Sequence record: PQ015378.1
Direction: 5' to 3' (one strand)
Length of the DNA: 64,000 nucleotides
Part shown: one piece after another, positions 1-64,000 of the stretch
Layout of the letters: every line of letters starts with the position of its first letter
How positions within the stretch are numbered: position 1 is the first letter of the stretch
Translations under genes and position numbers: made by a program
Notes under the pieces: model-generated
Told to the model about the DNA's origin: nothing
The model's database searches: none
The model's input: only the letters and a program-made list of their open reading frames with translations

Positions 1-1672
1 CACGTTCTGTCGAGATCTTCAGCGATGCTTCGATCAGGCAGTACATGTGCATTTCGGTAACGCGGTGAACTTCACGCAGACCTTCATCGGACGAGTAGTC
101 CAGACCCAGTTCAGCCATGTGGGTAGCGAGACCCATGATACCAACACCTGCAGAACGGCGAGCTTGTGCAGTCATCTTCAGGTGAGGGAAGGCGTACTCG
201 GAGTGATCGATACAGTAATCGATCATCTTCAGGGCGTAGTACATGACCAGAGCGTAACGCGCTTGGGTCTTGATGTTGTTGATCACGCCAGCCGCCAGCG
301 AGCAGGTAGCAATCTCACCACGACCATGGTCTTCTTCCGAGTGTAGGTCCTGCATCGAATAGTACGGTGCAGTTGGCTGGACGATTTCCAGGCACAGGTT
401 CGACGAGTAGATCGGATCGAGGAACGGGGTGTGACGGTTGATCTCGGAGATGTTCGCCCAGTACGACGTACCAGTTTCGATACCTTCGTTCAGTGCGGTC
501 AGGACGATCTTACGTGCATCGACGTAGACCTTCTTGAACTTCGGATCTTTCTCGTAGCGCTGATAGATCTTGATGAAGTCACCGACGTCGCCTTTGTAGA
601 AGGCTTCGTGTAGATCTGGAGCAGTGAAGACGTTCCAGGTCATCATCGGCAGTCGGTGTGCAACCAGGTATGCCGTGAAGGTGTTGGTCATCATTGCGTA
701 GTGCAGGTCACGGTTCTTCTTGTCGTCAGTCGACTTCGGGTTACGCAGTCGAGCAATGACTTCTGCTTCTGGATCGTACGCGTTGTAGTACAGGGAGATT
801 GCACCGCCACGACCGTTCTGGGTGTTTGCACGGACAGCTTTACCCAGTGCTGCGATGTAAGGCAGTTTGCCCTGGTGCTTGATCAGTCCGTTGCGGACTT
901 GGTCGTGCAGCGAACGAGTAATCAGGTTGACGCCGATACCAGCAGCTTTCTGGGTCATGACGTTGGCGATGTAGTCGCCGATAGCCAGAGACACGCCGTT
1001 ATCGCCTTGAGCGAACAGGCAGCACGAAGCGAAGCCTTTCAGGACGGTACCCAGGTTAACGTAGTTCGGAGTTGGTGCAGACAGTTCACGCTGGGAGAAC
1101 ATCTCGTAGAAGTTACGGACGTGTTCCATGCGAGTCTCACGCGGCTCATGTTCGGACAGAGCCATCGCCATTCGCATGTAGGTGAACTGAGGTGTTTCGT
1201 ATTCTTTCTTGGTTACACGGTTCATCAGGGAATACTTCTGACGAATGTGGTGCAACGCGAAGTGTGGGGAGTCCATGTCCAGATCGTGATTGATCAGACG
1301 CTCCAGTTGGGCATACTCACGAGTGGAGTAGTCCAGTTTGACCATGACGCCATCTTTACGCATGCGGGCATGCAGAGCCTTGATAGAAGGCAGCCCTTCC
1401 AGACCGTAGATGTGTTTACGGACCTTGACTGAGTACAGTCGACCTGCTGCAACGTATGCAGACCAGGTTTCCATGTCCAGCAGTCGATCGATCAGAGCTT
1501 GTTGGAAGTCCTGTGAGTGTACGGTCTCTGGCATCGAAGCCACAGTGTCCATTACTACAGAAGCCCAGTCGATGTTGTAAAGGTTCTTCGAGAACCATTC
1601 GCCCCAGCCATTCACTTTAGCAGCGCTGAAAGGTTCGGAAGTTCCGTCCATTTTGATGATGGTCTTGATCAT
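1..1672 (-). CDS. nrdA: Ribonucleotide reductase class Ia alpha subunit (5' part; runs off the window edge)
   Basis: Hand translation of the minus strand from ATG 1672 gives MIKTIIKMDG..., SAPTPNYVNLGT, FASCCLF, GRGGA, SSNLCLEI and RRSAGVGIMGLA, all class Ia RNR motifs. It is absent from the ORF track because it has no stop inside the window. Confidence 0.95.
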   Translation of the reverse strand, partial: MIKTIIKMDGTSEPFSAAKVNGWGEWFSKNLYNIDWASVVMDTVASMPETVHSQDFQQALIDRLLDMETWSAYVAAGRLYSVKVRKHIYGLEGLPSIKALHARMRKDGVMVKLDYSTREYAQLERLINHDLDMDSPHFALHHIRQKYSLMNRVTKKEYETPQFTYMRMAMALSEHEPRETRMEHVRNFYEMFSQRELSAPTPNYVNLGTVLKGFASCCLFAQGDNGVSLAIGDYIANVMTQKAAGIGVNLITRSLHDQVRNGLIKHQGKLPYIAALGKAVRANTQNGRGGAISLYYNAYDPEAEVIARLRNPKSTDDKKNRDLHYAMMTNTFTAYLVAHRLPMMTWNVFTAPDLHEAFYKGDVGDFIKIYQRYEKDPKFKKVYVDARKIVLTALNEGIETGTSYWANISEINRHTPFLDPIYSSNLCLEIVQPTAPYYSMQDLHSEEDHGRGEIATCSLAAGVINNIKTQARYALVMYYALKMIDYCIDHSEYAFPHLKMTAQARRSAGVGIMGLATHMAELGLDYSSDEGLREVHRVTEMHMYCLIEASLKISTER

Positions 1673-1720
1673 TTGTTACTACCATGTCTGTCGGTGTGAG
1701 GGTTGGGAGATCAGAGATCT

Positions 1721-1749
1721 AAACATACTCTTAGGGTGATGAGTATTTC
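1721..1749 (-). promoter_or_regulatory. Candidate middle promoter for nrdA (GAAATACT-N14-TATGTTT)
   Basis: Same TACT-N14-TATG geometry as at 1776, 24122, 33788 and 50981. Confidence 0.5.
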
Positions 1750-1775
1750 CCAATTTGTACTTCAAAGGGAAGTTT

Positions 1776-1800
1776 TACTCCCCGGTCGCATAGTATGTGA
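1776..1800 (+). promoter_or_regulatory. Candidate middle promoter (TACT-N14-TATGTGA)
   Basis: Divergent partner of the nrdA motif. Confidence 0.45.
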
Positions 1801-1950
1801 GTAAGCCACTAAGAGCAAAGGAGGAAGGCTTTTATTTCGCTTTATAACATCATTAGAGGCTTCTAATGATAGACCTAGGTAAACCCCTAGCCTTCTTCCT
1901 TATTGCTTTATAAACCCCTCCCAGGGGTTTAAATACTCATTGTCTTTTTC
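1794..1950 (+). ncRNA. Putative structured ncRNA or 5' leader
   Basis: Nested complementary segments found by eye (1815-1828/1891-1906; hairpins 1849-1870, 1875-1890, 1911-1931; 1798-1803/1934-1939), followed by a T-rich tract. Confidence 0.4.
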
Positions 1951-1971
1951 ATATACACAACAGGAGGTCGC

Positions 1972-2370
1972 ATGGCCATTTACATACCCAAACCAGAACC
2001 CATTGAAGTTTACCAATGGCACAAGAACGGAGATGCTCCAGGTGATGGAGTTATCAACGGAATCAATAGCGGTGCAGTCGTAGCACGTCATCCGACACAC
2101 GGACACTTCACAGGTGCCCAGGAATGTCCCCATTGTTCGAAACCCATCGGGCAACATGGTGTGATCAAGAAACTGTTCAGTAAGTCCTCTGATAACACAA
2201 TCGTGAAGTCTGTAGCGGAACTCAATCGCATCATGTGTCCAGGTAACTGGCTACGTGTACATCGTGATGAGAAGAAGCGAATACTCGGCTACTCTATTGT
2301 TCGAGACAGAGATCTGCGTGAACGCTATGTAGACCTCTCCACAGTCCCTCAACCCGAGACCAAGAAATGA
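1972..2370 (+). CDS. Hypothetical protein with CxxC...H...C putative Zn site
   Basis: RBS CAGGAGG; IEVYQWHKNGD, CPHC, HG and CPGNW motifs. Confidence 0.8.
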   Translation: MAIYIPKPEPIEVYQWHKNGDAPGDGVINGINSGAVVARHPTHGHFTGAQECPHCSKPIGQHGVIKKLFSKSSDNTIVKSVAELNRIMCPGNWLRVHRDEKKRILGYSIVRDRDLRERYVDLSTVPQPETKK

Positions 2371-3107
2371 ACCCAGTTTACAACATCTTCAATGACATCG
2401 CCGGTAGCATGCTGCGTACCGAAGGCGGTGAAGACTTCATCTCGAACTCCCTCAAGATCCAGGGGGCGGGTAATACCCACGAACTCTCAATCAACCAACT
2501 CCAACTATTCCTCGGCGTGGTAGCGGGCACTCACCCGTTCCTGTCCGACTACAACCCACTGGAATTCCTGATCTTCTCGTATCAGTTCCAGGACAAGATC
2601 AAGAAGGACTGGTTGGCTGTCCAGTACCAGATCATCTACGACTTCGAAGACGACAGTATCTTCATCTCGGGTATCTGCAAACATCCATCGACCGTAGAAG
2701 GCCATTCGGAATATATCCCTGGCGCGTTCATCCCAGCGGAACAATTCCAGGAACACATTCCTGATGTCGGACTGTATGGTTCTCTGGCATTGGTGAACTG
2801 CATCGCTGCACAGAACGAACAGTTCGCTCCGATCCGTGGATCGTTTGGTGGTAGCTTCATCTATGAGTTCAAGAATGGCTCGCAGTCCATTCGTAAGTAC
2901 GAACCCACTCCATTGGAGAAACTGGGTATCGAAGAAGATGAACTCAACTCGGCTATCGAAGAAGCCAAGAAATCCATTTCCCTGGACATGGGGACCATGA
3001 ACCTCAACGGCCTGATGGATGCCAAGATGCAGGCAGGTCTGTTGGATCCAGGTACTGCAATGTCCGGTGTTTACGAAACATTCTCTCCGCCAGCTTCTGG
3101 CGTATAG
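2367..3107 (+). CDS. Candidate chimallin-interacting protein ChmB (gp2 position)
   Basis: Second gene after nrdA, size about 240 aa; resembles my recollection of 201phi2-1 gp2 (INQLQLFLGVVAG, GSFI, LEKLG, SGVY). Not verified by alignment. Confidence 0.5.
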   Translation: MNPVYNIFNDIAGSMLRTEGGEDFISNSLKIQGAGNTHELSINQLQLFLGVVAGTHPFLSDYNPLEFLIFSYQFQDKIKKDWLAVQYQIIYDFEDDSIFISGICKHPSTVEGHSEYIPGAFIPAEQFQEHIPDVGLYGSLALVNCIAAQNEQFAPIRGSFGGSFIYEFKNGSQSIRKYEPTPLEKLGIEEDELNSAIEEAKKSISLDMGTMNLNGLMDAKMQAGLLDPGTAMSGVYETFSPPASGV

Positions 3108-3115
3108 GAACTGTC

Positions 3116-3598
3116 ATGAAACTCATTCTCGTCGCAGCATTTGCTGGTGAAGGTATTATCGGTCTGGATGGTGGGATGCCTTGGCATTGTACCACCGACC
3201 TGCAACACTTCCGTCGGTTGACCACAGGTGATCGTTACGCTTGCCTGATGGGTCGCAAAACGTGGGAGTCACTGCCTGACAAGAAACTGCCCGGTCGCAC
3301 GTGCATTGTCCTGACCTCGGGTGAAATCGAAGACGATCGTTGCATCACCGCGGATACGTTCGAACGCGCCAAGCGTTACGCACAGAAGCATGGGATCACC
3401 AAGCTGTTCATCATCGGTGGAGCTACGTTGTTCAACGAGTATTACAACCACTGCGATGAGATGTACCTGACACATATTCACGAGGAAGTTCGTGAAGGTG
3501 ATACGTTCTTCCGACCTGACATCAAACCAGTCAAGTGGCGACTGCTGAATCAGTGGACGCATTCGGACTGTACGATCAACCGTTGGGTGAAGCGCTAA
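3116..3598 (+). CDS. dfr: Dihydrofolate reductase
   Basis: IG..GGMPWH...DLQHFRRLT, MGRKTWESLP, LPGR, IIGGATLF and GDTFF motifs. Confidence 0.97.
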   Translation: MKLILVAAFAGEGIIGLDGGMPWHCTTDLQHFRRLTTGDRYACLMGRKTWESLPDKKLPGRTCIVLTSGEIEDDRCITADTFERAKRYAQKHGITKLFIIGGATLFNEYYNHCDEMYLTHIHEEVREGDTFFRPDIKPVKWRLLNQWTHSDCTINRWVKR

Positions 3599-3629
3599 CA
3601 TACGGGTTCCCTTCGGGAACCTTTATGCC
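3599..3629 (+). terminator. UUCG hairpin with CATA/TATGCC flanks
   Basis: cata-cgggttccc-TTCG-ggaacc-tttatgcc directly after the dfr stop. Confidence 0.75.
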
Positions 3630-3651
3630 ATATTGAAAAGATTCTGGAACC

Positions 3652-3659
3652 TATATTAC
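3652..3659 (+). promoter_or_regulatory. phiKZ-type early promoter core TATATTAC (ACC class)
   Basis: Exact TATATTAC in an intergenic gap after a terminator. Confidence 0.8.
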
Positions 3660-3693
3660 AATCATGAATCTAATCTACCGAAAGGAATGTAAC

Positions 3694-4431
3694 ATGGTTA
3701 ACGAAGTAGAGATCAAAGAGCACCTGCAAGCCCATGCCACTATCTTCCAGATGAGCCTCAGTGATTTCATCGTCACTGCCGGTGCTGCTCTGGTACTACA
3801 TGGCCTGCGTGAAGAAACCAATGACATCGACGTGGACATCCACCTTCGTGACTACAGCCTGATCAAAGGGAACTTCCCAATGCATCGCCTGAGTCCTTGC
3901 TTATTCGGTGAGACTATGTCGATCGGTACGTTGCTTGACATACACATGTACGAAGCTCGCCCTTCGACGGTTGTCATCGATGGGATGGTGGTGCTGTCGG
4001 TAGATGCCCTGCTGGATCAGTACACTCGGATGTACGATCACCCCGCACGCCAGAAAGACAAGCGCGAAGCAGATGCAATCGCGATCGGGAAACTACGTGA
4101 GATCATCGACCGCCGTGAGCGTGCCAAACCCCTGACCAAAGAAACGTTCAATGATGCAGCGAATGAAGTTGCAGCGACACTGTGGCAATTCAGTCGTATT
4201 CGTAACTTCATGAAAGGGCGTGCCGTGGGTTCGCATCAAGCCTTCCATGGTCCTAATGGCCACCTCTGGTTTGTCATGGTCACCGAAGGATTGAACCGCA
4301 TGCGGATGATTGACTTCTATGAATCCGAGCACCGTTCGAGCCGTGGCCATGAAGCACACGCACAGCTGAACGATCCATTGCTGTTCAAGCATGGCAACAA
4401 CCAACATCGCTTCACTTGCTACATCGATTAA
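3694..4431 (+). CDS. Pol-beta-superfamily nucleotidyltransferase domain protein
   Basis: FIVTAGAALVLHGLREETNDIDVD (hG[GS/A]...DxD signature); start moved to ATG 3694 after AAGGA. Confidence 0.7.
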   Translation: MVNEVEIKEHLQAHATIFQMSLSDFIVTAGAALVLHGLREETNDIDVDIHLRDYSLIKGNFPMHRLSPCLFGETMSIGTLLDIHMYEARPSTVVIDGMVVLSVDALLDQYTRMYDHPARQKDKREADAIAIGKLREIIDRRERAKPLTKETFNDAANEVAATLWQFSRIRNFMKGRAVGSHQAFHGPNGHLWFVMVTEGLNRMRMIDFYESEHRSSRGHEAHAQLNDPLLFKHGNNQHRFTCYID

Positions 4432-4432
4432 C

Positions 4433-4481
4433 GGCATACTGGCTACCCTTCGGGGTAGCCATTGCTCTTATTTTTTTTTTT
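4433..4481. terminator. Bidirectional UUCG terminator between convergent genes
   Basis: ggctaccc-TTCG-gggtagcc at 4441-4460, T-run at about 4470-4481; TATGCCGT follows the hairpin on the minus strand. Confidence 0.85.
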
Positions 4482-4483
4482 CG

Positions 4484-6640
4484 TCACATCGTGATGGTTG
4501 GGTTGTAACGGTTGGTACGAACCTTCCGTGCCCGCTCATCCTTCACCTGACGAATCATGGCATCGATACCGATACCGGCAGATTCGTCCAGGTTGATGTG
4601 CCGCGACAGTGCGCGCAGTTTCAATTCGATCTTCGCAGACACCATCGGGTTCTTCTCACCTTTCAATTCGCCCAGCAGATTGTCGAACTCCTGTTTGGCC
4701 TTGGACTCTTTCTCGTTCCGATAGACTTCAACTTTGGTCAACTCGCGGTCATGTAGAACCGCCTTGGAGAAAATCGAGTTGGAGTTGATGCCGTAGTACG
4801 AAAGGTTCTGGCCTTGGATACACATCCAGTGTGCCACGAGGAAGGAGATTACCAGGTCATCGTGGTTACCGCGGTTGTGGTCAATACGACCATTGCGGAT
4901 AGTCAGGGCCATCAGTTCGTTGATCAGCATGTTACAGCGAATACGACGTGCACCGTATTCCATTGCCGATGGGAGCGACACCACATACAGGGCATCACGA
5001 GAGTAACGACCCGAACCACCGGTAGCGAAACCGAAGTGACGCTTGAACCGATCGTAGAACGTAGGAGCACGTGAACTCACTGGGGTCTGAATATCACGGA
5101 ACTCGGATTCCATTACAGTAGCATCGTCAACAATGCGGTTGAAGATACGTTTGAATGGATCGATGCCCGCACGGTGGAGTGCAATTACCACGTAGTCGAT
5201 AATCGCCATACCCATTGACTTACGTTCTGGAATGAAGGTGATATTCGGGAAGCGGATCAACAGGTCAGCAAAGAATGCAGACAGTTGTGGAATCTGAGTA
5301 CCGTTGTAACGACCCGTTGCGATAACATCATGGGTCTCTACGTCGATGATTACCATACCCGTACTGTCAGACTTCTCGCCTAAAAGTTCCGAGGGGTCCA
5401 TGCCCATGATGAATCGACCATTGGCCATTCGGGTTTCAACTTCACTCTCCGGGATGAACCAGCGGATAGCGTACAGGTCAGTCGATTTGACTTCGTTGAA
5501 CGAAGGCTCACGCTCCGAATCCTTAACGCGTTTCTTGTACTCGTCGGAGATTGGGGAACCCTCACCACCGACAGTCCAGATGTTGAAGTAATCTCGGTCA
5601 GCTACTTCACCGCGCTGGTTGGTTTCCCGCAGTGTACGGAAAAGCCATTCGTCAGTACGACCGAGCTGACGGTGGTTGAACGCACCGTAGATCATCGGCT
5701 TGTCAGCGGACGTGTTTTCGATAACCGCTTTCAGAACATCGTTGTTCGGCAGATCGAAGTAAGTCTCGGTCCATGGGGCACCGCCAGTCAAGAACTCGTG
5801 AGCGAATGCCCCGTCTCGTGTGGTGATGTTGCCAGCAGTTGTTGTGAACACGTTGCCATATGGCTGACCAGCAGCTGCAGCTTCGTCTCGTGCAGCGGAA
5901 CCAGAAGCTAGAGCAACCGGAAGCGATGCTTCGATCCAGAGAATGTACGCCAATTCGTCGAAGTGCATGATAGGTACGGTCAGACCTCGACCGAGTTTAT
6001 CCGCGGCGAGTTTGTCAGAGCGACCCACCGAGGACTTGTACTTGTTACCCAAACGGATACAGGTCATCAAGTCTTGGTTGTCTGCGTCGAGCGGATCCTT
6101 TTCGTGGATGTACTTCGGCAGCAAGTCCATCATGATCTTCAGACGTTCGATGTTGGCGTTCTTCAGTTTCGAGTCTTTCGTAATCAGGTTGATTACGGTG
6201 TTCTCTCCCCAGATGTACATCATACCTGTCATCAGTACGTCCGTCGATACAGACTTACCAGTCTGACGTGGCTGTAGCAAACCAAAGTCGACGTGGTTGA
6301 AGAAGGACCAGAACAGAGCGATGTTACCACGGTTAGCACGGAAGGCTACTGGGTTGTTACCGGAGGTCGGAGGAATCCGGGCAATCTCTCGGAAGTAATA
6401 CCAGGGGTTATACTTAGCCTCCAACATGATCTTCATCTTGGTGGCATCATCGAGGTCAGGATCAAATGGATCCACCCCGGAGAGTTCTGGTTGGAATAGT
6501 GCCAAACAGAAGTCAGAGTTCTTGATTCCCATTTTCTTGTAGAGTGCTACAAGCTTCAGAAAAGATTCGTTTTTGGTCTTAGTGTCGGCGATTGCGGAAG
6601 GGAATTTCTTCCAGTCATCGAGGAACAAAATTACGTTCAT
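4484..6640 (-). CDS. terL: Terminase large subunit (phiKZ gp25-like)
   Basis: NPWYYFRE, Walker A PRQTGKS, Walker B MHFDE, VFTTTAG, nuclease GMDPS and HDDLVIS. Confidence 0.95.
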   Translation of the reverse strand: MNVILFLDDWKKFPSAIADTKTKNESFLKLVALYKKMGIKNSDFCLALFQPELSGVDPFDPDLDDATKMKIMLEAKYNPWYYFREIARIPPTSGNNPVAFRANRGNIALFWSFFNHVDFGLLQPRQTGKSVSTDVLMTGMMYIWGENTVINLITKDSKLKNANIERLKIMMDLLPKYIHEKDPLDADNQDLMTCIRLGNKYKSSVGRSDKLAADKLGRGLTVPIMHFDELAYILWIEASLPVALASGSAARDEAAAAGQPYGNVFTTTAGNITTRDGAFAHEFLTGGAPWTETYFDLPNNDVLKAVIENTSADKPMIYGAFNHRQLGRTDEWLFRTLRETNQRGEVADRDYFNIWTVGGEGSPISDEYKKRVKDSEREPSFNEVKSTDLYAIRWFIPESEVETRMANGRFIMGMDPSELLGEKSDSTGMVIIDVETHDVIATGRYNGTQIPQLSAFFADLLIRFPNITFIPERKSMGMAIIDYVVIALHRAGIDPFKRIFNRIVDDATVMESEFRDIQTPVSSRAPTFYDRFKRHFGFATGGSGRYSRDALYVVSLPSAMEYGARRIRCNMLINELMALTIRNGRIDHNRGNHDDLVISFLVAHWMCIQGQNLSYYGINSNSIFSKAVLHDRELTKVEVYRNEKESKAKQEFDNLLGELKGEKNPMVSAKIELKLRALSRHINLDESAGIGIDAMIRQVKDERARKVRTNRYNPTITM

Positions 6641-6730
6641 TTATACACACCTTGTGTTAGTAGGGCTGGAACGATATAAAAGATTTTCGACCACGCCCCA
6701 GCACGAAGCGAATATTAGTCATAAAATTAC

Positions 6731-6764
6731 GGCATAAACGGCCACCATTAGGTAGCCGAGTATG
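6731..6764 (-). terminator. Hairpin with CATA/TTTATGCC flanks
   Basis: Minus strand catac-tcggctacc-taat-ggtggccg-tttatgcc after the stop at 6767. Confidence 0.65.
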
Positions 6765-6766
6765 TT

Positions 6767-8452
6767 TTAAATCAACTGCTTAAGAGGCAGTGCAGTCATT
6801 GCCAACTGCAGATCCGTACCCACGGTTCGACGAATCCATTGGATGTAAACGAGCTCGCCATCATTGGTCAAGTCGTTGTTCACCTTCAGTACATCGCCCC
6901 ATTGAGAGACAGCGTATTCGTACTTGTTGTGGAGGAAGTGCACTACGAAGTGTGTAGGGATTGGTGGGACTACTTCCTGCTCTGGGTTGATCAGAGGCTC
7001 AGCATTGTAGTACATCTTCTGCAGCCAGGTCTCTTGGGTTTGTGCCCCGTTGGCCAGTCGCAGGTTCCATTGGTTGGTTTCGATGTATTCCACGTTTGCC
7101 TTGAGATCACGGCCGTACGAGACTTCTTGGTCTGGACGGAACTTGATCTCCCAGTTCGCCTCACCGTTGGAACCAGCTGTGAGCAGAGCGATCTGCACAG
7201 TAGCTACAAAGCGAACAGGTTTAAATACCCCGTCTACTTCGTTCAGGTTCACAGCGTAAGTCAGATCCTGGATGTACCCGTAACCCTTCGGATCGAATGG
7301 CTTCGAAGTCATACCGAGTTCGACCTGTGGCGTGATGTTCCAGTACCGTTCCCGGTCTTGGTTGTACAGCCAGAATTCGAGACGGTAGCCCGCAGCTTCG
7401 TTCACCCATACCGGATAAACGAACAGGCGACATTCGTAAGCACCTTCTGCCGGAGTGGTCCGAGCGATGTAGTTGACGGTGATCTTACGATCAGTGGTTG
7501 GGTTGAGGCCATAGGAGACCTCGTCCGGAGCCAGCTGATATGTTTGAGTGATCTTGAACTCTTGGCCCACTTCGGTGGCGATGTAGTTTCGCAGACCGAG
7601 CAGTTCCATTGGACCGCCTGTAGGCGACATGCGATTCTTCTTACCGTCACGGTAATGCACCAGACCAGTCATCGGTAGTGTTTCCACAGCGACGTTCAGT
7701 GGGAATTCGATTACCTTCGGATCAGCAGAGCTGAGCCATGCGGTGTCGAGAGAGATTCCCTTAACATAGCGCTTCGACGTATCCGGTTGACGGATCGCTT
7801 GCGAGTTCACAACTACCAGCTGTGCAATAGACAGCTGCTTACCGTTAGCCGAGTAGGCTACCAGCGTAACGCGTTCACCGTCAGGCAGTGCGGTCGACGT
7901 ATAACCCGCCATTGGAACAGTCACACCGTGCTCGTACTGAGTGCCAGGCAACATACCTGGCAAGATGGCTTGTTCGACAGGGATCATCGGACCGATGTAA
8001 CTACCCGACGGATCGTAGAACTCAGAGATGACTTTCCCATATTGTTCCGAGATGTCACTACCTTTGAAGATCTTGTAACCCTGGACTTCAGTACCATAGA
8101 AATGGCAACGGAGATCTGGGGAGAAGGTGTGAGGTGTCACCGTCTGGTCAAGGAAGATCCGGAACGATTCAGACGTATAGCCCGGACCGGTTGCAATTAG
8201 GACGTTTTCTGGACCGTCCGGATCAGGGCTCTGTGGTTCTGTCCAGCGTTCCAGGATTGACATCCCGGTAGTCTGGTCGACTTCGATGACCCGGAAGAGA
8301 CCTTGGTCCCAATCCCGCACGGCGTCATCTTTGTTCGGGATGTATTTGTTGGCTTCGCCAGGGTAGCTGACGATCTGAGATCGCAGCCACTCCCGGTAAC
8401 CACGATCTGGGTCGAGAAACGCAGACCGCTCGAATGGGACAAATGCAGGCAT
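6767..8452 (-). CDS. Virion structural protein (phiKZ gp26-like)
   Basis: 561 aa; synteny between terL and the sheath operon. Confidence 0.75.
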
Positions 8453-8454
8453 CG

Positions 8455-11172
8455 TTAAGTCCTCGTGATGATGATGTACTGTGAGAGCTCCGGCATTTCG
8501 CGCAGGTTCAACTTCAGTACTCTCACAAAGAAGTCATACTGTTGAATATCCAGACCCTGGGCAGTTGGGTGCCAGTGCGGATAAACTACCACGTGGTTAT
8601 GGTTGTAATCCCGGTTGAGGATGTCAAACGGTTTCATCCATTCATAACGCGCCACGGCCTTTTGGATGTCCATGTCGGTATAACGACCGTTCACCAATGG
8701 TGGCTTGAGAATGCCTTTCTGGAGATCGTGCAGGATCTTGTTCGTGTAAGCACTGAACACGTGATACTGCGTTTTGATCTTGTCCGAAGTTGTGCGTGGC
8801 CGTTGCGGGAAGTATTCGGTCATGTAGTCCGACACTTGTTTGTCCCGTTCATCGTCTTCCTTCCGAGCGATAGAGTTCGGATCGTAAACATCCCGGAATG
8901 CAACCTGGGGAGTTTGGATCTGATAAGGCGCACCGTTACGCTCATCATTGATAACCAACGTCCCGTAGTCTTCCTCGAACTTCACATCGGAGAATGCCCG
9001 GTAGTGTCCATCCACAACAATCCGCTGCACTTTGTGGGTGTGCAGATCGTAAACACCATTGCCCGAGAGAACACCATACTCCACAAAGCCAAACTCGGTC
9101 GGCTTATAAAGAGTCAGCTCAGGGGAGCAGAACCCATGACCCCGAAGGATCAATGTGTTGATGTCATTCAGGTATTCCAGGTTGCACAGCACGACTTGGG
9201 TTTCACGGAACGTCTTGCCGGGAATGATCACGTAATCGAGGTCTTCGATTAGAGGTCGGCCATTCTCACCGTTCTCGTCAGCCAGGAACAAATCGAACTG
9301 ACCAAACGGAACGTCCATCAGTTCTTCTGTCGGTTGTCCCGATGCAGTTGAAACGTGACGGAAGCTGAAACGAATCATGCCATCACCTTTGTTGAAGCGA
9401 CGCACGTCCATGAAGAACCGATCGGCTTTACGTACCAGACCCAACCACTTCTTCGGATCTGCCGTCCAACGCCATACTGGCGTATCCCCAGTTTCATCCA
9501 GGAAGCCCCACTCATGACGGTTCGGTAGATCAGTGATGTCTTTCCACTCACCCGTAGGTTCACCACCCCAAACAGGGTTGACATAGACCCGGAAGCCGTA
9601 GTTACCCGTGATCTCCACGGGGTTCACGCCGTAAGCACCTTGCAGGTCAGTAGACCCAACACCGGTGATCGCTTCCACCCAAGCGCACTTCTGGTTGACC
9701 ACGTAGTAGCGAGAACCACCAGTGTGATAATGCCACTCCAGCAACACACCTTTGTCATCGAACTCGAACACCGTAGCGTTCTGCCAGTAGACGTAAGCTA
9801 GATCCGCGTAACGGAAGTTCTGACCCTGGACTACCTTGGCTGGGTTGTCAGCAAGGATGTGCGCAGACTCGTGATAACCAAAGACGTCGCCTGCAAACTT
9901 TTGAGCATCTTTCTTAGCCTGGTTTGTCTTGTTCGGATCACCGAAAGTAATCGGATAGATGACTTCAGGTTTGGCGGACATGAAACGGACATATGGAGCT
10001 TTCTCCAGGTTTGCTGCATGCCACACAGGGATCGAATCAGCACCCGTCATAGCACGAACGATGTCGGTATCTTTCAAGCGATACAGCTCTTGGATACGAG
10101 ACGACTCTGCAACGATGGGGCGTTCATAACCCGACCGACGATGGTACACACGCAGGTACATCGGATCAGACGTAGCCCACTTATCAGAAGGCCAGACCTG
10201 AGGGTTCGAAGGATGACGTGGATCTTCAGGGTGAGCGGCAATCAACGACTGCACTTTTCCAACCGGTACAGACCAATCGCGGTGGGTCAGCTGACGCATC
10301 CACTTACCGTCATTGTGATGGTAGTGAACACCGGAGTACCGTGCACGAGCATTGTCGTTCTTACACAGGAATACAGCCAGGTCATCGTGGAACTCGATCG
10401 TTGATACCGACTTGTCTTTCGGTAAGTGGATTAGGTACTTGTTGGATTGATCGAGAGTAGAGGTGAACGTAGGCGTGCCGCCCAGTCGGTATTCAGCAAC
10501 GCGGTATATCGAAGTATCCAATACCCACTCGCAATAGTCACCAGCGCCAGCGGTAACCAAAGAGATTTCGTGAACCAAGCGACCATTAACCCAACATAAA
10601 GGAATCCCACCGGGCACTTGTGCCAGGCGATCAGATAGCTGGATTTGGAATTGTCGCAATGCTGCTGTCGTCGCAGGGCGGAGGGAACGAGCCTCGATAA
10701 AGTTCTCTTTATCATTCGAACGCTTCGATTGCCAGAAGGCATTTTGGTAGAAGTGGATGTATGGTTGATGTTCGTCCAGATCCGGGAACAGCGGCAGGAT
10801 CTTGGCACAAACCAACAGGTTTTGGTTGTGGGTAATCAACACCCAGGTATTGGCCCGAGAATATTGAATCCCAGCGTCAACGTAGATCTCGCCGAGCATC
10901 TTGTGCTTGTTAGCCAGTTCTTCGAGTGACATCCATTTGTTGTAAGTCTTCGGGAGAGCAAGGTGGGATGGAACCACCTGACCGATCTGGTACACATGGA
11001 ACCAGTCTCGTTCGTTCTCGAAAGGCAGATCGTACCGATCCCCATCAACTGTGTAGTAACGGCGAGTGCCGTACTTCGGAGTCAGTTGACGGAGTTGGTA
11101 TTGGAACTGCCGATCCATCCCGAGGTTACACCAAACGTTATCGATTGCATAACGCAACAGATACTCGTTCAT
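8455..11172 (-). CDS. Virion structural/baseplate protein (phiKZ gp27-like)
   Basis: 905 aa, N-terminus [16 protein letters not shown]; synteny. Confidence 0.75.
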
Positions 11173-11184
11173 TGTTTTCCCCTA

Positions 11185-12120
11185 TTAGACGAATTGTTCT
11201 TTTGCGGCGCGACCGACGAGGTCGATGAAGTTGCGCATGGCATTGCCAGTACTGAGACGTTCAGCACGTTCAGTGATCTTCGACTTACGGTATGAACGAT
11301 CGGAACATGCCGTGTATGCGATAGCCAGCCAGGTTGGCAGGTGCTCAAGCGCCATGCCGACGTTGTCCGACGAGTTGAGACCGAACCACGAAGCTTTCAA
11401 CAGCACGTGCAGGTCAGAGAAGCCCAGCTTGCCCATGGCCAGCGATTTGCCTTTGCTCGACAGTTCATTAGCGAACTGATCAGCATTCTCCATGTCACCG
11501 ATCGAACCTTTGACATCCGGGTCAACCATGAACAGTACATCGTCCAGTGGCACACGAGTCAGATCGGAGATCAGGCTACCTGCACGCAGACGATCATGGC
11601 CAGCCTTGGCCAGTTCCGGCATGTACAGCGAGAAGTAATAAAGGCAGGAGATTACACGCAGAGCCATCTCTGATTGTGGAGGCAGGGTGTAACGCTGAAC
11701 CAGGGTACCGGTAACCCAGTCCATGAAAAGCTTGGCCGGGAAGTCGGTGAAGCGAGACATCGAGCTCGGACCTTCTTCCAGCATCTTCAGTGTCAGGGCA
11801 ACGCGGACACATTGTAGTTGCCAATCGTTTGCGGCAGTCAGTCGCGTCACACCAGTACGTTCATCGTACTTCATGTATTGACGGCCATCTACTACAAGCT
11901 TCGGACTACGGTCGTCACCCACGTTTACAATGTGGGCGAAGTTGGGAACGTCGTCGTGTTCTTCACGAGGGGTAACGACACCAGTCATCTGAATGGTTTC
12001 GTTCATCACAGTTTGCATCGGCGGCAAGGAGAGGGTGACCTCAGCCTTACGAATCGCGGCGACGTATGGTTCAGTTTTGCTTAGGCGACCAAGAGTCGTC
12101 AGGTATGGTAGGGTGACCAT
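11185..12120 (-). CDS. Virion structural protein (phiKZ gp28-like)
   Basis: 311 aa, RBS AGGAG, divergent from the sheath gene; synteny. Confidence 0.7.
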   Translation of the reverse strand: MVTLPYLTTLGRLSKTEPYVAAIRKAEVTLSLPPMQTVMNETIQMTGVVTPREEHDDVPNFAHIVNVGDDRSPKLVVDGRQYMKYDERTGVTRLTAANDWQLQCVRVALTLKMLEEGPSSMSRFTDFPAKLFMDWVTGTLVQRYTLPPQSEMALRVISCLYYFSLYMPELAKAGHDRLRAGSLISDLTRVPLDDVLFMVDPDVKGSIGDMENADQFANELSSKGKSLAMGKLGFSDLHVLLKASWFGLNSSDNVGMALEHLPTWLAIAYTACSDRSYRKSKITERAERLSTGNAMRNFIDLVGRAAKEQFV

Positions 12121-12178
12121 TCCATATCTCCTTTTAGGGGGTAAAAAATAACTTCCGAGGTCAATCCTAGTTAATATC

Positions 12179-12206
12179 TATGAATGACCGTTAGTTAACA
12201 CTCATA
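12179..12206. promoter_or_regulatory. Candidate divergent late promoters (TATG on each strand)
   Basis: TATG at 12179-12182 (+) and 12206-12203 (-) in the gap between structural operons. The phiKZ late consensus is TATG, but it is only 4 bp. Confidence 0.4.
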
Positions 12207-12244
12207 ACATCGAGTTCAAAGCTCCACACTTGGGAGAATCACAG

Positions 12245-14371
12245 ATGTCTTACACCAATGCCGTCCCTAAGGTAACCTTCAACGGTATCCGGGACCTGAG
12301 TCGTCGAGCGTTCCAACGTCCACCTGTGACGTTCGCGCAACACACTCCCCTGCTGCGTCTCTTCTGTGAGACCGGCCCTACCGAAACCACCTATGTCGGC
12401 AACGATGAAGACGGTTTCGCAACCATCTACGGTGAGAACTCGCTCGCACCTCGCAGCAAGTATTTCAACCAACAGTCTCTTCTGGCTCTGCAGTTCCTGA
12501 GCGAAGGTAACGGCTTCTACGTGAAGCGTCTGATTCCAGAAGATGCTGGCAACCCTGCCCGAATCATCGTCGCACTAGAGATGGTGCGTGATTATGTCTC
12601 GCAGACCATTCGCCAACTGGGTGGCTTCAACTATCCAGACGCCGTGAATGACATGTCGGCCAACCCAATGGCCGTTGCGGACAACCAAGTGGAAGGTTAC
12701 CGCGCACGCATCATCCTGATCCGCGACAACAACTCGGAAGTCGGTACCCAACGTATCCTGCCGGGTGAGATGAAATCCACCATGGACGGTTCCCAGTCGA
12801 CTGTCTACCCTCTGTTCGAACTGCCAGCCTCGTTCGTAGGTGCGCAGGGCAACAACCTGGGTATGCGTATCTGGTGCACCCACACTGCCGACCCGGATGG
12901 TTTCGACGAAGAAACTGCCGATCGCTTCAAGACCCGTATGTACCGCGTCCAGTTCGTTGAACTGCCAGTCGTTGGTAACACTCCGGTGATCGTGAAGACC
13001 GCGACCGATGAAGACTTCGTGAACGTTTCGTTCGATGCTGGTGTCTACTCGTCGACCTACGACATGGACTACGGTATCCAGGACTTCCTGATCGAGCGCT
13101 ACGAAGACGATGGTTATCAGTCTGGCCTGTCCCAGTTGTACTCGCCGTTCTCCGAGATCTTCGTTTATGACGACAACGTTGAGTTGGTTCGTGAACTGAT
13201 CCTGGCCGCTGAGGAAGCAGTCAACCCAGCTATCACTGGCTCGGTAACTTCTTCCCACCAAATCGACTTCCTGACCATGCTCGGTGAAGACGGTGATCCA
13301 TACCAGGCCATCCAACTGGAAGGTGCTCTGGGTGGTGGTGTGTCCCTCGGTAAGAACGCAACCATCTACGCCACTGGCGGTACTGATGGTACCACAGATC
13401 TGGAAGAGTACAACAAGCTGGTCGACATCGAGAACACCAACTTCGGTAAGCTGGGCGAAGACCAGTACGAAGACGTTGCTCGTTACCAGTTCGGCGTTCT
13501 GTACGATACCGGCCTACCAATGGAATCCAAGTTCCGGGCTATCGGTGTACTGGCCGCTCGTCGTGACCTGCAGTACTACTTCACCACCTTCGTGGATGGT
13601 GAATCGCGTATGCTCTCAGCTTCCGAAGAAGCATCGCGTTGCCAGGCACTCATCACTCGTCTGCAAGCCTACCCAGAGTCGACCCTCTACGGTACTGGCG
13701 TCTGCCGGGCGATGATCTCGCTGCAATCCGGTAAGCTGATCTCTGGTGGTAGCGGCATGCCGCGCATCGTTCCTCAGCTTCTGGACATCGGTGTCAAGTG
13801 GGCACGCTACGCTGGTCAGGGAACTGGTCTGCTACGCGAAGGCTTCGAAATGGACGAGTCTCCGAACAACCGCGTCTCGCTGATCAAACAGCAGAACGTC
13901 AAGTTTTTCGGCGAGCGTACTCGTGCACAGCTGTGGGCAAACGGCGCGACCTGGTCGCAGTCGTACGATCAGCGTTCGATGTACTACCCATGCCTGCGTT
14001 CGGTTTACAAGGACGATACTTCGGTTCTCCTGTCGCCGATCACCGTGGCAATCTGCTGCGACATCATTCGTCTGATCCACAAAGTGCATGCTGACTTCTC
14101 GGGTAACGCTCGACTGACCAAAGAACAGTTGATCCAGCGTACCGATGAACGAATCCTGGAACTGACCCGTGAGCGCTACGGCGATCGCGTTGACGTTATC
14201 CCACGGACGTACATCACGACCCTCGACGACAACAACGGTACCAGCTGGAGCTGTGAAGTGACTGTAGCGGCCAACAACCCGCACACCACTCTCAACTTCA
14301 ACCTGACCACCGTGCGTCGTGGTTCCCCAGAACACGCCCGCGCTATCGCAGCCGCAGCTACCCAGGGTTAA
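12245..14371 (+). CDS. Tail sheath protein (phiKZ gp29-like)
   Basis: About 708 aa; [26 protein letters not shown] and [16 protein letters not shown]; directly upstream of a tube-sized gene. Confidence 0.9.
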
Positions 14372-14408
14372 TCCTTGGGTAGTTCCATAATCGCAAGAGG
14401 TTTCTCTC

Positions 14409-15284
14409 ATGGCAGCTAACAAGCGCTACAACTCGCCGTACGCCCCACGCTCGGGCTACGGGGCCAACGCCTCCGAGAACATGATGAACGTGGCTCAGGC
14501 CGGTACGTTCGTTATGGCTCCGGATCTGGCCAACCTGGCTTCGAACACGCCATACGTGTCTCGGAACCTGATTGCCATTCTGCTGGAAGCTCCACGCTTC
14601 TTCCGGTATGCTTCGAACCAAAACCAACTGATCGGTTCTCTGAAGGCTCTCTTCGAGAAACACTGTCGGACCATCGACGGCCTCAACCGTACGCTGACCG
14701 CAGAATTCGCTGACGCCCCTGTGGGTGGTGCTGGTGAAGTTATCTCGGCGATCTCGAACGTCACTCGTGCAACCTCCCGTCCATCACTGGGCGCGTGGGA
14801 ACTGCAAGGTCGTGCAATTCAGCACTTCCTGGAGTGGTGGATCACCTACGGCCTGGCAGACCCGAACACCAAAGTTCCTCTGATCGTTTCCGACGGTATG
14901 GTTCGTCCAGAACACTACAACCAAACCTTCGCGGGTTGCACTGTGCTGTTCATCGAACCAGACCCAACCATGCAAGATGTGGTTACTGCGTACCTTTGCA
15001 CCAACATGCAGCCAACCACCACTGGTGATTGGTCGAACCGTAAGGACGTAGCACAAATCGGTCAGAACCTGGACCTGACGATCGAGTTCACCGCACTGAC
15101 CGATACCTCGGCTGGTGTGAAGATGTACGCTCGTGAAATCCTCCAGTCGATGGACATCACCGGTCTGAACCCGAACGACATGCAGCTGTGGAACGAGCGC
15201 ATCGACGCCGACGTACTGCGTTCGAAGAACGGTATCACCGACCAGCTGGTACAAGGTTCTTCGAACCGTATCGGCATCGCGTAA
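14409..15284 (+). CDS. Tail tube protein (phiKZ gp30-like)
   Basis: 291 aa after the sheath; [15 protein letters not shown] and FIEPDPT. Confidence 0.85.
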
Positions 15285-15295
15285 GGAGCTGAGCA

Positions 15296-15481
15296 ATGGC
15301 AGCTACTCCCTCTACACCTACGGGTTTGAAACCTGGCCAGCAGAAGAAGACCTACGCCGAATTAGTCGGGGTCGACGTATCTGCTACCGGGTTTGGTTTT
15401 GCGGATGATCTGGCAGCTATTGCTCAGTCGCGGAAGGCTCCACAACAGCCAACTACCGCAGCCACCAATCCCAAGGCGTGA
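15296..15481 (+). CDS. Small hypothetical protein at the end of the tail operon
   Basis: RBS AAGGAG; followed by a terminator. Confidence 0.7.
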   Translation: MAATPSTPTGLKPGQQKKTYAELVGVDVSATGFGFADDLAAIAQSRKAPQQPTTAATNPKA

Positions 15482-15491
15482 GCTGGTATAT

Positions 15492-15521
15492 CGCCTTCCC
15501 TCTGGGGAAGGCTTTATGCCG
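15492..15521 (+). terminator. Hairpin with TTTATGCCG flank
   Basis: gccttccc-tctg-gggaaggc-tttatgccg. Confidence 0.75.
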
Positions 15522-15543
15522 TTATTCAAAGATTCTACAAACC

Positions 15544-15551
15544 TACATTAC
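15544..15551 (+). promoter_or_regulatory. Early promoter variant TACATTAC (ACC class)
   Basis: One mismatch to the core; upstream context AAAGATTCT...ACC shared with 3652; TGTG downstream. Confidence 0.7.
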
Positions 15552-15585
15552 TAATGTGAACCAAACCACCCAATAGGAACATGCA

Positions 15586-16800
15586 ATGTCTATCTACATC
15601 ATCAACCCGAAAGAACGTGCTCACGGTACCATGCTACCTGCAGACATCCTGTTGATCCTGCGTATGCAGTTCCATCAACTGGAAGCTGTCGGGTTATACA
15701 TGGAATCGGATGTACGCTTCACCAACCGCGCCAACCTGTACATGGTTCACGAAGGTTCGCCAGACTGCATCAGCATCAAACGTTTTTCGAATGGTCGTCA
15801 GAACGATCCGTTCCTGGTCAAGTTCCACTGTGAGACCGGCCGTATCGAGTACAACCTGAACCTGCTGCGCGAAGACTTCCCTGGTCGTGGTGATGGCCAG
15901 ATCTGGATGTCGGTTCTGGAACTGCTGGCTCGCGTAGAGCAAAGCTTCCTGAACAACGATGCCTGGATGTTCCAAACTCAGATCAGTCGTCGTACCCGTA
16001 TCCAGCTGCGCAACTTCCTGCGTCTGTGCATGACCATCACCGACAGCTCCAACAATCCGGTGCCGGTACCAAGTCGTGATCCAGCCCGTCCGAAGGTTCT
16101 GCGCAAAGAAGGCGATGCTGTCGCCATCTACGATCGCAACGGCACGCTGGTGATTCGTCTGACCGACGATAGCTTCGAACTCGGTCCAGACTTCTCGGCC
16201 ATCACTGACTTCGACAAGGTCCTGGACAACATCGTCGTTAACATTCGTCCTGATCTGCTGAAGTTCCGTCAGAACATCGCGGAGAAACTGAAGCCGCTGG
16301 ACAACATGCTGAAGTACCTGGAGAAACAGTGGAAGCTGTTCGCAGTTCACGCCAAGACTTCTGCCAACGCAGCTGACCCAGATCTGGTTGCACCGAAAAT
16401 CCCTGAGTTCATGATCAACACCGAACGCTACACTGTTCGCCGTACTGATGAACACTGGGTCGTTACCTTCCCATGTGGTGTGGGTATCCAGAACGAAGGT
16501 CACATCTACTACGAGCTACCGAAAGGCAAACTCCGCGTGATGCCAAAAGCTCTGGACGATCTGAAAGCACTGGGTTTCGATCTGAAAGGTCTGTTCGCTA
16601 ACCAGAACCGCATCGAGATGGCTGCACAAGAACACGTCATCAGCAACTACATGACCGCTCTGGCCAAGAGCGAGCGTGAGAAGCTGGGTCTCGACGAACC
16701 AACCTACGACCGTTACATGCAAGCATTCATGCTGGCTCGTGAAAACGGTTACAAGCGTACCTTCGGCGATTTCGCCAATACCCTCAAACAGATCCTGTAA
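15586..16800 (+). CDS. Hypothetical protein (early)
   Basis: 404-aa ORF with RBS TAGGA and phage-typical codon usage. Confidence 0.85.
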   Translation: MSIYIINPKERAHGTMLPADILLILRMQFHQLEAVGLYMESDVRFTNRANLYMVHEGSPDCISIKRFSNGRQNDPFLVKFHCETGRIEYNLNLLREDFPGRGDGQIWMSVLELLARVEQSFLNNDAWMFQTQISRRTRIQLRNFLRLCMTITDSSNNPVPVPSRDPARPKVLRKEGDAVAIYDRNGTLVIRLTDDSFELGPDFSAITDFDKVLDNIVVNIRPDLLKFRQNIAEKLKPLDNMLKYLEKQWKLFAVHAKTSANAADPDLVAPKIPEFMINTERYTVRRTDEHWVVTFPCGVGIQNEGHIYYELPKGKLRVMPKALDDLKALGFDLKGLFANQNRIEMAAQEHVISNYMTALAKSEREKLGLDEPTYDRYMQAFMLARENGYKRTFGDFANTLKQIL

Positions 16801-16809
16801 GGAGTTTCT

Positions 16810-17205
16810 ATGCGTAAGTTCATGACCCCTGCGTTCGCTTTCCTGTTGTCCGTGGCCAGCCTCTCTGCAACAGCCTCTGTCGTTGAAACGGCCCGTGACC
16901 AGGCCAACCGTACCCGTGAGCTTGCGCACACTCCTGTGGAGCTTCCTAGCGCGGCTAACGTCAACCCCGATGTATTGAGGGATCTGTTCGTTAGCTCGTT
17001 CTTGATGCACTGCGAGAAACAGGTCTGTATGAATGTGGCTGGTAAGGTTCCTGTCCCAGTTACTGAAGAGAACTACGTCGAGGGTTACTCGGTGGTGTTC
17101 GAATCTGGTGTACTGGAACGGAATCTGCTAGATCGCAAGAAACTTCAGCCATACTACCCATGGTTGTCGGATCTCTATCAGCAGTTGTACGCTGATCTGA
17201 AGTAA
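16810..17205 (+). CDS. Exported protein with Sec-type signal peptide
   Basis: MRKF + hydrophobic core + ATA/S cleavage-like site; RBS AAGGAG. Confidence 0.75.
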   Translation: MRKFMTPAFAFLLSVASLSATASVVETARDQANRTRELAHTPVELPSAANVNPDVLRDLFVSSFLMHCEKQVCMNVAGKVPVPVTEENYVEGYSVVFESGVLERNLLDRKKLQPYYPWLSDLYQQLYADLK

Positions 17206-17252
17206 CGACATAATGGCCTCCCTTCGGGGAGGCCTTATGCTGTTATTTTTTT
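17206..17252. terminator. Bidirectional UUCG terminator
   Basis: cgacataat-ggcctccc-TTCG-gggaggcc-ttatgc plus a T-run, between convergent genes. Confidence 0.85.
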
Positions 17253-18500
17253 TTATCGAGCGTAGTGGTTCTTGGTCATTACCCGAAGAGTCATGTAGAG
17301 CATGATTCCGGTGCGAGTAGCTGCCAGTACCGCTTTGTTCTTTACACCAGTGGCGTCGGCAACAACACGTTCACCCACATCACGCAGGTACAGAACCCGT
17401 GGGTCAGATGAACGAGAGGCCATCAGCTTGGACTTGATCTTGAGAATCAATCCCTCCAGGTCGTTCGAACGTTGGATAGCTGTCCGTTCCGATTGCATCT
17501 GGTCGAATACATACAACAGACATTCCTCCAGCATCTTGTCGATGTGTTGCATCCGAGCTTGCCCTACGTTCCGCACCATGTATTTGAGTGTGTCTTCAAA
17601 AGGCTGTGCTGGCATGGAGTCCTGCATTGCTCGTTCGATAACACCCATTAGTTCAGGACGCACGAAGTTGGCTTCGTTTGTGATGATCTCTTTGCCGTAG
17701 CGAAGATAAGAACCGAACCCATTGACTTTGTCTTTGAGGAACGAATCACCATCTGTGGAAATCCCCATCTCGGACGTAGAGATTACCTTACCGCCTTCTT
17801 TCAGTACTTGAACATACACCGCATAGATCTTGTTGATCACTTCACGGATACGTGATTGGGTGTCGGTTACCACACGGGTAGACCAATAATCGGTCAGCGA
17901 GTTCCTGGCACCGAAGATGTGATCGGTGTAGTTCGTGTCAGTCCCGATGATTGACAGGCAACGATCACGGATTAGGGCGTGCCAACTACCCAAGCGCCGG
18001 ATGTCCCATTTGTAGTTCAGTGACATGAACGTAGCTTCCGCCACTTCGCGTTTCGCAGGATATTGGAAACGACGGCTCAGCAACGAGGTCAGGTATTTGA
18101 TGTGCAGTAGTGTAAACAATGCAATCATTGTTTCATCCCGCAAGTTTCCAGGGAGGCTGGTATTCAACATCAGCTTCCGACAGAGGAAAGCAGGGATGTG
18201 GTTGAACGAATCCGAGTTCACGTTGTGTGAAGGATCGATCACGTCCAGCTTTAGGAAGTCGTATTGCAGAAGGTCGTCGTTGATCTTCAGGACTTCGTCA
18301 TACCACTGTTCGCGGTCAGACGGGAACCAACGAATCGGGTTGACACCCAACAGAGCACCACCGAAGAAAGCAGAGTGGTCTGCGTTCTTATTCATGAAGC
18401 GAGTTACGAAGTTGATAACGCGCATGCAGAATGCGCGGTCGAGTACGACGCCAGCGAAATGGCGTTCTAACAATTCGACGATAGAGGTTGTTTCATGCAT
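17253..18500 (-). CDS. Conserved virion protein (phiKZ gp32-like)
   Basis: FFGGALLGVNPIRW; start placed at ATG 18500 after AGGAG; synteny. Confidence 0.7.
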   Translation of the reverse strand: MHETTSIVELLERHFAGVVLDRAFCMRVINFVTRFMNKNADHSAFFGGALLGVNPIRWFPSDREQWYDEVLKINDDLLQYDFLKLDVIDPSHNVNSDSFNHIPAFLCRKLMLNTSLPGNLRDETMIALFTLLHIKYLTSLLSRRFQYPAKREVAEATFMSLNYKWDIRRLGSWHALIRDRCLSIIGTDTNYTDHIFGARNSLTDYWSTRVVTDTQSRIREVINKIYAVYVQVLKEGGKVISTSEMGISTDGDSFLKDKVNGFGSYLRYGKEIITNEANFVRPELMGVIERAMQDSMPAQPFEDTLKYMVRNVGQARMQHIDKMLEECLLYVFDQMQSERTAIQRSNDLEGLILKIKSKLMASRSSDPRVLYLRDVGERVVADATGVKNKAVLAATRTGIMLYMTLRVMTKNHYAR

Positions 18501-18549
18501 GTGCAAGTCTCCTAAGTTCAGATCATTGGACTGCATTAAAAGTCAGATC

Positions 18550-18557
18550 TATATTAC
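18550..18557 (+). promoter_or_regulatory. Early promoter (TCAGATC-TATATTAC)
   Basis: Exact core with the extended upstream motif. Confidence 0.8.
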
Positions 18558-18585
18558 TGTGGTGTCCCCAACCCGGAGTAAAGTA

Positions 18586-19185
18586 ATGACTGACATCAAG
18601 TTGACCCAGTGCGATGTTGACTCGTGGATCCTCTCAAACGAGACTCTGTTGAAACTGGTTGAGTCGCAGAACGTAGATCTTTCTGTTTACGATTACCCCA
18701 CCCGTATCGCTACGGGTAAAGGTGCAAACATCGTGGCTGGTGAGATTCTGGCGGAAGTCAAGAAGAAACTCGGCGACGCTACTTTCCAGGAAGTACTGCG
18801 TGCAGCGACTGAAAGTAATCCGGGTGTTCTACGTCTGGGTGCTGAAGCTGCCAATCGCTTCATCGAAGAGAACGGCCTCAAGCGTGGTGACTTCACCATG
18901 CACCACACCAATCCTGCTTCCGAGGGTAAGTTTATCCCGAGAAAGGATCACGACGTGGTGGTTGTGGGTGGTGGCCCTAGCCTGAAGAACTACATCTTCG
19001 ATGACGCAGTCACGCGGATGTATCCACACGTCGCAGTGCCGCTCAACATCGAGCCTCGTGCGCAATGGCCAGCCAAGGCTGAAGAGGCGAACTTCGTTTC
19101 CAAACCGATGCTGGCTCTGTTGTCCCGAGCTGTGCCTAACATCAAAAAGAAACCGGTAGATCCCACCGAACCACAACAGGGATAA
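18586..19185 (+). CDS. Hypothetical protein (early)
   Basis: ATG 18586 after GGAG and the early promoter; the track's upstream extension is spurious. Confidence 0.8.
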   Translation: MTDIKLTQCDVDSWILSNETLLKLVESQNVDLSVYDYPTRIATGKGANIVAGEILAEVKKKLGDATFQEVLRAATESNPGVLRLGAEAANRFIEENGLKRGDFTMHHTNPASEGKFIPRKDHDVVVVGGGPSLKNYIFDDAVTRMYPHVAVPLNIEPRAQWPAKAEEANFVSKPMLALLSRAVPNIKKKPVDPTEPQQG

Positions 19186-19186
19186 T

Positions 19187-19221
19187 ATACTAGCTGCCAA
19201 CTAGTATGTAATGCATTACAT
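19187..19221. promoter_or_regulatory. Overlapping inverted repeats / candidate middle promoter and operator
   Basis: ATACTAG-N7-CTAGTAT overlapping the perfect palindrome ATGTAATGCATTACAT (19206-19221). Confidence 0.45.
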
Positions 19222-19247
19222 CTGTCAAACAAAGAGGATATACCCGC

Positions 19248-20174
19248 ATGTGCAGTTCCAATGACGCTCTTCGCAAACTGATCGACGAAGCCATCGGCGG
19301 CTCCATCGCAGACCTGACCTTCACCGGTTGGAAAGACGACTCCGAGGGTGACGACCCTTATCGTGGTCGTGCTGGTGGCGAGCAAAACATCTTCATCACC
19401 ACTAACGGCGTGAACGCTGGTGGCATCGCTATCTCTCCAGGTAGCAACATCAACAACGGCGGCTTCCGCTTCGGTAACGAACGCGAAGGCACCCCGCTGA
19501 CTATCGAAACCATGCGCAGCATCCTGGTTACCGCTCTGGCCGTTTCACCTACCCCTCGTGGTCAGGCCCTGGCTGGTGCTTTCGCCAAGGTTGTTGAATC
19601 GCTGGCCACCAACTGCTTCGTGCCGGTTCGCTACGACATGAACATCTTCGGCGCACGTGACCCCTACGTCTCGATCGAGCTGTCGAACGGCATGCAGACC
19701 ATCGCCATGGCTACCGCCGAGAAACCATTCGATGGTGACCTGGCTGGCTTCACCCTGGACATCCCGAACCGTTACCACCTGGGTACTCGTATCGCCGAGA
19801 TCCTGACCGGTGCTTCCGGTAGCTACTTCGGTTACTCGCCAACCGGTCTGCAGATCGAGATCGATGGCAAGTGGAAACGTGTCATGGGGCTGACTGCTCA
19901 CACGGTACGCGAAGAAGAGCGTGAAGAGCTCAAGAATGATCCGATTGCCGGTCTGCCAGACCTGGCGGCCATCTTCGGTGATTCCGAGAAAGGCAAGCTG
20001 AACCTGAAACTGGCCACTGCTGTCATTGCGCAGCTGGAAAAGGTACACACGTCGGTTCTCCTGCGCCGTGTCGATCTGACCCAGTACAGCCGTGAAGGTA
20101 AGGGCACTGTTCGTCTGGATCTCGTCAAGTCCGACTTCAGCATGACCTTCTCTCTCGACTTCGAGCGCGAATAA
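19248..20174 (+). CDS. Hypothetical protein
   Basis: 308 aa, RBS GAGG, strongly biased codons suggesting high expression. Confidence 0.85.
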   Translation: MCSSNDALRKLIDEAIGGSIADLTFTGWKDDSEGDDPYRGRAGGEQNIFITTNGVNAGGIAISPGSNINNGGFRFGNEREGTPLTIETMRSILVTALAVSPTPRGQALAGAFAKVVESLATNCFVPVRYDMNIFGARDPYVSIELSNGMQTIAMATAEKPFDGDLAGFTLDIPNRYHLGTRIAEILTGASGSYFGYSPTGLQIEIDGKWKRVMGLTAHTVREEEREELKNDPIAGLPDLAAIFGDSEKGKLNLKLATAVIAQLEKVHTSVLLRRVDLTQYSREGKGTVRLDLVKSDFSMTFSLDFERE

Positions 20175-20179
20175 TAAGC

Positions 20180-20215
20180 GGGGCCTTCGGGCCCCTCTTA
20201 TGCCGTTTTTCTTTT
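20180..20215 (+). terminator. UUCG terminator
   Basis: ggggcc-TTCG-ggcccc-tcttatgccg-ttttt. Confidence 0.8.
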
Positions 20216-20249
20216 ATCCTCTGAATCCCAACAACTAGGAGTTATCGCA

Positions 20250-21017
20250 ATGTACAAGCGTTGTGAAAAGCCTGCTCCGTTGACCACCATCGATTTGACG
20301 GGGTTGGGCGATCCATGTGACATCTACCAAAACATGCTGAGCAAGATCGATGCACTGCGTCGACTCAAGTCTCAGTGGGCACAATGCGATATCACTCGCT
20401 TTGACGTTCAGTTCCAACTCGCTGATGCGATGACCTACTACTTCACTATCTTCGACAAAGCCAATGGCGAACGGTACGAATGGTCAGTCCGGAAAGAGTA
20501 CACCAAGGAAAGCGCTGAGCACGCGTTTGAGCGTGATTACCGAGAATCGGCCCTACGGTACTCCGATGGGTTGTCTCGTGCCTTAGCGGATCATCTGGAA
20601 GCCTTAAAGGACGATTACCCAGAGCTGCGGTACCGTCAGGAAGAAACCGCTACCGGTTACCGTGTCTGGCGTCCTATCATGGGCAAGCTCGGCATCGTTC
20701 CAATGGAACTGTCGTTTGTCGGCATGCCTGGTGAAATGCCTGACGATATCTACAACTCGGAACTGATCTGGGAATACCTCGGTAACATCCCTGGGGAAGC
20801 TGGTCGTTCGATGTGCCGCGCTGTGAAACGTCTGATCAAACAAGGTGTTGTGTTCGATAAAGTAGAACGCATCATCGTGGGTGACTATCGGAACATCACC
20901 CTGGTCGGTAAAGGTTACCGTAATGAACAAACCCATACCGAAGTACGACTGGTGCTCCAAGAGATCGCCATGAAAGACATCGACCTCAATCAATACCACC
21001 AATACTTCACGGAGTAA
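20250..21017 (+). CDS. Hypothetical protein
   Basis: 255 aa, RBS AGGAG. Confidence 0.85.
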   Translation: MYKRCEKPAPLTTIDLTGLGDPCDIYQNMLSKIDALRRLKSQWAQCDITRFDVQFQLADAMTYYFTIFDKANGERYEWSVRKEYTKESAEHAFERDYRESALRYSDGLSRALADHLEALKDDYPELRYRQEETATGYRVWRPIMGKLGIVPMELSFVGMPGEMPDDIYNSELIWEYLGNIPGEAGRSMCRAVKRLIKQGVVFDKVERIIVGDYRNITLVGKGYRNEQTHTEVRLVLQEIAMKDIDLNQYHQYFTE

Positions 21018-21019
21018 AC

Positions 21020-21346
21020 ATGATCACCATCGAACTGCTACCTTCCGAGGTTGCTACCAAACTGAAGGTTCCTGAAACTGCAGCTCAGGAAATCCTCCGT
21101 CGTCTGTTCTTCACCTCTACCCAGATCCTGTTGAACAAGGATGCTAAAGGCGTCGAGAAGAAGTTCAAACTGAACCTGGCTGAAAAGCCTTCCGAATACA
21201 CCGGACAGATCAACAACTCTCCAGTGGCTATCACGGTTCAATATCGTGGTTGGGAGGAAGGTTGCAAGATCAAAGACAAGGCTACCCTGCTGACCTACAT
21301 CGAAGAAGCTGCTCCGCAAGTCTGGGATCTCAAACCCTGGAAATGA
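21020..21346 (+). CDS. Hypothetical protein
   Basis: 108 aa, tightly coupled to the previous gene. Confidence 0.8.
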   Translation: MITIELLPSEVATKLKVPETAAQEILRRLFFTSTQILLNKDAKGVEKKFKLNLAEKPSEYTGQINNSPVAITVQYRGWEEGCKIKDKATLLTYIEEAAPQVWDLKPWK

Positions 21347-21381
21347 CATAAACGCCTTCCCTTCGGGGAAGGCTTTATGCT
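21347..21381 (+). terminator. UUCG terminator with CATAAA/TTTATG flanks
   Basis: cataaac-gccttccc-TTCG-gggaaggc-tttatgc. Confidence 0.8.
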
Positions 21382-21386
21382 GCAAT

Positions 21387-21406
21387 AAATCTCAGATCTA
21401 TATTAC
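21387..21406 (+). promoter_or_regulatory. Early promoter AAATCTCAGATCTATATTAC
   Basis: Full extended motif. Confidence 0.85.
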
Positions 21407-21441
21407 GTTAGTGATCCTAAACCCGAAAACGGAGTTGTCCC

Positions 21442-22209
21442 ATGTCTTATCGTGATCTCGCTTACACCCCTATCCTTGGTAAAGGTATCAGCCGTGACAT
21501 GATCAAAGCGATCGCCATTGGCCTCTATGGCTTGGATGAACCAATCGTCGGTGAGAACGATGAATTCATCCACTGCTTCAAGTGGGAAGTTCAAGATGCG
21601 CAGCTGTTGGCTCGTGGTCGCAAAAAGGTGAACGTTGTATATGGTCGCCATTACTACACCAGTATCTACCTGGAACCTGGCCACAACCCCAGTGAGGCTT
21701 TCGTCATCGAATCCGTTCGTAAGCATATCCTGGAAACGGCATTCCGTCGTGATCGATGCTTGAATGGCCTGACGGAAGTCACGCGTTACACCTATTCCCG
21801 TCTGGGTTGCGACATGCGACCTGATGGTGCCTTCAAAGTCCTGGGTAATGGCCTGGCACTAAACCTGTGGCGTGAGCCTAAGTTCCGTACGGATATGGAT
21901 GACATCGGTCGGCAGATCACCAGCCTCGACTTGCACAACATGCTGTATCGGTTCGTACCGAAAGAAATTCACCCACACGTCGAGCACATGATACGCCAGT
22001 ATGCCGAACAGTGGAATCGGATCTATGAAGGCACTCCGGGTATCATTCACCACTTCACTCGACAGAAGGCAGCTGGTGAACAACTGTTCATCACAACAGG
22101 AAATGGCCTTACCGGCGTCACGTTCCAATTCAACCGTGTCAACATCCTGGACAAAGATACTCTGCGTCCTGACCACAACACCCTGTCCCTGCTTAAGGAG
22201 TTCACCTGA
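21442..22209 (+). CDS. Hypothetical protein (early)
   Basis: 255 aa, RBS GGAG. Confidence 0.85.
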   Translation: MSYRDLAYTPILGKGISRDMIKAIAIGLYGLDEPIVGENDEFIHCFKWEVQDAQLLARGRKKVNVVYGRHYYTSIYLEPGHNPSEAFVIESVRKHILETAFRRDRCLNGLTEVTRYTYSRLGCDMRPDGAFKVLGNGLALNLWREPKFRTDMDDIGRQITSLDLHNMLYRFVPKEIHPHVEHMIRQYAEQWNRIYEGTPGIIHHFTRQKAAGEQLFITTGNGLTGVTFQFNRVNILDKDTLRPDHNTLSLLKEFT

Positions 22210-22457
22210 TGGGTAACAGCGCTTTCAAACGTTCCGAAGCAGAACACCACAACGAGCTGTACGAGCTCCGTCGTAAAAAGGAACGCTTGGGTATCCCTAA
22301 CTGGGTAGACGTTCCTGAAGCGGCTATGAAGGCCATGGAGGAGGGTAATACTGATGCCAAGCCCTTCGAGTTCATGATCGATCCCTCAGCACCCCCGGAA
22401 GAAGCATACCGGGTAACCAAAGCCCTGGAAGAGGTAGGCTGCCGTGTCATTAAGTAA
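22209..22457 (+). CDS. Hypothetical protein
   Basis: TGATG overlap with the previous gene. Confidence 0.75.
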   Translation: MGNSAFKRSEAEHHNELYELRRKKERLGIPNWVDVPEAAMKAMEEGNTDAKPFEFMIDPSAPPEEAYRVTKALEEVGCRVIK

Positions 22458-22992
22458 AGGCAAACGTCGGTACCTGGTGAAGATCTACAGCGAGCGTGCG
22501 CGACTACGTCAGTTCGTTCGTAACATCCGGATGCAGTGGGCTCTGGACGGCGATCGTCCTCCACGCTTCCCTTCGCTGGATCAACTACAGGTCTATCGTG
22601 AGATGAAGAAGCTGGAATGGGACCCGATCGAATTCATCCTCAAAGATGAATCCAAAAACGAACGGTACCTGGTCCATCATCGCGGTAAACATCGCAACCA
22701 CGAAGACCCTAACGGTCGGATGCTGCATTTCAACCTGGACTGGTCGTTTGCGATGGAGAACATCGAACAGACGACTCAGGAAGAAGATCACAAACGTTTC
22801 CTCGACTACCAAGAGCAACTGGGTAAGCTGACTCTAGCCGACGTACCTAACCTGAAGCCTGTTCGCATTCCGAGCATCTCCGAATTGGAACGTCGTCATC
22901 CAGGACAGTTGGCAGAATTCACTCGGTTTGCTCTGGCAGCACAACTCGCCGTCCGCGGCGGCGCGCTAGATGCTTTGGTTGTAAAGAAGTAG
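22444..22992 (+). CDS. Hypothetical protein
   Basis: GTG start after GAGG; 182 aa. Confidence 0.75.
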   Translation: MSLSKGKRRYLVKIYSERARLRQFVRNIRMQWALDGDRPPRFPSLDQLQVYREMKKLEWDPIEFILKDESKNERYLVHHRGKHRNHEDPNGRMLHFNLDWSFAMENIEQTTQEEDHKRFLDYQEQLGKLTLADVPNLKPVRIPSISELERRHPGQLAEFTRFALAAQLAVRGGALDALVVKK

Positions 22993-23148
22993 TCCTCCGA
23001 TAGGAGTACATTCTCTAAAATCAAAATCTCTTTTCTAAAAGAAAATGTAGATAAATAGTAATAGTATGTGGGGGGACCCTTTGGGGGGGTCCCATATACT
23101 ATTTCCTTATTACTTAGTAATCAACAATTTAGCAAAATGGAGACTTTC
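22993..23148. other. AT-rich intergenic element with a G6/G7 hairpin
   Basis: Very AT-rich; long imperfect inverted repeat aatagtatgtggg...cccatatactatt around GGGACCC/GGGTCCC. Confidence 0.6.
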
Positions 23149-23280
23149 ATGTCCTACATCCAACCACACATCCTCAACCTCAACGATCGCATCCAAGCGG
23201 GTCTCGACCGCGGTGACACACTCGTGTTGATCATCACCGATGACAACAAGATGTACCTCAAGCTGGAAGAACCAAAATGA
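23149..23280 (+). CDS. 43-aa hypothetical protein
   Basis: ATG after GGAG; ATGA-coupled to the next gene. Confidence 0.7.
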   Translation: MSYIQPHILNLNDRIQAGLDRGDTLVLIITDDNKMYLKLEEPK

Positions 23281-24134
23281 ACCAGATCGATATCCTGAAA
23301 GATCAGTTCGCTAAAGCTCTGGAGAAAGAGACCGTTAGCATCACCCCTCCTGTAGCGCAGAACTCTACTGCGCGTTGGGGTTACATCGACAATGATTGGA
23401 AGGACGACAAAGATCGTCTGGCCGTATTGTTCGCTGCAATCGAAGTAGAGCTCTCGGATGTCAAGTATCATCCAGAAGCAGAGTTCTCTGTACGCCTGCA
23501 ACAACGTGCAGCTGACTACCTGGTCCAAGATCGCATCGAGCGTGAAATGGGTACTGGTCATCGCTTTGACGAACGTTATGTTGGGCGTACCGGTTACTGT
23601 GAGTTGATGCACCGATCCATGCTGGAAAATGGCTGGGCTATGACAGACCTGGCTGTAGAGAAGCATGGTGGCGGTTCGACCTGGGTAACTCGTTACTCGA
23701 AGATCTCCCTAGATAATCCGATGTACTGCTGGCAGGTTCGTATCGTCTACGTGCCTACTGACTATTCCTACGATCAGGAAATCATCGGCAAGGTCTATGA
23801 CCGCGATGGTCCAGAGCGTGAGTACGTCGTGGCCAACTACGAACTCGGGGAACTGACCAATGTCGACACCCATGACTTCGCCACTGGTGCGCTGATCAAG
23901 CGAATCTACGTGGAACGCCATGAGCAGACCATGCAGCTCTCCCCGTACATCACACCGGATGATGACCACGGTATCTACGGTCTCGCTCGTCTGGGTATCC
24001 ACACTCACCGTGTAGAGTTCATCGTAGGTGGTGAACGCCACACCTACAATTGTTCGATCGAAAACGACAACGGCGAGATCGCTTACCGCCGTATCGTGGT
24101 TGAGCTCTACCCACAAGAAAATACTATCATCTAA
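23277..24134 (+). CDS. Hypothetical protein
   Basis: 285-aa ORF. Confidence 0.85.
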   Translation: MNQIDILKDQFAKALEKETVSITPPVAQNSTARWGYIDNDWKDDKDRLAVLFAAIEVELSDVKYHPEAEFSVRLQQRAADYLVQDRIEREMGTGHRFDERYVGRTGYCELMHRSMLENGWAMTDLAVEKHGGGSTWVTRYSKISLDNPMYCWQVRIVYVPTDYSYDQEIIGKVYDRDGPEREYVVANYELGELTNVDTHDFATGALIKRIYVERHEQTMQLSPYITPDDDHGIYGLARLGIHTHRVEFIVGGERHTYNCSIENDNGEIAYRRIVVELYPQENTII

Positions 24135-24146
24135 GGTAGTATGTAA
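24118..24146 (+). promoter_or_regulatory. Candidate middle promoter for phuZ (AAAATACT-N14-TATGTAA)
   Basis: Bipartite motif 35 nt before the phuZ start. Confidence 0.55.
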
Positions 24147-24179
24147 CACTGACGCAATCTCATTCAAAAGGTGCTTTCA

Positions 24180-25145
24180 ATGCCAGTTCTCGAATCCCAA
24201 AACCCAGCACACATCCCTACCCGCATTTACTACTGCGGCGGCTTCGGCTTCAACATCGGTAGTAAAGTAGGTGCGACCTTCCCAGGTGCGTGCTTCCTGG
24301 ATTCTTCTGATGCCAACCTGAAAGACAAATCGGTTCCTGCCGAACGCATCTACCTAATCCCAGGTACTGATGGTGCGGGTGGCGACCAGGCATTCATGAT
24401 GCCTCATGCACGTGCACATGCTGACGAAATGATCAGCAAGTTCGAGCCCGCTGAGTTCAACATCGTTGTCCTCGGTGCGGGTGGCGGTTCCGGTGCAACC
24501 ATCGGTATCCAAGTCGTCCGCAAACTCCTGGCAGCCGGTTACCCAACCGCAGTGCTGGTGGTCGTCGGTACTGACACCACCCGTCGTATCCGCAACACCC
24601 TGAACGTGATCAAGAACCTGGAAGCCGTATCCCTGGCTACCAAGCTGCCGGTAGTGGCTGCATTCACCGACAACGCCTCCGAGCGCACCACTGACGAGGA
24701 AGTCATCTTCCAGATCGATTCCCTGGTAGCTCTGACTGATCAACAGAACGCGCGCCTGGATACTCGTGACGTCGAGAACTTCGTACAGTACAACAAAGTC
24801 TGTGCGGTGGAACCTCAACTGTCCCGCCTGTACATCTCCAGCACTCGTCAAGAAGCAGCTGCAGTTCTGGAGCCGATCTCGATCGCTTCCCTGTACGTCG
24901 ATCAAGACAAGTACGTTCCTTTCGGTAGTGGCTTCGTTGCCACCGTTGGTTTCCCAACCAGTGATGCCAAGATGGACTACGACCAACTTCACTTCGTCAT
25001 CAACTCCATCGGTATCCAATCGCTGATGGATCAGATCGAAGAAGAGCGCGTCAAGCTGACCACCGTTCAGTCTGGCTATCGTCAGCGTCGTGCTGTCATC
25101 ACTGTCGATGACAACCTGACCGACGACGGTCTCTCGGTAGATTAA
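24180..25145 (+). CDS. phuZ: Phage tubulin PhuZ
   Basis: CGGFGFNIG, GTDGAGGD, tubulin signature GAGGGSGATIG, acidic C-terminal tail (DDNLTDDGLSVD). Confidence 0.95.
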   Translation: MPVLESQNPAHIPTRIYYCGGFGFNIGSKVGATFPGACFLDSSDANLKDKSVPAERIYLIPGTDGAGGDQAFMMPHARAHADEMISKFEPAEFNIVVLGAGGGSGATIGIQVVRKLLAAGYPTAVLVVVGTDTTRRIRNTLNVIKNLEAVSLATKLPVVAAFTDNASERTTDEEVIFQIDSLVALTDQQNARLDTRDVENFVQYNKVCAVEPQLSRLYISSTRQEAAAVLEPISIASLYVDQDKYVPFGSGFVATVGFPTSDAKMDYDQLHFVINSIGIQSLMDQIEEERVKLTTVQSGYRQRRAVITVDDNLTDDGLSVD

Positions 25146-25150
25146 TAATC

Positions 25151-25182
25151 GGGGGCCTTCGGGCCCCTGCTTATTTCTTTTT
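25151..25182 (+). terminator. UUCG terminator
   Basis: ggggcc-TTCG-ggcccc followed by a T-rich tract. Confidence 0.8.
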
Positions 25183-25192
25183 GAGGTGTAGC

Positions 25193-25555
25193 ATGTATCA
25201 GATTTATTCCGTCAGCCCTGGAAACGTACGACTCAATAATGTCTCCCATGGCGATAAGTTGGAAGTCTGTACGGCTGTGGAGGAACAATTCCATAGCTCG
25301 GTGAACGTGGTTGTTTGGTTCACCGACAAGCCACGACCAGAGAAAGGACCGGACGACCTCTATGGATTCTATTGTGTCGATTCCAAACTGATGTCATTCA
25401 CGTTCAAGCACCTACATCACATCCACCGCAAATACGATCCACAAGACCTGATTCCGATTTACCCCTTCCTGATTGCGGTTAAGGATGGGGAGGACGTAGC
25501 TATATTCGAAGGAACCCGCACTAAAATGCTGTACCATTCCCGAGGCGATGAATGA
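25193..25555 (+). CDS. Hypothetical protein
   Basis: ATG after GAGG. Confidence 0.75.
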   Translation: MYQIYSVSPGNVRLNNVSHGDKLEVCTAVEEQFHSSVNVVVWFTDKPRPEKGPDDLYGFYCVDSKLMSFTFKHLHHIHRKYDPQDLIPIYPFLIAVKDGEDVAIFEGTRTKMLYHSRGDE

Positions 25556-25830
25556 TCCCCGAATTCCTGGCACACATCTGGCGTGCAATTAACAGGTACA
25601 AAACGTTCCAGGCGGTTAACTCAGGTGGTTGTGAGGAATTCGCCAAGACCTTCCTGGATTTCATTCCAGGTGGTGAGATCGTTGGTACCGACAACATGGA
25701 TGGCTGGGATTCGAAATATCCCGGACATATCTGGATCTATGATGGTAAGCTACACTACGATAGCGAATGCCTGAATGGTACCGCGGACTGGCGTGACTTA
25801 CCAATCTTCAAACGAGCGGAGGCCAAATGA
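25552..25830 (+). CDS. Small protein with a putative Cys-His-Asp triad (papain/transglutaminase-like)
   Basis: NSGGCEEFA, GHIWIY and HYDSE; ATGA overlaps at both ends. Confidence 0.55.
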   Translation: MIPEFLAHIWRAINRYKTFQAVNSGGCEEFAKTFLDFIPGGEIVGTDNMDGWDSKYPGHIWIYDGKLHYDSECLNGTADWRDLPIFKRAEAK

Positions 25831-26282
25831 AGACTGTAGCTTTCGTCCCCAAGATCATCATGGAGCAATTCGACAAACCCCAAGTCGTTATCTCCATTGG
25901 CGATCCTGATGAGGACATGCCCAACTTCAAGTGCGACATGATCGATGTGTTGCGCATTGCGGTGAATGACATCCCTGACGGTATCGCTATCGAAGACCTC
26001 GACGGAACCTATCGTCAGTTCGATTGGCATGATGCACGCAAGATTCTGCAGTTCGAACATCGGTGGAAAGATGAACACATCGTCGTCCACTGTCACGCGG
26101 GTATCTCTCGATCAGCAGCAGTCGCCAAGTACCTTGGCGACGTATGTGGACGTTTGCTGATCCTTCAGCGTCCTGACCAAGCTGACTTCTACAATCGGCA
26201 GATCTATCGTCAGCTTCAAATCACTCACCTGGATATGCGTATGACAGGTGGTCAAGTTTACCCCATCAAGGTAGGTAACTGA
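25827..26282 (+). CDS. Tyrosine/dual-specificity phosphatase
   Basis: VVHCHAGISRSAAVA matches the HCxxGxxR P-loop; VISI and D-acid loop upstream. Confidence 0.9.
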   Translation: MKTVAFVPKIIMEQFDKPQVVISIGDPDEDMPNFKCDMIDVLRIAVNDIPDGIAIEDLDGTYRQFDWHDARKILQFEHRWKDEHIVVHCHAGISRSAAVAKYLGDVCGRLLILQRPDQADFYNRQIYRQLQITHLDMRMTGGQVYPIKVGN

Positions 26283-26283
26283 A

Positions 26284-26886
26284 ATGTCCCGTAAGTACAT
26301 TCGAGCTTTGTCCCAACTCACCGCGTACATGCGTGGTGAACTCCTGGATGAGCGTCGCTATCACCTGATGGATGTGGCGCGTGCGATCCATGAAGAACCG
26401 AGCGTCGTGGAAGAGTTCCTGGCGGCAGCCCTGCGTTCCGATTACCGGGACGAGCAACTGGAGATCTTCTGCTCGATGATCACCAGCACGATCTGGCCGA
26501 AAGAGATGAACTCTGCAACCGTGAAGATGAACTTCACCGTCGGTTTCCCTCCACCCAAGATCATGGCTGCTCTGGCGCAGATGCCTGACGAGGAAGTGGA
26601 CAAGCTGCTCGATACCAAAGAAGGTCGAGTGCAACTGGAAGAGTACATCAAGCGTTACTGGATCCCTGCTCGTGACGGTTGGTTGCTCAAGCTGGATTCC
26701 GACATGGAACGTTCCGGGTTAGCCAAACACATGGACGGGAAGTATCCGAAGATCCCACCGATACAAGCCGCTGTCATGAAAGCAATCGACGAACTGTCGT
26801 TGCCCATCAATCGCAATAAAGCTGCGGAACTGGCAAGCAAGGCTCTCGGTGTCAAAGTGACCCCTGACGATATCGTCAGCTACTGA
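26284..26886 (+). CDS. Hypothetical protein
   Basis: 200-aa ORF in the operon. Confidence 0.8.
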   Translation: MSRKYIRALSQLTAYMRGELLDERRYHLMDVARAIHEEPSVVEEFLAAALRSDYRDEQLEIFCSMITSTIWPKEMNSATVKMNFTVGFPPPKIMAALAQMPDEEVDKLLDTKEGRVQLEEYIKRYWIPARDGWLLKLDSDMERSGLAKHMDGKYPKIPPIQAAVMKAIDELSLPINRNKAAELASKALGVKVTPDDIVSY

Positions 26887-26894
26887 GGTGTGAA

Positions 26895-27410
26895 ATGTCC
26901 AAGCAAACTTTGCGGTTTGACCAAGCGGTCGCCGAAGAGTTAAGCCTGGAACTTTCGTCCATTGCCATCATCTGTAAACACGCCGCGCAATTCCCTGATA
27001 AAGTGACTCAGTTCGTTTTCGCTTTCGAGCAGAGCGGACTGATCTACTACGACATCGCGGACACGTGGCATGAAGTCAATGGGATGCGAGTTCGAAATCC
27101 TCGATTCAGATCCCACCAGATCATCGAGGACAGACTTAACAAACGGCACTACTATCGTTGGTATGTTGTGGGGAACGGAATTCTATTTCCGATGCAGCAA
27201 GCCAAAGTTGAAACCCTGCGTGAACTCTTTACCTTCTTAATTGATAGTGACCCCCGCTATCGTACCCAAACAGCATTCTTCGGTGAAACGCAGTTCATCC
27301 GAAAGAAACCTCTAATGCATTGTCGTCAGGAGAAACCAACATGGGCATCAAGTTCAATAATCCTTTCAAGCCATCCAAGACCTACTTCGATGTCGCAATC
27401 AAAATCGTAG
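26895..27410 (+). CDS. Hypothetical protein
   Basis: RBS GAGG; 3' end overlaps the next gene by 70 nt. Confidence 0.7.
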   Translation: MSKQTLRFDQAVAEELSLELSSIAIICKHAAQFPDKVTQFVFAFEQSGLIYYDIADTWHEVNGMRVRNPRFRSHQIIEDRLNKRHYYRWYVVGNGILFPMQQAKVETLRELFTFLIDSDPRYRTQTAFFGETQFIRKKPLMHCRQEKPTWASSSIILSSHPRPTSMSQSKS

Positions 27411-27622
27411 GTTGTTTGGTCATCATGACAGTGGTCGCTGTTCCGTTAGGACATGCGGTCTACGAGAAGAACAACCCCACAGCCAGGGCGGAAGCACGGG
27501 CGAACTACATCCTCGCCCAACAGAGCGAATCGCTCTTCCGCTCCTGCCTGCTCCAAGCTCATGGTGACGTCGAGGAACTCAACCAATGCAAAGCCGACTA
27601 CATCGCAAGGGAAACCAAATGA
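27341..27622 (+). CDS. Single-pass membrane protein, paralog 1
   Basis: RBS CAGGAG; N-terminal TM helix; FRSCL...QCK. Confidence 0.75.
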   Translation: MGIKFNNPFKPSKTYFDVAIKIVGCLVIMTVVAVPLGHAVYEKNNPTARAEARANYILAQQSESLFRSCLLQAHGDVEELNQCKADYIARETK

Positions 27623-27870
27623 CTAAGCTGGTACCATGGATAATCGTGGCTGTGGTGGTTCTCATTTTCGGTTCACTGGCGAAGGCCGTGATCGACTACC
27701 AGCCATCCAGTACTTGGGAAGAGGTGCGTGCAGATCGACTCATCCGTGAAGCGGAATATGATGCTCGTGAGCAACAGTTCCGCAAGTGCTTGAAAGATGC
27801 TGCTGGCCTCGGTGTAGCCACATCCCACCAAATGCAACAATGCAAAGACAAATTCCTCAATAAGGAATAA
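27619..27870 (+). CDS. Single-pass membrane protein, paralog 2
   Basis: ATGA coupling; TM helix; FRKCL...QCK. Confidence 0.75.
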   Translation: MTKLVPWIIVAVVVLIFGSLAKAVIDYQPSSTWEEVRADRLIREAEYDAREQQFRKCLKDAAGLGVATSHQMQQCKDKFLNKE

Positions 27871-27873
27871 CAA

Positions 27874-27920
27874 CATATCGGGAGCCTTCTGGCTCCCCTT
27901 ATGCCTTCTCTTTTTTTTTC
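27874..27920 (+). terminator. Hairpin terminator
   Basis: cata-tc-gggagcc-ttct-ggctccc-cttatgcc plus a T-run. Confidence 0.8.
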
Positions 27921-27936
27921 TAACTTTTTAAACACC

Positions 27937-27944
27937 TATATTAC
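27937..27944 (+). promoter_or_regulatory. Early promoter TATATTAC (ACC class)
   Basis: Exact core followed by TTTTGTGA. Confidence 0.8.
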
Positions 27945-27977
27945 TTTTGTGAATATAGCCAACCTAGGAGTAAAGCC

Positions 27978-28274
27978 ATGTCTACTATTCAATCGACTAC
28001 TGCTGTCGAACTGCTCTCTGATAAAGAGGTAGTTGAAATGCAGAAACCCCTGCTGCGGGATGCAGCATACCGTGCCCTTCCACGGATCAAGAAGGACCGT
28101 GGTTACGACGCTGGAGCCTATGCGCGAGGTATCGAATACTTCGTGACACGGGACCTTGCTCGTAACGTGCGGGACCTTGGTTACTCTTCGGAGGTAATCA
28201 AGGAGCTGGATGAATTCCTGATGGAACTCTTCATTGAGGTCCATAAACAGGAATTCATCTGGGATATTAAGTAA
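27978..28274 (+). CDS. Hypothetical protein (single-gene early unit)
   Basis: RBS AGGAG; lies between a promoter and a terminator. Confidence 0.85.
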   Translation: MSTIQSTTAVELLSDKEVVEMQKPLLRDAAYRALPRIKKDRGYDAGAYARGIEYFVTRDLARNVRDLGYSSEVIKELDEFLMELFIEVHKQEFIWDIK

Positions 28275-28275
28275 C

Positions 28276-28323
28276 GACATAAGCCTCCACCTTCGGGTGG
28301 AGGCATTGCTGATATTTTTTTTT
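28276..28323. terminator. Bidirectional UUCG terminator
   Basis: gacataa-gcctccacc-TTCG-ggtggaggc plus a T-run, between convergent genes. Confidence 0.85.
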
Positions 28324-28337
28324 GTTCTGTTACACGA

Positions 28338-29150
28338 TCAGGGAGCAGCCATGATCGTACGGATGTGATGACGGTTGCCTTCAGGGTCGTTGAAGTTACG
28401 CATGATCTTACGCATCTTCTTCAGAGCTTCCTCGTAGAGTTCTTCCGAGTCAGACCATTCATAGATCTTATCACGATATACCCCGAGTTCTTGACCGTAC
28501 CGCAGTTGGGCATCACCCATCTCGATGAACGTGTTGTTGTAGATGTACGACTTAACAGCGGCCGTCACCAACTTCGAGAACGCAGGAATGGACTGCGGTC
28601 GCAAGTTCAACAGTTCGTCATCGTTACCCAACCTGCAAGATAGATAAGCCGCAGGAGAAGGAACGTAGATGTACCGTACCATTACGGTGTTGTGGTTGAT
28701 CAGGTTGATGTAAGAAGTCTGAGCCACCGGTAACCGGCGAGCTGCGTCTAACACCTTTCGTGTTTCTGCACCCATGACCGATTCGTTGTAGTGCATCGCG
28801 TAACCAGAGTTCTGATACCCGAGGATACCAAAGTGGATGTCGAACAATTGCACGATCGGACGTTGTTGGGTGTATTCGTCAGGAATGTAATAGATGATCG
28901 TGTACGGATCAACGTATTCCTGCTTCACTGGGAAGTCCAGTGGGATGTAAGTTTTGGTTCCGCCGATGAGTTCTAGATCCGGCATGATCCGCTGCTCGAT
29001 GACTGCTTCACGGATTCGGGTTTCCAACGACACAGCTGCACCACAAGTGGTCTCTGCTGCATACATGTCGGCGTTCCTGAACGCGTCATTAAGAATTTGC
29101 GGTGGGATTTTGAACTTCAAGTCGGACAATGCCTTCTGGATGGCGTTCAT
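28338..29150 (-). CDS. Conserved chimallivirus protein (phiKZ gp42-like, probably virion)
   Basis: [20 protein letters not shown]; synteny. Confidence 0.7.
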
Positions 29151-29269
29151 GCTCAGACGTCCTGGCTTGCGTTTTAAGAGGTTTTCTCGATAAACTAATA
29201 CCTGAGGTCGGTATAGTATACGGAGAGGGCTTTACGGCTTCCCTCACGGATTACATCGGATTTCAAATC

Positions 29270-29277
29270 TATATTAC
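29270..29277 (+). promoter_or_regulatory. Early promoter TATATTAC
   Basis: TTCAAATC-TATATTAC. Confidence 0.75.
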
Positions 29278-29304
29278 GTTTGGGCATACATTCGAGGAAA
29301 CTCC

Positions 29305-29691
29305 ATGCATCCAAAAGTAGGCGATGTTCTCGTTTGGGACATTAGTCGTGTCATGGTATTGCTCAAAGAACACCCAAGTTCCCAATTAGTAATATCACGA
29401 GCGATTCGTTTCCATCATCACATCGATAACCTGACTGAGCCAAATCCATACATGGACTCGTTGATTAACGACTTCATTGGCTGGACGATAAACTCATTCC
29501 AAGAGGTGATGGTAGCTGAGCACAATCCACACAGGTTAACTGCACAAGAGATAACCTGGTTCAATCTCAACCAAAATGCGCGGTCGGAATTATGGAACAT
29601 GCTACGTCCACTGGCATACAACTATTCCGGTACGATGGTCAACTTAGCCCGAGTGGGGAACTTGATATACATCTACGCCCAAACCAACTAA
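29305..29691 (+). CDS. Hypothetical protein
   Basis: RBS GAGG; first gene of an early block. Confidence 0.75.
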   Translation: MHPKVGDVLVWDISRVMVLLKEHPSSQLVISRAIRFHHHIDNLTEPNPYMDSLINDFIGWTINSFQEVMVAEHNPHRLTAQEITWFNLNQNARSELWNMLRPLAYNYSGTMVNLARVGNLIYIYAQTN

Positions 29692-29701
29692 CGGAGTCAT
29701 C

Positions 29702-30631
29702 ATGACGGATAAAAAGCTGGTCGTCTTCGACACTCGAAATGCCCAAAGTGTCATCCTCGACTATCTCACCCATCTGTATACGCAACAGCCCCTAGTTGGG
29801 ATGGTTCAACCTAACAAGATCCAAGTCCTGAACATCGTTCAATCGCTTCTGGCTCAGATCTTCGAATCCCGTGATCGCAATATCCCTAAGGACAGCGAGA
29901 ACGATTGGGAGGTGATCCAGGCGTCGCTGTTGTTCGGTATCGGTCCAGGACAAGTCCTGCATCGTCAGGTGAAATACGCGAAGCAGGTTTTCGAACAAGA
30001 ACTGATCAAGTCTCTTTATTGGGACCTCACCCAGCAAGCAGATGCACATTCCACGTTGTCCTCGTACATCCAGTGGGAAGTCATCAATACCGGTTCCACC
30101 ATCGTCGCAATCGAACGCGGTGATGCTCGCCTTCTGCAATGGAAGGAGATTCAGGATGCTCAGGGTGAAACCCATCACCGACTGAACCTGAATCGTGTGT
30201 TCGATGAGTTCAAAGAAGAATTCGAAAAGACTCATGGCCCATACCCTGCATCCCAGTTGGATGCCATGATTCTGAAAGGCGTACTCGACATGTTCCCTCA
30301 GCTCAGGATCCGTAATAAGGTCGAGCAGGTTAACTACGAGATCGCCGCGGCCTACAACATTCCTGACCTTCCACTGTGGCTCGATGCCTACATGAAGAAA
30401 GTCCTGGAAGCCTTCTGCATCCCTGCATTCGCGGTGTACATCCCAGCTGGTGTTACCTACGACTGCGAGTACTTCAATCACATCCTGGTGGTAAAGGAGA
30501 TGAAAGAAGATGAGTTGGTTGAAGAAACCGATTCGGATAAAGAACTGGCATTGGCATTGATGCGTGGTGATTACCTACCACGTGAAGATCGTGAACGTGC
30601 TGAACGCTACATCCTCGATAATCAAATGTGA
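29702..30631 (+). CDS. Conserved hypothetical protein
   Basis: 309 aa, RBS GGAG. Confidence 0.85.
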   Translation: MTDKKLVVFDTRNAQSVILDYLTHLYTQQPLVGMVQPNKIQVLNIVQSLLAQIFESRDRNIPKDSENDWEVIQASLLFGIGPGQVLHRQVKYAKQVFEQELIKSLYWDLTQQADAHSTLSSYIQWEVINTGSTIVAIERGDARLLQWKEIQDAQGETHHRLNLNRVFDEFKEEFEKTHGPYPASQLDAMILKGVLDMFPQLRIRNKVEQVNYEIAAAYNIPDLPLWLDAYMKKVLEAFCIPAFAVYIPAGVTYDCEYFNHILVVKEMKEDELVEETDSDKELALALMRGDYLPREDRERAERYILDNQM

Positions 30632-30656
30632 GGGCCCTCCGGGTCCTCTATGCCGT
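30630..30656 (+). terminator. Weak hairpin with TATGCCGT flank
   Basis: gagggcc...ggtcctc-tatgccgt. Confidence 0.5.
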
Positions 30657-30667
30657 CGGAGCTTTTT

Positions 30668-31108
30668 ATGACGCCTAAATCTGAGATGGGCTTGATCCGT
30701 TATAGCCTGTCGGACTTCTACGGGATGGACCACCCGGACTACCTCGATGTGTTTGTCGAGTTCGGCGAAGATCGTGACAAGATCACTGATCTACTCGCCA
30801 TGGCAATCCTCAACTATCACACGTCTACACCAGAACAACTACAAGAATCCATATTCGCCAAGTTAGGGTATATGGGTGTGGATAGTGATGAGGAAGCATT
30901 CTACGCGAAGGTTGACAACCTCGCTGATTGGGTAGCTCGCCGCTGCTCCCAATTCATTCCCCGCGGTAAACTTGAACTTGTTGAAGCCATAGAGGACGCT
31001 GACTGGGTCAACGTCGTCTATCGTGAATACCTGGAGCCCGTATGCGAAACACCATCGCTTATCGATTCGATAAACTTGTCTTCTTCCCTGGACTCGACCG
31101 GACTCTGA
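30668..31108 (+). CDS. Hypothetical protein
   Basis: ATG after GGAG. Confidence 0.75.
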   Translation: MTPKSEMGLIRYSLSDFYGMDHPDYLDVFVEFGEDRDKITDLLAMAILNYHTSTPEQLQESIFAKLGYMGVDSDEEAFYAKVDNLADWVARRCSQFIPRGKLELVEAIEDADWVNVVYREYLEPVCETPSLIDSINLSSSLDSTGL

Positions 31109-31530
31109 AGATCTGGGGTCGGGTCTTTAAGCGTGAGCATTCGGGAACCGGACAGGGTGGGATGATGGATGACGTCTATCAGTGGATACAAGAGCTGGTA
31201 GACCACTTTAATGAGACGGGTGACATCTTACAGTGTCATTACGTTCCTAACCTTACCAGCCACAGCAAGATCGCTCTGGAGTATGAGCGTGAGTTTTTGA
31301 AGGTTGCATTCGAATTGTTGATCCGTTTGCCCAACACTGTACAAGGCTTAACCCACATTACAGCGAAGGGTCGCCATCTCGTAATGATGTTCAACTTTGA
31401 CGATGTCGTCCAAGAGAACACTCTCGTCCCCGCAATCCAAGCAGTGGGAGTCGACCACTTTGTTCGCCCAATAAAAATACCGAAGAACAAACTGAGTATG
31501 ACTACTCCGGAGAATACCCCATGCACATGA
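31042..31530 (+). CDS. Hypothetical protein
   Basis: GGAG before ATG 31042; alternative start at 31162. Confidence 0.7.
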   Translation: MRNTIAYRFDKLVFFPGLDRTLKIWGRVFKREHSGTGQGGMMDDVYQWIQELVDHFNETGDILQCHYVPNLTSHSKIALEYEREFLKVAFELLIRLPNTVQGLTHITAKGRHLVMMFNFDDVVQENTLVPAIQAVGVDHFVRPIKIPKNKLSMTTPENTPCT

Positions 31531-32081
31531 GTCCCCCAACAGGAGTCGAAGATAATGTGGCGGTAATGGTATCTTACGCCAGAATCCGTCCGATCGTCGA
31601 CAAGATGGTTCTCTATATCGAGGGCCAATCTGCAGCAACGCAATACCCAATGGAAGAAGATGCAATCCGAACGATCATCTTCGAGTGCCTGAACGAATAC
31701 GTGCAGTTCGCACTACCGAAGATTCCACAGCCTCAAGACCTCAACTTCGAGTATTACCTGGATACTCGATTCAAGGCAATGGCAGATATCATCAATCCAC
31801 CAGTAACCGATGAGAACCCGTATCCAAACAAGGCGGGTATCCTATTCCTCAGTGCACAGTGGGCCATGGCTGTGGGTGAGTTGGCGCGCCAACTGATTCC
31901 AGGCATCCGCGATCTGAACGCCTGGGGACAAGACTGTAACCAGATGCAGGTCTTCACAATCCCAGAAGCTGTGAGCTTTGACCGAGCAGAAGATCTGCGT
32001 CGAACCAAAGTGACATCCGCAATGTACATCCTGAGTGGAGTGCAGTACGACGAAGTGGATATGGTTGAAGAGGGTATCTGA
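31521..32081 (+). CDS. Hypothetical protein
   Basis: 186 aa, coupled to neighbours. Confidence 0.75.
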   Translation: MHMSPPTGVEDNVAVMVSYARIRPIVDKMVLYIEGQSAATQYPMEEDAIRTIIFECLNEYVQFALPKIPQPQDLNFEYYLDTRFKAMADIINPPVTDENPYPNKAGILFLSAQWAMAVGELARQLIPGIRDLNAWGQDCNQMQVFTIPEAVSFDRAEDLRRTKVTSAMYILSGVQYDEVDMVEEGI

Positions 32082-32422
32082 TGTATGTGCTACGAGCATA
32101 TGGAGTCGACCAGTTCGGTGACATTGACGTGTACGCAACTCCCGAGATCCGGTGCGCATTAAGGCACTGGGTCATTAGTGTGGTAATGAACCACTTGGCT
32201 GGGAATGAAAGTTGTTGTTTGGTCGAAGAGATTCATTATGCTTTAGACTATTACTCCAACCGGACGTTCTACTCAAACGCACCTGAATACGTCGATCACG
32301 TGGTCCAAGAGTTGATCAAGTATTACCATCGATTCTTTGACTACATCTGTCGATACGACATCGTTCATTACGACCTGACCACTTCCTTCCATGAGGGGGT
32401 GTTCCTTGTAACCAGAGATTAA
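32081..32422 (+). CDS. Hypothetical protein
   Basis: TGATG overlap. Confidence 0.75.
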   Translation: MYVLRAYGVDQFGDIDVYATPEIRCALRHWVISVVMNHLAGNESCCLVEEIHYALDYYSNRTFYSNAPEYVDHVVQELIKYYHRFFDYICRYDIVHYDLTTSFHEGVFLVTRD

Positions 32423-32426
32423 CAAC

Positions 32427-32819
32427 ATGCAAGTTCAAGTCCCTCAACTAGAGTGCCACGTTATCAACTCCATCCACGCTCAGACATTCGCAGCCCGGTT
32501 CTTCGACGAGAAGACGAAGGATGTAGATCATGATCAGCATGGAGCCCGCAACGTCCTACGACTGTTCCAGAAACACGTCATGGATATCTATCATGACATC
32601 CTGATTGAATCTGCAACTATCGATGACGACTTCCTCCACGATGAAGATCCAGATGTAGTCGCCGTGTATCAGATCTACAAGGAATACAAATCGTTCATGC
32701 CTCGGATGGAGATCGTATCGATGATGCCGATCACCCTGGGTGGTGCGGTTATCATTGTGGCTAACGATACCAATCCAATCATCCCACTGGGAATGCGGGC
32801 ATTGAACCCACACCAATGA
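32427..32819 (+). CDS. Hypothetical protein
   Basis: 130-aa ORF in the operon. Confidence 0.75.
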   Translation: MQVQVPQLECHVINSIHAQTFAARFFDEKTKDVDHDQHGARNVLRLFQKHVMDIYHDILIESATIDDDFLHDEDPDVVAVYQIYKEYKSFMPRMEIVSMMPITLGGAVIIVANDTNPIIPLGMRALNPHQ

Positions 32820-32845
32820 TGTGAAAGACATCATGGAGTTCAATC

Positions 32846-33259
32846 ATGCAAATCACTGACGTTACCGAAGGTACGCGGGTGAGCTTTGAGGTTTACCCCG
32901 TAGCCTATCTCGCTAACGATTTCAAAGACGTGACGCTGGAGGGCGTAGTTACGCCAGCCGTAGCACGAAAGTTGGGACACGACCTGGACACTGCACACCA
33001 GAACGTTTATCCCGTATTGATCGCTGCAGGGGTTTCGGTCCCTAACGATCCTCGTCAATACAACTACGCTTACGTGACGTTCTCCAATGGGGAATCGACA
33101 TTCGTGGGCGTTCCATGGATTCGTCCTGGTACAGTTATCTCTTCCGATGGTAAGAACCTGACCCTGACTTTCTCGAACCGTGATGACCGTCGTCGTCGCC
33201 GTATCTTGGAAGCTCTGTCGACCATCAACGAAACACCTGACTCCCAAGTCTGGGAATAA
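32846..33259 (+). CDS. Conserved chimallivirus protein (phiKZ gp49-like)
   Basis: H.NVYP, DPRQYNY and GVPWI motifs; just upstream of the polymerase region. Confidence 0.7.
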   Translation: MQITDVTEGTRVSFEVYPVAYLANDFKDVTLEGVVTPAVARKLGHDLDTAHQNVYPVLIAAGVSVPNDPRQYNYAYVTFSNGESTFVGVPWIRPGTVISSDGKNLTLTFSNRDDRRRRRILEALSTINETPDSQVWE

Positions 33260-33262
33260 CGA

Positions 33263-33289
33263 GCCTCCCTTCGGGGAGGCTTTATGCCG
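33263..33289 (+). terminator. UUCG terminator (23-mer identical to 46339 and 62769)
   Basis: gcctccc-TTCG-gggaggc-tttat. Confidence 0.8.
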
Positions 33290-33300
33290 GAGGATTCTTT

Positions 33301-33645
33301 ATGATGTTGCGTGAACACACAATCGTCGTGGACCTGTGGGATGCAAAGCAGGACTACCAATCGGTAAAAGAAGTCTTGACTCACAAGCTTGGCAAAACCG
33401 AGTTCGAAGGTGCACCTAAGCTGACCTGGTGTATCAACAACGTCGCCACTCGCGCAGTGGTGATCGCGATCGGTAAAGATCAGTTTGTTCTGTACACCAC
33501 GGTAGACAAACAAGCGCACCCTCAGGACTGGGCCTGGATCGATCAACGCTTCAACCATGACGACCTGCACCATCTGGCGAAGTCGGATGTTCGCATGGGC
33601 ATGAAGTATTTGCTGGCCGAAGCACGCGGAGAGAAAATCGTATGA
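33301..33645 (+). CDS. Hypothetical protein
   Basis: RBS GGAGG. Confidence 0.8.
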   Translation: MMLREHTIVVDLWDAKQDYQSVKEVLTHKLGKTEFEGAPKLTWCINNVATRAVVIAIGKDQFVLYTTVDKQAHPQDWAWIDQRFNHDDLHHLAKSDVRMGMKYLLAEARGEKIV

Positions 33646-33785
33646 TCTTACCACCACCTGATATGCGGCCCCCTCGTCGCCTGACCAAGAAACAGAAGGA
33701 ATTCGAAGAGCGAAAGAAGCGAGGAACACTGATCATGGCCTTTCTGGAAACGTACATGGTGAAACCAAAAAGGAAGAAGAAATAA
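33642..33785 (+). CDS. 47-aa highly basic protein (not in the ORF track)
   Basis: ATGA-coupled; MILPPPDMRPPRRLTKKQKEFEERKKRGTLIMAFLETYMVKPKRKKK; fills the gap. Confidence 0.6.
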   Translation: MILPPPDMRPPRRLTKKQKEFEERKKRGTLIMAFLETYMVKPKRKKK

Positions 33786-33812
33786 AGTACTGACGCTCAC
33801 AACACTCTGTGA
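33784..33812 (+). promoter_or_regulatory. Candidate middle promoter for the DNA polymerase (AAAGTACT-N14-TCTGTGA)
   Basis: Bipartite motif. Confidence 0.5.
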
Positions 33813-33898
33813 ATGTTTGTTGATGTGACCTTTTGAAAGTGCTTCTTCGGAAGCACTATTTTTTCCTAAGGCACTGTCAACCATGACAGAGGTGTTTA

Positions 33899-36043
33899 AT
33901 GGCACTCCCCGAATTACCAAACCCATTCATGCTGCCGACGTCCCACTACAAACGGGATTTCGACATCATCGAGGGTGCAATCAACGATAACGCAAGGTAC
34001 TTGCAGCTCATGACCCAAGCTCCATTCGAGCAATGCGCGGTTTGGGTCCGTGAGCAGTTCCGGGCAACAGGTCAGTTCCCGTTGGTAGATCCATCCACAT
34101 TCGTTCTGGACAAGAACCAATATGGTGATCGCTCCAAAAAGACGACCACGTTCATGGGCTTCATCAAGCGTGTAGAGAAACAGAACCTTCTGCTCTCTCC
34201 GTCGTTGACAGCTTATATGCCCGAGTCCCAACGACAGTCCACTCATGCAATTTACATTAAGGAAGGTGTTGCTAACCGGAAACGTGTAAAAGGCGAACAG
34301 ATGGCTGCCGAGCGTGCGAAAGATTTCGAACTTGCCCAGGTCCGTAAGGGTGAGCAAGAGAACTTCAAAATTAACAATAACTCCTATTCAGGAGCTACGG
34401 TTAGTGCCGCGACAATTCTGTACTACAAGTCTACACACTCTTCGTTGACCTCGACTTGCCGGACTGCAACGTCCTATGCGAACGCGAACAACGAGAAGTT
34501 CTTGATGGGTAACCGTCACTATTACAACCCGGAGGTTACGAAAGCGAACCTAGTGTCAATCATCAACCTGACCGATATGGAGAAACTCCAGATCGCGATG
34601 GACAAGTATGGTTTGGCATATCCGGAGCCGGAAGACGTCGTCGACATGGTTCTGTATTCGTCGAAGAACTACTGGCAGAACCGTGTCTATACTCAACAGA
34701 TCCGTATGATGGCTCACGGCATGACCCCGCTTCAACGAGCGGCTGTAATGTACGTTGGCGATCTCTATCACCTTAACAAGCTGAACCCAGTCCAGGTCCG
34801 TAGATTCCTGGATTCGATTTCTCAGCCTGGTGACCTGAACAATACGATCACCAAAGACGAGTTCAAACAACTCGATGGTGATACCCGACTGCTGACTTAC
34901 TTCCTCTGCTTTGAAGAAGTGAAAGGGCGCTCGGATGAACTCCTGTTGAAAGAGAACCCAGAAGTATTCGATCTACTTTATGCAACGGGCAAAGGCGTCG
35001 TGGACGGCCTTGACGAACATAAAGAACTGATCAATGCCCTGTTCCTGACTCGAAACATTCCTCACTCGATTCATGCATTCAAAGACTCGTATCGTCGTGC
35101 CGCAGTTATCTCCGACACAGACTCCACGATGTTCACGATGCAGTTCTGGGTAGAAGAGTTCTACGGTCGTGTATGCTTCACCGCAGAAGCTAAGCGTACT
35201 GTGTTCGGGTTAGTGTTCCTGGTTTCTGAAGTGGTAATGCACATCCTGGCGATCCAATCCGCCAACATGGGTGTTGCCGAAGATAAGCTCCGCCTGCTGG
35301 CAATGAAGAACGAGTACTACTTTGCCGTGTTGTCTCTGACGACTCGATCGAAGCATTACTTCGCATCCCAAGACGCTGTCGAAGGGATCATGTTCGAAAT
35401 CGCCCGTATGGAAGTTAAGGGCGTCGGTCTTCGAGATTCTAAGGTTCAGCCTCGAATCAACAAGAAAGGCAAACAACTCATGGCGCACATCATCGATTGC
35501 GTCAAGACAGAAACCCCGATTGACCTGGCTACGATTCTGAAGGACATCGCTGATCTGGAACGCGAGATCTACATCTCTGTGCGTACTGGTAAAGCAGACT
35601 ACCTGACGACCGGACAGTGCAAATCCTCGAACGCGTATAAGTCGGAAGAAGACAACGACACGTACAAGAAGTATTTGTTCTGGCGTGACATCTTCTCTCC
35701 ATCCTACGGCGAGATTCCACCACCTCCGTATTCGTTCTACAAGATCTCCCTCACGGCCCATAACCGTACTGGGATGAACGAATGGTTCGATTCGTTGGAG
35801 GACAAACGTCTGGCCATGCGTCTGAAAGAATGGGCTCTCGCGAACAAGAAGACCTCGTTGACTTCGATCAACGTTCCGTCCTCCGTTGTAGAGAACATGG
35901 GCGTACCTGAGTCAATCACTCGGGTAGCTGACGTGCGCACGGTGATCTCGAACACTATGGGTATCTTCTACTTGATCTTGGAATCCCTCGGGATCTTCTT
36001 GATTGATGGCAATAACACCCGTCTGATCTCGGACTACTACTGA
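33899..36043 (+). CDS. polB: Family-B DNA polymerase, catalytic subunit of the split enzyme (phiKZ gp50-like)
   Basis: K-x3-NSYSG (motif B), SDTDS (motif C), KNEY and KGV. Confidence 0.88.
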   Translation: MALPELPNPFMLPTSHYKRDFDIIEGAINDNARYLQLMTQAPFEQCAVWVREQFRATGQFPLVDPSTFVLDKNQYGDRSKKTTTFMGFIKRVEKQNLLLSPSLTAYMPESQRQSTHAIYIKEGVANRKRVKGEQMAAERAKDFELAQVRKGEQENFKINNNSYSGATVSAATILYYKSTHSSLTSTCRTATSYANANNEKFLMGNRHYYNPEVTKANLVSIINLTDMEKLQIAMDKYGLAYPEPEDVVDMVLYSSKNYWQNRVYTQQIRMMAHGMTPLQRAAVMYVGDLYHLNKLNPVQVRRFLDSISQPGDLNNTITKDEFKQLDGDTRLLTYFLCFEEVKGRSDELLLKENPEVFDLLYATGKGVVDGLDEHKELINALFLTRNIPHSIHAFKDSYRRAAVISDTDSTMFTMQFWVEEFYGRVCFTAEAKRTVFGLVFLVSEVVMHILAIQSANMGVAEDKLRLLAMKNEYYFAVLSLTTRSKHYFASQDAVEGIMFEIARMEVKGVGLRDSKVQPRINKKGKQLMAHIIDCVKTETPIDLATILKDIADLEREIYISVRTGKADYLTTGQCKSSNAYKSEEDNDTYKKYLFWRDIFSPSYGEIPPPPYSFYKISLTAHNRTGMNEWFDSLEDKRLAMRLKEWALANKKTSLTSINVPSSVVENMGVPESITRVADVRTVISNTMGIFYLILESLGIFLIDGNNTRLISDYY

Positions 36044-36074
36044 CATAGGGCCTCCCCAACCGGGGAGGCTTATG
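36044..36074 (+). terminator. Hairpin with CATA/TTATG flanks
   Basis: cata-gg-gcctcccc-aacc-ggggaggc-ttatg. Confidence 0.7.
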
Positions 36075-36082
36075 AGGGCTTT

Positions 36083-36448
36083 ATGGAAATCACTCCAAAC
36101 TTCATATACCACCAGAACGACGAAGTCATCTGGAAAACAGAATGCGATGCTTACATGAACTCGGACGTGACCGTCCATAAAGAGTACGAAGGTCGTGTTA
36201 CCCAGGTGAAGAACGATCTGGTTGTGGTTGCAATCAAGAACGATCGGGGCATCGATGTGCTCGTCTCGGCCTGGTTCGGTACTAGCCGTACTCAGGAAAC
36301 GATCCGCTTCAAAGACAAGAACATCGGGTATCTCCGTGAATCCATGCACATCCACAACTTGCTCGACCAAGAGCAAGAGCGTCACGAAAAAGAAGTTGAA
36401 CGTCTCCTGAAAGAACTCCGTGAGGTAGCAAAGTGCAAAAGCGCATGA
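36083..36448 (+). CDS. Hypothetical protein
   Basis: RBS GAGG; coiled-coil C-terminus. Confidence 0.8.
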   Translation: MEITPNFIYHQNDEVIWKTECDAYMNSDVTVHKEYEGRVTQVKNDLVVVAIKNDRGIDVLVSAWFGTSRTQETIRFKDKNIGYLRESMHIHNLLDQEQERHEKEVERLLKELREVAKCKSA

Positions 36449-36813
36449 AACGTTTCCGTCGTCACCACGAACTGTCCTTCTGGGTTGGCAATAGTGACCA
36501 AGGTGGTTGGGATCAGTTCCGCAGCCTACTGATCATCGCATCGTCTCCAGAGCATGCGGTGCATGTATTCTGGAAGGGTATGTTGAATTACGATGAGTCG
36601 TGCCTCTATACGCTGACTAAAGAGCAAATTCTTAGTCATCTGGAAGATGCTTATCGTAATGGGGCACCAATTCCAAAGATGTGGGAGAAGTATCTCCCCG
36701 AGGTTGAAGATACCTGCGGTGAAGACATCGCTAACTGGACCTGGGAAAACGTAGGTAAACCAGCCCCTCGCTTCGGTGCAAGCATCGCCATGACGGATTT
36801 CCACAATGGATAA
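36433..36813 (+). CDS. Hypothetical protein
   Basis: GTG after GAGG. Confidence 0.7.
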   Translation: MQKRMKRFRRHHELSFWVGNSDQGGWDQFRSLLIIASSPEHAVHVFWKGMLNYDESCLYTLTKEQILSHLEDAYRNGAPIPKMWEKYLPEVEDTCGEDIANWTWENVGKPAPRFGASIAMTDFHNG

Positions 36814-36904
36814 AAGTACTTCGCTCGATCATGTAATGTTGGAAGAGCGCGCCAAGATGTTCTCTTCTCTCGCAATCAATCACTCCCTAAAGGAAACCGG
36901 TACC

Positions 36905-37558
36905 ATGCAAGCCACTCAAGAAATCATCGCAGCATCCCAAGAGAAAGAACTGAACCGTGAAGAGCTGGCCGCTCTGGAGCAGTTCCGTGAACAAACCGGT
37001 ATCGACGCTACCGCCGAGGGGGTGCAAGCTCCGCAGAAAGCTCTGACCAAGAAACAACTGAAGGCCGCCAAGTACGCACAGAAGAACATGATGCGTCAGC
37101 TGCAACAGTTCCAGCGTCAAGGCCAAGCCAGCCACATCATGAACAGGCTGTTCCAGCACTCCATCCGCACTCCGGAACAAGCTCGCCACATCCAGGCTCA
37201 CGACCTCGCCAAACTGGAACTGCGTAAGATCCTGGGCGATCGCCAAGCCGAAGCCTTCTTCGGTGCCAAGGCGGATACCAAAACCCACGACTTCTTCCCG
37301 AAGGCCACCATCGAAGCCAACCCGAAACTGATGACATCGGTTACCGGTGAAGCTCGTACCCTGTCCCAGGTCTTCGAGTACTTCATCTACAAGCACTTCA
37401 TGATCCTGACCGAGAAGGCAGGTGCCGAAGTCACCGAACCTCTGAACACTTCCATCGACTGGGCCACCGAAGGCACCATCCCGGAGTACAAGGCGTATGA
37501 AGAAGCACCGGTCGAAGCCGCAGAAGCAGAAGAAACCGCGGAAGCTCCGATCGCGTGA
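36905..37558 (+). CDS. Hypothetical protein (helical, acidic tail)
   Basis: ATG after AAGGA; highly biased codons. Confidence 0.8.
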   Translation: MQATQEIIAASQEKELNREELAALEQFREQTGIDATAEGVQAPQKALTKKQLKAAKYAQKNMMRQLQQFQRQGQASHIMNRLFQHSIRTPEQARHIQAHDLAKLELRKILGDRQAEAFFGAKADTKTHDFFPKATIEANPKLMTSVTGEARTLSQVFEYFIYKHFMILTEKAGAEVTEPLNTSIDWATEGTIPEYKAYEEAPVEAAEAEETAEAPIA

Positions 37559-37742
37559 AAAGCAAGACCACTCGCTGAAACCAGGTTCCGGCCTGGTGTG
37601 CGCTGACGCTGTCTGGAGTGGAATCAAACGGGCACAACCTAACCATCGTGAAAGAACCTTCTCCGAGATGTGGGAACGCTCCAAGCGCATGGACTTCTGG
37701 TCGCCCGAGTTCACCCCAGCAGAAGTCATGGGTATCGCATAA

Positions 37743-37779
37743 CGGCAAAAGGGCTACCCTTCGGGGTAGCCTTATGTCA
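37743..37779. terminator. Bidirectional UUCG terminator (20-mer identical to 4441-4460)
   Basis: ggctaccc-TTCG-gggtagcc-ttatg. Confidence 0.8.
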
Positions 37780-38851
37780 GTTCCTCAACAAGCTTACGAA
37801 CGTCGTCCCACAGACGCTTCATCATTTCTGATGACCCGTTCATCCGTAGGGATTGTGAGTGCATTGCTTCTTGTAGTTCTCGCAGTACGATGTTGGTCTG
37901 GGTCTTATCATAGCCCGGAGCCTTCTTGACTGAGTCCACCAGATACTTGATGTAAGGTATCCTTGCAAGTGCTAATGCCCATTCGTTCTGAATCGTTACC
38001 GGACCCTTAGGAAGTTGGATGACCTGCCAGAGGTTGTCCTTCATGATCATCGGAGTGGATTGAGCGAGCTCAGTAATCATACCCGTGAACATCACCCGTT
38101 GTTCGATCGTGCGCTTAGCCATAGCGTCGATGTCATTGGTGTAATCAGGGATGTAGAATGGGTGCGGCAATGGATACTTTGTCGCAGGTAACTTGTAGGC
38201 CATTCGGGAGAGTCGGTTGAAATACGCAATCTCCAAATAGGATTCCAAGCTGTCCACCAGTACGTGTGCACCGATGAACTTGTAGTGGTTGACGGAGTCC
38301 CCATCAACTGCACCGAAGTTGTTGTAAACCCAGTGGCGGTACTGAACCATCAGCATTGGGATATTGATCATGATCACACCGTAGCCTTTGCCCGGTGTCT
38401 TGTTATTCATGATCGGTAGGTTCGTATCGGAGCGAGTGTGGTAAAGATAGCGAACTGGTTTCAGTTGTCTCCAACGACTGCGAAGACCTTGAGTATCAAA
38501 TCGTTCAATCGATGATATCACAACTTCTTCACATTCTGGACCCAGTGTTACGCCTTTGTCAAAAATCTTCCCTCTATTAATAGCATCAGTTAGCCCGAGG
38601 TTACGGATCAGCAGCTTTGCCTGATCCTCGCACTTCTTTGCCCACTGTGCATCATCGCTCCGGTATTCCAAAACGAAGTGACTGATAATGAGGGAAAAAA
38701 GATTTCTTGCGTCCACTACCTTTGGATGTCGCCGGTAGTAGTTTGTAACGTCTTCCATCACACGCGCAACGTTGCGCTGGATTTGAGGACGCTTGGGGTC
38801 TAATACAACCCCTTTACTGCCAACGGGGTCATCACGAAAGAGTGTGTACAC
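37772..38851 (-). CDS. Conserved chimallivirus protein (phiKZ gp52-like)
   Basis: 359 aa, minus strand, between the polymerase and the chimallin region. Confidence 0.7.
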   Translation of the reverse strand: MYTLFRDDPVGSKGVVLDPKRPQIQRNVARVMEDVTNYYRRHPKVVDARNLFSLIISHFVLEYRSDDAQWAKKCEDQAKLLIRNLGLTDAINRGKIFDKGVTLGPECEEVVISSIERFDTQGLRSRWRQLKPVRYLYHTRSDTNLPIMNNKTPGKGYGVIMINIPMLMVQYRHWVYNNFGAVDGDSVNHYKFIGAHVLVDSLESYLEIAYFNRLSRMAYKLPATKYPLPHPFYIPDYTNDIDAMAKRTIEQRVMFTGMITELAQSTPMIMKDNLWQVIQLPKGPVTIQNEWALALARIPYIKYLVDSVKKAPGYDKTQTNIVLRELQEAMHSQSLRMNGSSEMMKRLWDDVRKLVEELT

Positions 38852-38867
38852 AGGAAAGCTCCAATCG

Positions 38868-38890
38868 AAAAAATCTCAGATCTATATTAC
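38868..38890 (+). promoter_or_regulatory. Early promoter AAAAAATCTCAGATCTATATTAC
   Basis: Full extended motif. Confidence 0.85.
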
Positions 38891-38941
38891 TGTTGTGCAT
38901 TATAGACATCATAGCATAACACTTCACAAAAGGAACGAATC

Positions 38942-40648
38942 ATGGATCACGGTCAAGGCGGCTACTCTCACTCCTGCTGCGGTTTCGGTCACAGCTCGGA
39001 TTCCCACGTTCACAAGTCGATCGAAGAGATCATCGACCCGAACTCCCCCATCGGTAAAATGCTGGCCCTCGTGGCCGGTGAAGGCGTAAGCCAACTCCGT
39101 CCTGTGACCCAGGACATCAATAGCAACATCTTCAGTCCTCCTGTGGAGAAAGAACCAATGAAAGGCGAACTACTCGTTCCAGGCAAAACCCACACCGCTT
39201 CGTACAAAAGCGAAAACTTCGTCAAGATGCTGCGTCAGAACGGTTACGATACCGACGCCATCCTGGCTGCCCTGAACGACGCCGATGGCAATGCCCGCCA
39301 ACAACTGCGTGAATCGATCGGTGAAGATCGTTACACCATCCTGCAACAGGAAATCACCTGGACCAAGAAAGAAGTCACTGCCGAACAGCTGGTCAAAGCC
39401 GGTCAGATCAAACTGCAGCCAGGTGAGTTCTACAACGACCTGATGGCAGCCCTCGGTGTCATGGAAGGCGGCAACCGTTCGATCTCCCTGCGGCGTGAAG
39501 ACATCAGCGGTCCTACCGGCCTTCCTGGCCCAGCTGGCAAACCACTGGTCTCCCCTGAAATCAAGATCGTCGGCTCCAAAGAAACTCTGGCTGAAGCCAT
39601 CGCGGGTCACATCGTGCCTGACATGATGAAGAAGCTGTCCGATGCACTGGACATCACCGACATCACCCAACGCATGCGTGAACAACGTCGTATCGCTGAT
39701 CGCTTCCAGAAGCTGATGCGTTACACCGCCAAGCCGGAATCCATCAACGCTTCCGCCATCGCCTGCCCTCACGAGCTGGCCATCTACAAGTGGTCCCAAC
39801 TCAACAAGGCTGCCGAAGGCCTGGTAACCACCGGTGTGGCTTTCGCCAACATCGACAAGGCCACCCAGCTCTTCATGGAACGCGAAGCTGCCGACAAGCT
39901 GAACCGCGACCACCAGCGCCAAGCCCAAGAACTGAATCAGAAGCGTGCCGCCATCATGGAGCGTGTGATCGGTGAAGTGGGTGCGATCGAAGAACTGGTC
40001 AACGGTCTGGAAACTCGTCAACTGGCACAGAAGCTACAGGCCATGGCCGCCGAGATCCTGGAAGCAGAGAACGGTGCTCCAGTCAAGCAACAGGCTCAGC
40101 TGGACTTCGTACCTGGTCAGAAGCTCGGTGTCCCATTCGAAGGCTCGCGTATGGCATCCGATGATTCCGACATGGGCCTGGACTACCGTCGTTCGGTTCC
40201 GACCACCGCTGGTGGCTTCTCCGATGACAAGTTCGGTGCAGCTACTCGTAACGGCCTGACTACCGACAACCCGGCTGTCCCTGCTTTCATGCAAGGCTTC
40301 CTGAACGCCCGTGTCGAAACTCGCGCGAAAGTCTTCCCGACCGAGCAAGCTCGTCAAGATCAGGCCCAGGTGAAAGAAGCGCAGTACGATCGTTCGGGTC
40401 CTGGTGTGCAGTCGTCCGAGTACCCACCGATCGGCGGCCGTCTGCAGGTGGTAACCATCGCTGAGCAGGAACGCCGCGCCGAGTTCGTGAACTCCATCAC
40501 CCAGCGTCTGAAAGGTGGTGAAGCCATCTCGGAATCGGAACTGCTCAAGGCTGCTGAACTGGCCAAGACTCTTCCAACCACGTTCCAACTGGAACTGGCC
40601 AAGATCGTCGGTACCCGCATGATGGGCAAAGCGCCTTTCCTCCAATAA
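38942..40648 (+). CDS. Large coiled-coil hypothetical protein upstream of chimallin
   Basis: 568 aa; His/Cys-rich N-terminus, GPTGLPGPAG, heptad-rich centre. Confidence 0.85.
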   Translation: MDHGQGGYSHSCCGFGHSSDSHVHKSIEEIIDPNSPIGKMLALVAGEGVSQLRPVTQDINSNIFSPPVEKEPMKGELLVPGKTHTASYKSENFVKMLRQNGYDTDAILAALNDADGNARQQLRESIGEDRYTILQQEITWTKKEVTAEQLVKAGQIKLQPGEFYNDLMAALGVMEGGNRSISLRREDISGPTGLPGPAGKPLVSPEIKIVGSKETLAEAIAGHIVPDMMKKLSDALDITDITQRMREQRRIADRFQKLMRYTAKPESINASAIACPHELAIYKWSQLNKAAEGLVTTGVAFANIDKATQLFMEREAADKLNRDHQRQAQELNQKRAAIMERVIGEVGAIEELVNGLETRQLAQKLQAMAAEILEAENGAPVKQQAQLDFVPGQKLGVPFEGSRMASDDSDMGLDYRRSVPTTAGGFSDDKFGAATRNGLTTDNPAVPAFMQGFLNARVETRAKVFPTEQARQDQAQVKEAQYDRSGPGVQSSEYPPIGGRLQVVTIAEQERRAEFVNSITQRLKGGEAISESELLKAAELAKTLPTTFQLELAKIVGTRMMGKAPFLQ

Positions 40649-40827
40649 CAAAATACTCATGGTCATCATCTAATACAGGAGAATGCCGAGAAGGTGTTCG
40701 AATGGTTAGATGTATGGCCCATACAAACGGATTTTTTGTTTTAGTTGGTTGTATACCAATTATATAGCACAGAATCCGTGCAAACCGTTAGCGCTTTATA
40801 GCGCAAGTGCTATAGCCTGATAACTCG

Positions 40828-40850
40828 AAAAAATCTCAGATCTATATCAC
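40828..40850 (+). promoter_or_regulatory. Early promoter of chmA, AAAAAATCTCAGATCTATATCAC
   Basis: Extended motif with a T-to-C variant in the core. Confidence 0.8.
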
Positions 40851-40922
40851 TATCCTGAATCAAACCAGCAATTGGAATGATTCTTCTTGATCAAGAATCC
40901 CCGCAATAGAAAGGAACGTGAC

Positions 40923-42827
40923 ATGTCCGTCAACAAAGGCAACACCCAAAAGCCAGCCGCTGCTCAAACTCAGTTCGTTCAGCCTGCAGTTCAACAAGCC
41001 GCTCCACAGCAAACAGCACAGGTGACCGCTCCGATGCAACCAACCCCAATCGCCGCTGGCATGTCCCAGCTGAACCGCAGCTTCGCCCGTTCCGGCCGTG
41101 CCGACGGTAACGACGCTCGTCTGACCAAAGCTCTCGTGGCCTTCACCGAAGCAGGTAAAGAAGCCATCGAGCAGCAAGACCTGGCAGACAACTTCCACAT
41201 CTTCCGCTTCGATCGTACCGCCCACCAAGTGGCCATGGGTTCGATCCTCGTTCTGAAGCTGGTCGACAACCGCGGCACCCCGGCGATCCTGGTCAAGGCT
41301 CTGCCGATCCTGGACAACTCCGTGCCGATCAAGCCGAAGACCTTCCAGATCCAGAACGGCTACAACGCCTTCGACAAGTACGAAGTCAAGCCTGACGCCA
41401 GCGACATCTTCACCCCGCTGTACTGGAGCCGTATCGTCTCCTACGTCCGCACCGCTACCGGTCACCCGAACGCCGCCGTGTACAACGCCGGTCCTCAGGA
41501 AATCCACAGCGAGTTCGACTTCGAAGATCGCGGCCTGGTTCGCAACCTGCTGATCAAAGCGGTCAACTCGGTCGAAGACGCCATGGGTCGCCTGTCCGAC
41601 GAACGTCCGTTCTCCCTGGCCACCGACATGCAGTCGCAGGACGAGATCCTGGCTGCAACCATCGACTACACCGGTATCCAAGCTGAAACCAACACCGGTC
41701 TGCCGATCCGTTCCGACATCGCCGTCTCGCTGCAGCGTCGCAAGAAGCAGCACCAGGGCCAACAGGTCCAGGAAAACGAGTACTACGATGCCGACAGCCA
41801 GCTGAACACCGTTCACATGTTCGTCGACCTGGAGTACTCGCCACAGCAAGTACAGCAGATCTACGGCATGCCTGCATCGGCTCCGGTCCCACCGTTCGTT
41901 CCTGCTCTGGTCGTCACTGCTGTCAAGCAGGCCAACTGGATCATGGCGAACACCCCGGAAATGTACTTCTTCAGCCTGGGTAATGCCTACCGTGCAACCA
42001 ACGGTCAGGGCTGGGCGAAAGTGTTCCTGCCAACTATCGGCCGCACCAAAGACCCACGTGACATCGGTGCCACCGGCTACCTGTCGCCGAAAGGACTGAA
42101 GGTCGAAACCAAGTCGGACACCTTCACCGAAGCTGACTTCGCCGGTCTGATGTTCAGCCAGGTTCAACAGAACCCGGTCATCATGCTGGACCTGGATCGC
42201 ATGGGCGACAACTCGTACGTCGAAACCATGATCCTGGACTCGCTGGGCGGCCCGAACGCGGAAGCAGCGAAAGCTGGTATCATCCGCATCCTGTGCAACC
42301 TGTACGGCCGCGAGAACTTCCTGTCGGTCTTCGACGCTGCAACCGACTGGCTGTTCCAGCCATACGGCACTGACTTCAACCTGGGCCACTACCCAGGCGA
42401 AGACGGTGGCATGCGTGACCGTCGTGACCTGGACACCCTGGCTGCTCTGAACTTCTCGGAAGGTCTGCAGTCGGAGTTCATGGACTGGTACGGTGCCAAG
42501 TGCAACCCGAACGTTCACCCAGAAGTTCGTCGCAAGAAGTCGGAAGTGTACGACAAGCAGTACCTGGGCAACGTGACCTACACCGGTCGCGTCACTCGCG
42601 TGCTGGTCAACCCGAAACTGATCGCGGCCATGGACGCAGCCTCCAGCAAAGCTGGTCTGCAGATCACCATGGACAACGTCGGCTCGATCTTCGGTGCTCA
42701 GCGCTTCCAGGGCAACATGAACCTGCAGGGCATGAACGTGATGGGCGTCGCCAACGTCCAGAACTACCTGTCCAACCAAGTGCAGTACGCTCCGTCGATC
42801 CAAGGCGGTACCGGCATGCAGTACTAA
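40923..42827 (+). CDS. chmA: Chimallin (phage nuclear shell protein)
   Basis: Matches recalled 201phi2-1 gp105 segments: QQDLADNFHIFRFDR, LRNLLIKAVN-type, ANTPEMYFFSLGNAYR, RDRRDLDTLAALN, AGLQITMDN, QRFQGN; Q-rich N-tail; start after AAGGA. Confidence 0.95.
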   Translation: MSVNKGNTQKPAAAQTQFVQPAVQQAAPQQTAQVTAPMQPTPIAAGMSQLNRSFARSGRADGNDARLTKALVAFTEAGKEAIEQQDLADNFHIFRFDRTAHQVAMGSILVLKLVDNRGTPAILVKALPILDNSVPIKPKTFQIQNGYNAFDKYEVKPDASDIFTPLYWSRIVSYVRTATGHPNAAVYNAGPQEIHSEFDFEDRGLVRNLLIKAVNSVEDAMGRLSDERPFSLATDMQSQDEILAATIDYTGIQAETNTGLPIRSDIAVSLQRRKKQHQGQQVQENEYYDADSQLNTVHMFVDLEYSPQQVQQIYGMPASAPVPPFVPALVVTAVKQANWIMANTPEMYFFSLGNAYRATNGQGWAKVFLPTIGRTKDPRDIGATGYLSPKGLKVETKSDTFTEADFAGLMFSQVQQNPVIMLDLDRMGDNSYVETMILDSLGGPNAEAAKAGIIRILCNLYGRENFLSVFDAATDWLFQPYGTDFNLGHYPGEDGGMRDRRDLDTLAALNFSEGLQSEFMDWYGAKCNPNVHPEVRRKKSEVYDKQYLGNVTYTGRVTRVLVNPKLIAAMDAASSKAGLQITMDNVGSIFGAQRFQGNMNLQGMNVMGVANVQNYLSNQVQYAPSIQGGTGMQY

Positions 42828-42863
42828 TCTTCGGATTAGAACTGTAGCTACCTGAATAGAATG

Positions 42864-42898
42864 GGCTCCCTTCGGGGAGCCTGTTTTATTTCTTTTTT
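42864..42898 (+). terminator. UUCG terminator after chmA
   Basis: ggctccc-TTCG-gggagcc plus a T-rich tract. Confidence 0.8.
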
Positions 42899-42929
42899 GT
42901 CTTTTGTGGTTTAGGGTTAGGAGAGTCAA

Positions 42930-44396
42930 TTGGGCGTATACGCTGAAATTGTTGACCATGATGAGCTGCTAGCAAGCATGACGGGTACCGTCAAGTTCGC
43001 CAACGATTATAACGCATCAAACACCGAATCGAAAGAAGAGTTCCAACGAGCTCTCTATTCCCACTTCGATAACGTGGATGCGATCAAAGTCTCGGCAAGC
43101 TGCGATTGTGGTCATCTCGATGAGGCTTATGACCTCGGCGTCGTGTGTGGGGTATGTGGTACACCTGTAGTCTCTACAGCAAACCAACCAATCGTTCCGT
43201 CGATGTGGATCAAGGCTCCAACCGGAGTACTGTCCCTGATATCGCCAGAGCTGTTGATCATGCTGTCGGGGCACATGTCAGGGAAGGAGTTCAACTTCCT
43301 CTCGTACTTCATGGACACGACGTATCAATTCGATGCCAACAGCATCTCTTCCCGTGAAACCAGCCGGAAAGTAAACCGGTTGCTGCAAGCGAAACTCCCA
43401 CGTGGTCTGAACAACTTCATCATGAACTTCGATGACATCATCAGGTTCTGTATGGACGTGGGTATCATCGGTACTGGGAAACATGAGTTCTATGAATTCC
43501 TGGTGCAGAACAAACACGCCCTGTTCCCACAGGCGATTCCAATTCCAACCAAACTGTGCTTCGTCGTAGAGTCGACCACTTCAGGTTCGTACATCGACAA
43601 GCCAATCGGTCCTGCGATCGATGCTGCTCTCACCATGGGCGGTATCACACACAGCCCGATTCCCCTGAAAGACATTACCGTACAAAACCGTACGGCCAAA
43701 GCTTTGCTGTTGATGGCGAAGTTCCACGAGGACTATGACAAACAACGGATCGCCCAAAAGCCGGGTCTGGTTCGTCGTCACGTTCTGGGTGGTCGTCTCA
43801 ACTTCACCGCTCGTGCGGTAATCACCTCGATCTCTGCACCGCACTGCTATGACGATCTCCACATCCCGTGGGGCGTAGCATGCCAGCTGTTCAAGTATCA
43901 CATCGTCAACAAGCTGAAACGCCAAGGTATGACCACACAGGAAGCCCTGGCATTCCTGTACGAGAACGTTCTGCAGTATAACGAACGGCTCAACCTGATC
44001 TTCCTCGAACTGATCGATGAAGCGAAGGGCCCTGGTCCAGCCTGTACGTTCCACCGTAACCCGACTCTGCAGCGTGGTTCGACTCAGCAGTTCTTCATCA
44101 CCAAGATCAAGACTGACCTGACAGACAACTCGATCTCGATGTCCGTTCTGTGCTTGAAGGCACCTAACGCCGACTTCGACGGTGACCAGCTCAACCTGAC
44201 GCTGATGCCAGACAACTACCTGACCGATGCTACCGAGCGAATCGCTCCGCACACCTGGGTACTGTCGATCGATGACCCACATGAAATCTCGGGTAACTTG
44301 GAGCTACAGGGTCCGGTCGTTGAAACGATTGTGAACTATGCTCACGAGGATTATCTCCCACCACCGCCTGATGAGTGGAAGCACCTTCTCGACTAA
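42930..44396 (+). CDS. Non-virion RNA polymerase beta' subunit, N-part (phiKZ gp55-like), uninterrupted
   Basis: TTG after AGGAG; Zn ribbon CDC...CGVC, RRHVLGGRLNFTARAVI, HRNPTL, catalytic NADFDGD. Confidence 0.93.
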   Translation: MGVYAEIVDHDELLASMTGTVKFANDYNASNTESKEEFQRALYSHFDNVDAIKVSASCDCGHLDEAYDLGVVCGVCGTPVVSTANQPIVPSMWIKAPTGVLSLISPELLIMLSGHMSGKEFNFLSYFMDTTYQFDANSISSRETSRKVNRLLQAKLPRGLNNFIMNFDDIIRFCMDVGIIGTGKHEFYEFLVQNKHALFPQAIPIPTKLCFVVESTTSGSYIDKPIGPAIDAALTMGGITHSPIPLKDITVQNRTAKALLLMAKFHEDYDKQRIAQKPGLVRRHVLGGRLNFTARAVITSISAPHCYDDLHIPWGVACQLFKYHIVNKLKRQGMTTQEALAFLYENVLQYNERLNLIFLELIDEAKGPGPACTFHRNPTLQRGSTQQFFITKIKTDLTDNSISMSVLCLKAPNADFDGDQLNLTLMPDNYLTDATERIAPHTWVLSIDDPHEISGNLELQGPVVETIVNYAHEDYLPPPPDEWKHLLD

Positions 44397-44408
44397 GACG
44401 TCATAAAC

Positions 44409-44424
44409 GGGGACTTCGGTCCCC
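44409..44424 (+). terminator. UUCG hairpin
   Basis: ggggac-TTCG-gtcccc preceded by cataaac. Confidence 0.65.
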
Positions 44425-44437
44425 AACTGGAGGTTGT

Positions 44438-44911
44438 ATGTTGCAGTTCTATCGTCGCGTTACCGTTGAATGCGAAACCCCTACGGATAACAACGTATCG
44501 GGTGTGGTCGCAGTTCACCAACAATGGCTGTACCAAGGCAAACCTATCGGTCTGGGGCTAGGTGGTAGCCGCCACATCATGACAGCCAAAGATGTGCGGA
44601 TCGAACACATCATCGAAGCTCCAGAAGATCCACAACAGGATCGTTCGTGTCTGGTGTTTAAATCGGCAGACGGTCGTAAGATCGATTCCGTTTCGTTCCA
44701 CCAGTCGTGGATACAGATGCAGCAAATGCGTCGTTACTATTCACAGTCATTCCCAGTAACCGATACCTTCGAGTTGCCGGAGGATGCGAGCATCATCGAG
44801 CTGCTCACAATCGAGGTCCAGAACGACGAGAAAGGTTCTGTCACCATCTACCTGAAAGATTACCTGGAGCGCCAACGTGCCCAAGAGCAATCTGGAACAC
44901 CTGCCGAGTAA
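44438..44911 (+). CDS. Hypothetical protein
   Basis: ATG after GGAGG. Confidence 0.8.
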   Translation: MLQFYRRVTVECETPTDNNVSGVVAVHQQWLYQGKPIGLGLGGSRHIMTAKDVRIEHIIEAPEDPQQDRSCLVFKSADGRKIDSVSFHQSWIQMQQMRRYYSQSFPVTDTFELPEDASIIELLTIEVQNDEKGSVTIYLKDYLERQRAQEQSGTPAE

Positions 44912-44921
44912 CATCCGTGAG

Positions 44922-45314
44922 ATGCGTGAAATGGTACGCATCTTTGCCAAACCCCCAACCGGTGAATGGTTCATAACTGAAGACGGCGTGGACTATCCGG
45001 TCTCCGTCGTTATCGGTGGACCTACCTGGGCTGTCGAAACCCCAGACTTCGCCGTTGTATTCGAAGCGAACTTCGTACCATACACAGTCTACGTGGTTAA
45101 CCACAAGATCGATCGGATCACAGATCACCTGGGTAATCCATGTGATGAGTACTGGCTCACCATCGGCGGCTCGTACGTCCAGCATTTCCATAAAGCTCGG
45201 ATGCATGAGGGTAAGGTCGATCGGGTTTGTATTGCTCACCGCTGGGATCGACAACTCTACGGTTCGGAAGAAGGGCGTCAAGGCGCACAGCAGAAGTACA
45301 CGCTGGGCTGGTGA
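44922..45314 (+). CDS. Hypothetical protein
   Basis: Start uncertain (44922 or 44931). Confidence 0.7.
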   Translation: MREMVRIFAKPPTGEWFITEDGVDYPVSVVIGGPTWAVETPDFAVVFEANFVPYTVYVVNHKIDRITDHLGNPCDEYWLTIGGSYVQHFHKARMHEGKVDRVCIAHRWDRQLYGSEEGRQGAQQKYTLGW

Positions 45315-45363
45315 GAAATCACTGGCCCCTTCTACTATATACGACCAAAAGTGATCCATCGGA

Positions 45364-45380
45364 TCTCAGATCTATATCAC
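45364..45380 (+). promoter_or_regulatory. Early promoter TCTCAGATCTATATCAC
   Basis: Extended motif. Confidence 0.75.
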
Positions 45381-45409
45381 TTCTGGGCAATCAACCAAAA
45401 GGGTGGAAA

Positions 45410-45718
45410 ATGGAAACTGCAGGTCTCAAGCTCGTAAAGCGTCACAGCCGTTGGTTCTCTGGTGAAAGTCCTGTGGTCGTTCGTATGACCGGTAACATGT
45501 TCTTCATCAAGACCAGTGGTCCAGTTCAGGCATCTGTACGTCTGAGCCAGTACGAGGAATACGTCATCACCTTTGATGGTGCGACCGGCGTGATCTCCAA
45601 TGTCAAGCATTACTGTAGCCAAGCTGGCTGGAGTGAACCTGAGGAAATCAGTATCCCGCTGGATAATGGGTTCCTTCAAATGATCCACGTCATCAAAGAC
45701 GTAGTACACGAGGTATAA
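45410..45718 (+). CDS. Hypothetical protein
   Basis: ATG after GGGTGG, downstream of the promoter. Confidence 0.75.
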   Translation: METAGLKLVKRHSRWFSGESPVVVRMTGNMFFIKTSGPVQASVRLSQYEEYVITFDGATGVISNVKHYCSQAGWSEPEEISIPLDNGFLQMIHVIKDVVHEV

Positions 45719-45722
45719 CCAG

Positions 45723-46331
45723 ATGATGCAGGCACACGGTGTCGATTTGCTGGACATCTGTGCAGGTGGCCATTTGGATATGAACACTCAGTCTTGGTTG
45801 GGTGAACGTTCGGATGCACTACGTGCAACGATCTCCAATACCGCGGGTGCGTTCTTTAACCAGGCCGCAACTCTGTACACGATGATCTCCACGAGCGATG
45901 CAGTTCAAGCATTGCGTAACCTCACAGTCAAAGCAGAGAACGCATGGCAGAACAATGCTATCGCCTATCTGCAGACGGTAGAACAAGTCCAGTGCGCTGG
46001 ACCGGTAATGCAACGCTGGATCATGGCTCAGCCTGATGTCCGTCAGATGTATCTCAATGGCGAAGTCTCCGGTTACGGGGAAAGCTATGAGAACCTACAC
46101 GGTAACGGCGTTGGTGCACAGCACTACGACTGGCGTCAAGTCATGTCGGGTATCTCGGTAACCACCGATGATACGTTCGGCTATACCACGTATGTGGAAG
46201 ACACTCGTGATGACAACGAACTGTCCGTCTTCGAGAAGGTCGACATTCTTCGTACATGGCAAGTCGTTCAGGCTGCTCTGTCTGAGGGTGAACAAGATCC
46301 AACCTCGCCGGAAGGGCTGATGTTGGGCTAA
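45723..46331 (+). CDS. Conserved chimallivirus protein (about the phiKZ gp59 position)
   Basis: MQRWIMAQP, GYGESY and YDWRQVMSG; synteny. Confidence 0.7.
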   Translation: MMQAHGVDLLDICAGGHLDMNTQSWLGERSDALRATISNTAGAFFNQAATLYTMISTSDAVQALRNLTVKAENAWQNNAIAYLQTVEQVQCAGPVMQRWIMAQPDVRQMYLNGEVSGYGESYENLHGNGVGAQHYDWRQVMSGISVTTDDTFGYTTYVEDTRDDNELSVFEKVDILRTWQVVQAALSEGEQDPTSPEGLMLG

Positions 46332-46332
46332 C

Positions 46333-46361
46333 ATAAACGCCTCCCTTCGGGGAGGCTTTAT
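46333..46361 (+). terminator. UUCG terminator
   Basis: cataaac-gcctccc-TTCG-gggaggc-tttat. Confidence 0.8.
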
Positions 46362-46375
46362 TCCGTGAGGTAGTT

Positions 46376-46984
46376 ATGTTTGCAGGTGAAGGTAGTGAGG
46401 GCATGTACTTCTGCCCAGTTCGTGAGCGCTACGTCAGTAAAATAGAACGACGTCCCAGCGCGCCCGCTGTGGTCGTAACCGCAATACCGCCAAAGCAGAT
46501 GAATGTCTCCCCCAACTTCCCGGAGTTGGAGAAGAGCTTTCCAGGCTTCCGTGACGAGTGGGCCAAGCTGGGCCATCTCGAACACTCCGAAAGAATCTCT
46601 GCCGCGATCCGTGCGCTGGTCGCTGCACAGACCCCGAAAGAAAAGCAGTACTTCTATATCGAGAAGTCGAATCCACATGGTGGGTTCTGGCACACTGCTG
46701 ACAAACGCAACGTTATCTTCATCCCAGATGGCCTCGCTCGCCTGGAAATCCGTGACAACGGTGTCGAGTACAAATACAAATTACCTGAGGCCACAATAAC
46801 ATGCGAGAGCTGGAAGGGCGACTTGTTCATCAAAAGTATCCTGCTCCACTCCGGTGGCAATGCGATGCAGATGTACATCCCTGAAGACTCACCGCTTCTC
46901 AATTTCATCAAAGTGCGGACATCAGAAGTGACGACACTTCCACCCGCAGCAAAACCCTACCAGAAAAATGGAGTACTAGCATGA
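46376..46984 (+). CDS. Hypothetical protein
   Basis: RBS GAGGT. Confidence 0.8.
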   Translation: MFAGEGSEGMYFCPVRERYVSKIERRPSAPAVVVTAIPPKQMNVSPNFPELEKSFPGFRDEWAKLGHLEHSERISAAIRALVAAQTPKEKQYFYIEKSNPHGGFWHTADKRNVIFIPDGLARLEIRDNGVEYKYKLPEATITCESWKGDLFIKSILLHSGGNAMQMYIPEDSPLLNFIKVRTSEVTTLPPAAKPYQKNGVLA

Positions 46985-47394
46985 CCGAACCAACCGACAA
47001 CGTTCAAACCCTGGGCAAGAAGCGTGGCATCCGTACCTTCGAGAACGACTCGTTCACCCTGGTACTGAACAAGACCTCCGGCTTCTACGACCTGGCCTTC
47101 GAAGGCAAGCAGTACCCAATCCGTTTCGCTGCGCCTGAAGGCCTGGCTCTCCTGACCAACCCGCTGGCCGGTGGCCTGACTCATAAGTCTGGTCGTCACA
47201 CCTTCACCCTGACCTTCGCTGGCGCCTTCGGTGACAAGCTGGTATCCATCGTCAACGAACAAGTTCGCGAAGGCTTCGAGAAGAACGCTGTCCCGAAAAC
47301 CGAAGCCGTCCAGGTTCCGGTCGAGTCCGATCTCGCCAAGTGGATCGTGGTTGCCGTCGAAATGCCGGTGATCAAAGCTCTGCGCCTCAAGTAA
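46981..47394 (+). CDS. Hypothetical protein
   Basis: ATGA overlap, RBS GGAG. Confidence 0.85.
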   Translation: MTEPTDNVQTLGKKRGIRTFENDSFTLVLNKTSGFYDLAFEGKQYPIRFAAPEGLALLTNPLAGGLTHKSGRHTFTLTFAGAFGDKLVSIVNEQVREGFEKNAVPKTEAVQVPVESDLAKWIVVAVEMPVIKALRLK

Positions 47395-47400
47395 ACGTAC

Positions 47401-47438
47401 GGGGACCTTCGGGTCCCCTACGCTTCTTTTTCTTTCTC
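47401..47438 (+). terminator. UUCG terminator
   Basis: ggggacc-TTCG-ggtcccc plus a T-rich tract. Confidence 0.8.
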
Positions 47439-47462
47439 CCTACCCTATGATCAATCGACCAA

Positions 47463-47882
47463 ATGGGTATGGAAATGGCAGAAAAGTTTATTCCCACGAT
47501 GGGCATCAAAGGTTGGATCAATCATCCAGAGGACAAGGCAGACTACATCATCGCTTGTTTCATGGAAGCCAACTATTCGATGTCCGTCATCCACCGTGAC
47601 CAAAATGAGTCGCTGCAGCACCTGCTGAAAATACATGCTAACCACATGTACGATCTGGAAACAGCTTTGCAAGATAAGCTGGATGCCAAGCTCAAAGCAG
47701 CTTTCAACGAACAGTCCTACTCGGTAGTGTCTGTGGATGAGAGTGCGGAGACTCCGGGCAAATTTACGATCAACTTCACAGGCTACGTGGTGACAGACGC
47801 AAAGACCTACACCGTGGGCTGGATGGTCCAGTTCCAAGATTCGCGTGTAGTCAAAATCGCCAAGATCAACAACGGAGTTTGA
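47463..47882 (+). CDS. Conserved chimallivirus protein (about the phiKZ gp62 position)
   Basis: IPTMGIKGWI...KADY; synteny. Confidence 0.7.
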   Translation: MGMEMAEKFIPTMGIKGWINHPEDKADYIIACFMEANYSMSVIHRDQNESLQHLLKIHANHMYDLETALQDKLDAKLKAAFNEQSYSVVSVDESAETPGKFTINFTGYVVTDAKTYTVGWMVQFQDSRVVKIAKINNGV

Positions 47883-47883
47883 T

Positions 47884-48390
47884 ATGCAACATACCGACCA
47901 ACTGGATGTAGCCCCAACCGAACAAGCAGCAACCCCTCAGTCCGCAGACCAGCTGCGTATCCGTAATCTGGAAACCCGCGTGAAGTTCCTGGAAGATTCG
48001 TTCCAAGAGCTGGTTCGCCTGGTGCAGAAATCGGAAGCCACCGTCGCCAAGAAAATGCTCGGCGCAATGTCCGGTGCGTTCCATCAGATCTCCGACCAAC
48101 TGGCACTGACTGCCCGTGGTCCCCACCCAATGCAGTACTTCGCTAAGCGCGTACCGGAAGGTACCGAGCAATCGGTCGTCGTAACTCGCAAGGGTGAACA
48201 ATACGACTTCGCTACCTCTGTCGATCCAACCAAGATCGAAAACGACGGCACCGAAGAACTGGCCATCATGTTCAAGATGCGTGAACTACTCCAGGATGGT
48301 GAAACCGCATGGTTCCACATTACCCTGGGTGAAGCGAAAGGGGGTACTGGCGATGGAGCAGCAGACGTTCCAGCAACCCCAGCGTCCTGA
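47884..48390 (+). CDS. Hypothetical protein
   Basis: 168 aa, RBS GGAG, N-terminal coiled coil. Confidence 0.75.
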   Translation: MQHTDQLDVAPTEQAATPQSADQLRIRNLETRVKFLEDSFQELVRLVQKSEATVAKKMLGAMSGAFHQISDQLALTARGPHPMQYFAKRVPEGTEQSVVVTRKGEQYDFATSVDPTKIENDGTEELAIMFKMRELLQDGETAWFHITLGEAKGGTGDGAADVPATPAS

Positions 48391-48999
48391 ACGTAAACGC
48401 AGTATCACGATGGAAATGGCTCTGAATGAAGAGCCAAAGAAATTCGCGACTGCAATCCACAGTGGCATCGAAGCTCGGTTACCTCGTGTAACCGAATCGG
48501 TGTTCAAAGCACGGGTGATTCCTATCCTCGAAAAGATCATGGTCCCGGCACATCGTGCGGCATACCAGAAGATCGTCGTGGATCTGATGTTTCCTCTGTA
48601 CGTGATCGATGACAACGATAAGGACAAGATCCTTCACATCGTTCCACCAATTGCTCGTACTCCATTAACTACCGTCCCTCAGGTGGATGGTGGGTTGTCC
48701 GTGGCTGACGTCATGTACAACATGGACCGTTACCGGGAACTGAATCGTCTGGATATCATCGACGATACGATGCGGGGTTATCTTGATCGGATCACGATCA
48801 TGCCGAATCTGGTCGACGATATTCTTTTACCGATTCACCGTATCCTACAGGCATACGGGCGTGAGCTGGATGTTACAGCGGATGCTCAGAATCCTTTAGG
48901 TCGTGATGCTCTTCCTCAGTCAGCTGATAAACGGGGGAGGGCCAAGCTACCCTGTCCTTCCAATCCAGCAGCTTTACTGAAGAAGAAGATGAAGACTGA
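48353..48999 (+). CDS. gp64-like protein; reads through in frame into SbcD, or ends at TGA 48997-48999 after a -1 shift at the G5 run
   Basis: The -1 frame from 48933-48937 gives GEGQATLSFQSSSFTEEEDED*, overlapping the SbcD ATG. Confidence 0.65.
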
Positions 49000-50137
49000 T
49001 CGCACAAAACAACCAGGGGTATTTCGATACCTAAGTGTCGGTGACGTCCATTTGGGTCACCGCACTACACCTGCGGAGTTGATTATCCGTAACCTCGATC
49101 TGACGATCACGGACGAACTGTTGAGAGAAGCGGACATGCTGATCATTACAGGCGACCTATTCGATCGTCAGCTGAATAACGGCGACATCGTGGTTCACCA
49201 GATCAACCGGTGGATCACTCGTCTGATGTTCCGTTGTTCAGCCTTCAACACGATGATTCGTGTGGTCGAAGGAACTCCATCCCATGACCGTGAGCAATCT
49301 CGCTTCTTTGTCGAACAGAAAGAGAATGCGATGATCGACGTGGATCTTCATTATACGAAGAACCTGAGTATCGAGTACATCGAGAAACTGGACTCGTATT
49401 TCCTATATGTCCCCGACAAGCATAACCCGTCAACAGATGTAACGTTGAGTGAGGTGAAGAAACTGATGGGTGAGTTGAACATCGAGCAGGTAGACTTTGC
49501 AATCATGCACGGCGCTTTCTCGTATCAGCTACCAGCCATCGTACCTGAACCGACACATGACGAGAACGAGTACCTCAAGCTGGTGAAACATCAGATCTTG
49601 ATCGGACACGTTCATCTGATGACCGTAAACGAGCGCATTCTGGCTGCCGGTAGTTTTGATCGGATCTGTCATAATGACGAAGGGGCAAAAGGGTTGTTCC
49701 AAGTCACCGTAAAAGAGAACGGGGACTGGGAGCGAAAGTTCATTGAAAACAAATGGGCGAAGAAATACGTCACGCTTGACTGTCACGGTATGGACACGAT
49801 GCAACTCGTTGTGGCCGTACGTCAGCTAGCACAAGAACTGGTCAGAGGTTCTTCCATTCGGCTTCGTTGCAATCCGCATGATGTAGCCAACGGTGATATC
49901 GATGTGTTCCGTAAGGAGTACACCGCTTTTGACTGGCAGATCACAATCGACAAAGTGGAATCGAAGAAGAACACAGTGGCTGAAACGTTCAAGGCATTCG
50001 ACATGTCACAGTTCAAAGCAATCACTGCTGATTCGATTCTCGACCTGGTAGCTCCAATGCTGGACAAGTTAACCGATGACCAAGCCGCAATCAATCGTGC
50101 ACTCGGTCGACTGAACCTGCTAGTGGCGAGGAAATAA
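48989..50137 (+). CDS. sbcD: SbcD/Mre11-type metallophosphoesterase nuclease (phiKZ gp65-like)
   Basis: GDVHLG, TGDLFD, GTPSHD, IMHG, GHVH and GSFDR motifs. Confidence 0.9.
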   Translation: MKTDRTKQPGVFRYLSVGDVHLGHRTTPAELIIRNLDLTITDELLREADMLIITGDLFDRQLNNGDIVVHQINRWITRLMFRCSAFNTMIRVVEGTPSHDREQSRFFVEQKENAMIDVDLHYTKNLSIEYIEKLDSYFLYVPDKHNPSTDVTLSEVKKLMGELNIEQVDFAIMHGAFSYQLPAIVPEPTHDENEYLKLVKHQILIGHVHLMTVNERILAAGSFDRICHNDEGAKGLFQVTVKENGDWERKFIENKWAKKYVTLDCHGMDTMQLVVAVRQLAQELVRGSSIRLRCNPHDVANGDIDVFRKEYTAFDWQITIDKVESKKNTVAETFKAFDMSQFKAITADSILDLVAPMLDKLTDDQAAINRALGRLNLLVARK

Positions 50138-50977
50138 ATGGATATCATCGAAAGAGACGTCGGGCAGATCCCAGTTAGCATTGGGACCTCGCTGGCTTTC
50201 GAAGGTCTGATGGGTATCCACCCCAACCAACCAAAGCAACCGACCAACAACAAAACGATACAGAGTGTGTGGATTAACCTCCGCACACTCGCACGGAACT
50301 TATTCAGTGCCGTGCCTACGGACAAAGCGGATGATCTCGATTATTCCGCTTCTGTTCAAGTCCTGATGACCGAGGTGCAAGTCTTACCTGCGGCACTCCA
50401 ACAGCTGGGGTTCACTGGTAAGATTCGTTTCTATCTCGCCTCTAAGGACGCGGTCAAGTGGATGCTACCCAAGGCGAAGTGGAAAGAGACCAAAGGTCCT
50501 AAAGCGATTGCCATGGAGATGTTCGAACGCTTTGTCGCTATCGAGCTGTATCAACAGATGAAGACCTCGAATATGGATGTATTCGAGATTGATGTCAAAC
50601 CCAAAGCTGGTGAAGGCATTGTCGCCCTGTTGACACACTACCCACATGAACTGCTGTGGAAACCTCAGTTTGCCCGTCTGCTCCTGCTGGAGTCACACAC
50701 TGGGAAGATCAAGACATACAACACCTGGTACACCAAGCTGAATTCGCTGAAGGATAAGGACAACGATTATCCGATGCCTTTGACCGAGTTCACTCTCCAA
50801 GTGTTTGGTGACGGCTTGCTAATCGCACCACAAGAACCCATCAAGTTGAGGAAAGAGCTGAAACAGCTATCCCTCGACAAGAAATGGACGGGCATCACCA
50901 GCCCCGACAAACTCTATCACGACGTAATGACTTCGTCGAAAGAGTTGCAAGACCTGTATAAGAAGCTCAGGAAATAA
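50138..50977 (+). CDS. Conserved chimallivirus protein (phiKZ gp66-like)
   Basis: WINLRTLARN, LLLLESHTG and QVFGD; synteny. Confidence 0.75.
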   Translation: MDIIERDVGQIPVSIGTSLAFEGLMGIHPNQPKQPTNNKTIQSVWINLRTLARNLFSAVPTDKADDLDYSASVQVLMTEVQVLPAALQQLGFTGKIRFYLASKDAVKWMLPKAKWKETKGPKAIAMEMFERFVAIELYQQMKTSNMDVFEIDVKPKAGEGIVALLTHYPHELLWKPQFARLLLLESHTGKIKTYNTWYTKLNSLKDKDNDYPMPLTEFTLQVFGDGLLIAPQEPIKLRKELKQLSLDKKWTGITSPDKLYHDVMTSSKELQDLYKKLRK

Positions 50978-51005
50978 AAGTACTGAGCTCGCTTATACTA
51001 CGTGA
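50977..51005 (+). promoter_or_regulatory. Candidate middle promoter for chmC (AAAGTACT-N14-TACGTGA)
   Basis: Bipartite motif. Confidence 0.55.
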
Positions 51006-51062
51006 CTAATCCCGCATGCGCAGCGGTTCACCAAAAAGAAAACCCTCCGGAGTATCAACAAC

Positions 51063-51827
51063 ATGTCGCAAGCACCACAAGTAACCCTCAACGCCTTTTC
51101 CGTTATGTCCACCTGGCTGTACGCTCAGCCGGTGCAGGGTTCCAGCAAGCGCCCTTCCATCCGTTTCAACGTTCGTGGTAACGTACCAACCGTCGTCGTG
51201 AAGACTGGCGTTGATGGTGACGAGAACCACGGCAAGATCGACTTCCGTACCGACCTGGCCACTTTCGCAGCCGCGATCCACTACGCCAAGCAACTGGCGA
51301 ACAACGTGCCAGACGTTCCACAAAAGCGTGTCTTCATCTACCAAGACGACTTCGTCGCTGGTAAGAAACTGGACAAGCAGATGGTTCTGTCGAAATGGGA
51401 AATCGGTCGCGCTCAAGATGGCCGTATCTACATGGCAGTCCTGAGCACCAAAGCCAGTCGCCCACGCATCCCGTTCTACTTCGGTCCGTCGAAGTATCAT
51501 TCCATCCAGAACGGTGATGGCTCCGAGATCACTCCGAAGGAAATGTCCGAAGCCTACGCTATCGGGTTCCTGGCTCCAGCAGAAGCAATCGTTTACAACC
51601 TGATGGTCGCGCAGTTCGACGAGAACGCGAAGAACGTCGCTAACCCAGCCAACTTCGGTGGCGGTAATGGCGGTGGTGGCGGCTACAACAAAGGTGGTAA
51701 TGGCGGCGGCGGGTACAACCGCGGCGGCAATGGTGGTGGCGGCAATAACTACGGCGGGGGTGGTAACTCCGGTGGTGGTAATGGCGGCTTCTCCGACGAT
51801 GGTTTCGGCGACGCCATGGCCTTCTAA
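51063..51827 (+). CDS. chmC: Phage-nucleus nucleic-acid-binding protein ChmC-like
   Basis: Immediately upstream of the sigma-like nvRNAP subunit; about 190-aa globular part plus a G/N-rich disordered tail ending in an acidic-aromatic tip. Confidence 0.75.
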   Translation: MSQAPQVTLNAFSVMSTWLYAQPVQGSSKRPSIRFNVRGNVPTVVVKTGVDGDENHGKIDFRTDLATFAAAIHYAKQLANNVPDVPQKRVFIYQDDFVAGKKLDKQMVLSKWEIGRAQDGRIYMAVLSTKASRPRIPFYFGPSKYHSIQNGDGSEITPKEMSEAYAIGFLAPAEAIVYNLMVAQFDENAKNVANPANFGGGNGGGGGYNKGGNGGGGYNRGGNGGGGNNYGGGGNSGGGNGGFSDDGFGDAMAF

Positions 51828-51835
51828 AGCAAACG

Positions 51836-51861
51836 GGCTACCTTCGGGTAGCCTTATGCCC
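51836..51861 (+). terminator. UUCG terminator
   Basis: ggctacc-TTCG-ggtagcc-ttatgcc. Confidence 0.8.
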
Positions 51862-51876
51862 CAAAGCGCCGACTGC

Positions 51877-51899
51877 AAAAAATCTCAGATCTATATTAC
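51877..51899 (+). promoter_or_regulatory. Early promoter AAAAAATCTCAGATCTATATTAC
   Basis: Full extended motif. Confidence 0.85.
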
Positions 51900-51929
51900 T
51901 ACTTTGCTGTAGTAGAAAAGGTAACGTCT

Positions 51930-53504
51930 ATGCAACTCACCGTTACTGGCATCCAAGGTTCAGGCTTCACTGAAGTCACCGTGGAGCACCAGGGCAAGAA
52001 ACTGGCATTCACCACAAAGATCTATTGCAAGGTCAAACTTGCGGATCAACAACGTGTGTTCAAGGAATTCAACGCGTATCTCGAATTCCTCGGAGACGAA
52101 CCTCAACAGAAGATCTGGGAGTGCTACGAACGCATTCACGGTATCCTCAACATGTCGCTCGACACCATGCGAGTGGCAATGTCACTGCGTCACTACATCC
52201 GCGAGATGTATACCCACATGCCGATGAATGGCATGCGTCGTTGGTTGACGACTCAGGGTAACTTGTTCATCCCGATCGAGATCGAACGGAAGATAACCGC
52301 GGAGTCCCGCTACAACAAGAAAGAACAAACGTACCTCGAACACGAGTACATCAACCTGGCTACGGTATCGCTGGCGATTCGCCCGATGATTCCGATCTTC
52401 GGTGAGTACCTCGAATCCAGCTCCGAGTTCGATTCGAACAAAGAGACGGAAGTTCTGGGTCTACTGCATGACTGTGAAGTTGCAAACTGGCCTGTAAACG
52501 AAACCGGTCCTCATGGTGAGGAAGTTGACACGGCGTTCGATAAGCTGGCTGGCTACGTGCAGTTCTGTGTGGAAGATGAACCAACCACACTGGCCCGTCT
52601 GTGGAAAGGTATGTCGACGGTGGAAGTTCCAGTACACCTACGCTCGAAGGTTCTGGTTCGTCGTCTGACCATCGTTCCTCTGGACGACATCACTTCGTTC
52701 AGTATCGTGGCGAACACCTATCGCTACGTTCGTTCGATCATCAGCCCGGCAGAGCGCACCACTGCTGAGCGTGTCAACGAGAAGAAACCAGAGTCTGGTG
52801 GTGACGAGGACGATAAAACTTCGTTCCTGGAAGCCAACAAAACCCGACACTCGGTTCCTCCAGGTGACATCGAGGCATTCAACCTGGATACCTTCGATCA
52901 TGTCAAGCTGGCTCAAAAGGTCGATCCTACAATCGATCTGGCGAAACTGCAAGCATGCGTACAGGCAATCCCGAACGTTTCGAACTTCTCAATCAACCCG
53001 CACCAAGTGAAGATCGCTCAATGGGTTATGGCCAAAGCGTTCCCAGCTCGTGCTTTTTACCACATCAACAAAATAGCAGCACACAACATGCTCGCTACGT
53101 CGCAGGCGATCCTGTGGCACTGGGGCTTCCTGGACATCGCGGTGTTCCAGCAAGTCGAACTGTTGAAACAAGGTGAATCGGGTTCTCAGTTCCAACTGGG
53201 TTCTACCCGTACGAACTCTCGGATCCCAAACCGTTACAAAGACGATTTGGCCGAACTGTTCCCTCACCAAAAAGCACCGCAGTATTCGAACGCAGGCGTA
53301 GCTGCGCGTATCGATAACATGGCAGCCTTGGCCATCAATACTGCGACCGCATCCATCCACGCCTCCAACTGGGGCTACCGTGGGCCGGAGCAACTCTACA
53401 CGGAATCCAAACAGCCTGACCGCGGTCACGTGCTCGTGATTCCGCAGACCATCAAGGCAACATTAACTGAGCTCGTCCTGCACTTGGGCCGTCTCAACAA
53501 GTAA
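51930..53504 (+). CDS. nvRNAP sigma-like subunit (phiKZ gp68-like)
   Basis: 524 aa, between chmC and picA; RPMIPIFGEY and SNFSINPHQ. Confidence 0.8.
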   Translation: MQLTVTGIQGSGFTEVTVEHQGKKLAFTTKIYCKVKLADQQRVFKEFNAYLEFLGDEPQQKIWECYERIHGILNMSLDTMRVAMSLRHYIREMYTHMPMNGMRRWLTTQGNLFIPIEIERKITAESRYNKKEQTYLEHEYINLATVSLAIRPMIPIFGEYLESSSEFDSNKETEVLGLLHDCEVANWPVNETGPHGEEVDTAFDKLAGYVQFCVEDEPTTLARLWKGMSTVEVPVHLRSKVLVRRLTIVPLDDITSFSIVANTYRYVRSIISPAERTTAERVNEKKPESGGDEDDKTSFLEANKTRHSVPPGDIEAFNLDTFDHVKLAQKVDPTIDLAKLQACVQAIPNVSNFSINPHQVKIAQWVMAKAFPARAFYHINKIAAHNMLATSQAILWHWGFLDIAVFQQVELLKQGESGSQFQLGSTRTNSRIPNRYKDDLAELFPHQKAPQYSNAGVAARIDNMAALAINTATASIHASNWGYRGPEQLYTESKQPDRGHVLVIPQTIKATLTELVLHLGRLNK

Positions 53505-53522
53505 TCAAGAGGTAGATGATAC

Positions 53523-55208
53523 ATGTACAATGTCCTAGCCGGTAACTCTTCCGTTCGTATCGGCAATCTCGTCCTGGTTCAATCTGGTACTTACCAAGAG
53601 CAACACGTTCGTCCATTCAACATGGCCGTAACGGACGCAGCAATCAACCAGCTGCACAACGCTACTCGGGGAGGTATGAACCTGGGTGTGTCGGCAGTAC
53701 AAGAAATCGCCGGTAGCATCGTCGCACCCGCTGCCCAGACTGAAGGTCTGGTTGGCATCAAAGAAGGTTGGACTTCTCGTCGTTTCCGTGGCTTCGTCCG
53801 CGTACACGAAGAGCATCCGATGATCAAGGGCACTTCCACTCAGCGCATCTTCTTCATCTATACCGACCAGTGCGACGTCAGCTACGGTAACCTCCTGGAC
53901 CCGAACATGCGGGTCTACTTCAACTCGGAAACCGTGATCACCGAGCGACTGGAGCAAACCCCGATGGGTATCCAGAAAGTCGCGAAGGTTCAAGCATCGA
54001 ACCAGATCGTAACCCCGGTCGACATGATGGCTGGTGCCAACGGCCTGTTCTCGGCACCTGCGGCTCACCTGATCCGTCCTGAAGACATCTTCTCGATCGG
54101 TCAGACCCAAGCGGTAATCGATCGCCTCCAATCCACCAACCGTTTCAACGGCACCATCAACCGCATGCATGACCACCGTACCATGGTCGGTGAATGTGGT
54201 GCGTATCAGTACTCGCATCGTCAGGACACTTCTCCTGTCCGTTACGTCTCCAACTCCCTGAGTGCATTCCAGCATTCGGTGCGTGAAGCAGACATGTTGG
54301 GCTCGGATGGTTACGGCAACAACGCCAGCGATTCCCGTGAGCATCTGTACGGTGAAGCACAAGCGCACGCTGCCAACCAGAACATCCACAGCAACTCGTT
54401 CCTGGCTCGTCTGAAAGAACAGGCGAACTACATGGAACGTGGTTACGTGACCTGGGGCGATCTGTGCCGCATTTTCCCTGAACTGGTTCAGCAAGCTGGT
54501 TGCGCTGCCTGGTCCATGGACAACGGTCAGTCGATCCGTAAGGTAAACTTCGCTCAGGATTCGATGCACTTCCAAGGTGCTGACAATACCTCGATCGCAG
54601 CTTCCCTGTTGGCTCAAGCTGTACCTTCGCTGATGATGGACTGCTTCCTGCGTCACGTCAGCTTCGCAGTAACCAACGGTGATCACCCAGGTACCTACAA
54701 GCTGGAGTTCCATGGTGAGGGCATCAAGTCCATCATGGAAGGTATCGACATGCGTCCATACCTGATGGAGTTCGAACGTCGTCTCGCAACCGACTGCCTG
54801 AACAACATCACCTACGGCAACCAGATCGGATTCCAGATCTCCATGGCATCTGACCTGGCTGGTGACTCCGTCATCAACATCTCGCTGCAAGGCGAACAAG
54901 TAGTGCGGTGGGTTGCTCCTACTTTCACCGACAGTCTGTTCACCCCGATCGTTACTCGTGACGGTCAGAAGGCGAACAAGATTGCCAACGACATGCTGTA
55001 CCTGGTATCGGCCGTAGTACCGAATGCCCCGCAGATGCAATCGATGCAAATGCTGCAGCAAAACCAAGCCCCTAACGGCGGCTTCCCGCAGCAAGACATG
55101 AGTGCACCTTACATGGTCACTCCGTATCTGCACCCACAAGCCCCAGTCGCTACCATCCAGCCAGTTCAACAAGGAGCAATGAATGCTATCTCTTTCGAAG
55201 GTCTATGA
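53523..55208 (+). CDS. picA: Nuclear import factor PicA/Imp1 (phiKZ gp69-like)
   Basis: 561 aa directly after the gp68 homolog; QSGTYQEQHVRPF, GWTSRRFR, YTDQ, LIRPEDIF. Confidence 0.8.
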   Translation: MYNVLAGNSSVRIGNLVLVQSGTYQEQHVRPFNMAVTDAAINQLHNATRGGMNLGVSAVQEIAGSIVAPAAQTEGLVGIKEGWTSRRFRGFVRVHEEHPMIKGTSTQRIFFIYTDQCDVSYGNLLDPNMRVYFNSETVITERLEQTPMGIQKVAKVQASNQIVTPVDMMAGANGLFSAPAAHLIRPEDIFSIGQTQAVIDRLQSTNRFNGTINRMHDHRTMVGECGAYQYSHRQDTSPVRYVSNSLSAFQHSVREADMLGSDGYGNNASDSREHLYGEAQAHAANQNIHSNSFLARLKEQANYMERGYVTWGDLCRIFPELVQQAGCAAWSMDNGQSIRKVNFAQDSMHFQGADNTSIAASLLAQAVPSLMMDCFLRHVSFAVTNGDHPGTYKLEFHGEGIKSIMEGIDMRPYLMEFERRLATDCLNNITYGNQIGFQISMASDLAGDSVINISLQGEQVVRWVAPTFTDSLFTPIVTRDGQKANKIANDMLYLVSAVVPNAPQMQSMQMLQQNQAPNGGFPQQDMSAPYMVTPYLHPQAPVATIQPVQQGAMNAISFEGL

Positions 55209-56580
55209 GGGTATCCTGAAGTCCATGCAGTATGACGTGGACGAAACAGGACTCGTAAGTGTCATCACCCCCACCGGCACTAAAGCCGAAGCGAAAGTAA
55301 ACGGCAATCGTCTCGTGATCCCAACCCAGAAGCGTCTGCGCGAAGGCTTCGGTGAAGATCTCCAGCCGTACCACCCACTGTGTGAGAGCCCTTCCCGTAA
55401 GGGTACCTCGCCGGTGCTGCAACACATGCAACGTTCGGTCAAGCATCACCTCGGCTTCCTGATCAGCTTCCTGGCTGACCAGCTCGTCAAGCTGTCGCTG
55501 AACACCGACCAGCACAAAGACCTCCCGCCGGAAATGACCGATCTGCTGATGAAGCTGACCGCCGTGACCGACAAGACCCAAGGTCTCCTGGACAAGCTGA
55601 TCCCAGCAGCGTCCAAGCAGAACAAGCTGGTCACCGTATACCTGAAAGGCCCAGGCAACTTCAAGGGTCAGAAGGTCAACCGTATCGCTGTCATCCGTTT
55701 CCCGATCCTGGATGAACTGGACTCCGATGCCGACAAGGACATGGTCCTCGGTATCAAGATCCCAGCCAAGCAGCGTAAAGCACTGTCGGCTCTCCTGCGT
55801 CTGATCGTTCCATTCGGTGACGATCCAGAAGAGTACAGCGCCGGTACCGTCAGTCGGGTGGCTCCGTTCCTCACCGTGTTCCTGCAAGCGTATCACAAGA
55901 TCGCTACCCGCATGAACCAGATGATCAACCGTCTGGCTGGTCCTCTGCACCTCCCACTGAAACCAATCGAACTGTTCCCGCTGGAATGGATCGATGAGTT
56001 CCCGAAGATCTACAATCAGATCCCTTCGCTGAACGGTAACGATGGTGGTGTGGATGACGAGAATGAAGTTACCACGGTAGCACCAGCTCCGCAAGCGGCA
56101 GCAACGCCACAAGCAACTCGTCAACCGGTGGTAATGCCATCGATGGCCGAGATGTTCAACAACCCACAGGCCTCCCAGCCAGTGCAACCACAGCAACAGT
56201 ACTCCCGTCCTGCCGCAGCTTCGGCTCCAGCAGCACAGAAGCAGACCGTAGCTGAACTGCTGGGTACCAGTGCTCCACAAATGCCACAGATGATGCCTCA
56301 GCAGCAGATGTACATGCAGCCACAGCAGATGATGGTCAACCAGTACGGCCAACCGATGATGCAGCAGCCAATGATGATGCCGCAGATGAACACCGGTGGC
56401 CAAGCACAACTGCCTTGGCAGATGCAACAGCAGCAAATGCAGATGCAACAGCAGAACCCGTATCTGCAGGTGTTCCAACAACCTCAGCAACAGCAGATGA
56501 TGCAGCAACCGATCTACGGCATGCCGCAACAGCAGCAGATGTGGGGTCAACAGATGTACCAAACAGGTCCAGGCCTGTAA
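55183..56580 (+). CDS. gp70-like protein with a long Q/M/P-rich C-terminal region
   Basis: RBS AGGAG inside picA; FHPLCE-type motif (YHPLCES); low-complexity tail. Confidence 0.8.
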   Translation: MLSLSKVYEGILKSMQYDVDETGLVSVITPTGTKAEAKVNGNRLVIPTQKRLREGFGEDLQPYHPLCESPSRKGTSPVLQHMQRSVKHHLGFLISFLADQLVKLSLNTDQHKDLPPEMTDLLMKLTAVTDKTQGLLDKLIPAASKQNKLVTVYLKGPGNFKGQKVNRIAVIRFPILDELDSDADKDMVLGIKIPAKQRKALSALLRLIVPFGDDPEEYSAGTVSRVAPFLTVFLQAYHKIATRMNQMINRLAGPLHLPLKPIELFPLEWIDEFPKIYNQIPSLNGNDGGVDDENEVTTVAPAPQAAATPQATRQPVVMPSMAEMFNNPQASQPVQPQQQYSRPAAASAPAAQKQTVAELLGTSAPQMPQMMPQQQMYMQPQQMMVNQYGQPMMQQPMMMPQMNTGGQAQLPWQMQQQQMQMQQQNPYLQVFQQPQQQQMMQQPIYGMPQQQQMWGQQMYQTGPGL

Positions 56581-56581
56581 A

Positions 56582-56613
56582 CGACATAGTGGGAGCCTTC
56601 GGGCTCCCATTAG
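56582..56613. terminator. Bidirectional UUCG terminator
   Basis: cgacatag-tgggagcc-TTCG-ggctccca, between convergent genes. Confidence 0.8.
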
Positions 56614-56985
56614 TCATTTAAATTTTCTACTCATGTAGAGTTTAACCAACTCACTCACTTCGTTATCGTTAGGCCGAATCAACTTCGGGCTGACGCTAGG
56701 GTTATTCGGGTCTCGCATTTCCTTAGCGAACTGGTTAGGGTTGGTCATACCGTTCATCCGCAACAGGATGAAGTGCATGTGTGGAAGGATACCTATCTCG
56801 GTCAGGTATCCATAGAAGTCACCTTCGTATTGATAGAAGAGATCCAAAGGGATTTCGTCTACCGCCGCTGCGCGGTTGATCAGTACGTTGAGAGCGGACT
56901 CGACGATCAATCGGAACTCCGCTGTGTAATAAAGGTCGTCTCCGGCCTTCGCCATCTTTTTGTCGGTTAGAATTGTGAAAGCCAT
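56614..56985 (-). CDS. Small conserved protein, possibly LysM/gpX-like
   Basis: YEGDFYGYL...ILLRMNG..NP pattern. Confidence 0.65.
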   Translation of the reverse strand: MAFTILTDKKMAKAGDDLYYTAEFRLIVESALNVLINRAAAVDEIPLDLFYQYEGDFYGYLTEIGILPHMHFILLRMNGMTNPNQFAKEMRDPNNPSVSPKLIRPNDNEVSELVKLYMSRKFK

Positions 56986-57007
56986 TTGATATTCCTATTG
57001 CATGGGA

Positions 57008-57024
57008 TCTCAGATCTATATCAC
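57008..57024 (+). promoter_or_regulatory. Early promoter TCTCAGATCTATATCAC
   Basis: Extended motif. Confidence 0.75.
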
Positions 57025-57049
57025 ATCATTGCTAACCCAAACTGGAGTA

Positions 57050-59197
57050 ATGCCCACCGTGTATCAAGTCTCTGAAGCGTACATGCAGAAACTGCGGACA
57101 CGTGACATCGATGAAACCCTTCTCGGTAACGCGTGTCTCGATCCGTTCTATGGAACAACCTCTTCTGCTCGTGGTGCGATGTTCCTTTCGCACATCGGTC
57201 AGTCTCCGGAATCGGAAGGTTGTGAACCTCGCCGTTGGCAAGCTGGTATGGAGCTGCAATTCGGTGAGTACACGTTCGACGTGAAGTTCCCCGTAGACTG
57301 TGTGATCCTGGCAGTACTTCGCAAATACCCGACTTCGGGTATGGGCACCGCAATCCGTCGTAACCCGGTAACCACCGTCGTCTTCGAGCATTATTACGAC
57401 AAGCACAAGACCAAGGATGTCCTGCACATCACTGACTTCTGCTCGCTCCACCAAGACTTCGGTTTCAAACTCGAAAAGAACAAGCAAGTCATGGAGAACC
57501 TGGTCCCAGGCCAGATGTTCGCCAAAGGTACCGTCATCGCACAAACCCGTGCCGTTCGTGAGAATGGAATGTGGGGAGCAGGTGTGAACATGAACGCAGT
57601 GTTCTTGTCCATGCCAGCTACCATTGAAGACGGATTCATCTTCTCTGACAAAGCTCTGGAGAAACTCAGTCCTCGGATCTACAACGAAGCTGTGGGTAAC
57701 GCTGGTCGCAAAGCGTTCTTCTTGAACATGTACGGCGACGAGAACAACTACAAGCCATTCCCGGATATCGGTGAGAAGATTCGTCCTGACGGGGTGGTCT
57801 TCGCATTGCGGGAACTGGATCCAGATCTGTCACCAGCCGACATGACCTGTCGGGCGTTGATGACGCTGGACCGAACGTTCGACAAAGCAACGATCGGTAT
57901 CCCAGGTGCCACCGTGGTAGACATCAACATCTATCGCGACGATCGAGTGAATCCTTCCCACACCCCACTGGGTATGGACGGTCAGCTCATGAAGTATCAC
58001 ACGGCTCTGGCGAACTACTACCGCGAGATCATGAAGCTGTACAACAACCTGTATGGTCGTTGGAAAGATCAACTGCGTGTATCCCCTGAGTTCCACCAAC
58101 TCGTGGTAGAAGCGCAGATCCATCTACCAGTGAAACAAGACCAGCGGAAGCTCAGTCGCATGTGGCGCCTGGAGCCTCTGGACGAATGGCGTGTGTCGAT
58201 TACCTACGAAGCCATCAAGATGCCTGGTGGTGCTTACAAGGCAACTGACTGGCACGGTGGTAAGGGCGTAGTCTGTGGTGTAATGCCATGGGAAGACATG
58301 CCGGTAGACGAATGGGGCAATCGGGCTGATGTGGTGATCTTCGGTGGTTCGACGATGCGTCGTTCGAACTATGGTCGTCTCTACGAACAAGGCCTGGGTG
58401 CAGCAGCTCGTGACCTGGTACAACGCCTGCGCGTTGAGAAAGGTATGGACCGTCATGCAACTCCGACGGAACAACAACTCCAGGCAGCACTGGCAGATAA
58501 AGCCTGGGTAGACTACGCGTTCAATGAGCTCATCGAGTTCTATGAAATCGTAGCTCCATCCATGCCGCCAATCCTGCTGGAGAATCCAGACCCATATCAG
58601 CACGTGTATCACACGCTGCGTGATCAGTACTACCTGTTCACTCCGGTAACGGATCAGGTCTCGTTGATCGAAGCGGTAAACAAAGTCATCAACTCACGGT
58701 TCTGCCCGAACTTCGGCCCGATGACCTATCGTGGTCCAAACGGTGAAATGGTAACCACCAAAGACAAAGTGCTGTCTGGTTATCTGTACATCATGCTGCT
58801 GGAGAAGATCGGTGAAGACTGGTCGTCCGTAGCATCCGTGAAGACTCAGCCGTTCGGTCTACCTTCCAAACTGAACAACGCGGACCGTGCATCGACTCCT
58901 GGTCGTGAGACTGCGATTCGTTCGTGCGGTGAATCCGAAACTCGTTCGTACAACTCGGTAGTTGGCCCAGAAGCTACTAACGAGCTGATCGACCAAACCA
59001 ACAACCCAATGGCACACATCGCGGTGGTGAACTCCATCCTGACTGCCGATAAACCAACCAACATCGAACGCGCAGTAGATCGGGAAGCAATCCCGTTCGG
59101 TAACTCTCGTCCGGTGGCTCTGCTGAAACACCTGTTGGAATGCCGCGGTCTTCGTCTGAAGTACACACCGGATTCCGAAACCCGTTACGCTGCCTGA
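57050..59197 (+). CDS. nvRNAP beta subunit C-part (phiKZ gp71-73-like), uninterrupted
   Basis: GTTSSARGAMF, IEDGF, KPFPDIG, TDWHGGKGV, RRSNYGR, IRSCGESE; start after GGAG. Confidence 0.93.
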   Translation: MPTVYQVSEAYMQKLRTRDIDETLLGNACLDPFYGTTSSARGAMFLSHIGQSPESEGCEPRRWQAGMELQFGEYTFDVKFPVDCVILAVLRKYPTSGMGTAIRRNPVTTVVFEHYYDKHKTKDVLHITDFCSLHQDFGFKLEKNKQVMENLVPGQMFAKGTVIAQTRAVRENGMWGAGVNMNAVFLSMPATIEDGFIFSDKALEKLSPRIYNEAVGNAGRKAFFLNMYGDENNYKPFPDIGEKIRPDGVVFALRELDPDLSPADMTCRALMTLDRTFDKATIGIPGATVVDINIYRDDRVNPSHTPLGMDGQLMKYHTALANYYREIMKLYNNLYGRWKDQLRVSPEFHQLVVEAQIHLPVKQDQRKLSRMWRLEPLDEWRVSITYEAIKMPGGAYKATDWHGGKGVVCGVMPWEDMPVDEWGNRADVVIFGGSTMRRSNYGRLYEQGLGAAARDLVQRLRVEKGMDRHATPTEQQLQAALADKAWVDYAFNELIEFYEIVAPSMPPILLENPDPYQHVYHTLRDQYYLFTPVTDQVSLIEAVNKVINSRFCPNFGPMTYRGPNGEMVTTKDKVLSGYLYIMLLEKIGEDWSSVASVKTQPFGLPSKLNNADRASTPGRETAIRSCGESETRSYNSVVGPEATNELIDQTNNPMAHIAVVNSILTADKPTNIERAVDREAIPFGNSRPVALLKHLLECRGLRLKYTPDSETRYAA

Positions 59198-59204
59198 GGT
59201 ATTG

Positions 59205-61187
59205 ATGAACCACTACAAAGCCCGTGACCTGCTAAACATGCCTTATGAGCAGCTGTGGGCTCTGCCCTCAGAATGGCACGTCATTGAATTTGATGATGGC
59301 GAAAAGTTGCTGGCTCGGGACCGCATCACCAAGCTGTCGGTCCTGAACTGGTTTCCCCTGAAAGCGTATCCCGATGTACCGATCCTGAAAGCGTATCACA
59401 TGGGTTCGAAGCGAGTGACTGCAAAGTCACTCGTGTCGTATCTCAACAAGGTCATCTGGGGTGTCCACGATCACACCAACGAAGAAGCTGATCCAGAGCA
59501 CCTGGCTAAGCTGGCAATCCAATCCGTCAACTGGTTGTATAACGAAGCAACCGTAAACCTGGCCCCATACGTCGCAACGCTGTCTATGTTCGACATCGCT
59601 GAAGTGTACAACCACCCAGCGATCCGCGAAGCGAACGAGAATGTGGAGGAATCGACTTATGGCATCGAGCAAGTTGCCTACAAGAAGATCGCTGCAGCCT
59701 TCGATGATACTTCACAGTTCCGCGGGAACTCTATTATTGAAGGGTATCGTTCTGGTACTCAGAAGCTGGAACAGCTGCTCCAGGCCTTTGGTCCGCGGGG
59801 CTATCCGACTGATATTAACTCGGACATCTTCGCGCACCCGGTAACGGTTGGTTATGTGGATGGCATCTGGGATCTGTATGGTTCCATGATCGAATCCCGT
59901 TCCGGTACCAAAGCTCTGCTGTATAACAAAGAGCTGCTTCGTGTAACCGAGTACTTCAACCGTAAGTCCCAGCTGATCGCGCAATACGTTCAGCGTCTGC
60001 ACAAGGGTGATTGCGGTGGGGCAGTCCTGATCGACTTCCCTGTGTTCAAGAACACCCTCAAGGCACTGCGAGGTAAGTACTACCTCAAAGATGCCAAGAC
60101 TGGCCAACTGGATTGGATCCGTGGTGACGAAACTCACCTGATCGGAACCAAGATCCAGATGCGTTCGGTTATCGGATGTGTGCACCCAGACCCAGCAGGT
60201 GTATGTGCCAAGTGTTATGGTCGGCTGAGCTTCTCGATCATGCGTGGTACCAACATCGGTCAGGTCAGTGCTGTATCGATGGGGGACAAGATCACCTCAT
60301 CGGTATTGTCTACCAAGCACACCGACGCAACGTCGGCGGTAGAACAGTTCCAGATCACTGGTTCCGTAGCACGATATCTCCGCACGGGTAATGCAGCGGA
60401 AACGCTGTATTTGAAACATGACTTGGCAAACCAAGGATATAAGCTGTATATCAAGGCATCCGAAGCTCCGGCTTTGGCCGACGTCTTGATGATCAATGAC
60501 CTCTCCGCTTATCCGGCTGAATCCGCATCCGAGCTGACTCACATCGGCTTGATCCGGACGGACGAGAATGGTGAAGATCATGGCGACATCCTTCCGGTAT
60601 CGCTGTACAACCGGAAGTCCAGCTTGTCCACGGAAATGCTCTGTCACGTTAAGCGTATCGGTTGGGTCGAGGACAAACGCGATAACATCGTGATTGACCT
60701 TCAGGGCTTCGACTTCTCTCAACCATTCCTGACGTTGCCTAACAAGCACGTGAACATGTACGAGTTCATGAAACGCGTACAATCGTTCCTGCACTCGGGT
60801 GACAACGGTGATGGCTCGAAACTGTCGTCGGATAAGGTCGGCTTCACCAGCAAGACCTACCTGAAGAACTACCGAGATCCTGTCGATGCTCTTGCTGCTT
60901 TCGTATCGCTGATCAACGAGAAGATCAAACTGAACGTTGTTCATTGCGAAGTCTTGGTTTACGCTATGATGATTGTATCGGCACAGGCCAAAGACTATCG
61001 TCTGCCAATCCCAGGTATCACTGGTCAGTTTGAGAAGTATAACAAACTGATGGACAACCGTTCGTTGTCCAGCAAGCTGGCATTCGAGAAGCAACACGAG
61101 CCACTCAACAACCCCGGCAGCTTCCTGTACAAAAACAGGAACGACCACCCCTATGACATCGCTGTCTTGGGAGGTCAGATGTCCTAA
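59205..61187 (+). CDS. nvRNAP beta' subunit C-part (phiKZ gp74-like)
   Basis: TEYFNRK, LRGKYY, GVCAKCYG, VLSTKH and AFEKQ. Confidence 0.9.
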   Translation: MNHYKARDLLNMPYEQLWALPSEWHVIEFDDGEKLLARDRITKLSVLNWFPLKAYPDVPILKAYHMGSKRVTAKSLVSYLNKVIWGVHDHTNEEADPEHLAKLAIQSVNWLYNEATVNLAPYVATLSMFDIAEVYNHPAIREANENVEESTYGIEQVAYKKIAAAFDDTSQFRGNSIIEGYRSGTQKLEQLLQAFGPRGYPTDINSDIFAHPVTVGYVDGIWDLYGSMIESRSGTKALLYNKELLRVTEYFNRKSQLIAQYVQRLHKGDCGGAVLIDFPVFKNTLKALRGKYYLKDAKTGQLDWIRGDETHLIGTKIQMRSVIGCVHPDPAGVCAKCYGRLSFSIMRGTNIGQVSAVSMGDKITSSVLSTKHTDATSAVEQFQITGSVARYLRTGNAAETLYLKHDLANQGYKLYIKASEAPALADVLMINDLSAYPAESASELTHIGLIRTDENGEDHGDILPVSLYNRKSSLSTEMLCHVKRIGWVEDKRDNIVIDLQGFDFSQPFLTLPNKHVNMYEFMKRVQSFLHSGDNGDGSKLSSDKVGFTSKTYLKNYRDPVDALAAFVSLINEKIKLNVVHCEVLVYAMMIVSAQAKDYRLPIPGITGQFEKYNKLMDNRSLSSKLAFEKQHEPLNNPGSFLYKNRNDHPYDIAVLGGQMS

Positions 61188-61202
61188 GCGGAGGACGAAG
61201 TG

Positions 61203-61238
61203 GGAGGGCTTCGGCCCTCCATCACTCGTTTAATTTTT
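61203..61238 (+). terminator. UUCG terminator
   Basis: ggagggc-TTCG-gccctcc with a downstream T-run. Confidence 0.7.
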
Positions 61239-61239
61239 T

Positions 61240-62766
61240 ATGGAACCAGCACTGACAGTCGAAAGGTATACCCACGGTGTACGCTTGTCCGGCTACACGA
61301 AGGATACGCTGTACAAAATGCAGCGCTTCCTCGATACGTTACTGCTACGGGAACCGACTAAGGTCCAAGGCCGAATGGTCATGGTCACGAAGAAGAAGTA
61401 CTACGGCATGACGGAGGATGGGACTTCCATCTTCATCCACCGGAACTCGTACCCCCAGTTGGTATCCCACTTGGCCAATGTGGGGATCACAGATGAAAAG
61501 ATCAATGTGATCGACATTCCGGTTCCCAAGGCTGAACCCGCCACGTTTGTGGTGCAATCCAAGTTCACTGCACACGAGTATCAGGAGAAGATCAAAGAAG
61601 ACATTCTGAGACCTCACCTGCACTCCGCACGGGTGGACTTGCAAACAGGTAAGGGAAAGACCTTCAGTTCGTTGTACACGGTCTCTACGATCGCTCAGCG
61701 GCTTGTGGTCATGGTTCCTCCCAAGTACTTCGGTATCTGGCAGGAGGCATTGGAAGACGTCTACGAAAACATGCAGATGCGTTGGATGACCGTATCGGGA
61801 TCTGGAGAACTCCAGGCTCTAATCGACCGAGGGATCAATGATGATCTCAAGGGCATCGACGTGATCATTATCTCCAACGTAACCTATCGTTCGTATATAG
61901 ATGCATTCGAGCGATTGGGGGATAAGATCCACACCGTTGGTTACAATGCCCCGCCACCTCGTTTCCATGAAGCGATCAAAGCGGGCGTCCAGATCAACGA
62001 TGAGATCCAGGAAGACCCTGGTCTGCTGTTCCGTACCGACATTTACACCAACATCGCAAAACAGATCTACCTGTCTGCTACGCCGTACACTGGTAACTCC
62101 TACGTTACCAAGATGATCGATTTGATGCTTCCACCAGAAACGGCTTGTCGTCTGCCTGAATGGGATATGTATATCAACGCGGTCGGTGTTCTGTATAGCG
62201 AGCCTGACATCCGATCCAAAGATTATCTGACGCCGTTCAAGAACACGTATAACCATGCGCGTTACGAAACGCAGATGATGAAATCGAAGAAACGACTGCA
62301 GCTGTACAACACAATGGTGGCACGTATTATCCAGAAGCAATTCCTGGAAGATAAGCAGCCTGAGCAGAAATGCTTGGTACTGTGTGCGACTGTTGAATTC
62401 ATCAAGCAGTTGGTGAAGTTCCTCAAAGAGAAGTACCCGGATCAAGATATCTGGGAACACGTCTCTGGCTCGCCCTTCGAACGTCTGCAAACGAATGACA
62501 TCACCATCTCTACGATCAAGTCGTCGGGTACCGGTGTTGACATTAAGAACTTGCGTGAGGTGATCCTGTGTCAAGCAACTGACTCGAAGAAGGATAACAT
62601 CCAGATTCTGGGTCGACTGCGGAAACTCAAGCTCTACCCTGAAGTTACCCCACGGCTGACCTTCTTGGTTTGCCAGAACATTCCGCAGCATTGCAACTAC
62701 GCTCGGAATAAACGGGAACACTTCATGGGGAAAGCTCTCAACATGGCAATGCGGCGCTACGGTTAA
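61240..62766 (+). CDS. SF2 helicase (phiKZ gp75-like)
   Basis: LQTGKGKT, DEIQ, LSATP, GTGVDI and QILGRLR. Confidence 0.92.
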   Translation: MEPALTVERYTHGVRLSGYTKDTLYKMQRFLDTLLLREPTKVQGRMVMVTKKKYYGMTEDGTSIFIHRNSYPQLVSHLANVGITDEKINVIDIPVPKAEPATFVVQSKFTAHEYQEKIKEDILRPHLHSARVDLQTGKGKTFSSLYTVSTIAQRLVVMVPPKYFGIWQEALEDVYENMQMRWMTVSGSGELQALIDRGINDDLKGIDVIIISNVTYRSYIDAFERLGDKIHTVGYNAPPPRFHEAIKAGVQINDEIQEDPGLLFRTDIYTNIAKQIYLSATPYTGNSYVTKMIDLMLPPETACRLPEWDMYINAVGVLYSEPDIRSKDYLTPFKNTYNHARYETQMMKSKKRLQLYNTMVARIIQKQFLEDKQPEQKCLVLCATVEFIKQLVKFLKEKYPDQDIWEHVSGSPFERLQTNDITISTIKSSGTGVDIKNLREVILCQATDSKKDNIQILGRLRKLKLYPEVTPRLTFLVCQNIPQHCNYARNKREHFMGKALNMAMRRYG

Positions 62767-62768
62767 TG

Positions 62769-62794
62769 GCCTCCCTTCGGGGAGGCTTTATTTC
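62769..62794 (+). terminator. UUCG terminator
   Basis: gcctccc-TTCG-gggaggc-tttat. Confidence 0.75.
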
Positions 62795-62807
62795 GTCTGG
62801 AGGTTTT

Positions 62808-63020
62808 ATGAATCATTGGTTTTATTTCGGTATGGTCGTTCTGTTCAGTTCTGGCCTGTTCATTGGTTTAGGGTCGATGATGTTGTTGGAAGCACATGCT
62901 CACAAACGCAACGGCCTGCTCTGGCCATCGATGTTCTCGACACCCAAGCTGATCGTAGTGGTTGGTGTCTTTGCACTACTGTGTTCCTTTATGTACATCC
63001 ACATGGAGTTGCCGAAATGA
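62808..63020 (+). CDS. Small two-TM membrane protein
   Basis: ATG after GGAGG; two hydrophobic helices. Confidence 0.75.
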   Translation: MNHWFYFGMVVLFSSGLFIGLGSMMLLEAHAHKRNGLLWPSMFSTPKLIVVVGVFALLCSFMYIHMELPK

Positions 63021-63205
63021 GAGTATTCGCGGTTATCTTCTTGCTGTGTGTAACGGTTGTATTGGGTGCGTGTATCTGGCGTGATCGTAAGTACCCACGG
63101 TTAAAGAAAGGCTGGGACAAGTGCTGGCAACATCGCTTGGCTCTCGGTGGGTTGTTCGGGATGATCGTCTGTTTCTTAATGATGCTCATACTCTGGCTAA
63201 TCTAA
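63017..63205 (+). CDS. Small two-TM membrane protein
   Basis: ATGA overlap, GGAG; two TM helices with a basic loop. Confidence 0.7.
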   Translation: MRVFAVIFLLCVTVVLGACIWRDRKYPRLKKGWDKCWQHRLALGGLFGMIVCFLMMLILWLI

Positions 63206-63218
63206 CTTTCTAAAGACC

Positions 63219-63226
63219 TATATTAC
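63219..63226 (+). promoter_or_regulatory. Early promoter TATATTAC (ACC class)
   Basis: GACC-TATATTAC-AATCGTGAAT. Confidence 0.8.
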
Positions 63227-63260
63227 AATCGTGAATCTAACCCATCAAAAGGAATCTTTT

Positions 63261-63749
63261 ATGTCGAGCAAAGTAGATATTGAAACTGGTCCAGCCGCCC
63301 TTCGTGAAGCACCATTTATCATGGCCAACGCAATCTCGATGCTCCCCGACGAACTGACCGAACCAACGCTCGAATTCTACGTCGATAGCGCTGGGCGTAC
63401 CTGGGAAGCCGAGTACAACTGCGAACGTAACATCGCTGTAGCCTGCAAGAGCAAAACCCGCAATGGCAAGTACGACTGTGTACTGCGCCTGCCGCTGGCT
63501 TATGAGGATCGCACTGAAGCTCTGCGTTCTCTGGCGACATACGTCAACCGCATGGACCTACTCGAATACCTCTGGAGTACGTTGCAGACACGTATCGAAG
63601 CAGGAGAAGAGTTCAAGAATGAGCTCTTCAGTAGTGAAGGTACCTTCCGGTACGAGTTCAAGAACGATGAGATGCTTCACGTTACATGCATGACTCCATC
63701 CGATGTCGAGCTGTTCACTGTGTCCGTTCGTTTCAACGCATCCATTTAA
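63261..63749 (+). CDS. Hypothetical protein (early)
   Basis: ATG after AAGGA. Confidence 0.8.
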   Translation: MSSKVDIETGPAALREAPFIMANAISMLPDELTEPTLEFYVDSAGRTWEAEYNCERNIAVACKSKTRNGKYDCVLRLPLAYEDRTEALRSLATYVNRMDLLEYLWSTLQTRIEAGEEFKNELFSSEGTFRYEFKNDEMLHVTCMTPSDVELFTVSVRFNASI

Positions 63750-63759
63750 GGAGAACGCC

Positions 63760-63957
63760 ATGTGGGGTATTATCGCAATCGGTATTCTGATCATCTTCGT
63801 CTTTGGTGTACTGCTGGCATTCCTCGGCTTTGACATGTGGAAAGACTCCCGTACTCCAATCGGTAAGCTGGTCGCTACCCTGGTCCTGCTGTGTGGTGCG
63901 TTGGTATTGTGGTTGGATGGTGCCGCCGTACAACTCATCTTCGAAAACTTGAAATAA
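63760..63957 (+). CDS. Small two-TM membrane protein
   Basis: ATG after AAGGAG; two hydrophobic helices. Confidence 0.8.
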   Translation: MWGIIAIGILIIFVFGVLLAFLGFDMWKDSRTPIGKLVATLVLLCGALVLWLDGAAVQLIFENLK

Positions 63958-63966
63958 GGAAATCAC

Positions 63967-64000
63967 ATGTTCGTAGAACTTCCAATCATTCTGCTGATGA
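63967..64000 (+). CDS. Start of a further ORF (truncated by the window)
   Basis: AAGGA then ATG TTC GTA GAA CTT CCA ATC ATT CTG CTG ATG. Confidence 0.6.
   Translation, partial: MFVELPIILLM

Follow-up and report, generated by a model that had tools for sequence, protein, structure and literature searches.

The scattered hairpins of a giant nucleus-forming Pseudomonas phage are very probably transcription terminators of the kind known from phiKZ and 201phi2-1

The hairpins dispersed along the genome of Pseudomonas phage RVTF4 are, with high probability, signals at which transcription stops, of the type already mapped in phiKZ and 201phi2-1. The window that we analysed is a stretch of 64,000 nucleotides (PQ015378.1, bases 62001-126000) from a jumbo phage encoding chimallin and phiKZ-type RNA polymerases. 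The record annotates a nuclear shell protein (chimallin) gene at 40923-42827 and DNA-directed RNA polymerase genes at 42930-44396, 57059-59197 and 59205-61187 (window positions), so that RVTF4 has the chimallin and the phiKZ-type virion and non-virion polymerases expected of a phage with phiKZ-type terminators; tblastn with its chimallin found matches in the relatives. Its GC content is 52%, against 37-45% for phiKZ and 201phi2-1. Elements made of a hairpin and this 3' box are already known, the motif having been published for both phiKZ (PMC10914365) and 201phi2-1 (PMC11512511). We are confident in reading the RVTF4 copies as the intrinsic terminators of a chimallivirus, in the phiKZ-type form of hairpin plus TTAT, on the grounds of their anatomy, their orientation with transcription, stem changes that preserve structure, conservation of the box in phages of four host genera and a fixed RNA 3'-end position in a relative.

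A first-pass annotation of this DNA had listed 22 intergenic GC-rich hairpins, and on re-reading every one of them was found (Table 1). It had counted 17 TTCG loops; we count 16 perfect TTCG stems plus the hairpin at 3605, which can be read as a TTCG-loop stem in a shifted register. About 18 of the 22 hairpins carry a box of the form (Y)TTAT[G/T]YCG, which is missing at the stem foot in four (42864, 44409, 47401 and 61203). The (T)TATG[C/T] flank was present wherever it had been named, most weakly at 36070 (TTATGAGG), and the minus strand of four convergent junctions reads TATG[C/T]CGT as described. Two exact repeats were likewise verified, a 23-mer at 33263/46339/62769 with 8 copies genome-wide and a 20-mer at 4441/37752 with 3. 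By direct count, the window holds 18 TTCG-loop stems of at least 6 bp on the plus strand and 0 on the minus strand, against a mean of 0.04 and a maximum of 1 in 200 dinucleotide-type shuffles. Further, TTATGCCG occurs 22 times where Markov simulations give about 2.4, and 20 of these 22 occurrences lie directly 3' of a hairpin.

Table 1. Hairpins of the RVTF4 window, in window positions, with the sequence that follows the stem
Positions	Strand	Hairpin	Flank after the stem	Context
3605..3630	+	GGTTCCC/GGGAACC	box TTTATGCCA	early-promoter-like TATATTAC downstream at 3652
4431..4481	both	stem GGCTACCC-TTCG-GGGTAGCC at 4441-4460	minus GTATGCCGT; plus T11 run ~10 nt past stem	two-way terminator, convergent genes
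6723..6768	-	imperfect, loop TAAT	TTTATGCCG	terminase start codon 17 nt on
15493..15521	+	loop TCTG	TTTATGCCG	
17205..17254	both	stem 17215-17234	plus TTATGCTG, then T9 run; minus TTATGTCG	two-way terminator; top covariance-model match in the whole RVTF4 genome
20180..20217	+	GGGGCC-TTCG-GGCCCC	TCTTATGCCG, next TTTTTCTTTT	Psa21: box and T-run identical, stem different
21354..21382	+		TTTATGCTG	early-promoter-like TATATTAC at 21399
25152..25182	+	GGGGCC-TTCG-GGCCCC	T-variant box CTTATTTC and T-rich run	
27880..27920	+	loop TTCT	CTTATGCC and T9 run	TATATTAC at 27937
28275..28325	both	9-bp stem 28283-28304	minus TTATGTCGT; plus T9 run ~10 nt past stem	two-way terminator
30630..30656	+	imperfect, one G-U pair, short loop	TATGCCGT	
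33263..33289	+	GCCTCCC-TTCG-GGGAGGC	TTTATGCCG	then next gene's ribosome-binding site and start codon (33301)
36050..36077	+	loop AACC	weak box TTATGAGG	downstream of DNA polymerase gene; no hairpin found at the matching Psa21 junction
37742..37787	.	stem 37752-37771	plus TTATGTCA; minus degenerate, CTTTTGCCG	terminator, convergent genes
42864..42900	+		no box at stem foot; T-rich tail TGTTTTATTTCTTTTTTG	downstream of chimallin gene; tail kept in Psa21
44409..44424	+	GGGGAC-TTCG-GTCCCC	no box	
46339..46365	+	GCCTCCC-TTCG-GGGAGGC	T-variant box TTTATTCCG	
47401..47437	+	GGGGACC-TTCG-GGTCCCC	no box; tail TACGCTTCTTTTTCTTTC	
51836..51861	+		TTATGCCC	TATATTAC at 51892; Psa21: stem unrelated, TATGCCCCAA retained
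56581..56623	.	stem 56591-56608	minus CTATGTCGT; plus side without box	terminator, convergent genes
61203..61220	+	GGAGGGC-TTCG-GCCCTCC	no box	
62769..62795	+	GCCTCCC-TTCG-GGGAGGC	T-variant box TTTATTTCG	downstream of helicase gene

The association of box and hairpin extends over the whole genome. When RVTF4 hairpins were selected with the flank ignored, TTAT[G/T] stood at the stem foot of 57-58 of 97-99 intergenic hairpins, compared to 5-6 of 62-221 genic ones, and the fuller TATKYYG box followed 45 of 99 intergenic hairpins and 1-3% of genic ones. The covariance model and genome-wide count that the first-pass annotation had proposed were run, and a model built from 40 RVTF4 sites identified 79 distinct sites in the genome. 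The best-scoring strand was the gene strand at 41 of 44 plus-plus junctions and all 8 minus-minus junctions, a total of 49 of 52 one-way junctions; outside the window these were set by a simple gene caller, which predicted 364 genes where the annotation has 393, so that a few are misassigned. The gap between stop codon and stem is mostly 5-9 nt.

These elements share most of their anatomy with the terminators of the two relatives. The 61 mapped terminators of phiKZ have the motif BCCYCCCCHWWDGGGRRGGBYTTATKYYGT (Putzeys et al. 2024, microLife, PMC10914365), and those of 201phi2-1 fall under two motifs, A and B, of which A resembles the phiKZ motif and the combination of both gives a longer stem and better termination in vivo (Poppeliers et al. 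2024, PMC11512511). As in those phages, RVTF4 has a GC-rich stem with a C-rich 5' arm, a G-rich 3' arm and a short loop, followed directly by Y-TTAT-K-Y-Y-G-T; a 5' partner makes the stem longer, and the elements are located at gene ends and act in both directions between convergent genes. RVTF4 differs in preferring UUCG loops more strongly and in that 86% of its sites release at a C, and it is in the relatives that RNA 3' ends have been mapped. Aligned on TAT, the RVTF4 box reads G/C, C, Y, T, T-A-T, K (G 74%, T 25%), Y, C (86%), G (59%), T (62%). A literature search for the literal box returned a single match, a primer in a note on a Klebsiella jumbo phage.

All eight termination-site coordinates printed for 201phi2-1 fall on the 8th nucleotide after the stem, within TTTATGY[Y]G, as mapped by ONT-cappable-seq with a resolution of 1-2 nt and without distinguishing termination from trimming back to the hairpin (PMC11512511). 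By analogy, RVTF4 RNAs would end at the same base as those of this relative, with which RVTF4 shares about 43% chimallin identity; a search for RVTF4 RNA-seq runs gave metagenome contigs alone, from which RNA ends cannot be read. The flank had been described as standing instead of a U-tract, and this holds in so far as these are terminators with a conserved 3' word rather than a plain U-run; however, since the 201phi2-1 ends lie inside the box, the flank is itself the RNA 3' tail and takes the U-tract's place. As a rule no U-run follows the stem directly, the tail being UUAU(G/U)YC. TTTT within the first 8 nt was found at 9 of 99 RVTF4 sites, whereas T4 had it at 10 of 33 and phage 14-1 at 6 of 10. 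Where T-runs are present they begin about 10 nt past the stem, displaced as had been noted, and such terminators showed no significant link with the ends of early transcription units under a crude unit assignment (Fisher p = 0.16). The elements thus resemble canonical Rho-independent terminators in their stable GC hairpin, release 7-9 nt past the stem, U-rich proximal tail, upstream A-rich partner for two-way action and, for the relatives' elements, activity with host RNA polymerase, but their tail is a fixed word with an invariant A and an ending of G/T, C, G. T7 RNA polymerase, a single-subunit enzyme, recognizes a sequence-specific, hairpin-free class II pause/termination signal, ATCTGTT. 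The RVTF4 box may be likened to it as a conserved word near the release point of a phage polymerase, although the RVTF4 word is nearly always attached to a hairpin.

In a flank-blind scan of intergenic hairpins, the box followed about 31-44% in seven chimalliviruses of Pseudomonas, Erwinia, Xanthomonas and Ralstonia. TATKYYG was found after 45 of 99 hairpins in RVTF4, 38 of 90 in Psa21, 36 of 99 in 201phi2-1 and 37 of 119 in phiKZ, and among the other chimalliviruses after 31 of 70 in RAY, 44 of 122 in LucasX and 43 of 106 in RP12. The corresponding figures were 0-2% in EL (1/67), T4 (0/33), 14-1 (0/10) and AR9 (1/54). EL is a relative of phiKZ, and its lack of the box counts against the explanation that we favour. 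The RVTF4-built model gave 84-121 matches each in the phiKZ and 201phi2-1 genomes. The first-pass annotation had staked its reading on conservation of the flank in related phages, and the flank is indeed conserved, including in chimalliviruses of other host genera, as would suit a signal linked to the transcription apparatus of the phage itself.

That annotation also suggested re-initiation at TATG. The box would then serve as a terminator tail and, in its TATG form, as a late-promoter start as well, with nvRNAP (re-)initiating at the G and feeding the abutting downstream gene, a reading that we regard as improbable. The phiKZ late-promoter core is likewise TATG with the start at G, bound on the non-template strand by a beta-like subunit, and how well it is recognized reportedly depends on how easily the strands open (Yakunina 2015, PMC4666361; de Martin Garrido 2026, PMC12809450). 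That nvRNAP needs a partly single-stranded template, taken as established in the first-pass annotation, is not established; Yakunina 2015 (PMC4666361) used double-stranded PCR fragments as templates. About 17 co-directional sites lie within 30 nt of the next start, as with the terminase 17 nt past the 6723-6768 stem, so the terminators must leak or something restarts, which also weighs against the explanation that we favour. However, nvRNAP hardly initiates once any one base of TATG is substituted, yet TATT stands in 17 of 67 boxes, some of them immediately upstream of structural genes; a preference of this variant for close downstream start codons was not significant (p = 0.2). Between convergent genes the box faces into the 3' end of the opposing gene, and it almost never occurs without a hairpin. 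The late promoter, in contrast, is hairpin-free with no conserved bases past the G, while the terminator box is preceded by a stem and TT, continues into Y-C-G and tolerates T for G. In the validated P119L late promoter of phiKZ, as in the corresponding RVTF4 site, TATG stands without a hairpin and is followed by T or A, and neither transcriptome paper (phiKZ, 201phi2-1) reports starts at terminators.

The 3' ends could also be products of processing, if hairpin and box were bound at the RNA level by a phage protein (ChmC, or an export or stability factor) or cut by a nuclease. Exonucleases working from the 3' end also stall 7-10 nt past a stable stem, which is where the mapped ends sit. The ChmC eCLIP peaks are found close to start codons, operon-internal ones among them, where these elements are located, and the invariant A and the G/T position exceed what a weak hybrid needs. 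Still, the ChmC study found no sequence motif, so that the earlier suggestion of a ChmC binding site is unsupported, and the stem-then-8-nt geometry is that of intrinsic termination. Cloned 201phi2-1 elements, moreover, behave as terminators in uninfected host cells, cutting a downstream reporter in P. chlororaphis, some of them more than lambda T0 (PMC11512511). Processing or protein binding is therefore very unlikely; the same reporter result, in which host polymerase is stopped, means that the data do not require specificity for the phage polymerase.

The stems are 7-8 bp long with a median of -14.1 kcal/mol and are diverse in sequence across RVTF4 sites. In an alignment fitted to the model, stem cells were paired in 98% of cases versus 66% in shuffles, with 223 double-sided changes versus 48. 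At 11 junctions common to RVTF4 and Psa21 the stems have been replaced with pairing retained, and the box is retained in 9-10. The loop is biased by strand at one-way sites (TTCG:CGAA = 29:4, 27:0 and 26:0), which points to selection on RNA. A cruciform, as first suggested, or another DNA-level element such as a palindrome for a dimeric DNA-binding protein or a mobile REP/MITE-like repeat would suit the identical 20-23-mers and the imperfect palindrome of the extended unit (TAACGRCATAA-stem-TTATGYCGTTA), but is almost certainly wrong, largely refuted by the sense-strand bias to UUCG, with compensating changes that retain only pairing, different stems at the same Psa21 junctions, a box that tracks the gene strand and arms of 7-8 bp that are short for extrusion. 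The dispersed-repeat variant was rejected on the diversity of the stems and the shared Psa21 junctions with different stems. By eye, the 5' CATAA showed no consistent compensation with the G/T position of the box, so the outer helix is backed by sequence mirroring and folding rather than by covariation.

On the terminator reading, the polymerase would pass the stop codon by 5-9 nt and the RNA would fold into a GC-rich stem of 7-8 bp, usually with a UUCG tetraloop (median -14 kcal/mol). The next eight bases, Y-U-U-A-U-(G/U)-Y-C, would be held to the template in a weak hybrid, rich in U and A, in the place of the U-tract of an ordinary bacterial terminator, and the mirrored 5' CATAA would pair with UUAUG, lengthening the helix into the hybrid. 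Release would follow at the eighth base, a pyrimidine usually before G. Since the mirrored CATAA gives the opposite transcript the same box at convergent pairs, one hairpin could stop both directions. Bacterial RNA polymerase is known to make an elemental pause at pyrimidine-then-G steps of this kind. We infer that the box persists because the multisubunit polymerases of the phage itself pause or release there, through the weak hybrid and such a step; past the release point, co-directional sites have G in 54% and T in 54%, a modest conservation that lends the pause idea weak support.

It is conceivable, if unlikely, that the box is a stop word specific to chimallivirus multisubunit polymerases. 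A beta-lobe pocket that recognizes non-template TATG at late promoters has been demonstrated for phiKZ GP123, and the same pocket might grip the TATG of the box during elongation, so that the enzyme would be held a few bases further on until the hairpin has formed. This would explain the invariant A, the preference for G and release fixed three bases past the G, as well as the survival of the word across Pseudomonas, Erwinia, Xanthomonas and Ralstonia phages while stems and loops drift; if true, one four-letter word would mark both starts and stops.

For RVTF4, the terminators mark out about 79 probable ends of transcription units directly from sequence and, combined with the TATATTAC early promoters, allow a first map of its operons. 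In chimalliviruses of four host genera the box, as the sequence component of the terminator, persists while stem, loop and host change. A box so kept, with published 3' ends at one fixed base inside it, is a good handle on how these unusual phage polymerases terminate.

We found that the gene-end hairpins of Pseudomonas phage RVTF4 and the word directly 3' of their stems, (Y)TTAT[G/T]YCG (the box), form a real and highly non-random pattern. The window holds 22 such hairpins, of which 16 combine a perfect stem with a TTCG loop, and a direct count of TTCG-loop stems of at least 6 bp gave 18 on the plus strand and 0 on the minus strand (shuffle mean 0.04). All hairpin sites listed in a first-pass annotation were present on inspection, and the 23-mer and 20-mer repeats it reported are exact copies. 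Counts were made on the whole 302,537 bp genome rather than the window alone. With hairpins chosen without regard to flanks and direction set from the upstream gene, TTAT[G/T] stood at the stem foot of 58/97 intergenic hairpins versus 5/62 within genes, and a repeat run gave 57/99 versus 6/221. The word TTATGCCG occurs 22 times genome-wide against ~2.4 expected, directly after a hairpin in 20 cases and after a hairpin plus T-run in the remaining two; the box belongs to the hairpin unit and is not a free-standing signal.

A covariance model trained on 40 RVTF4 sites, a check the same annotation had proposed, returned 125 matches representing 79 distinct sites, 18 of them within the window, and the gene strand scored better at 41/44 junctions with both neighbouring genes on the plus strand and 8/8 with both on the minus strand. 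Stems are 7-8 bp with a C-rich 5' arm and a median energy of -14.1 kcal/mol, mostly 5-9 nt from the stop codon, and the tail aligned on TAT reads G/C, C, Y, T, T, A, T, K (G 74%, T 25%), Y, C (86%), G (59%), T (62%). A mirrored CATA lies immediately 5' of the stem at 13/18 convergent, 17/44 plus-plus and 1/8 minus-minus junctions, and at 63/79 sites the RNA fold has the 5' flank paired to at least 4 of the tail's 8 bases. In an alignment fitted to the model, 98% of stem positions are paired against 66% for shuffled sequences, and double-sided changes are numerous; independently of the model, the 11 junctions common to RVTF4 and Psa21 have swapped stems but retained pairing, and 9-10 retained the box. 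On the sense strand of one-way sites, TTCG outnumbers CGAA by 29:4 in RVTF4, 27:0 in 201phi2-1 and 26:0 in phiKZ, which shows selection on RNA rather than on a DNA palindrome. The stem arms are asymmetric (for example at window 33263-33280), with 184 C versus 126 G in the 5' arms of all terminator stems, a bias shared by the phiKZ terminator consensus. GGAG occurs in the 3' arm at 30/79 sites versus 9/79 for the 5' arm, so the 3' arm often resembles a sequestered Shine-Dalgarno sequence.

Transcript ends of phiKZ have been mapped by ONT-cappable-seq, giving 61 terminators and the motif of a hairpin plus YTTATKYYGT (Putzeys et al. 2024, PMC10914365). For 201phi2-1, 132 termination sites were reported, with a motif A (n = 59) resembling the phiKZ motif, and elements that combine motifs A and B had a longer stem and terminated more strongly when assayed with a reporter in uninfected P. 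chlororaphis (Poppeliers et al. 2024, PMC11512511). The logo of the RVTF4 sites reproduces the motif of these phiKZ and motif A terminators and, judged by sequence, the hairpin-box unit is a further example of this published kind. All eight termination-site coordinates printed for 201phi2-1 (PMC11512511), placed on NC_010821.1, coincide with the 8th base past the GC stem, TTTATGY[Y]G, so in that phage, and probably in RVTF4, the box is the transcript 3' tail in place of a U-tract. Where one mapped site has a T-run downstream, the RNA still ends within the box, upstream of that run. The last base of the tail is a pyrimidine, usually just before G. A pyrimidine-then-G step is a form of the bacterial RNAP elemental pause; conservation at co-directional RVTF4 sites is only 54% for the G and likewise 54% for the T after it, so we hold the idea of a pause here loosely.

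A dual role, with the box both terminator and start, may apply at some sites; ~17 downstream genes begin no more than 30 nt from a stem, so the terminators leak or something restarts. As a general account, the proposed re-initiation at TATG is not supported: 17/67 boxes read TATT, and at convergent junctions the box is also aimed into the opposite gene's end. Single substitutions in TATG nearly abolish initiation by the non-virion RNA polymerase (nvRNAP), and at the validated phiKZ late promoter P119L, as at its counterpart in RVTF4, TATG stands with no hairpin and is followed by T or A. The accompanying premise that nvRNAP needs a partly single-stranded template is not established, as double-stranded PCR fragments were transcribed by the phiKZ enzyme (Yakunina 2015, PMC4666361). 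Binding by the phage protein ChmC is not supported: eCLIP placed its peaks near start codons but yielded no sequence motif. A cruciform is unlikely given the strand-biased loop and short arms.

Other motifs lie near the terminators. The motif TATATTAC, which resembles the phiKZ early (virion RNA polymerase) promoter, occurs in 20 exact and ~9 near copies genome-wide, on the plus strand throughout, often 26-40 nt downstream of a terminator hairpin, and in the extended contexts AAAATCTCAGATC-TATATTAC-N4-GTG or TTTAAA..AAAGCC-TATATTAC. T-runs (T8-T11 or TTTTTCTTTT) begin ~10 nt past the stem at 21/74 plus-direction and 0/25 minus-direction terminators, occur also at convergent junctions, where a promoter is not expected, and are kept in Psa21 and seen in Erwinia phage RAY and 201phi2-1. 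One longer word, TTATCCTTTGTATACA, follows two terminator boxes and may be another promoter class, perhaps middle.

Coordinates of features in the RVTF4 window or genome
Feature	Position	Strand
Early-promoter-like motif, exact TATATTAC	window 3652, 18550, 21399, 27937, 29270, 38883, 51892, 63219	plus
Early-promoter-like motif, one mismatch to TATATTAC	window 15544, 40843, 45373	plus
T-runs 3' of stems	window 4470-4481, 17246-17254, 20206-20217, 27909-27920, 28314-28323; others genome-wide	
TTATCCTTTGTATACA after terminator box	genome 54017	minus
TTATCCTTTGTATACA after terminator box	genome 134082	plus
23-mer repeat	window 33263, 46339, 62769	
20-mer repeat	window 4441, 37752	
Antisense frame, 699 aa	window 40860-42959	minus
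Antisense frame, 545 aa	window 53535-55172	minus
Antisense frame, 474 aa	window 55186-56610	minus
ORF, 171 aa	window 26895-27410	plus

A megablast of window 33000-41000 matched RVTF4 (PQ015378.1) at 100%, and base 1 of the window corresponds to genome base 62001. Genes annotated there in the GenBank record encode chimallin (the nuclear shell protein), terminase, tail sheath and several DNA-directed RNA polymerase products. Long antisense open frames opposite chimallin and two large hypothetical genes are probably a codon-composition effect. The 171-aa ORF sits in a stretch largely without annotation, between a gene ending at 26886 and one starting at 27341. Half of the sampled 31-mers of window 33000-38900 also occur among the contigs of a single wastewater metagenome run, and therefore an RVTF4-like phage was present in that sample.

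The closest relatives of RVTF4 are Psa21 and D6 (~77% DNA identity in conserved genes), followed by PhiPA3, 201phi2-1 and phiKZ. The best model matches in distant phages are all a hairpin plus TTTATGYYG with GCATA on the 5' side. Because the model favours UUCG loops, the test was repeated on whole genomes, blind to flank and loop, and the flank conservation on which the first-pass annotation had staked its reading was borne out, as in Psa21 and phiKZ. Intergenic hairpins are numerous in EL (NC_007623.1), a relative of phiKZ, but the TATKYYG box is all but absent (1/67); several of these hairpins are followed by a looser TTTATTAYG-like word that may be a divergent terminator dialect.

RVTF4-model hits (E <= 0.01, both strands) and intergenic hairpins followed by TATKYYG (with box / total, whole genomes, blind test)
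Phage	Model hits	With box / total
RVTF4		45/99
Psa21	102	38/90
PhiPA3	121	
201phi2-1	84	36/99
phiKZ	92	37/119
Noxifer	70	
LucasX	33	44/122
RP12	14	43/106
Goslar	12	3/24
RAY	7	31/70
T4	2 (weak)	0/33
EL	0	1/67
AR9	0	1/54
14-1	0	0/10
phiR1-37	0	

New here are the genome-wide RVTF4 count, the fixed 8th-base release point derived from coordinates already in print for 201phi2-1, the comparison of box conservation across hosts, with controls, and the case made against re-initiation and cruciforms. The blind-scan counts indicate that the box outlasts both loop preference and host genus and, while this does not prove polymerase specificity, such conservation of sequence suggests that the box is tied to the phage's own machinery.

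Follow-up and report, generated by a model that had tools for sequence, protein, structure and literature searches.

Pseudomonas phage RVTF4, a jumbo phage, has on record a single gene in which a gp64-like domain runs directly into a nuclease of the SbcD/Mre11 type, and this raises the question of whether the two were joined by evolution or by something more trivial. We addressed the question in a 64,000-nucleotide stretch of sequence record PQ015378.1 (hereafter, the window), in which positions 48353–50137 are identical to positions 110353–112137 of that record. The open reading frame (48194/48353–50137, plus strand) has no stop throughout; the original prediction that the frame continues uninterrupted from the gp64-like part into SbcD is thus borne out, and from 48353 it amounts to one open frame of 594 codons for amino acids. 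The submitters annotated it as one CDS, XDJ14701.1, labelled ‘SbcD-like subunit of palindrome specific endonuclease’. As argued below, the one long gene at this locus most likely goes back to a sequencing error or to a mutation that arose very recently, rather than to the evolution of a fusion protein. The features on which the argument draws, all on the plus strand and numbered as in the window, are as follows:

48353–50137, plus strand: the single 594-aa open reading frame as it stands, equal to CDS XDJ14701.1 of PQ015378.1.
48353–48999, plus strand: gp64-like gene (phiKZ gp064 / PhiPA3 gp058 / 201phi2-1 gp120 family, phrog_5171), from its first base to the TGA that closes the gene in the geometry of the relatives.
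48437–48880, plus strand: conserved gp64-like core (residues 29–176 of the reading frame, the extent of the phrog_5171 match), from the profile match and an AF2 model.
48989–50137, plus strand: Mre11/SbcD-type nuclease gene of the phiKZ gp065 family (phrog_100); it is intact, encodes 382 aa and starts at an ATG of its own, from the phrog_100 match and the AF2 fold.
47884–48390, plus strand: next gene upstream (phrog_16420); it occupies the place of PhiPA3 gp057, which a note in the PhiPA3 record likens to phiKZ gp063.
50138–50977, plus strand: next gene downstream (phrog_3229); it occupies the place of PhiPA3 gp060, likened in the PhiPA3 record to phiKZ gp066.
51063–51827, plus strand: homologue of PhiPA3 gp61 (64% identity), a phage-nucleus-associated RNA-binding protein.

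The two halves of the long frame belong to different protein families. In profile searches, residues 29–176 are matched by phrog_5171 (E 5.7e-23) and residues 209–575 by the SbcD-like phrog_100 (E 2e-57). Structure models were built with AF2 for each half separately rather than for all 594 residues, and a joint alignment of the whole frame was set aside, having misplaced gp64-like sequences onto the SbcD part (9–18% identity, versus 21–58% in the gp64-like alignment).

The core profile of the gp64-like half places it in phrog_5171, with 43 representatives at E <= 1e-3, and the PhiPA3 gp058 protein, which the PhiPA3 record likens to phiKZ gp064, finds the window by tblastn at E 6.6e-11. (The ‘gp64’ of the papers on the PhiPA3 shell protein is another gene; the numbering differs.) The AF2 model of the core is a compact alpha/beta domain. 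Sequence searches returned no relative of the family in Pfam or among PDB sequences, a fold search of the domain against the PDB likewise gave none (best E 0.22, TM below 0.2), and a fold search of BFVD recovered uncharacterised jumbo-phage proteins only. A literature search yielded nothing usable on phiKZ gp064 or gp065 and no paper on RVTF4. A typical member of the family would stand alone as a protein of ~170–220 aa with an acidic tail and a stop codon that overlaps the SbcD start; the frame as deposited does not have this form, because it continues into SbcD through a basic linker.

The AF2 model of the nuclease half has a pLDDT of 91.1. The top 50 Foldseek matches of the model are all Mre11/SbcD (best 3tho_B, E 1.9e-15), with 320–400 aligned columns and target-normalised TM-scores up to 0.73, and the model combines a calcineurin-like phosphoesterase fold with a capping domain of the Mre11 type. 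Across 64 SbcD homologues, the window protein included, D19, H21, G55-D56, H99-D100, H174 and G206-H207/H209 are invariant; these Asp and His residues fall at phosphoesterase motif positions and are candidate metal ligands, with the motif III region departing from the canonical form. At the sequence level the signals are mixed: phrog_100 matches at E 2e-57, Pfam PF00149 (Metallophos) scores 16.9 bits, below its cut-off of 21.5, and the PDB profile search reaches Thermotoga maritima Mre11 at E 0.0044. An ‘SbcC-like subunit’ is present as an annotated CDS at 241748–244201 of PQ015378.1, with Psa21 gp224 as its counterpart.

The upstream neighbour overlaps the start of the gp64-like gene by 38 nt, as it does in the relative L006, and the downstream neighbour begins immediately after the SbcD stop; the gp61 homologue beyond it places the locus in a conserved gene block with chimallin and the subunits of the non-virion RNA polymerase.

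In all relatives examined, the gp64-like and SbcD proteins are encoded by two genes. This holds for nine phage genomes (Psa21, D6, Noxifer, PhiPA3, PS119XW, Viktualia, Phabio and PA7 among them), for seven metagenome contigs (five with an SbcD 86–90% identical and the distant L030 and L031), for the best 120 SbcD homologues, none of which exceeds 399 aa, and for the 43 gp64-like representatives found among 1.84 billion proteins, the longest of which has no more than 219 aa. The SbcD ATG and the gp64-like TGA share an 11-nt overlap in 12 of 13 relatives checked and in contig L031. Noxifer has both genes in the same frame, with a stop codon and a further three bases between them. Among the relatives examined, no other genome or contig has a gp64-like/SbcD fusion. 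A search of metagenome_contigs and viral_contigs with an exact 30-mer from just downstream of the junction returned no near-identical relative, and a single-protein query of viral_contigs found no related loci. The original prediction took the ancestral state to be two genes and called for a comparison with orthologues for a separate gp64 ending in an acidic tail; every comparison agrees with that ancestry, and the tail is separate from SbcD and acidic in every relative.

What sets RVTF4 apart is a single base. The two-gene span measures 1785 nt in the window and 1786 nt in L006, its closest relative, and alignment with all five close relatives leaves one uncompensated one-base gap. Over 48353–48999, the gp64-like gene thus carries one frameshift, being one base shorter in the record than in relatives, with zero stops and zero insertions. 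The change of frame falls within the equivalent of a single codon, inside a short G run; at the corresponding place the relatives lack such a run and therefore cannot show what its proper length is. The other frame has an open stretch of 22 codons, closed by a TGA that lies 11 nt beyond the ATG of SbcD. Its last 20 residues include seven acidic and no basic ones, whereas the same bases read in the long frame give no acidic and seven basic residues. The Psa21 and D6 orthologues, over their last ~20 residues, match the window in this other frame only (E 1.5e-4 and 1e-3, for a search space of 2.2 kb), and 17 of 19 residues are identical to those of the closest relatives. The acidic tail of the other frame goes beyond chance.

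The pattern of substitution in the tail gives an indication of timing. Between the window and its nearest relatives, 11 of 57 bases differ, yet these differences change only two of the 19 residues in the relatives’ frame, as against six in the frame of the window; had six or more of the tail substitutions been unconstrained, such an outcome would have P <= 0.018. The tail is 89% identical, the body 82%. Because so many base differences have altered so few residues in the relatives’ frame, the shift must be either very recent or not real. Codon usage points the same way, the 17 codons before the SbcD ATG scoring -6.9 bits in the long frame and +6.5 bits in the other (references: 11.5 +/- 5.7 bits for real in-frame stretches and -14.4 +/- 7.6 bits for off-frame ones). 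That the shifted reading remains open up to SbcD is unremarkable, since 42–45% of off-frame 19-codon stretches in RVTF4 genes contain no stop. These results agree with what had been proposed for the junction, namely a one-base change of frame in a short G run, an acidic C-terminus overlapping the SbcD ATG in the other frame, and phage-like codons in the shifted tail beside a linker that looks off-frame.

The reliability of the remainder of the record bears on how the missing base is to be read. Within the window, the gp64-like/SbcD junction is the only break despite 56 homopolymer runs of five or more bases, so the assembly is not riddled with homopolymer errors. Genome-wide comparison with Psa21 nevertheless brought out a second one-base break that is common to no relative, in the dCTP deaminase gene, which aligns unbroken in all of the 13 other rows listed and of which 273 of 304 records have the greater part in one place. 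This break does not adjoin a homopolymer of four or more and is, in that respect, less typical of homopolymer miscalls. The stop-to-stop scan of reading frames behind this census produces numerous false flags, from antisense shadow ORFs and from off-frame similarity where genes adjoin, and of its 18 flags two were judged specific to RVTF4 and real in the record, namely those at the gp64-like/SbcD junction and in the dCTP deaminase. This count is a minimum, the scan being blind to breaks that remove fewer than ~20 residues or that lie in poorly conserved genes.

The remaining frame differences seen are natural polymorphisms common to other genomes. A flag in the window at a phosphatase reflects a natural state and not an RVTF4-specific break: the pair at 25552–26282 is one gene in Psa21 (gp029) and in several independent metagenome contigs. 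Likewise, a tail gene (RVTF4 215789–216808) is one open reading frame in RVTF4 and PS119XW and two genes in Psa21 and D6. Another flag in the window, at the gp040 homologue, was spurious.

On balance, we lean towards the missing base being an error of the consensus sequence, made in base calling or assembly, with the fused GenBank CDS a consequence for annotation and not an evolved protein. It is the second unshared one-base break, in the dCTP deaminase gene, that tips the balance towards consensus error over recent mutation; that one record should have two single-base deficits in conserved genes, neither of them decayed, is in keeping with a consensus error biased towards deletion. A genuine one-base deletion, very recent and confined to the RVTF4 stock that was sequenced or to its direct ancestor, is a serious contender that we nevertheless rate as possible rather than probable. 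Such a deletion would yield a real gp64-like–SbcD fusion of ~67 kDa and, with the same reserve, would leave no free gp64-like protein with an acidic tail and cost the phage its coupling-driven SbcD except for starts at the internal ATG. The deposited sequence itself and the single CDS annotated by the submitters speak for a genuine deletion, as do the otherwise unbroken frames across the homopolymer runs of the window, the natural fusion and fission of neighbouring genes in the clade and the same-frame arrangement of Noxifer, by which the junction is not rigidly fixed. Against it, the fusion is a singleton with no near-identical relative in the collections and inverts the charge of a universally acidic tail; undiminished purifying selection on that tail in the other frame leaves the event almost no evolutionary lifetime, and the dCTP deaminase break would call for two recent lesions in conserved genes. 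It should also be said that genuine one-base deletions, too, are favoured in short runs, and that both lesions are probably tolerable to the phage, dCTP deaminase being accessory and SbcD retaining its own ATG. That the deficit is real and that the phage propagates normally with a tethered gp64-like–SbcD protein seems to us improbable.

The original prediction had offered three options, of which the error and the real recent deletion stand as just graded, while the third, a slippage or phase-variable switch, finds no support. Programmed -1 slippage, or a G run of variable phase, would have both an acidic-tailed gp64-like protein and the gp64-like–SbcD fusion made, and we consider it very improbable. 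One glycine tRNA could conceivably re-pair one base back on the G run, and the next codon of the long frame, AGG, is very rare in the phage (1.1 per 1000 codons) and might cause a pause. The site, however, has no in-frame tandem-slip heptamer of the form X XXY YYZ, leaving single-codon re-pairing on the G run only; the 100 nt downstream fold at -16.6 kcal/mol (z +0.97), with 168 of 200 shuffles folding at least as well; and relatives, which encode the gp64-like protein wholly in a single frame, lack a G run at the corresponding codon, so nothing is conserved. Neither slippery heptamer, nor stimulatory RNA structure, nor conservation in relatives is therefore found, and the window contains ten G runs that are as long and two that are longer. 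The tracts known from phase-variable genes or from transcriptional slippage are far longer. Scarcely credible at all is a fusion evolved and selected in the RVTF4 lineage, with the gp64-like domain as an N-terminal module of the nuclease, in favour of which there is the open frame itself and nothing else. Its linker reads off-frame by codon usage and results from shifting the frame of a tail whose other-frame sequence, old stop and 11-nt overlap are all still conserved. No other lineage examined has the fusion, and the substitution pattern of the tail excludes one that is old and selected.

On the preferred reading of a consensus error, the locus would comprise two genes, like its counterparts in the other chimallin-encoding jumbo phages, one for a gp64-like protein of ~215 aa (the compact alpha/beta domain followed by a disordered acidic tail) and one for the 382-aa Mre11/SbcD nuclease, and ribosomes finishing the first may restart on the second, a translational coupling suggested by the conserved 11-nt geometry. 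The deposited sequence, one base short inside the G run near the 3' end of the gp64-like gene, would lead the reading into the SbcD frame, putting a basic, off-frame linker of ~19 residues in place of the acidic tail and giving rise to the 594-aa frame.

For curation, XDJ14701.1 very probably corresponds to two proteins, and the dCTP deaminase gene of PQ015378.1 contains another suspect break; surveys of protein families or domain architectures that include this record would take in a spurious ‘gp64-SbcD fusion’. The finding itself is ordinary, its one point of modest interest being the conserved gene pair. In chimallin-encoding jumbo phages, a protein of orphan fold with an acidic tail lies directly upstream of Mre11/SbcD, usually with the 11-nt ATG...TGA overlap, even at 25% identity. 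The conservation of this overlapping pair suggests a functional tie between gp64-like and SbcD proteins that is independent of any fusion, and offers a sensible starting point in the search for an accessory factor of the nuclease within the conserved gene block. Should the tethered protein prove real, it would be a natural experiment indicating that the fast-evolving gp64-like protein works in the same complex as the Mre11/SbcD nuclease of nucleus-forming jumbo phages, e.g. as an accessory or regulatory subunit with a dispensable acidic tail.

Several known systems invite comparison. With the phiKZ gp064 / PhiPA3 gp058 / 201phi2-1 gp120 family and the adjacent phiKZ gp065, the window shares the HMM match, the place directly upstream of SbcD, the 11-nt overlap, the acidic tail and a size of ~190–220 aa, but in the window the body is read in one frame and the tail and stop in another. 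The nuclease resembles Thermotoga maritima Mre11 and the SbcD proteins of Escherichia coli and Staphylococcus aureus in predicted fold and has invariant Asp and His residues at the phosphoesterase motif positions, although its sequence is very divergent and the annotated SbcC-like gene of RVTF4 lies ~130 kb away instead of adjoining it. Programmed -1 frameshifting of the lambda G/GT tail chaperone or dnaX type likewise involves two overlapping frames and products sharing an N-terminal part, but RVTF4 lacks the heptamer, the structure and the conservation, and its relatives simply have two genes. The natural fusions and fissions of the clade (the Psa21 gp029 phosphatase and the tail gene) also concern adjacent same-strand genes found as one open reading frame or two; there, however, both states occur in several independent genomes, whereas the gp64-like/SbcD fusion occurs in RVTF4 alone. 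The locus also compares with the one-base indel artefacts or lesions that merge or split coding sequences in deposited phage genomes, with which it shares a one-base length difference from all relatives, downstream sequence fully conserved in its original frame, a singleton record and, in the dCTP deaminase, a second break. RVTF4 differs from such cases in that the shifted frame stays open into the next gene, and annotation pipelines do not flag it because the outcome is a long, plausible fusion and not a truncated gene.

The window is 100% identical to positions 62001–126000 of the record of Pseudomonas phage RVTF4 (PQ015378.1; 302.5 kb, source pond water) and contains genes for a nuclear shell protein, a multisubunit RNA polymerase, and a tubulin-like GTPase as well as large structural genes, a gene set characteristic of nucleus-forming (chimallin-encoding) jumbo phages. 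The nearest sequenced phages are Psa21 and D6, with ~70% protein identity across the locus considered here:

48353–50137, plus strand: ORF of 594 aa, starting at an ATG within a single open frame (48194–50137 in the ORF listing of the window) and annotated as one SbcD-named CDS (PQ015378.1 110353–112137)
ORF residues 29–176: gp64-like part, matching PHROG profile phrog_5171 (function not assigned; E 5.7e-23)
ORF residues 209–575: SbcD part, matching PHROG profile phrog_100 ‘SbcD-like’ (E 2e-57) and cleanly split from the preceding part
48989, plus strand: ATG of SbcD

In the frame used by the relatives, 22 codons are open and are closed by a TGA 11 nt beyond the SbcD ATG, the final 20 residues including seven acidic and no basic ones; the same bases in the frame that runs on into SbcD encode no acidic and seven basic residues. 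The original prediction, which described a fused ORF with an acidic tail in another frame, is therefore accurate, and its label ‘gp64’ is right, since phiKZ gp064 and gp065 are the homologues that the PhiPA3 record gives for these families.

The locus belongs to the same conserved gene block as the chimallin and non-virion RNA polymerase genes, and the second gene downstream of it is the homologue of PhiPA3 gp61 (a nucleus-associated RNA-binding protein; 64% identity). Between that homologue and the gene that follows it in the block, Psa21 carries an ‘endonuclease’ (gp070, 52539–53120) and the window a 102-nt spacer (51828–51929), as if a free-standing homing-type endonuclease were present in the one and absent from the other. 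Another local difference lies 3′ of the DNA polymerase gene (window 36083–37742), with a nucleotidyltransferase (gp049) in Psa21 versus two short hypothetical genes in RVTF4.

In Psa21, D6, PhiPA3, Viktualia, and Phabio, the gp64-like and SbcD genes are annotated apart and overlap by 11 nt. The annotated SbcD starts of PS119XW and PA7 are further downstream, past the conserved ATG, and seem wrong; the ATG of the full 379–381-codon frame precedes the gp64-like stop by exactly 11 nt. (The annotated start of Psa21 gp066, ~20 codons after the onset of homology with the window and D6, seems wrong as well.) In Noxifer, both genes share one frame, with a stop codon and three extra bases between them. 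Five metagenome contigs, each from a different sample (L006–L010; SbcD 86–90% identical to that of the window), likewise show separate genes overlapping by 11 nt, and two contigs with a very distant gp64-like protein (25% identity) have SbcD directly downstream, overlapping. In these distant relatives (L030:2501–4202 and L031:123–1779), the genes are still overlapping neighbours at a gp64-like identity of 25% and SbcD identities of 44–64%. None of the best 120 SbcD homologues from a collection of 5.8 billion proteins exceeds 399 aa, and none of 43 gp64-like representatives from 1.84 billion proteins exceeds 219 aa. All relatives checked have a separate gp64-like protein with an acidic tail (three to eight acidic and at most two basic among the last 20 residues). 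Taken together, the separate genes, protein lengths, and tails show the overlapping two-gene arrangement to be ancestral and general, with RVTF4 as the sole exception.

The stretch that begins with the gp64-like start and ends with the SbcD stop is 1785 nt long in the window and 1786 nt in L006. In nucleotide alignments with all five close relatives, the window shows a single one-base gap that is not compensated and falls at a short G run, and the residues shared with L006–L009 in either frame narrow the switch to the equivalent of one codon; the relatives have no G run at this place. Apart from this frameshift, the gp64-like gene has no in-frame stops and no insertions. SbcD is intact, with 376 of 379 residues aligning to Psa21 at 78% identity and all family-invariant residues kept. 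The original observation and its core inference, namely, two ancestral genes and a one-base change of frame, thus hold.

Over the last 19 codons of the gp64-like gene, 11 of 57 bases differ between the window and L006–L009, causing two residue changes in the relatives’ frame versus six in the window’s own. Simulated sets of 11 random substitutions alter a mean of 7.7 residues, and if as few as six of the 11 are taken as unconstrained in the relatives’ frame, two or fewer residue changes arise with P = 0.018. Identity is 89% in the gp64-like tail and 82% in the body. Codon usage before the SbcD ATG likewise favours the relatives’ frame (+6.5 bits) over that of the long ORF (−6.9 bits), on a scale that gives 11.5 ± 5.7 for real in-frame and −14.4 ± 7.6 for off-frame stretches. 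The tail has been selected in the old frame for essentially all of the history of the RVTF4 lineage, and the frameshift either arose extremely recently or does not exist in the phage. The lack of stops in the shifted reading is unremarkable, since 42–45% of off-frame 19-codon stretches likewise stay open.

The whole RVTF4 and Psa21 records were compared piecewise as deposited, with antisense and gene-border artefacts removed by hand. Two RVTF4-specific breaks were left, the gp64-like/SbcD junction and the dCTP deaminase gene. The latter (PQ015378.1 287895–288520; L021:29895–30520) is annotated as two CDSs, ‘dUTPase’ and ‘dCTP deaminase family protein’, and spans 626 nt in RVTF4 versus 627 nt in Psa21, the Psa21 protein matching in two frames, i.e. 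with one frameshift. All other rows listed match the protein in one piece, and most of it is found in one place in 273 of 304 phage records. Inside the window, two other two-frame matches were flagged, one spurious and one natural. The natural one is a 92-aa ORF (25552–25830) overlapping by 4 nt a 151-aa tyrosine phosphatase (25827–26282), jointly corresponding to the 239-aa Psa21 gp029; it was rejected as an RVTF4 break because the split state is common and Psa21 is the fused variant. The phosphatase has 151 aa in close relatives and ~240–250 aa in a few independent contigs, and the pair is a natural fusion/fission polymorphism rather than an error. A third difference, in a tail gene, was also rejected as natural, being common to other phages: this 339-aa ORF annotated as amidase (PQ015378.1 215789–216808; L020:5789–6808) is represented by two genes, each in its own frame, in Psa21 (gp199 and gp200) and D6 and is undivided in PS119XW, PA1C, and BRkr.

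The presence of two one-base deficits, both undecayed, in conserved genes of a single record is slightly better explained by a deletion-biased consensus error than by two independent fresh mutations, and we regard a consensus sequence error as the probable source of the missing base. A genuine recent mutation in RVTF4 is a serious but less probable reading: the dCTP deaminase break has no adjoining homopolymer of four or more, the 56 runs of at least five bases in the 64-kb window contain no other break, and the phage would probably tolerate both lesions. All further readings are jointly very improbable. Programmed slippage or a phase switch at the G run, very improbable in our view, draws circumstantial support from a glycine tRNA that could re-pair on the run and from the next codon, AGG, being very rare here (1.1 per 1000). 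Against it, direct reading of the sequence finds no in-frame tandem-slip heptamer, the next 100 nt downstream are no more stably folded than shuffles (z +0.97), the relatives, needing no frameshift, conserve nothing of the site, and the window has ten G runs of this length and two longer ones. An evolved gp64-like–SbcD fusion is almost certainly not at hand. A literature search found no paper on RVTF4. The finding is an ordinary one: a single database record, and no other, shows a frame change of one base, which most likely stems from an error in the consensus and, failing that, from a fresh lesion. What chiefly follows is that one CDS is mis-annotated and that the quality of PQ015378.1 calls for caution.

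By predicted fold, the C-terminal part is a true Mre11/SbcD-type nuclease: its AF2 model (pLDDT 91.1) has only Mre11 or SbcD among its best 50 PDB matches (top E 1.9e-15), and invariant Asp and His occupy the places of the phosphoesterase motifs. Its sequence is highly divergent, with a Pfam score under the cut-off and an E of 0.0044 in a PDB profile search. An SbcC-like gene is annotated ~130 kb away (PQ015378.1 241748–244201), similarly distant in Psa21 (gp224), and the two subunits do not appear to form an operon in these phages. The gp64-like part is predicted with confidence (pLDDT 86.6) to form a compact alpha/beta domain, only its ends being of low confidence. It has no relatives in Pfam, PDB sequences, or PDB folds; its structural neighbours are uncharacterised jumbo-phage proteins (of Pseudomonas, Erwinia, Ralstonia, Klebsiella, Vibrio, and Aeromonas phages). 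Compared with SbcD, it diverges far more quickly (25% versus 64% identity in one and the same contig).

The 11-nt ATG...TGA overlap may couple SbcD translation to that of the gp64-like gene, and such coupling would hold the two proteins at a fixed ratio. Neither this coupling and ratio nor an accessory role depends on the fusion. Because of the overlap and the tail, the gp64-like protein may reasonably be considered a candidate accessory factor of the phage Mre11/SbcD–SbcC nuclease: its acidic, probably disordered tail resembles those by which DNA-metabolism proteins contact DNA-binding partners.
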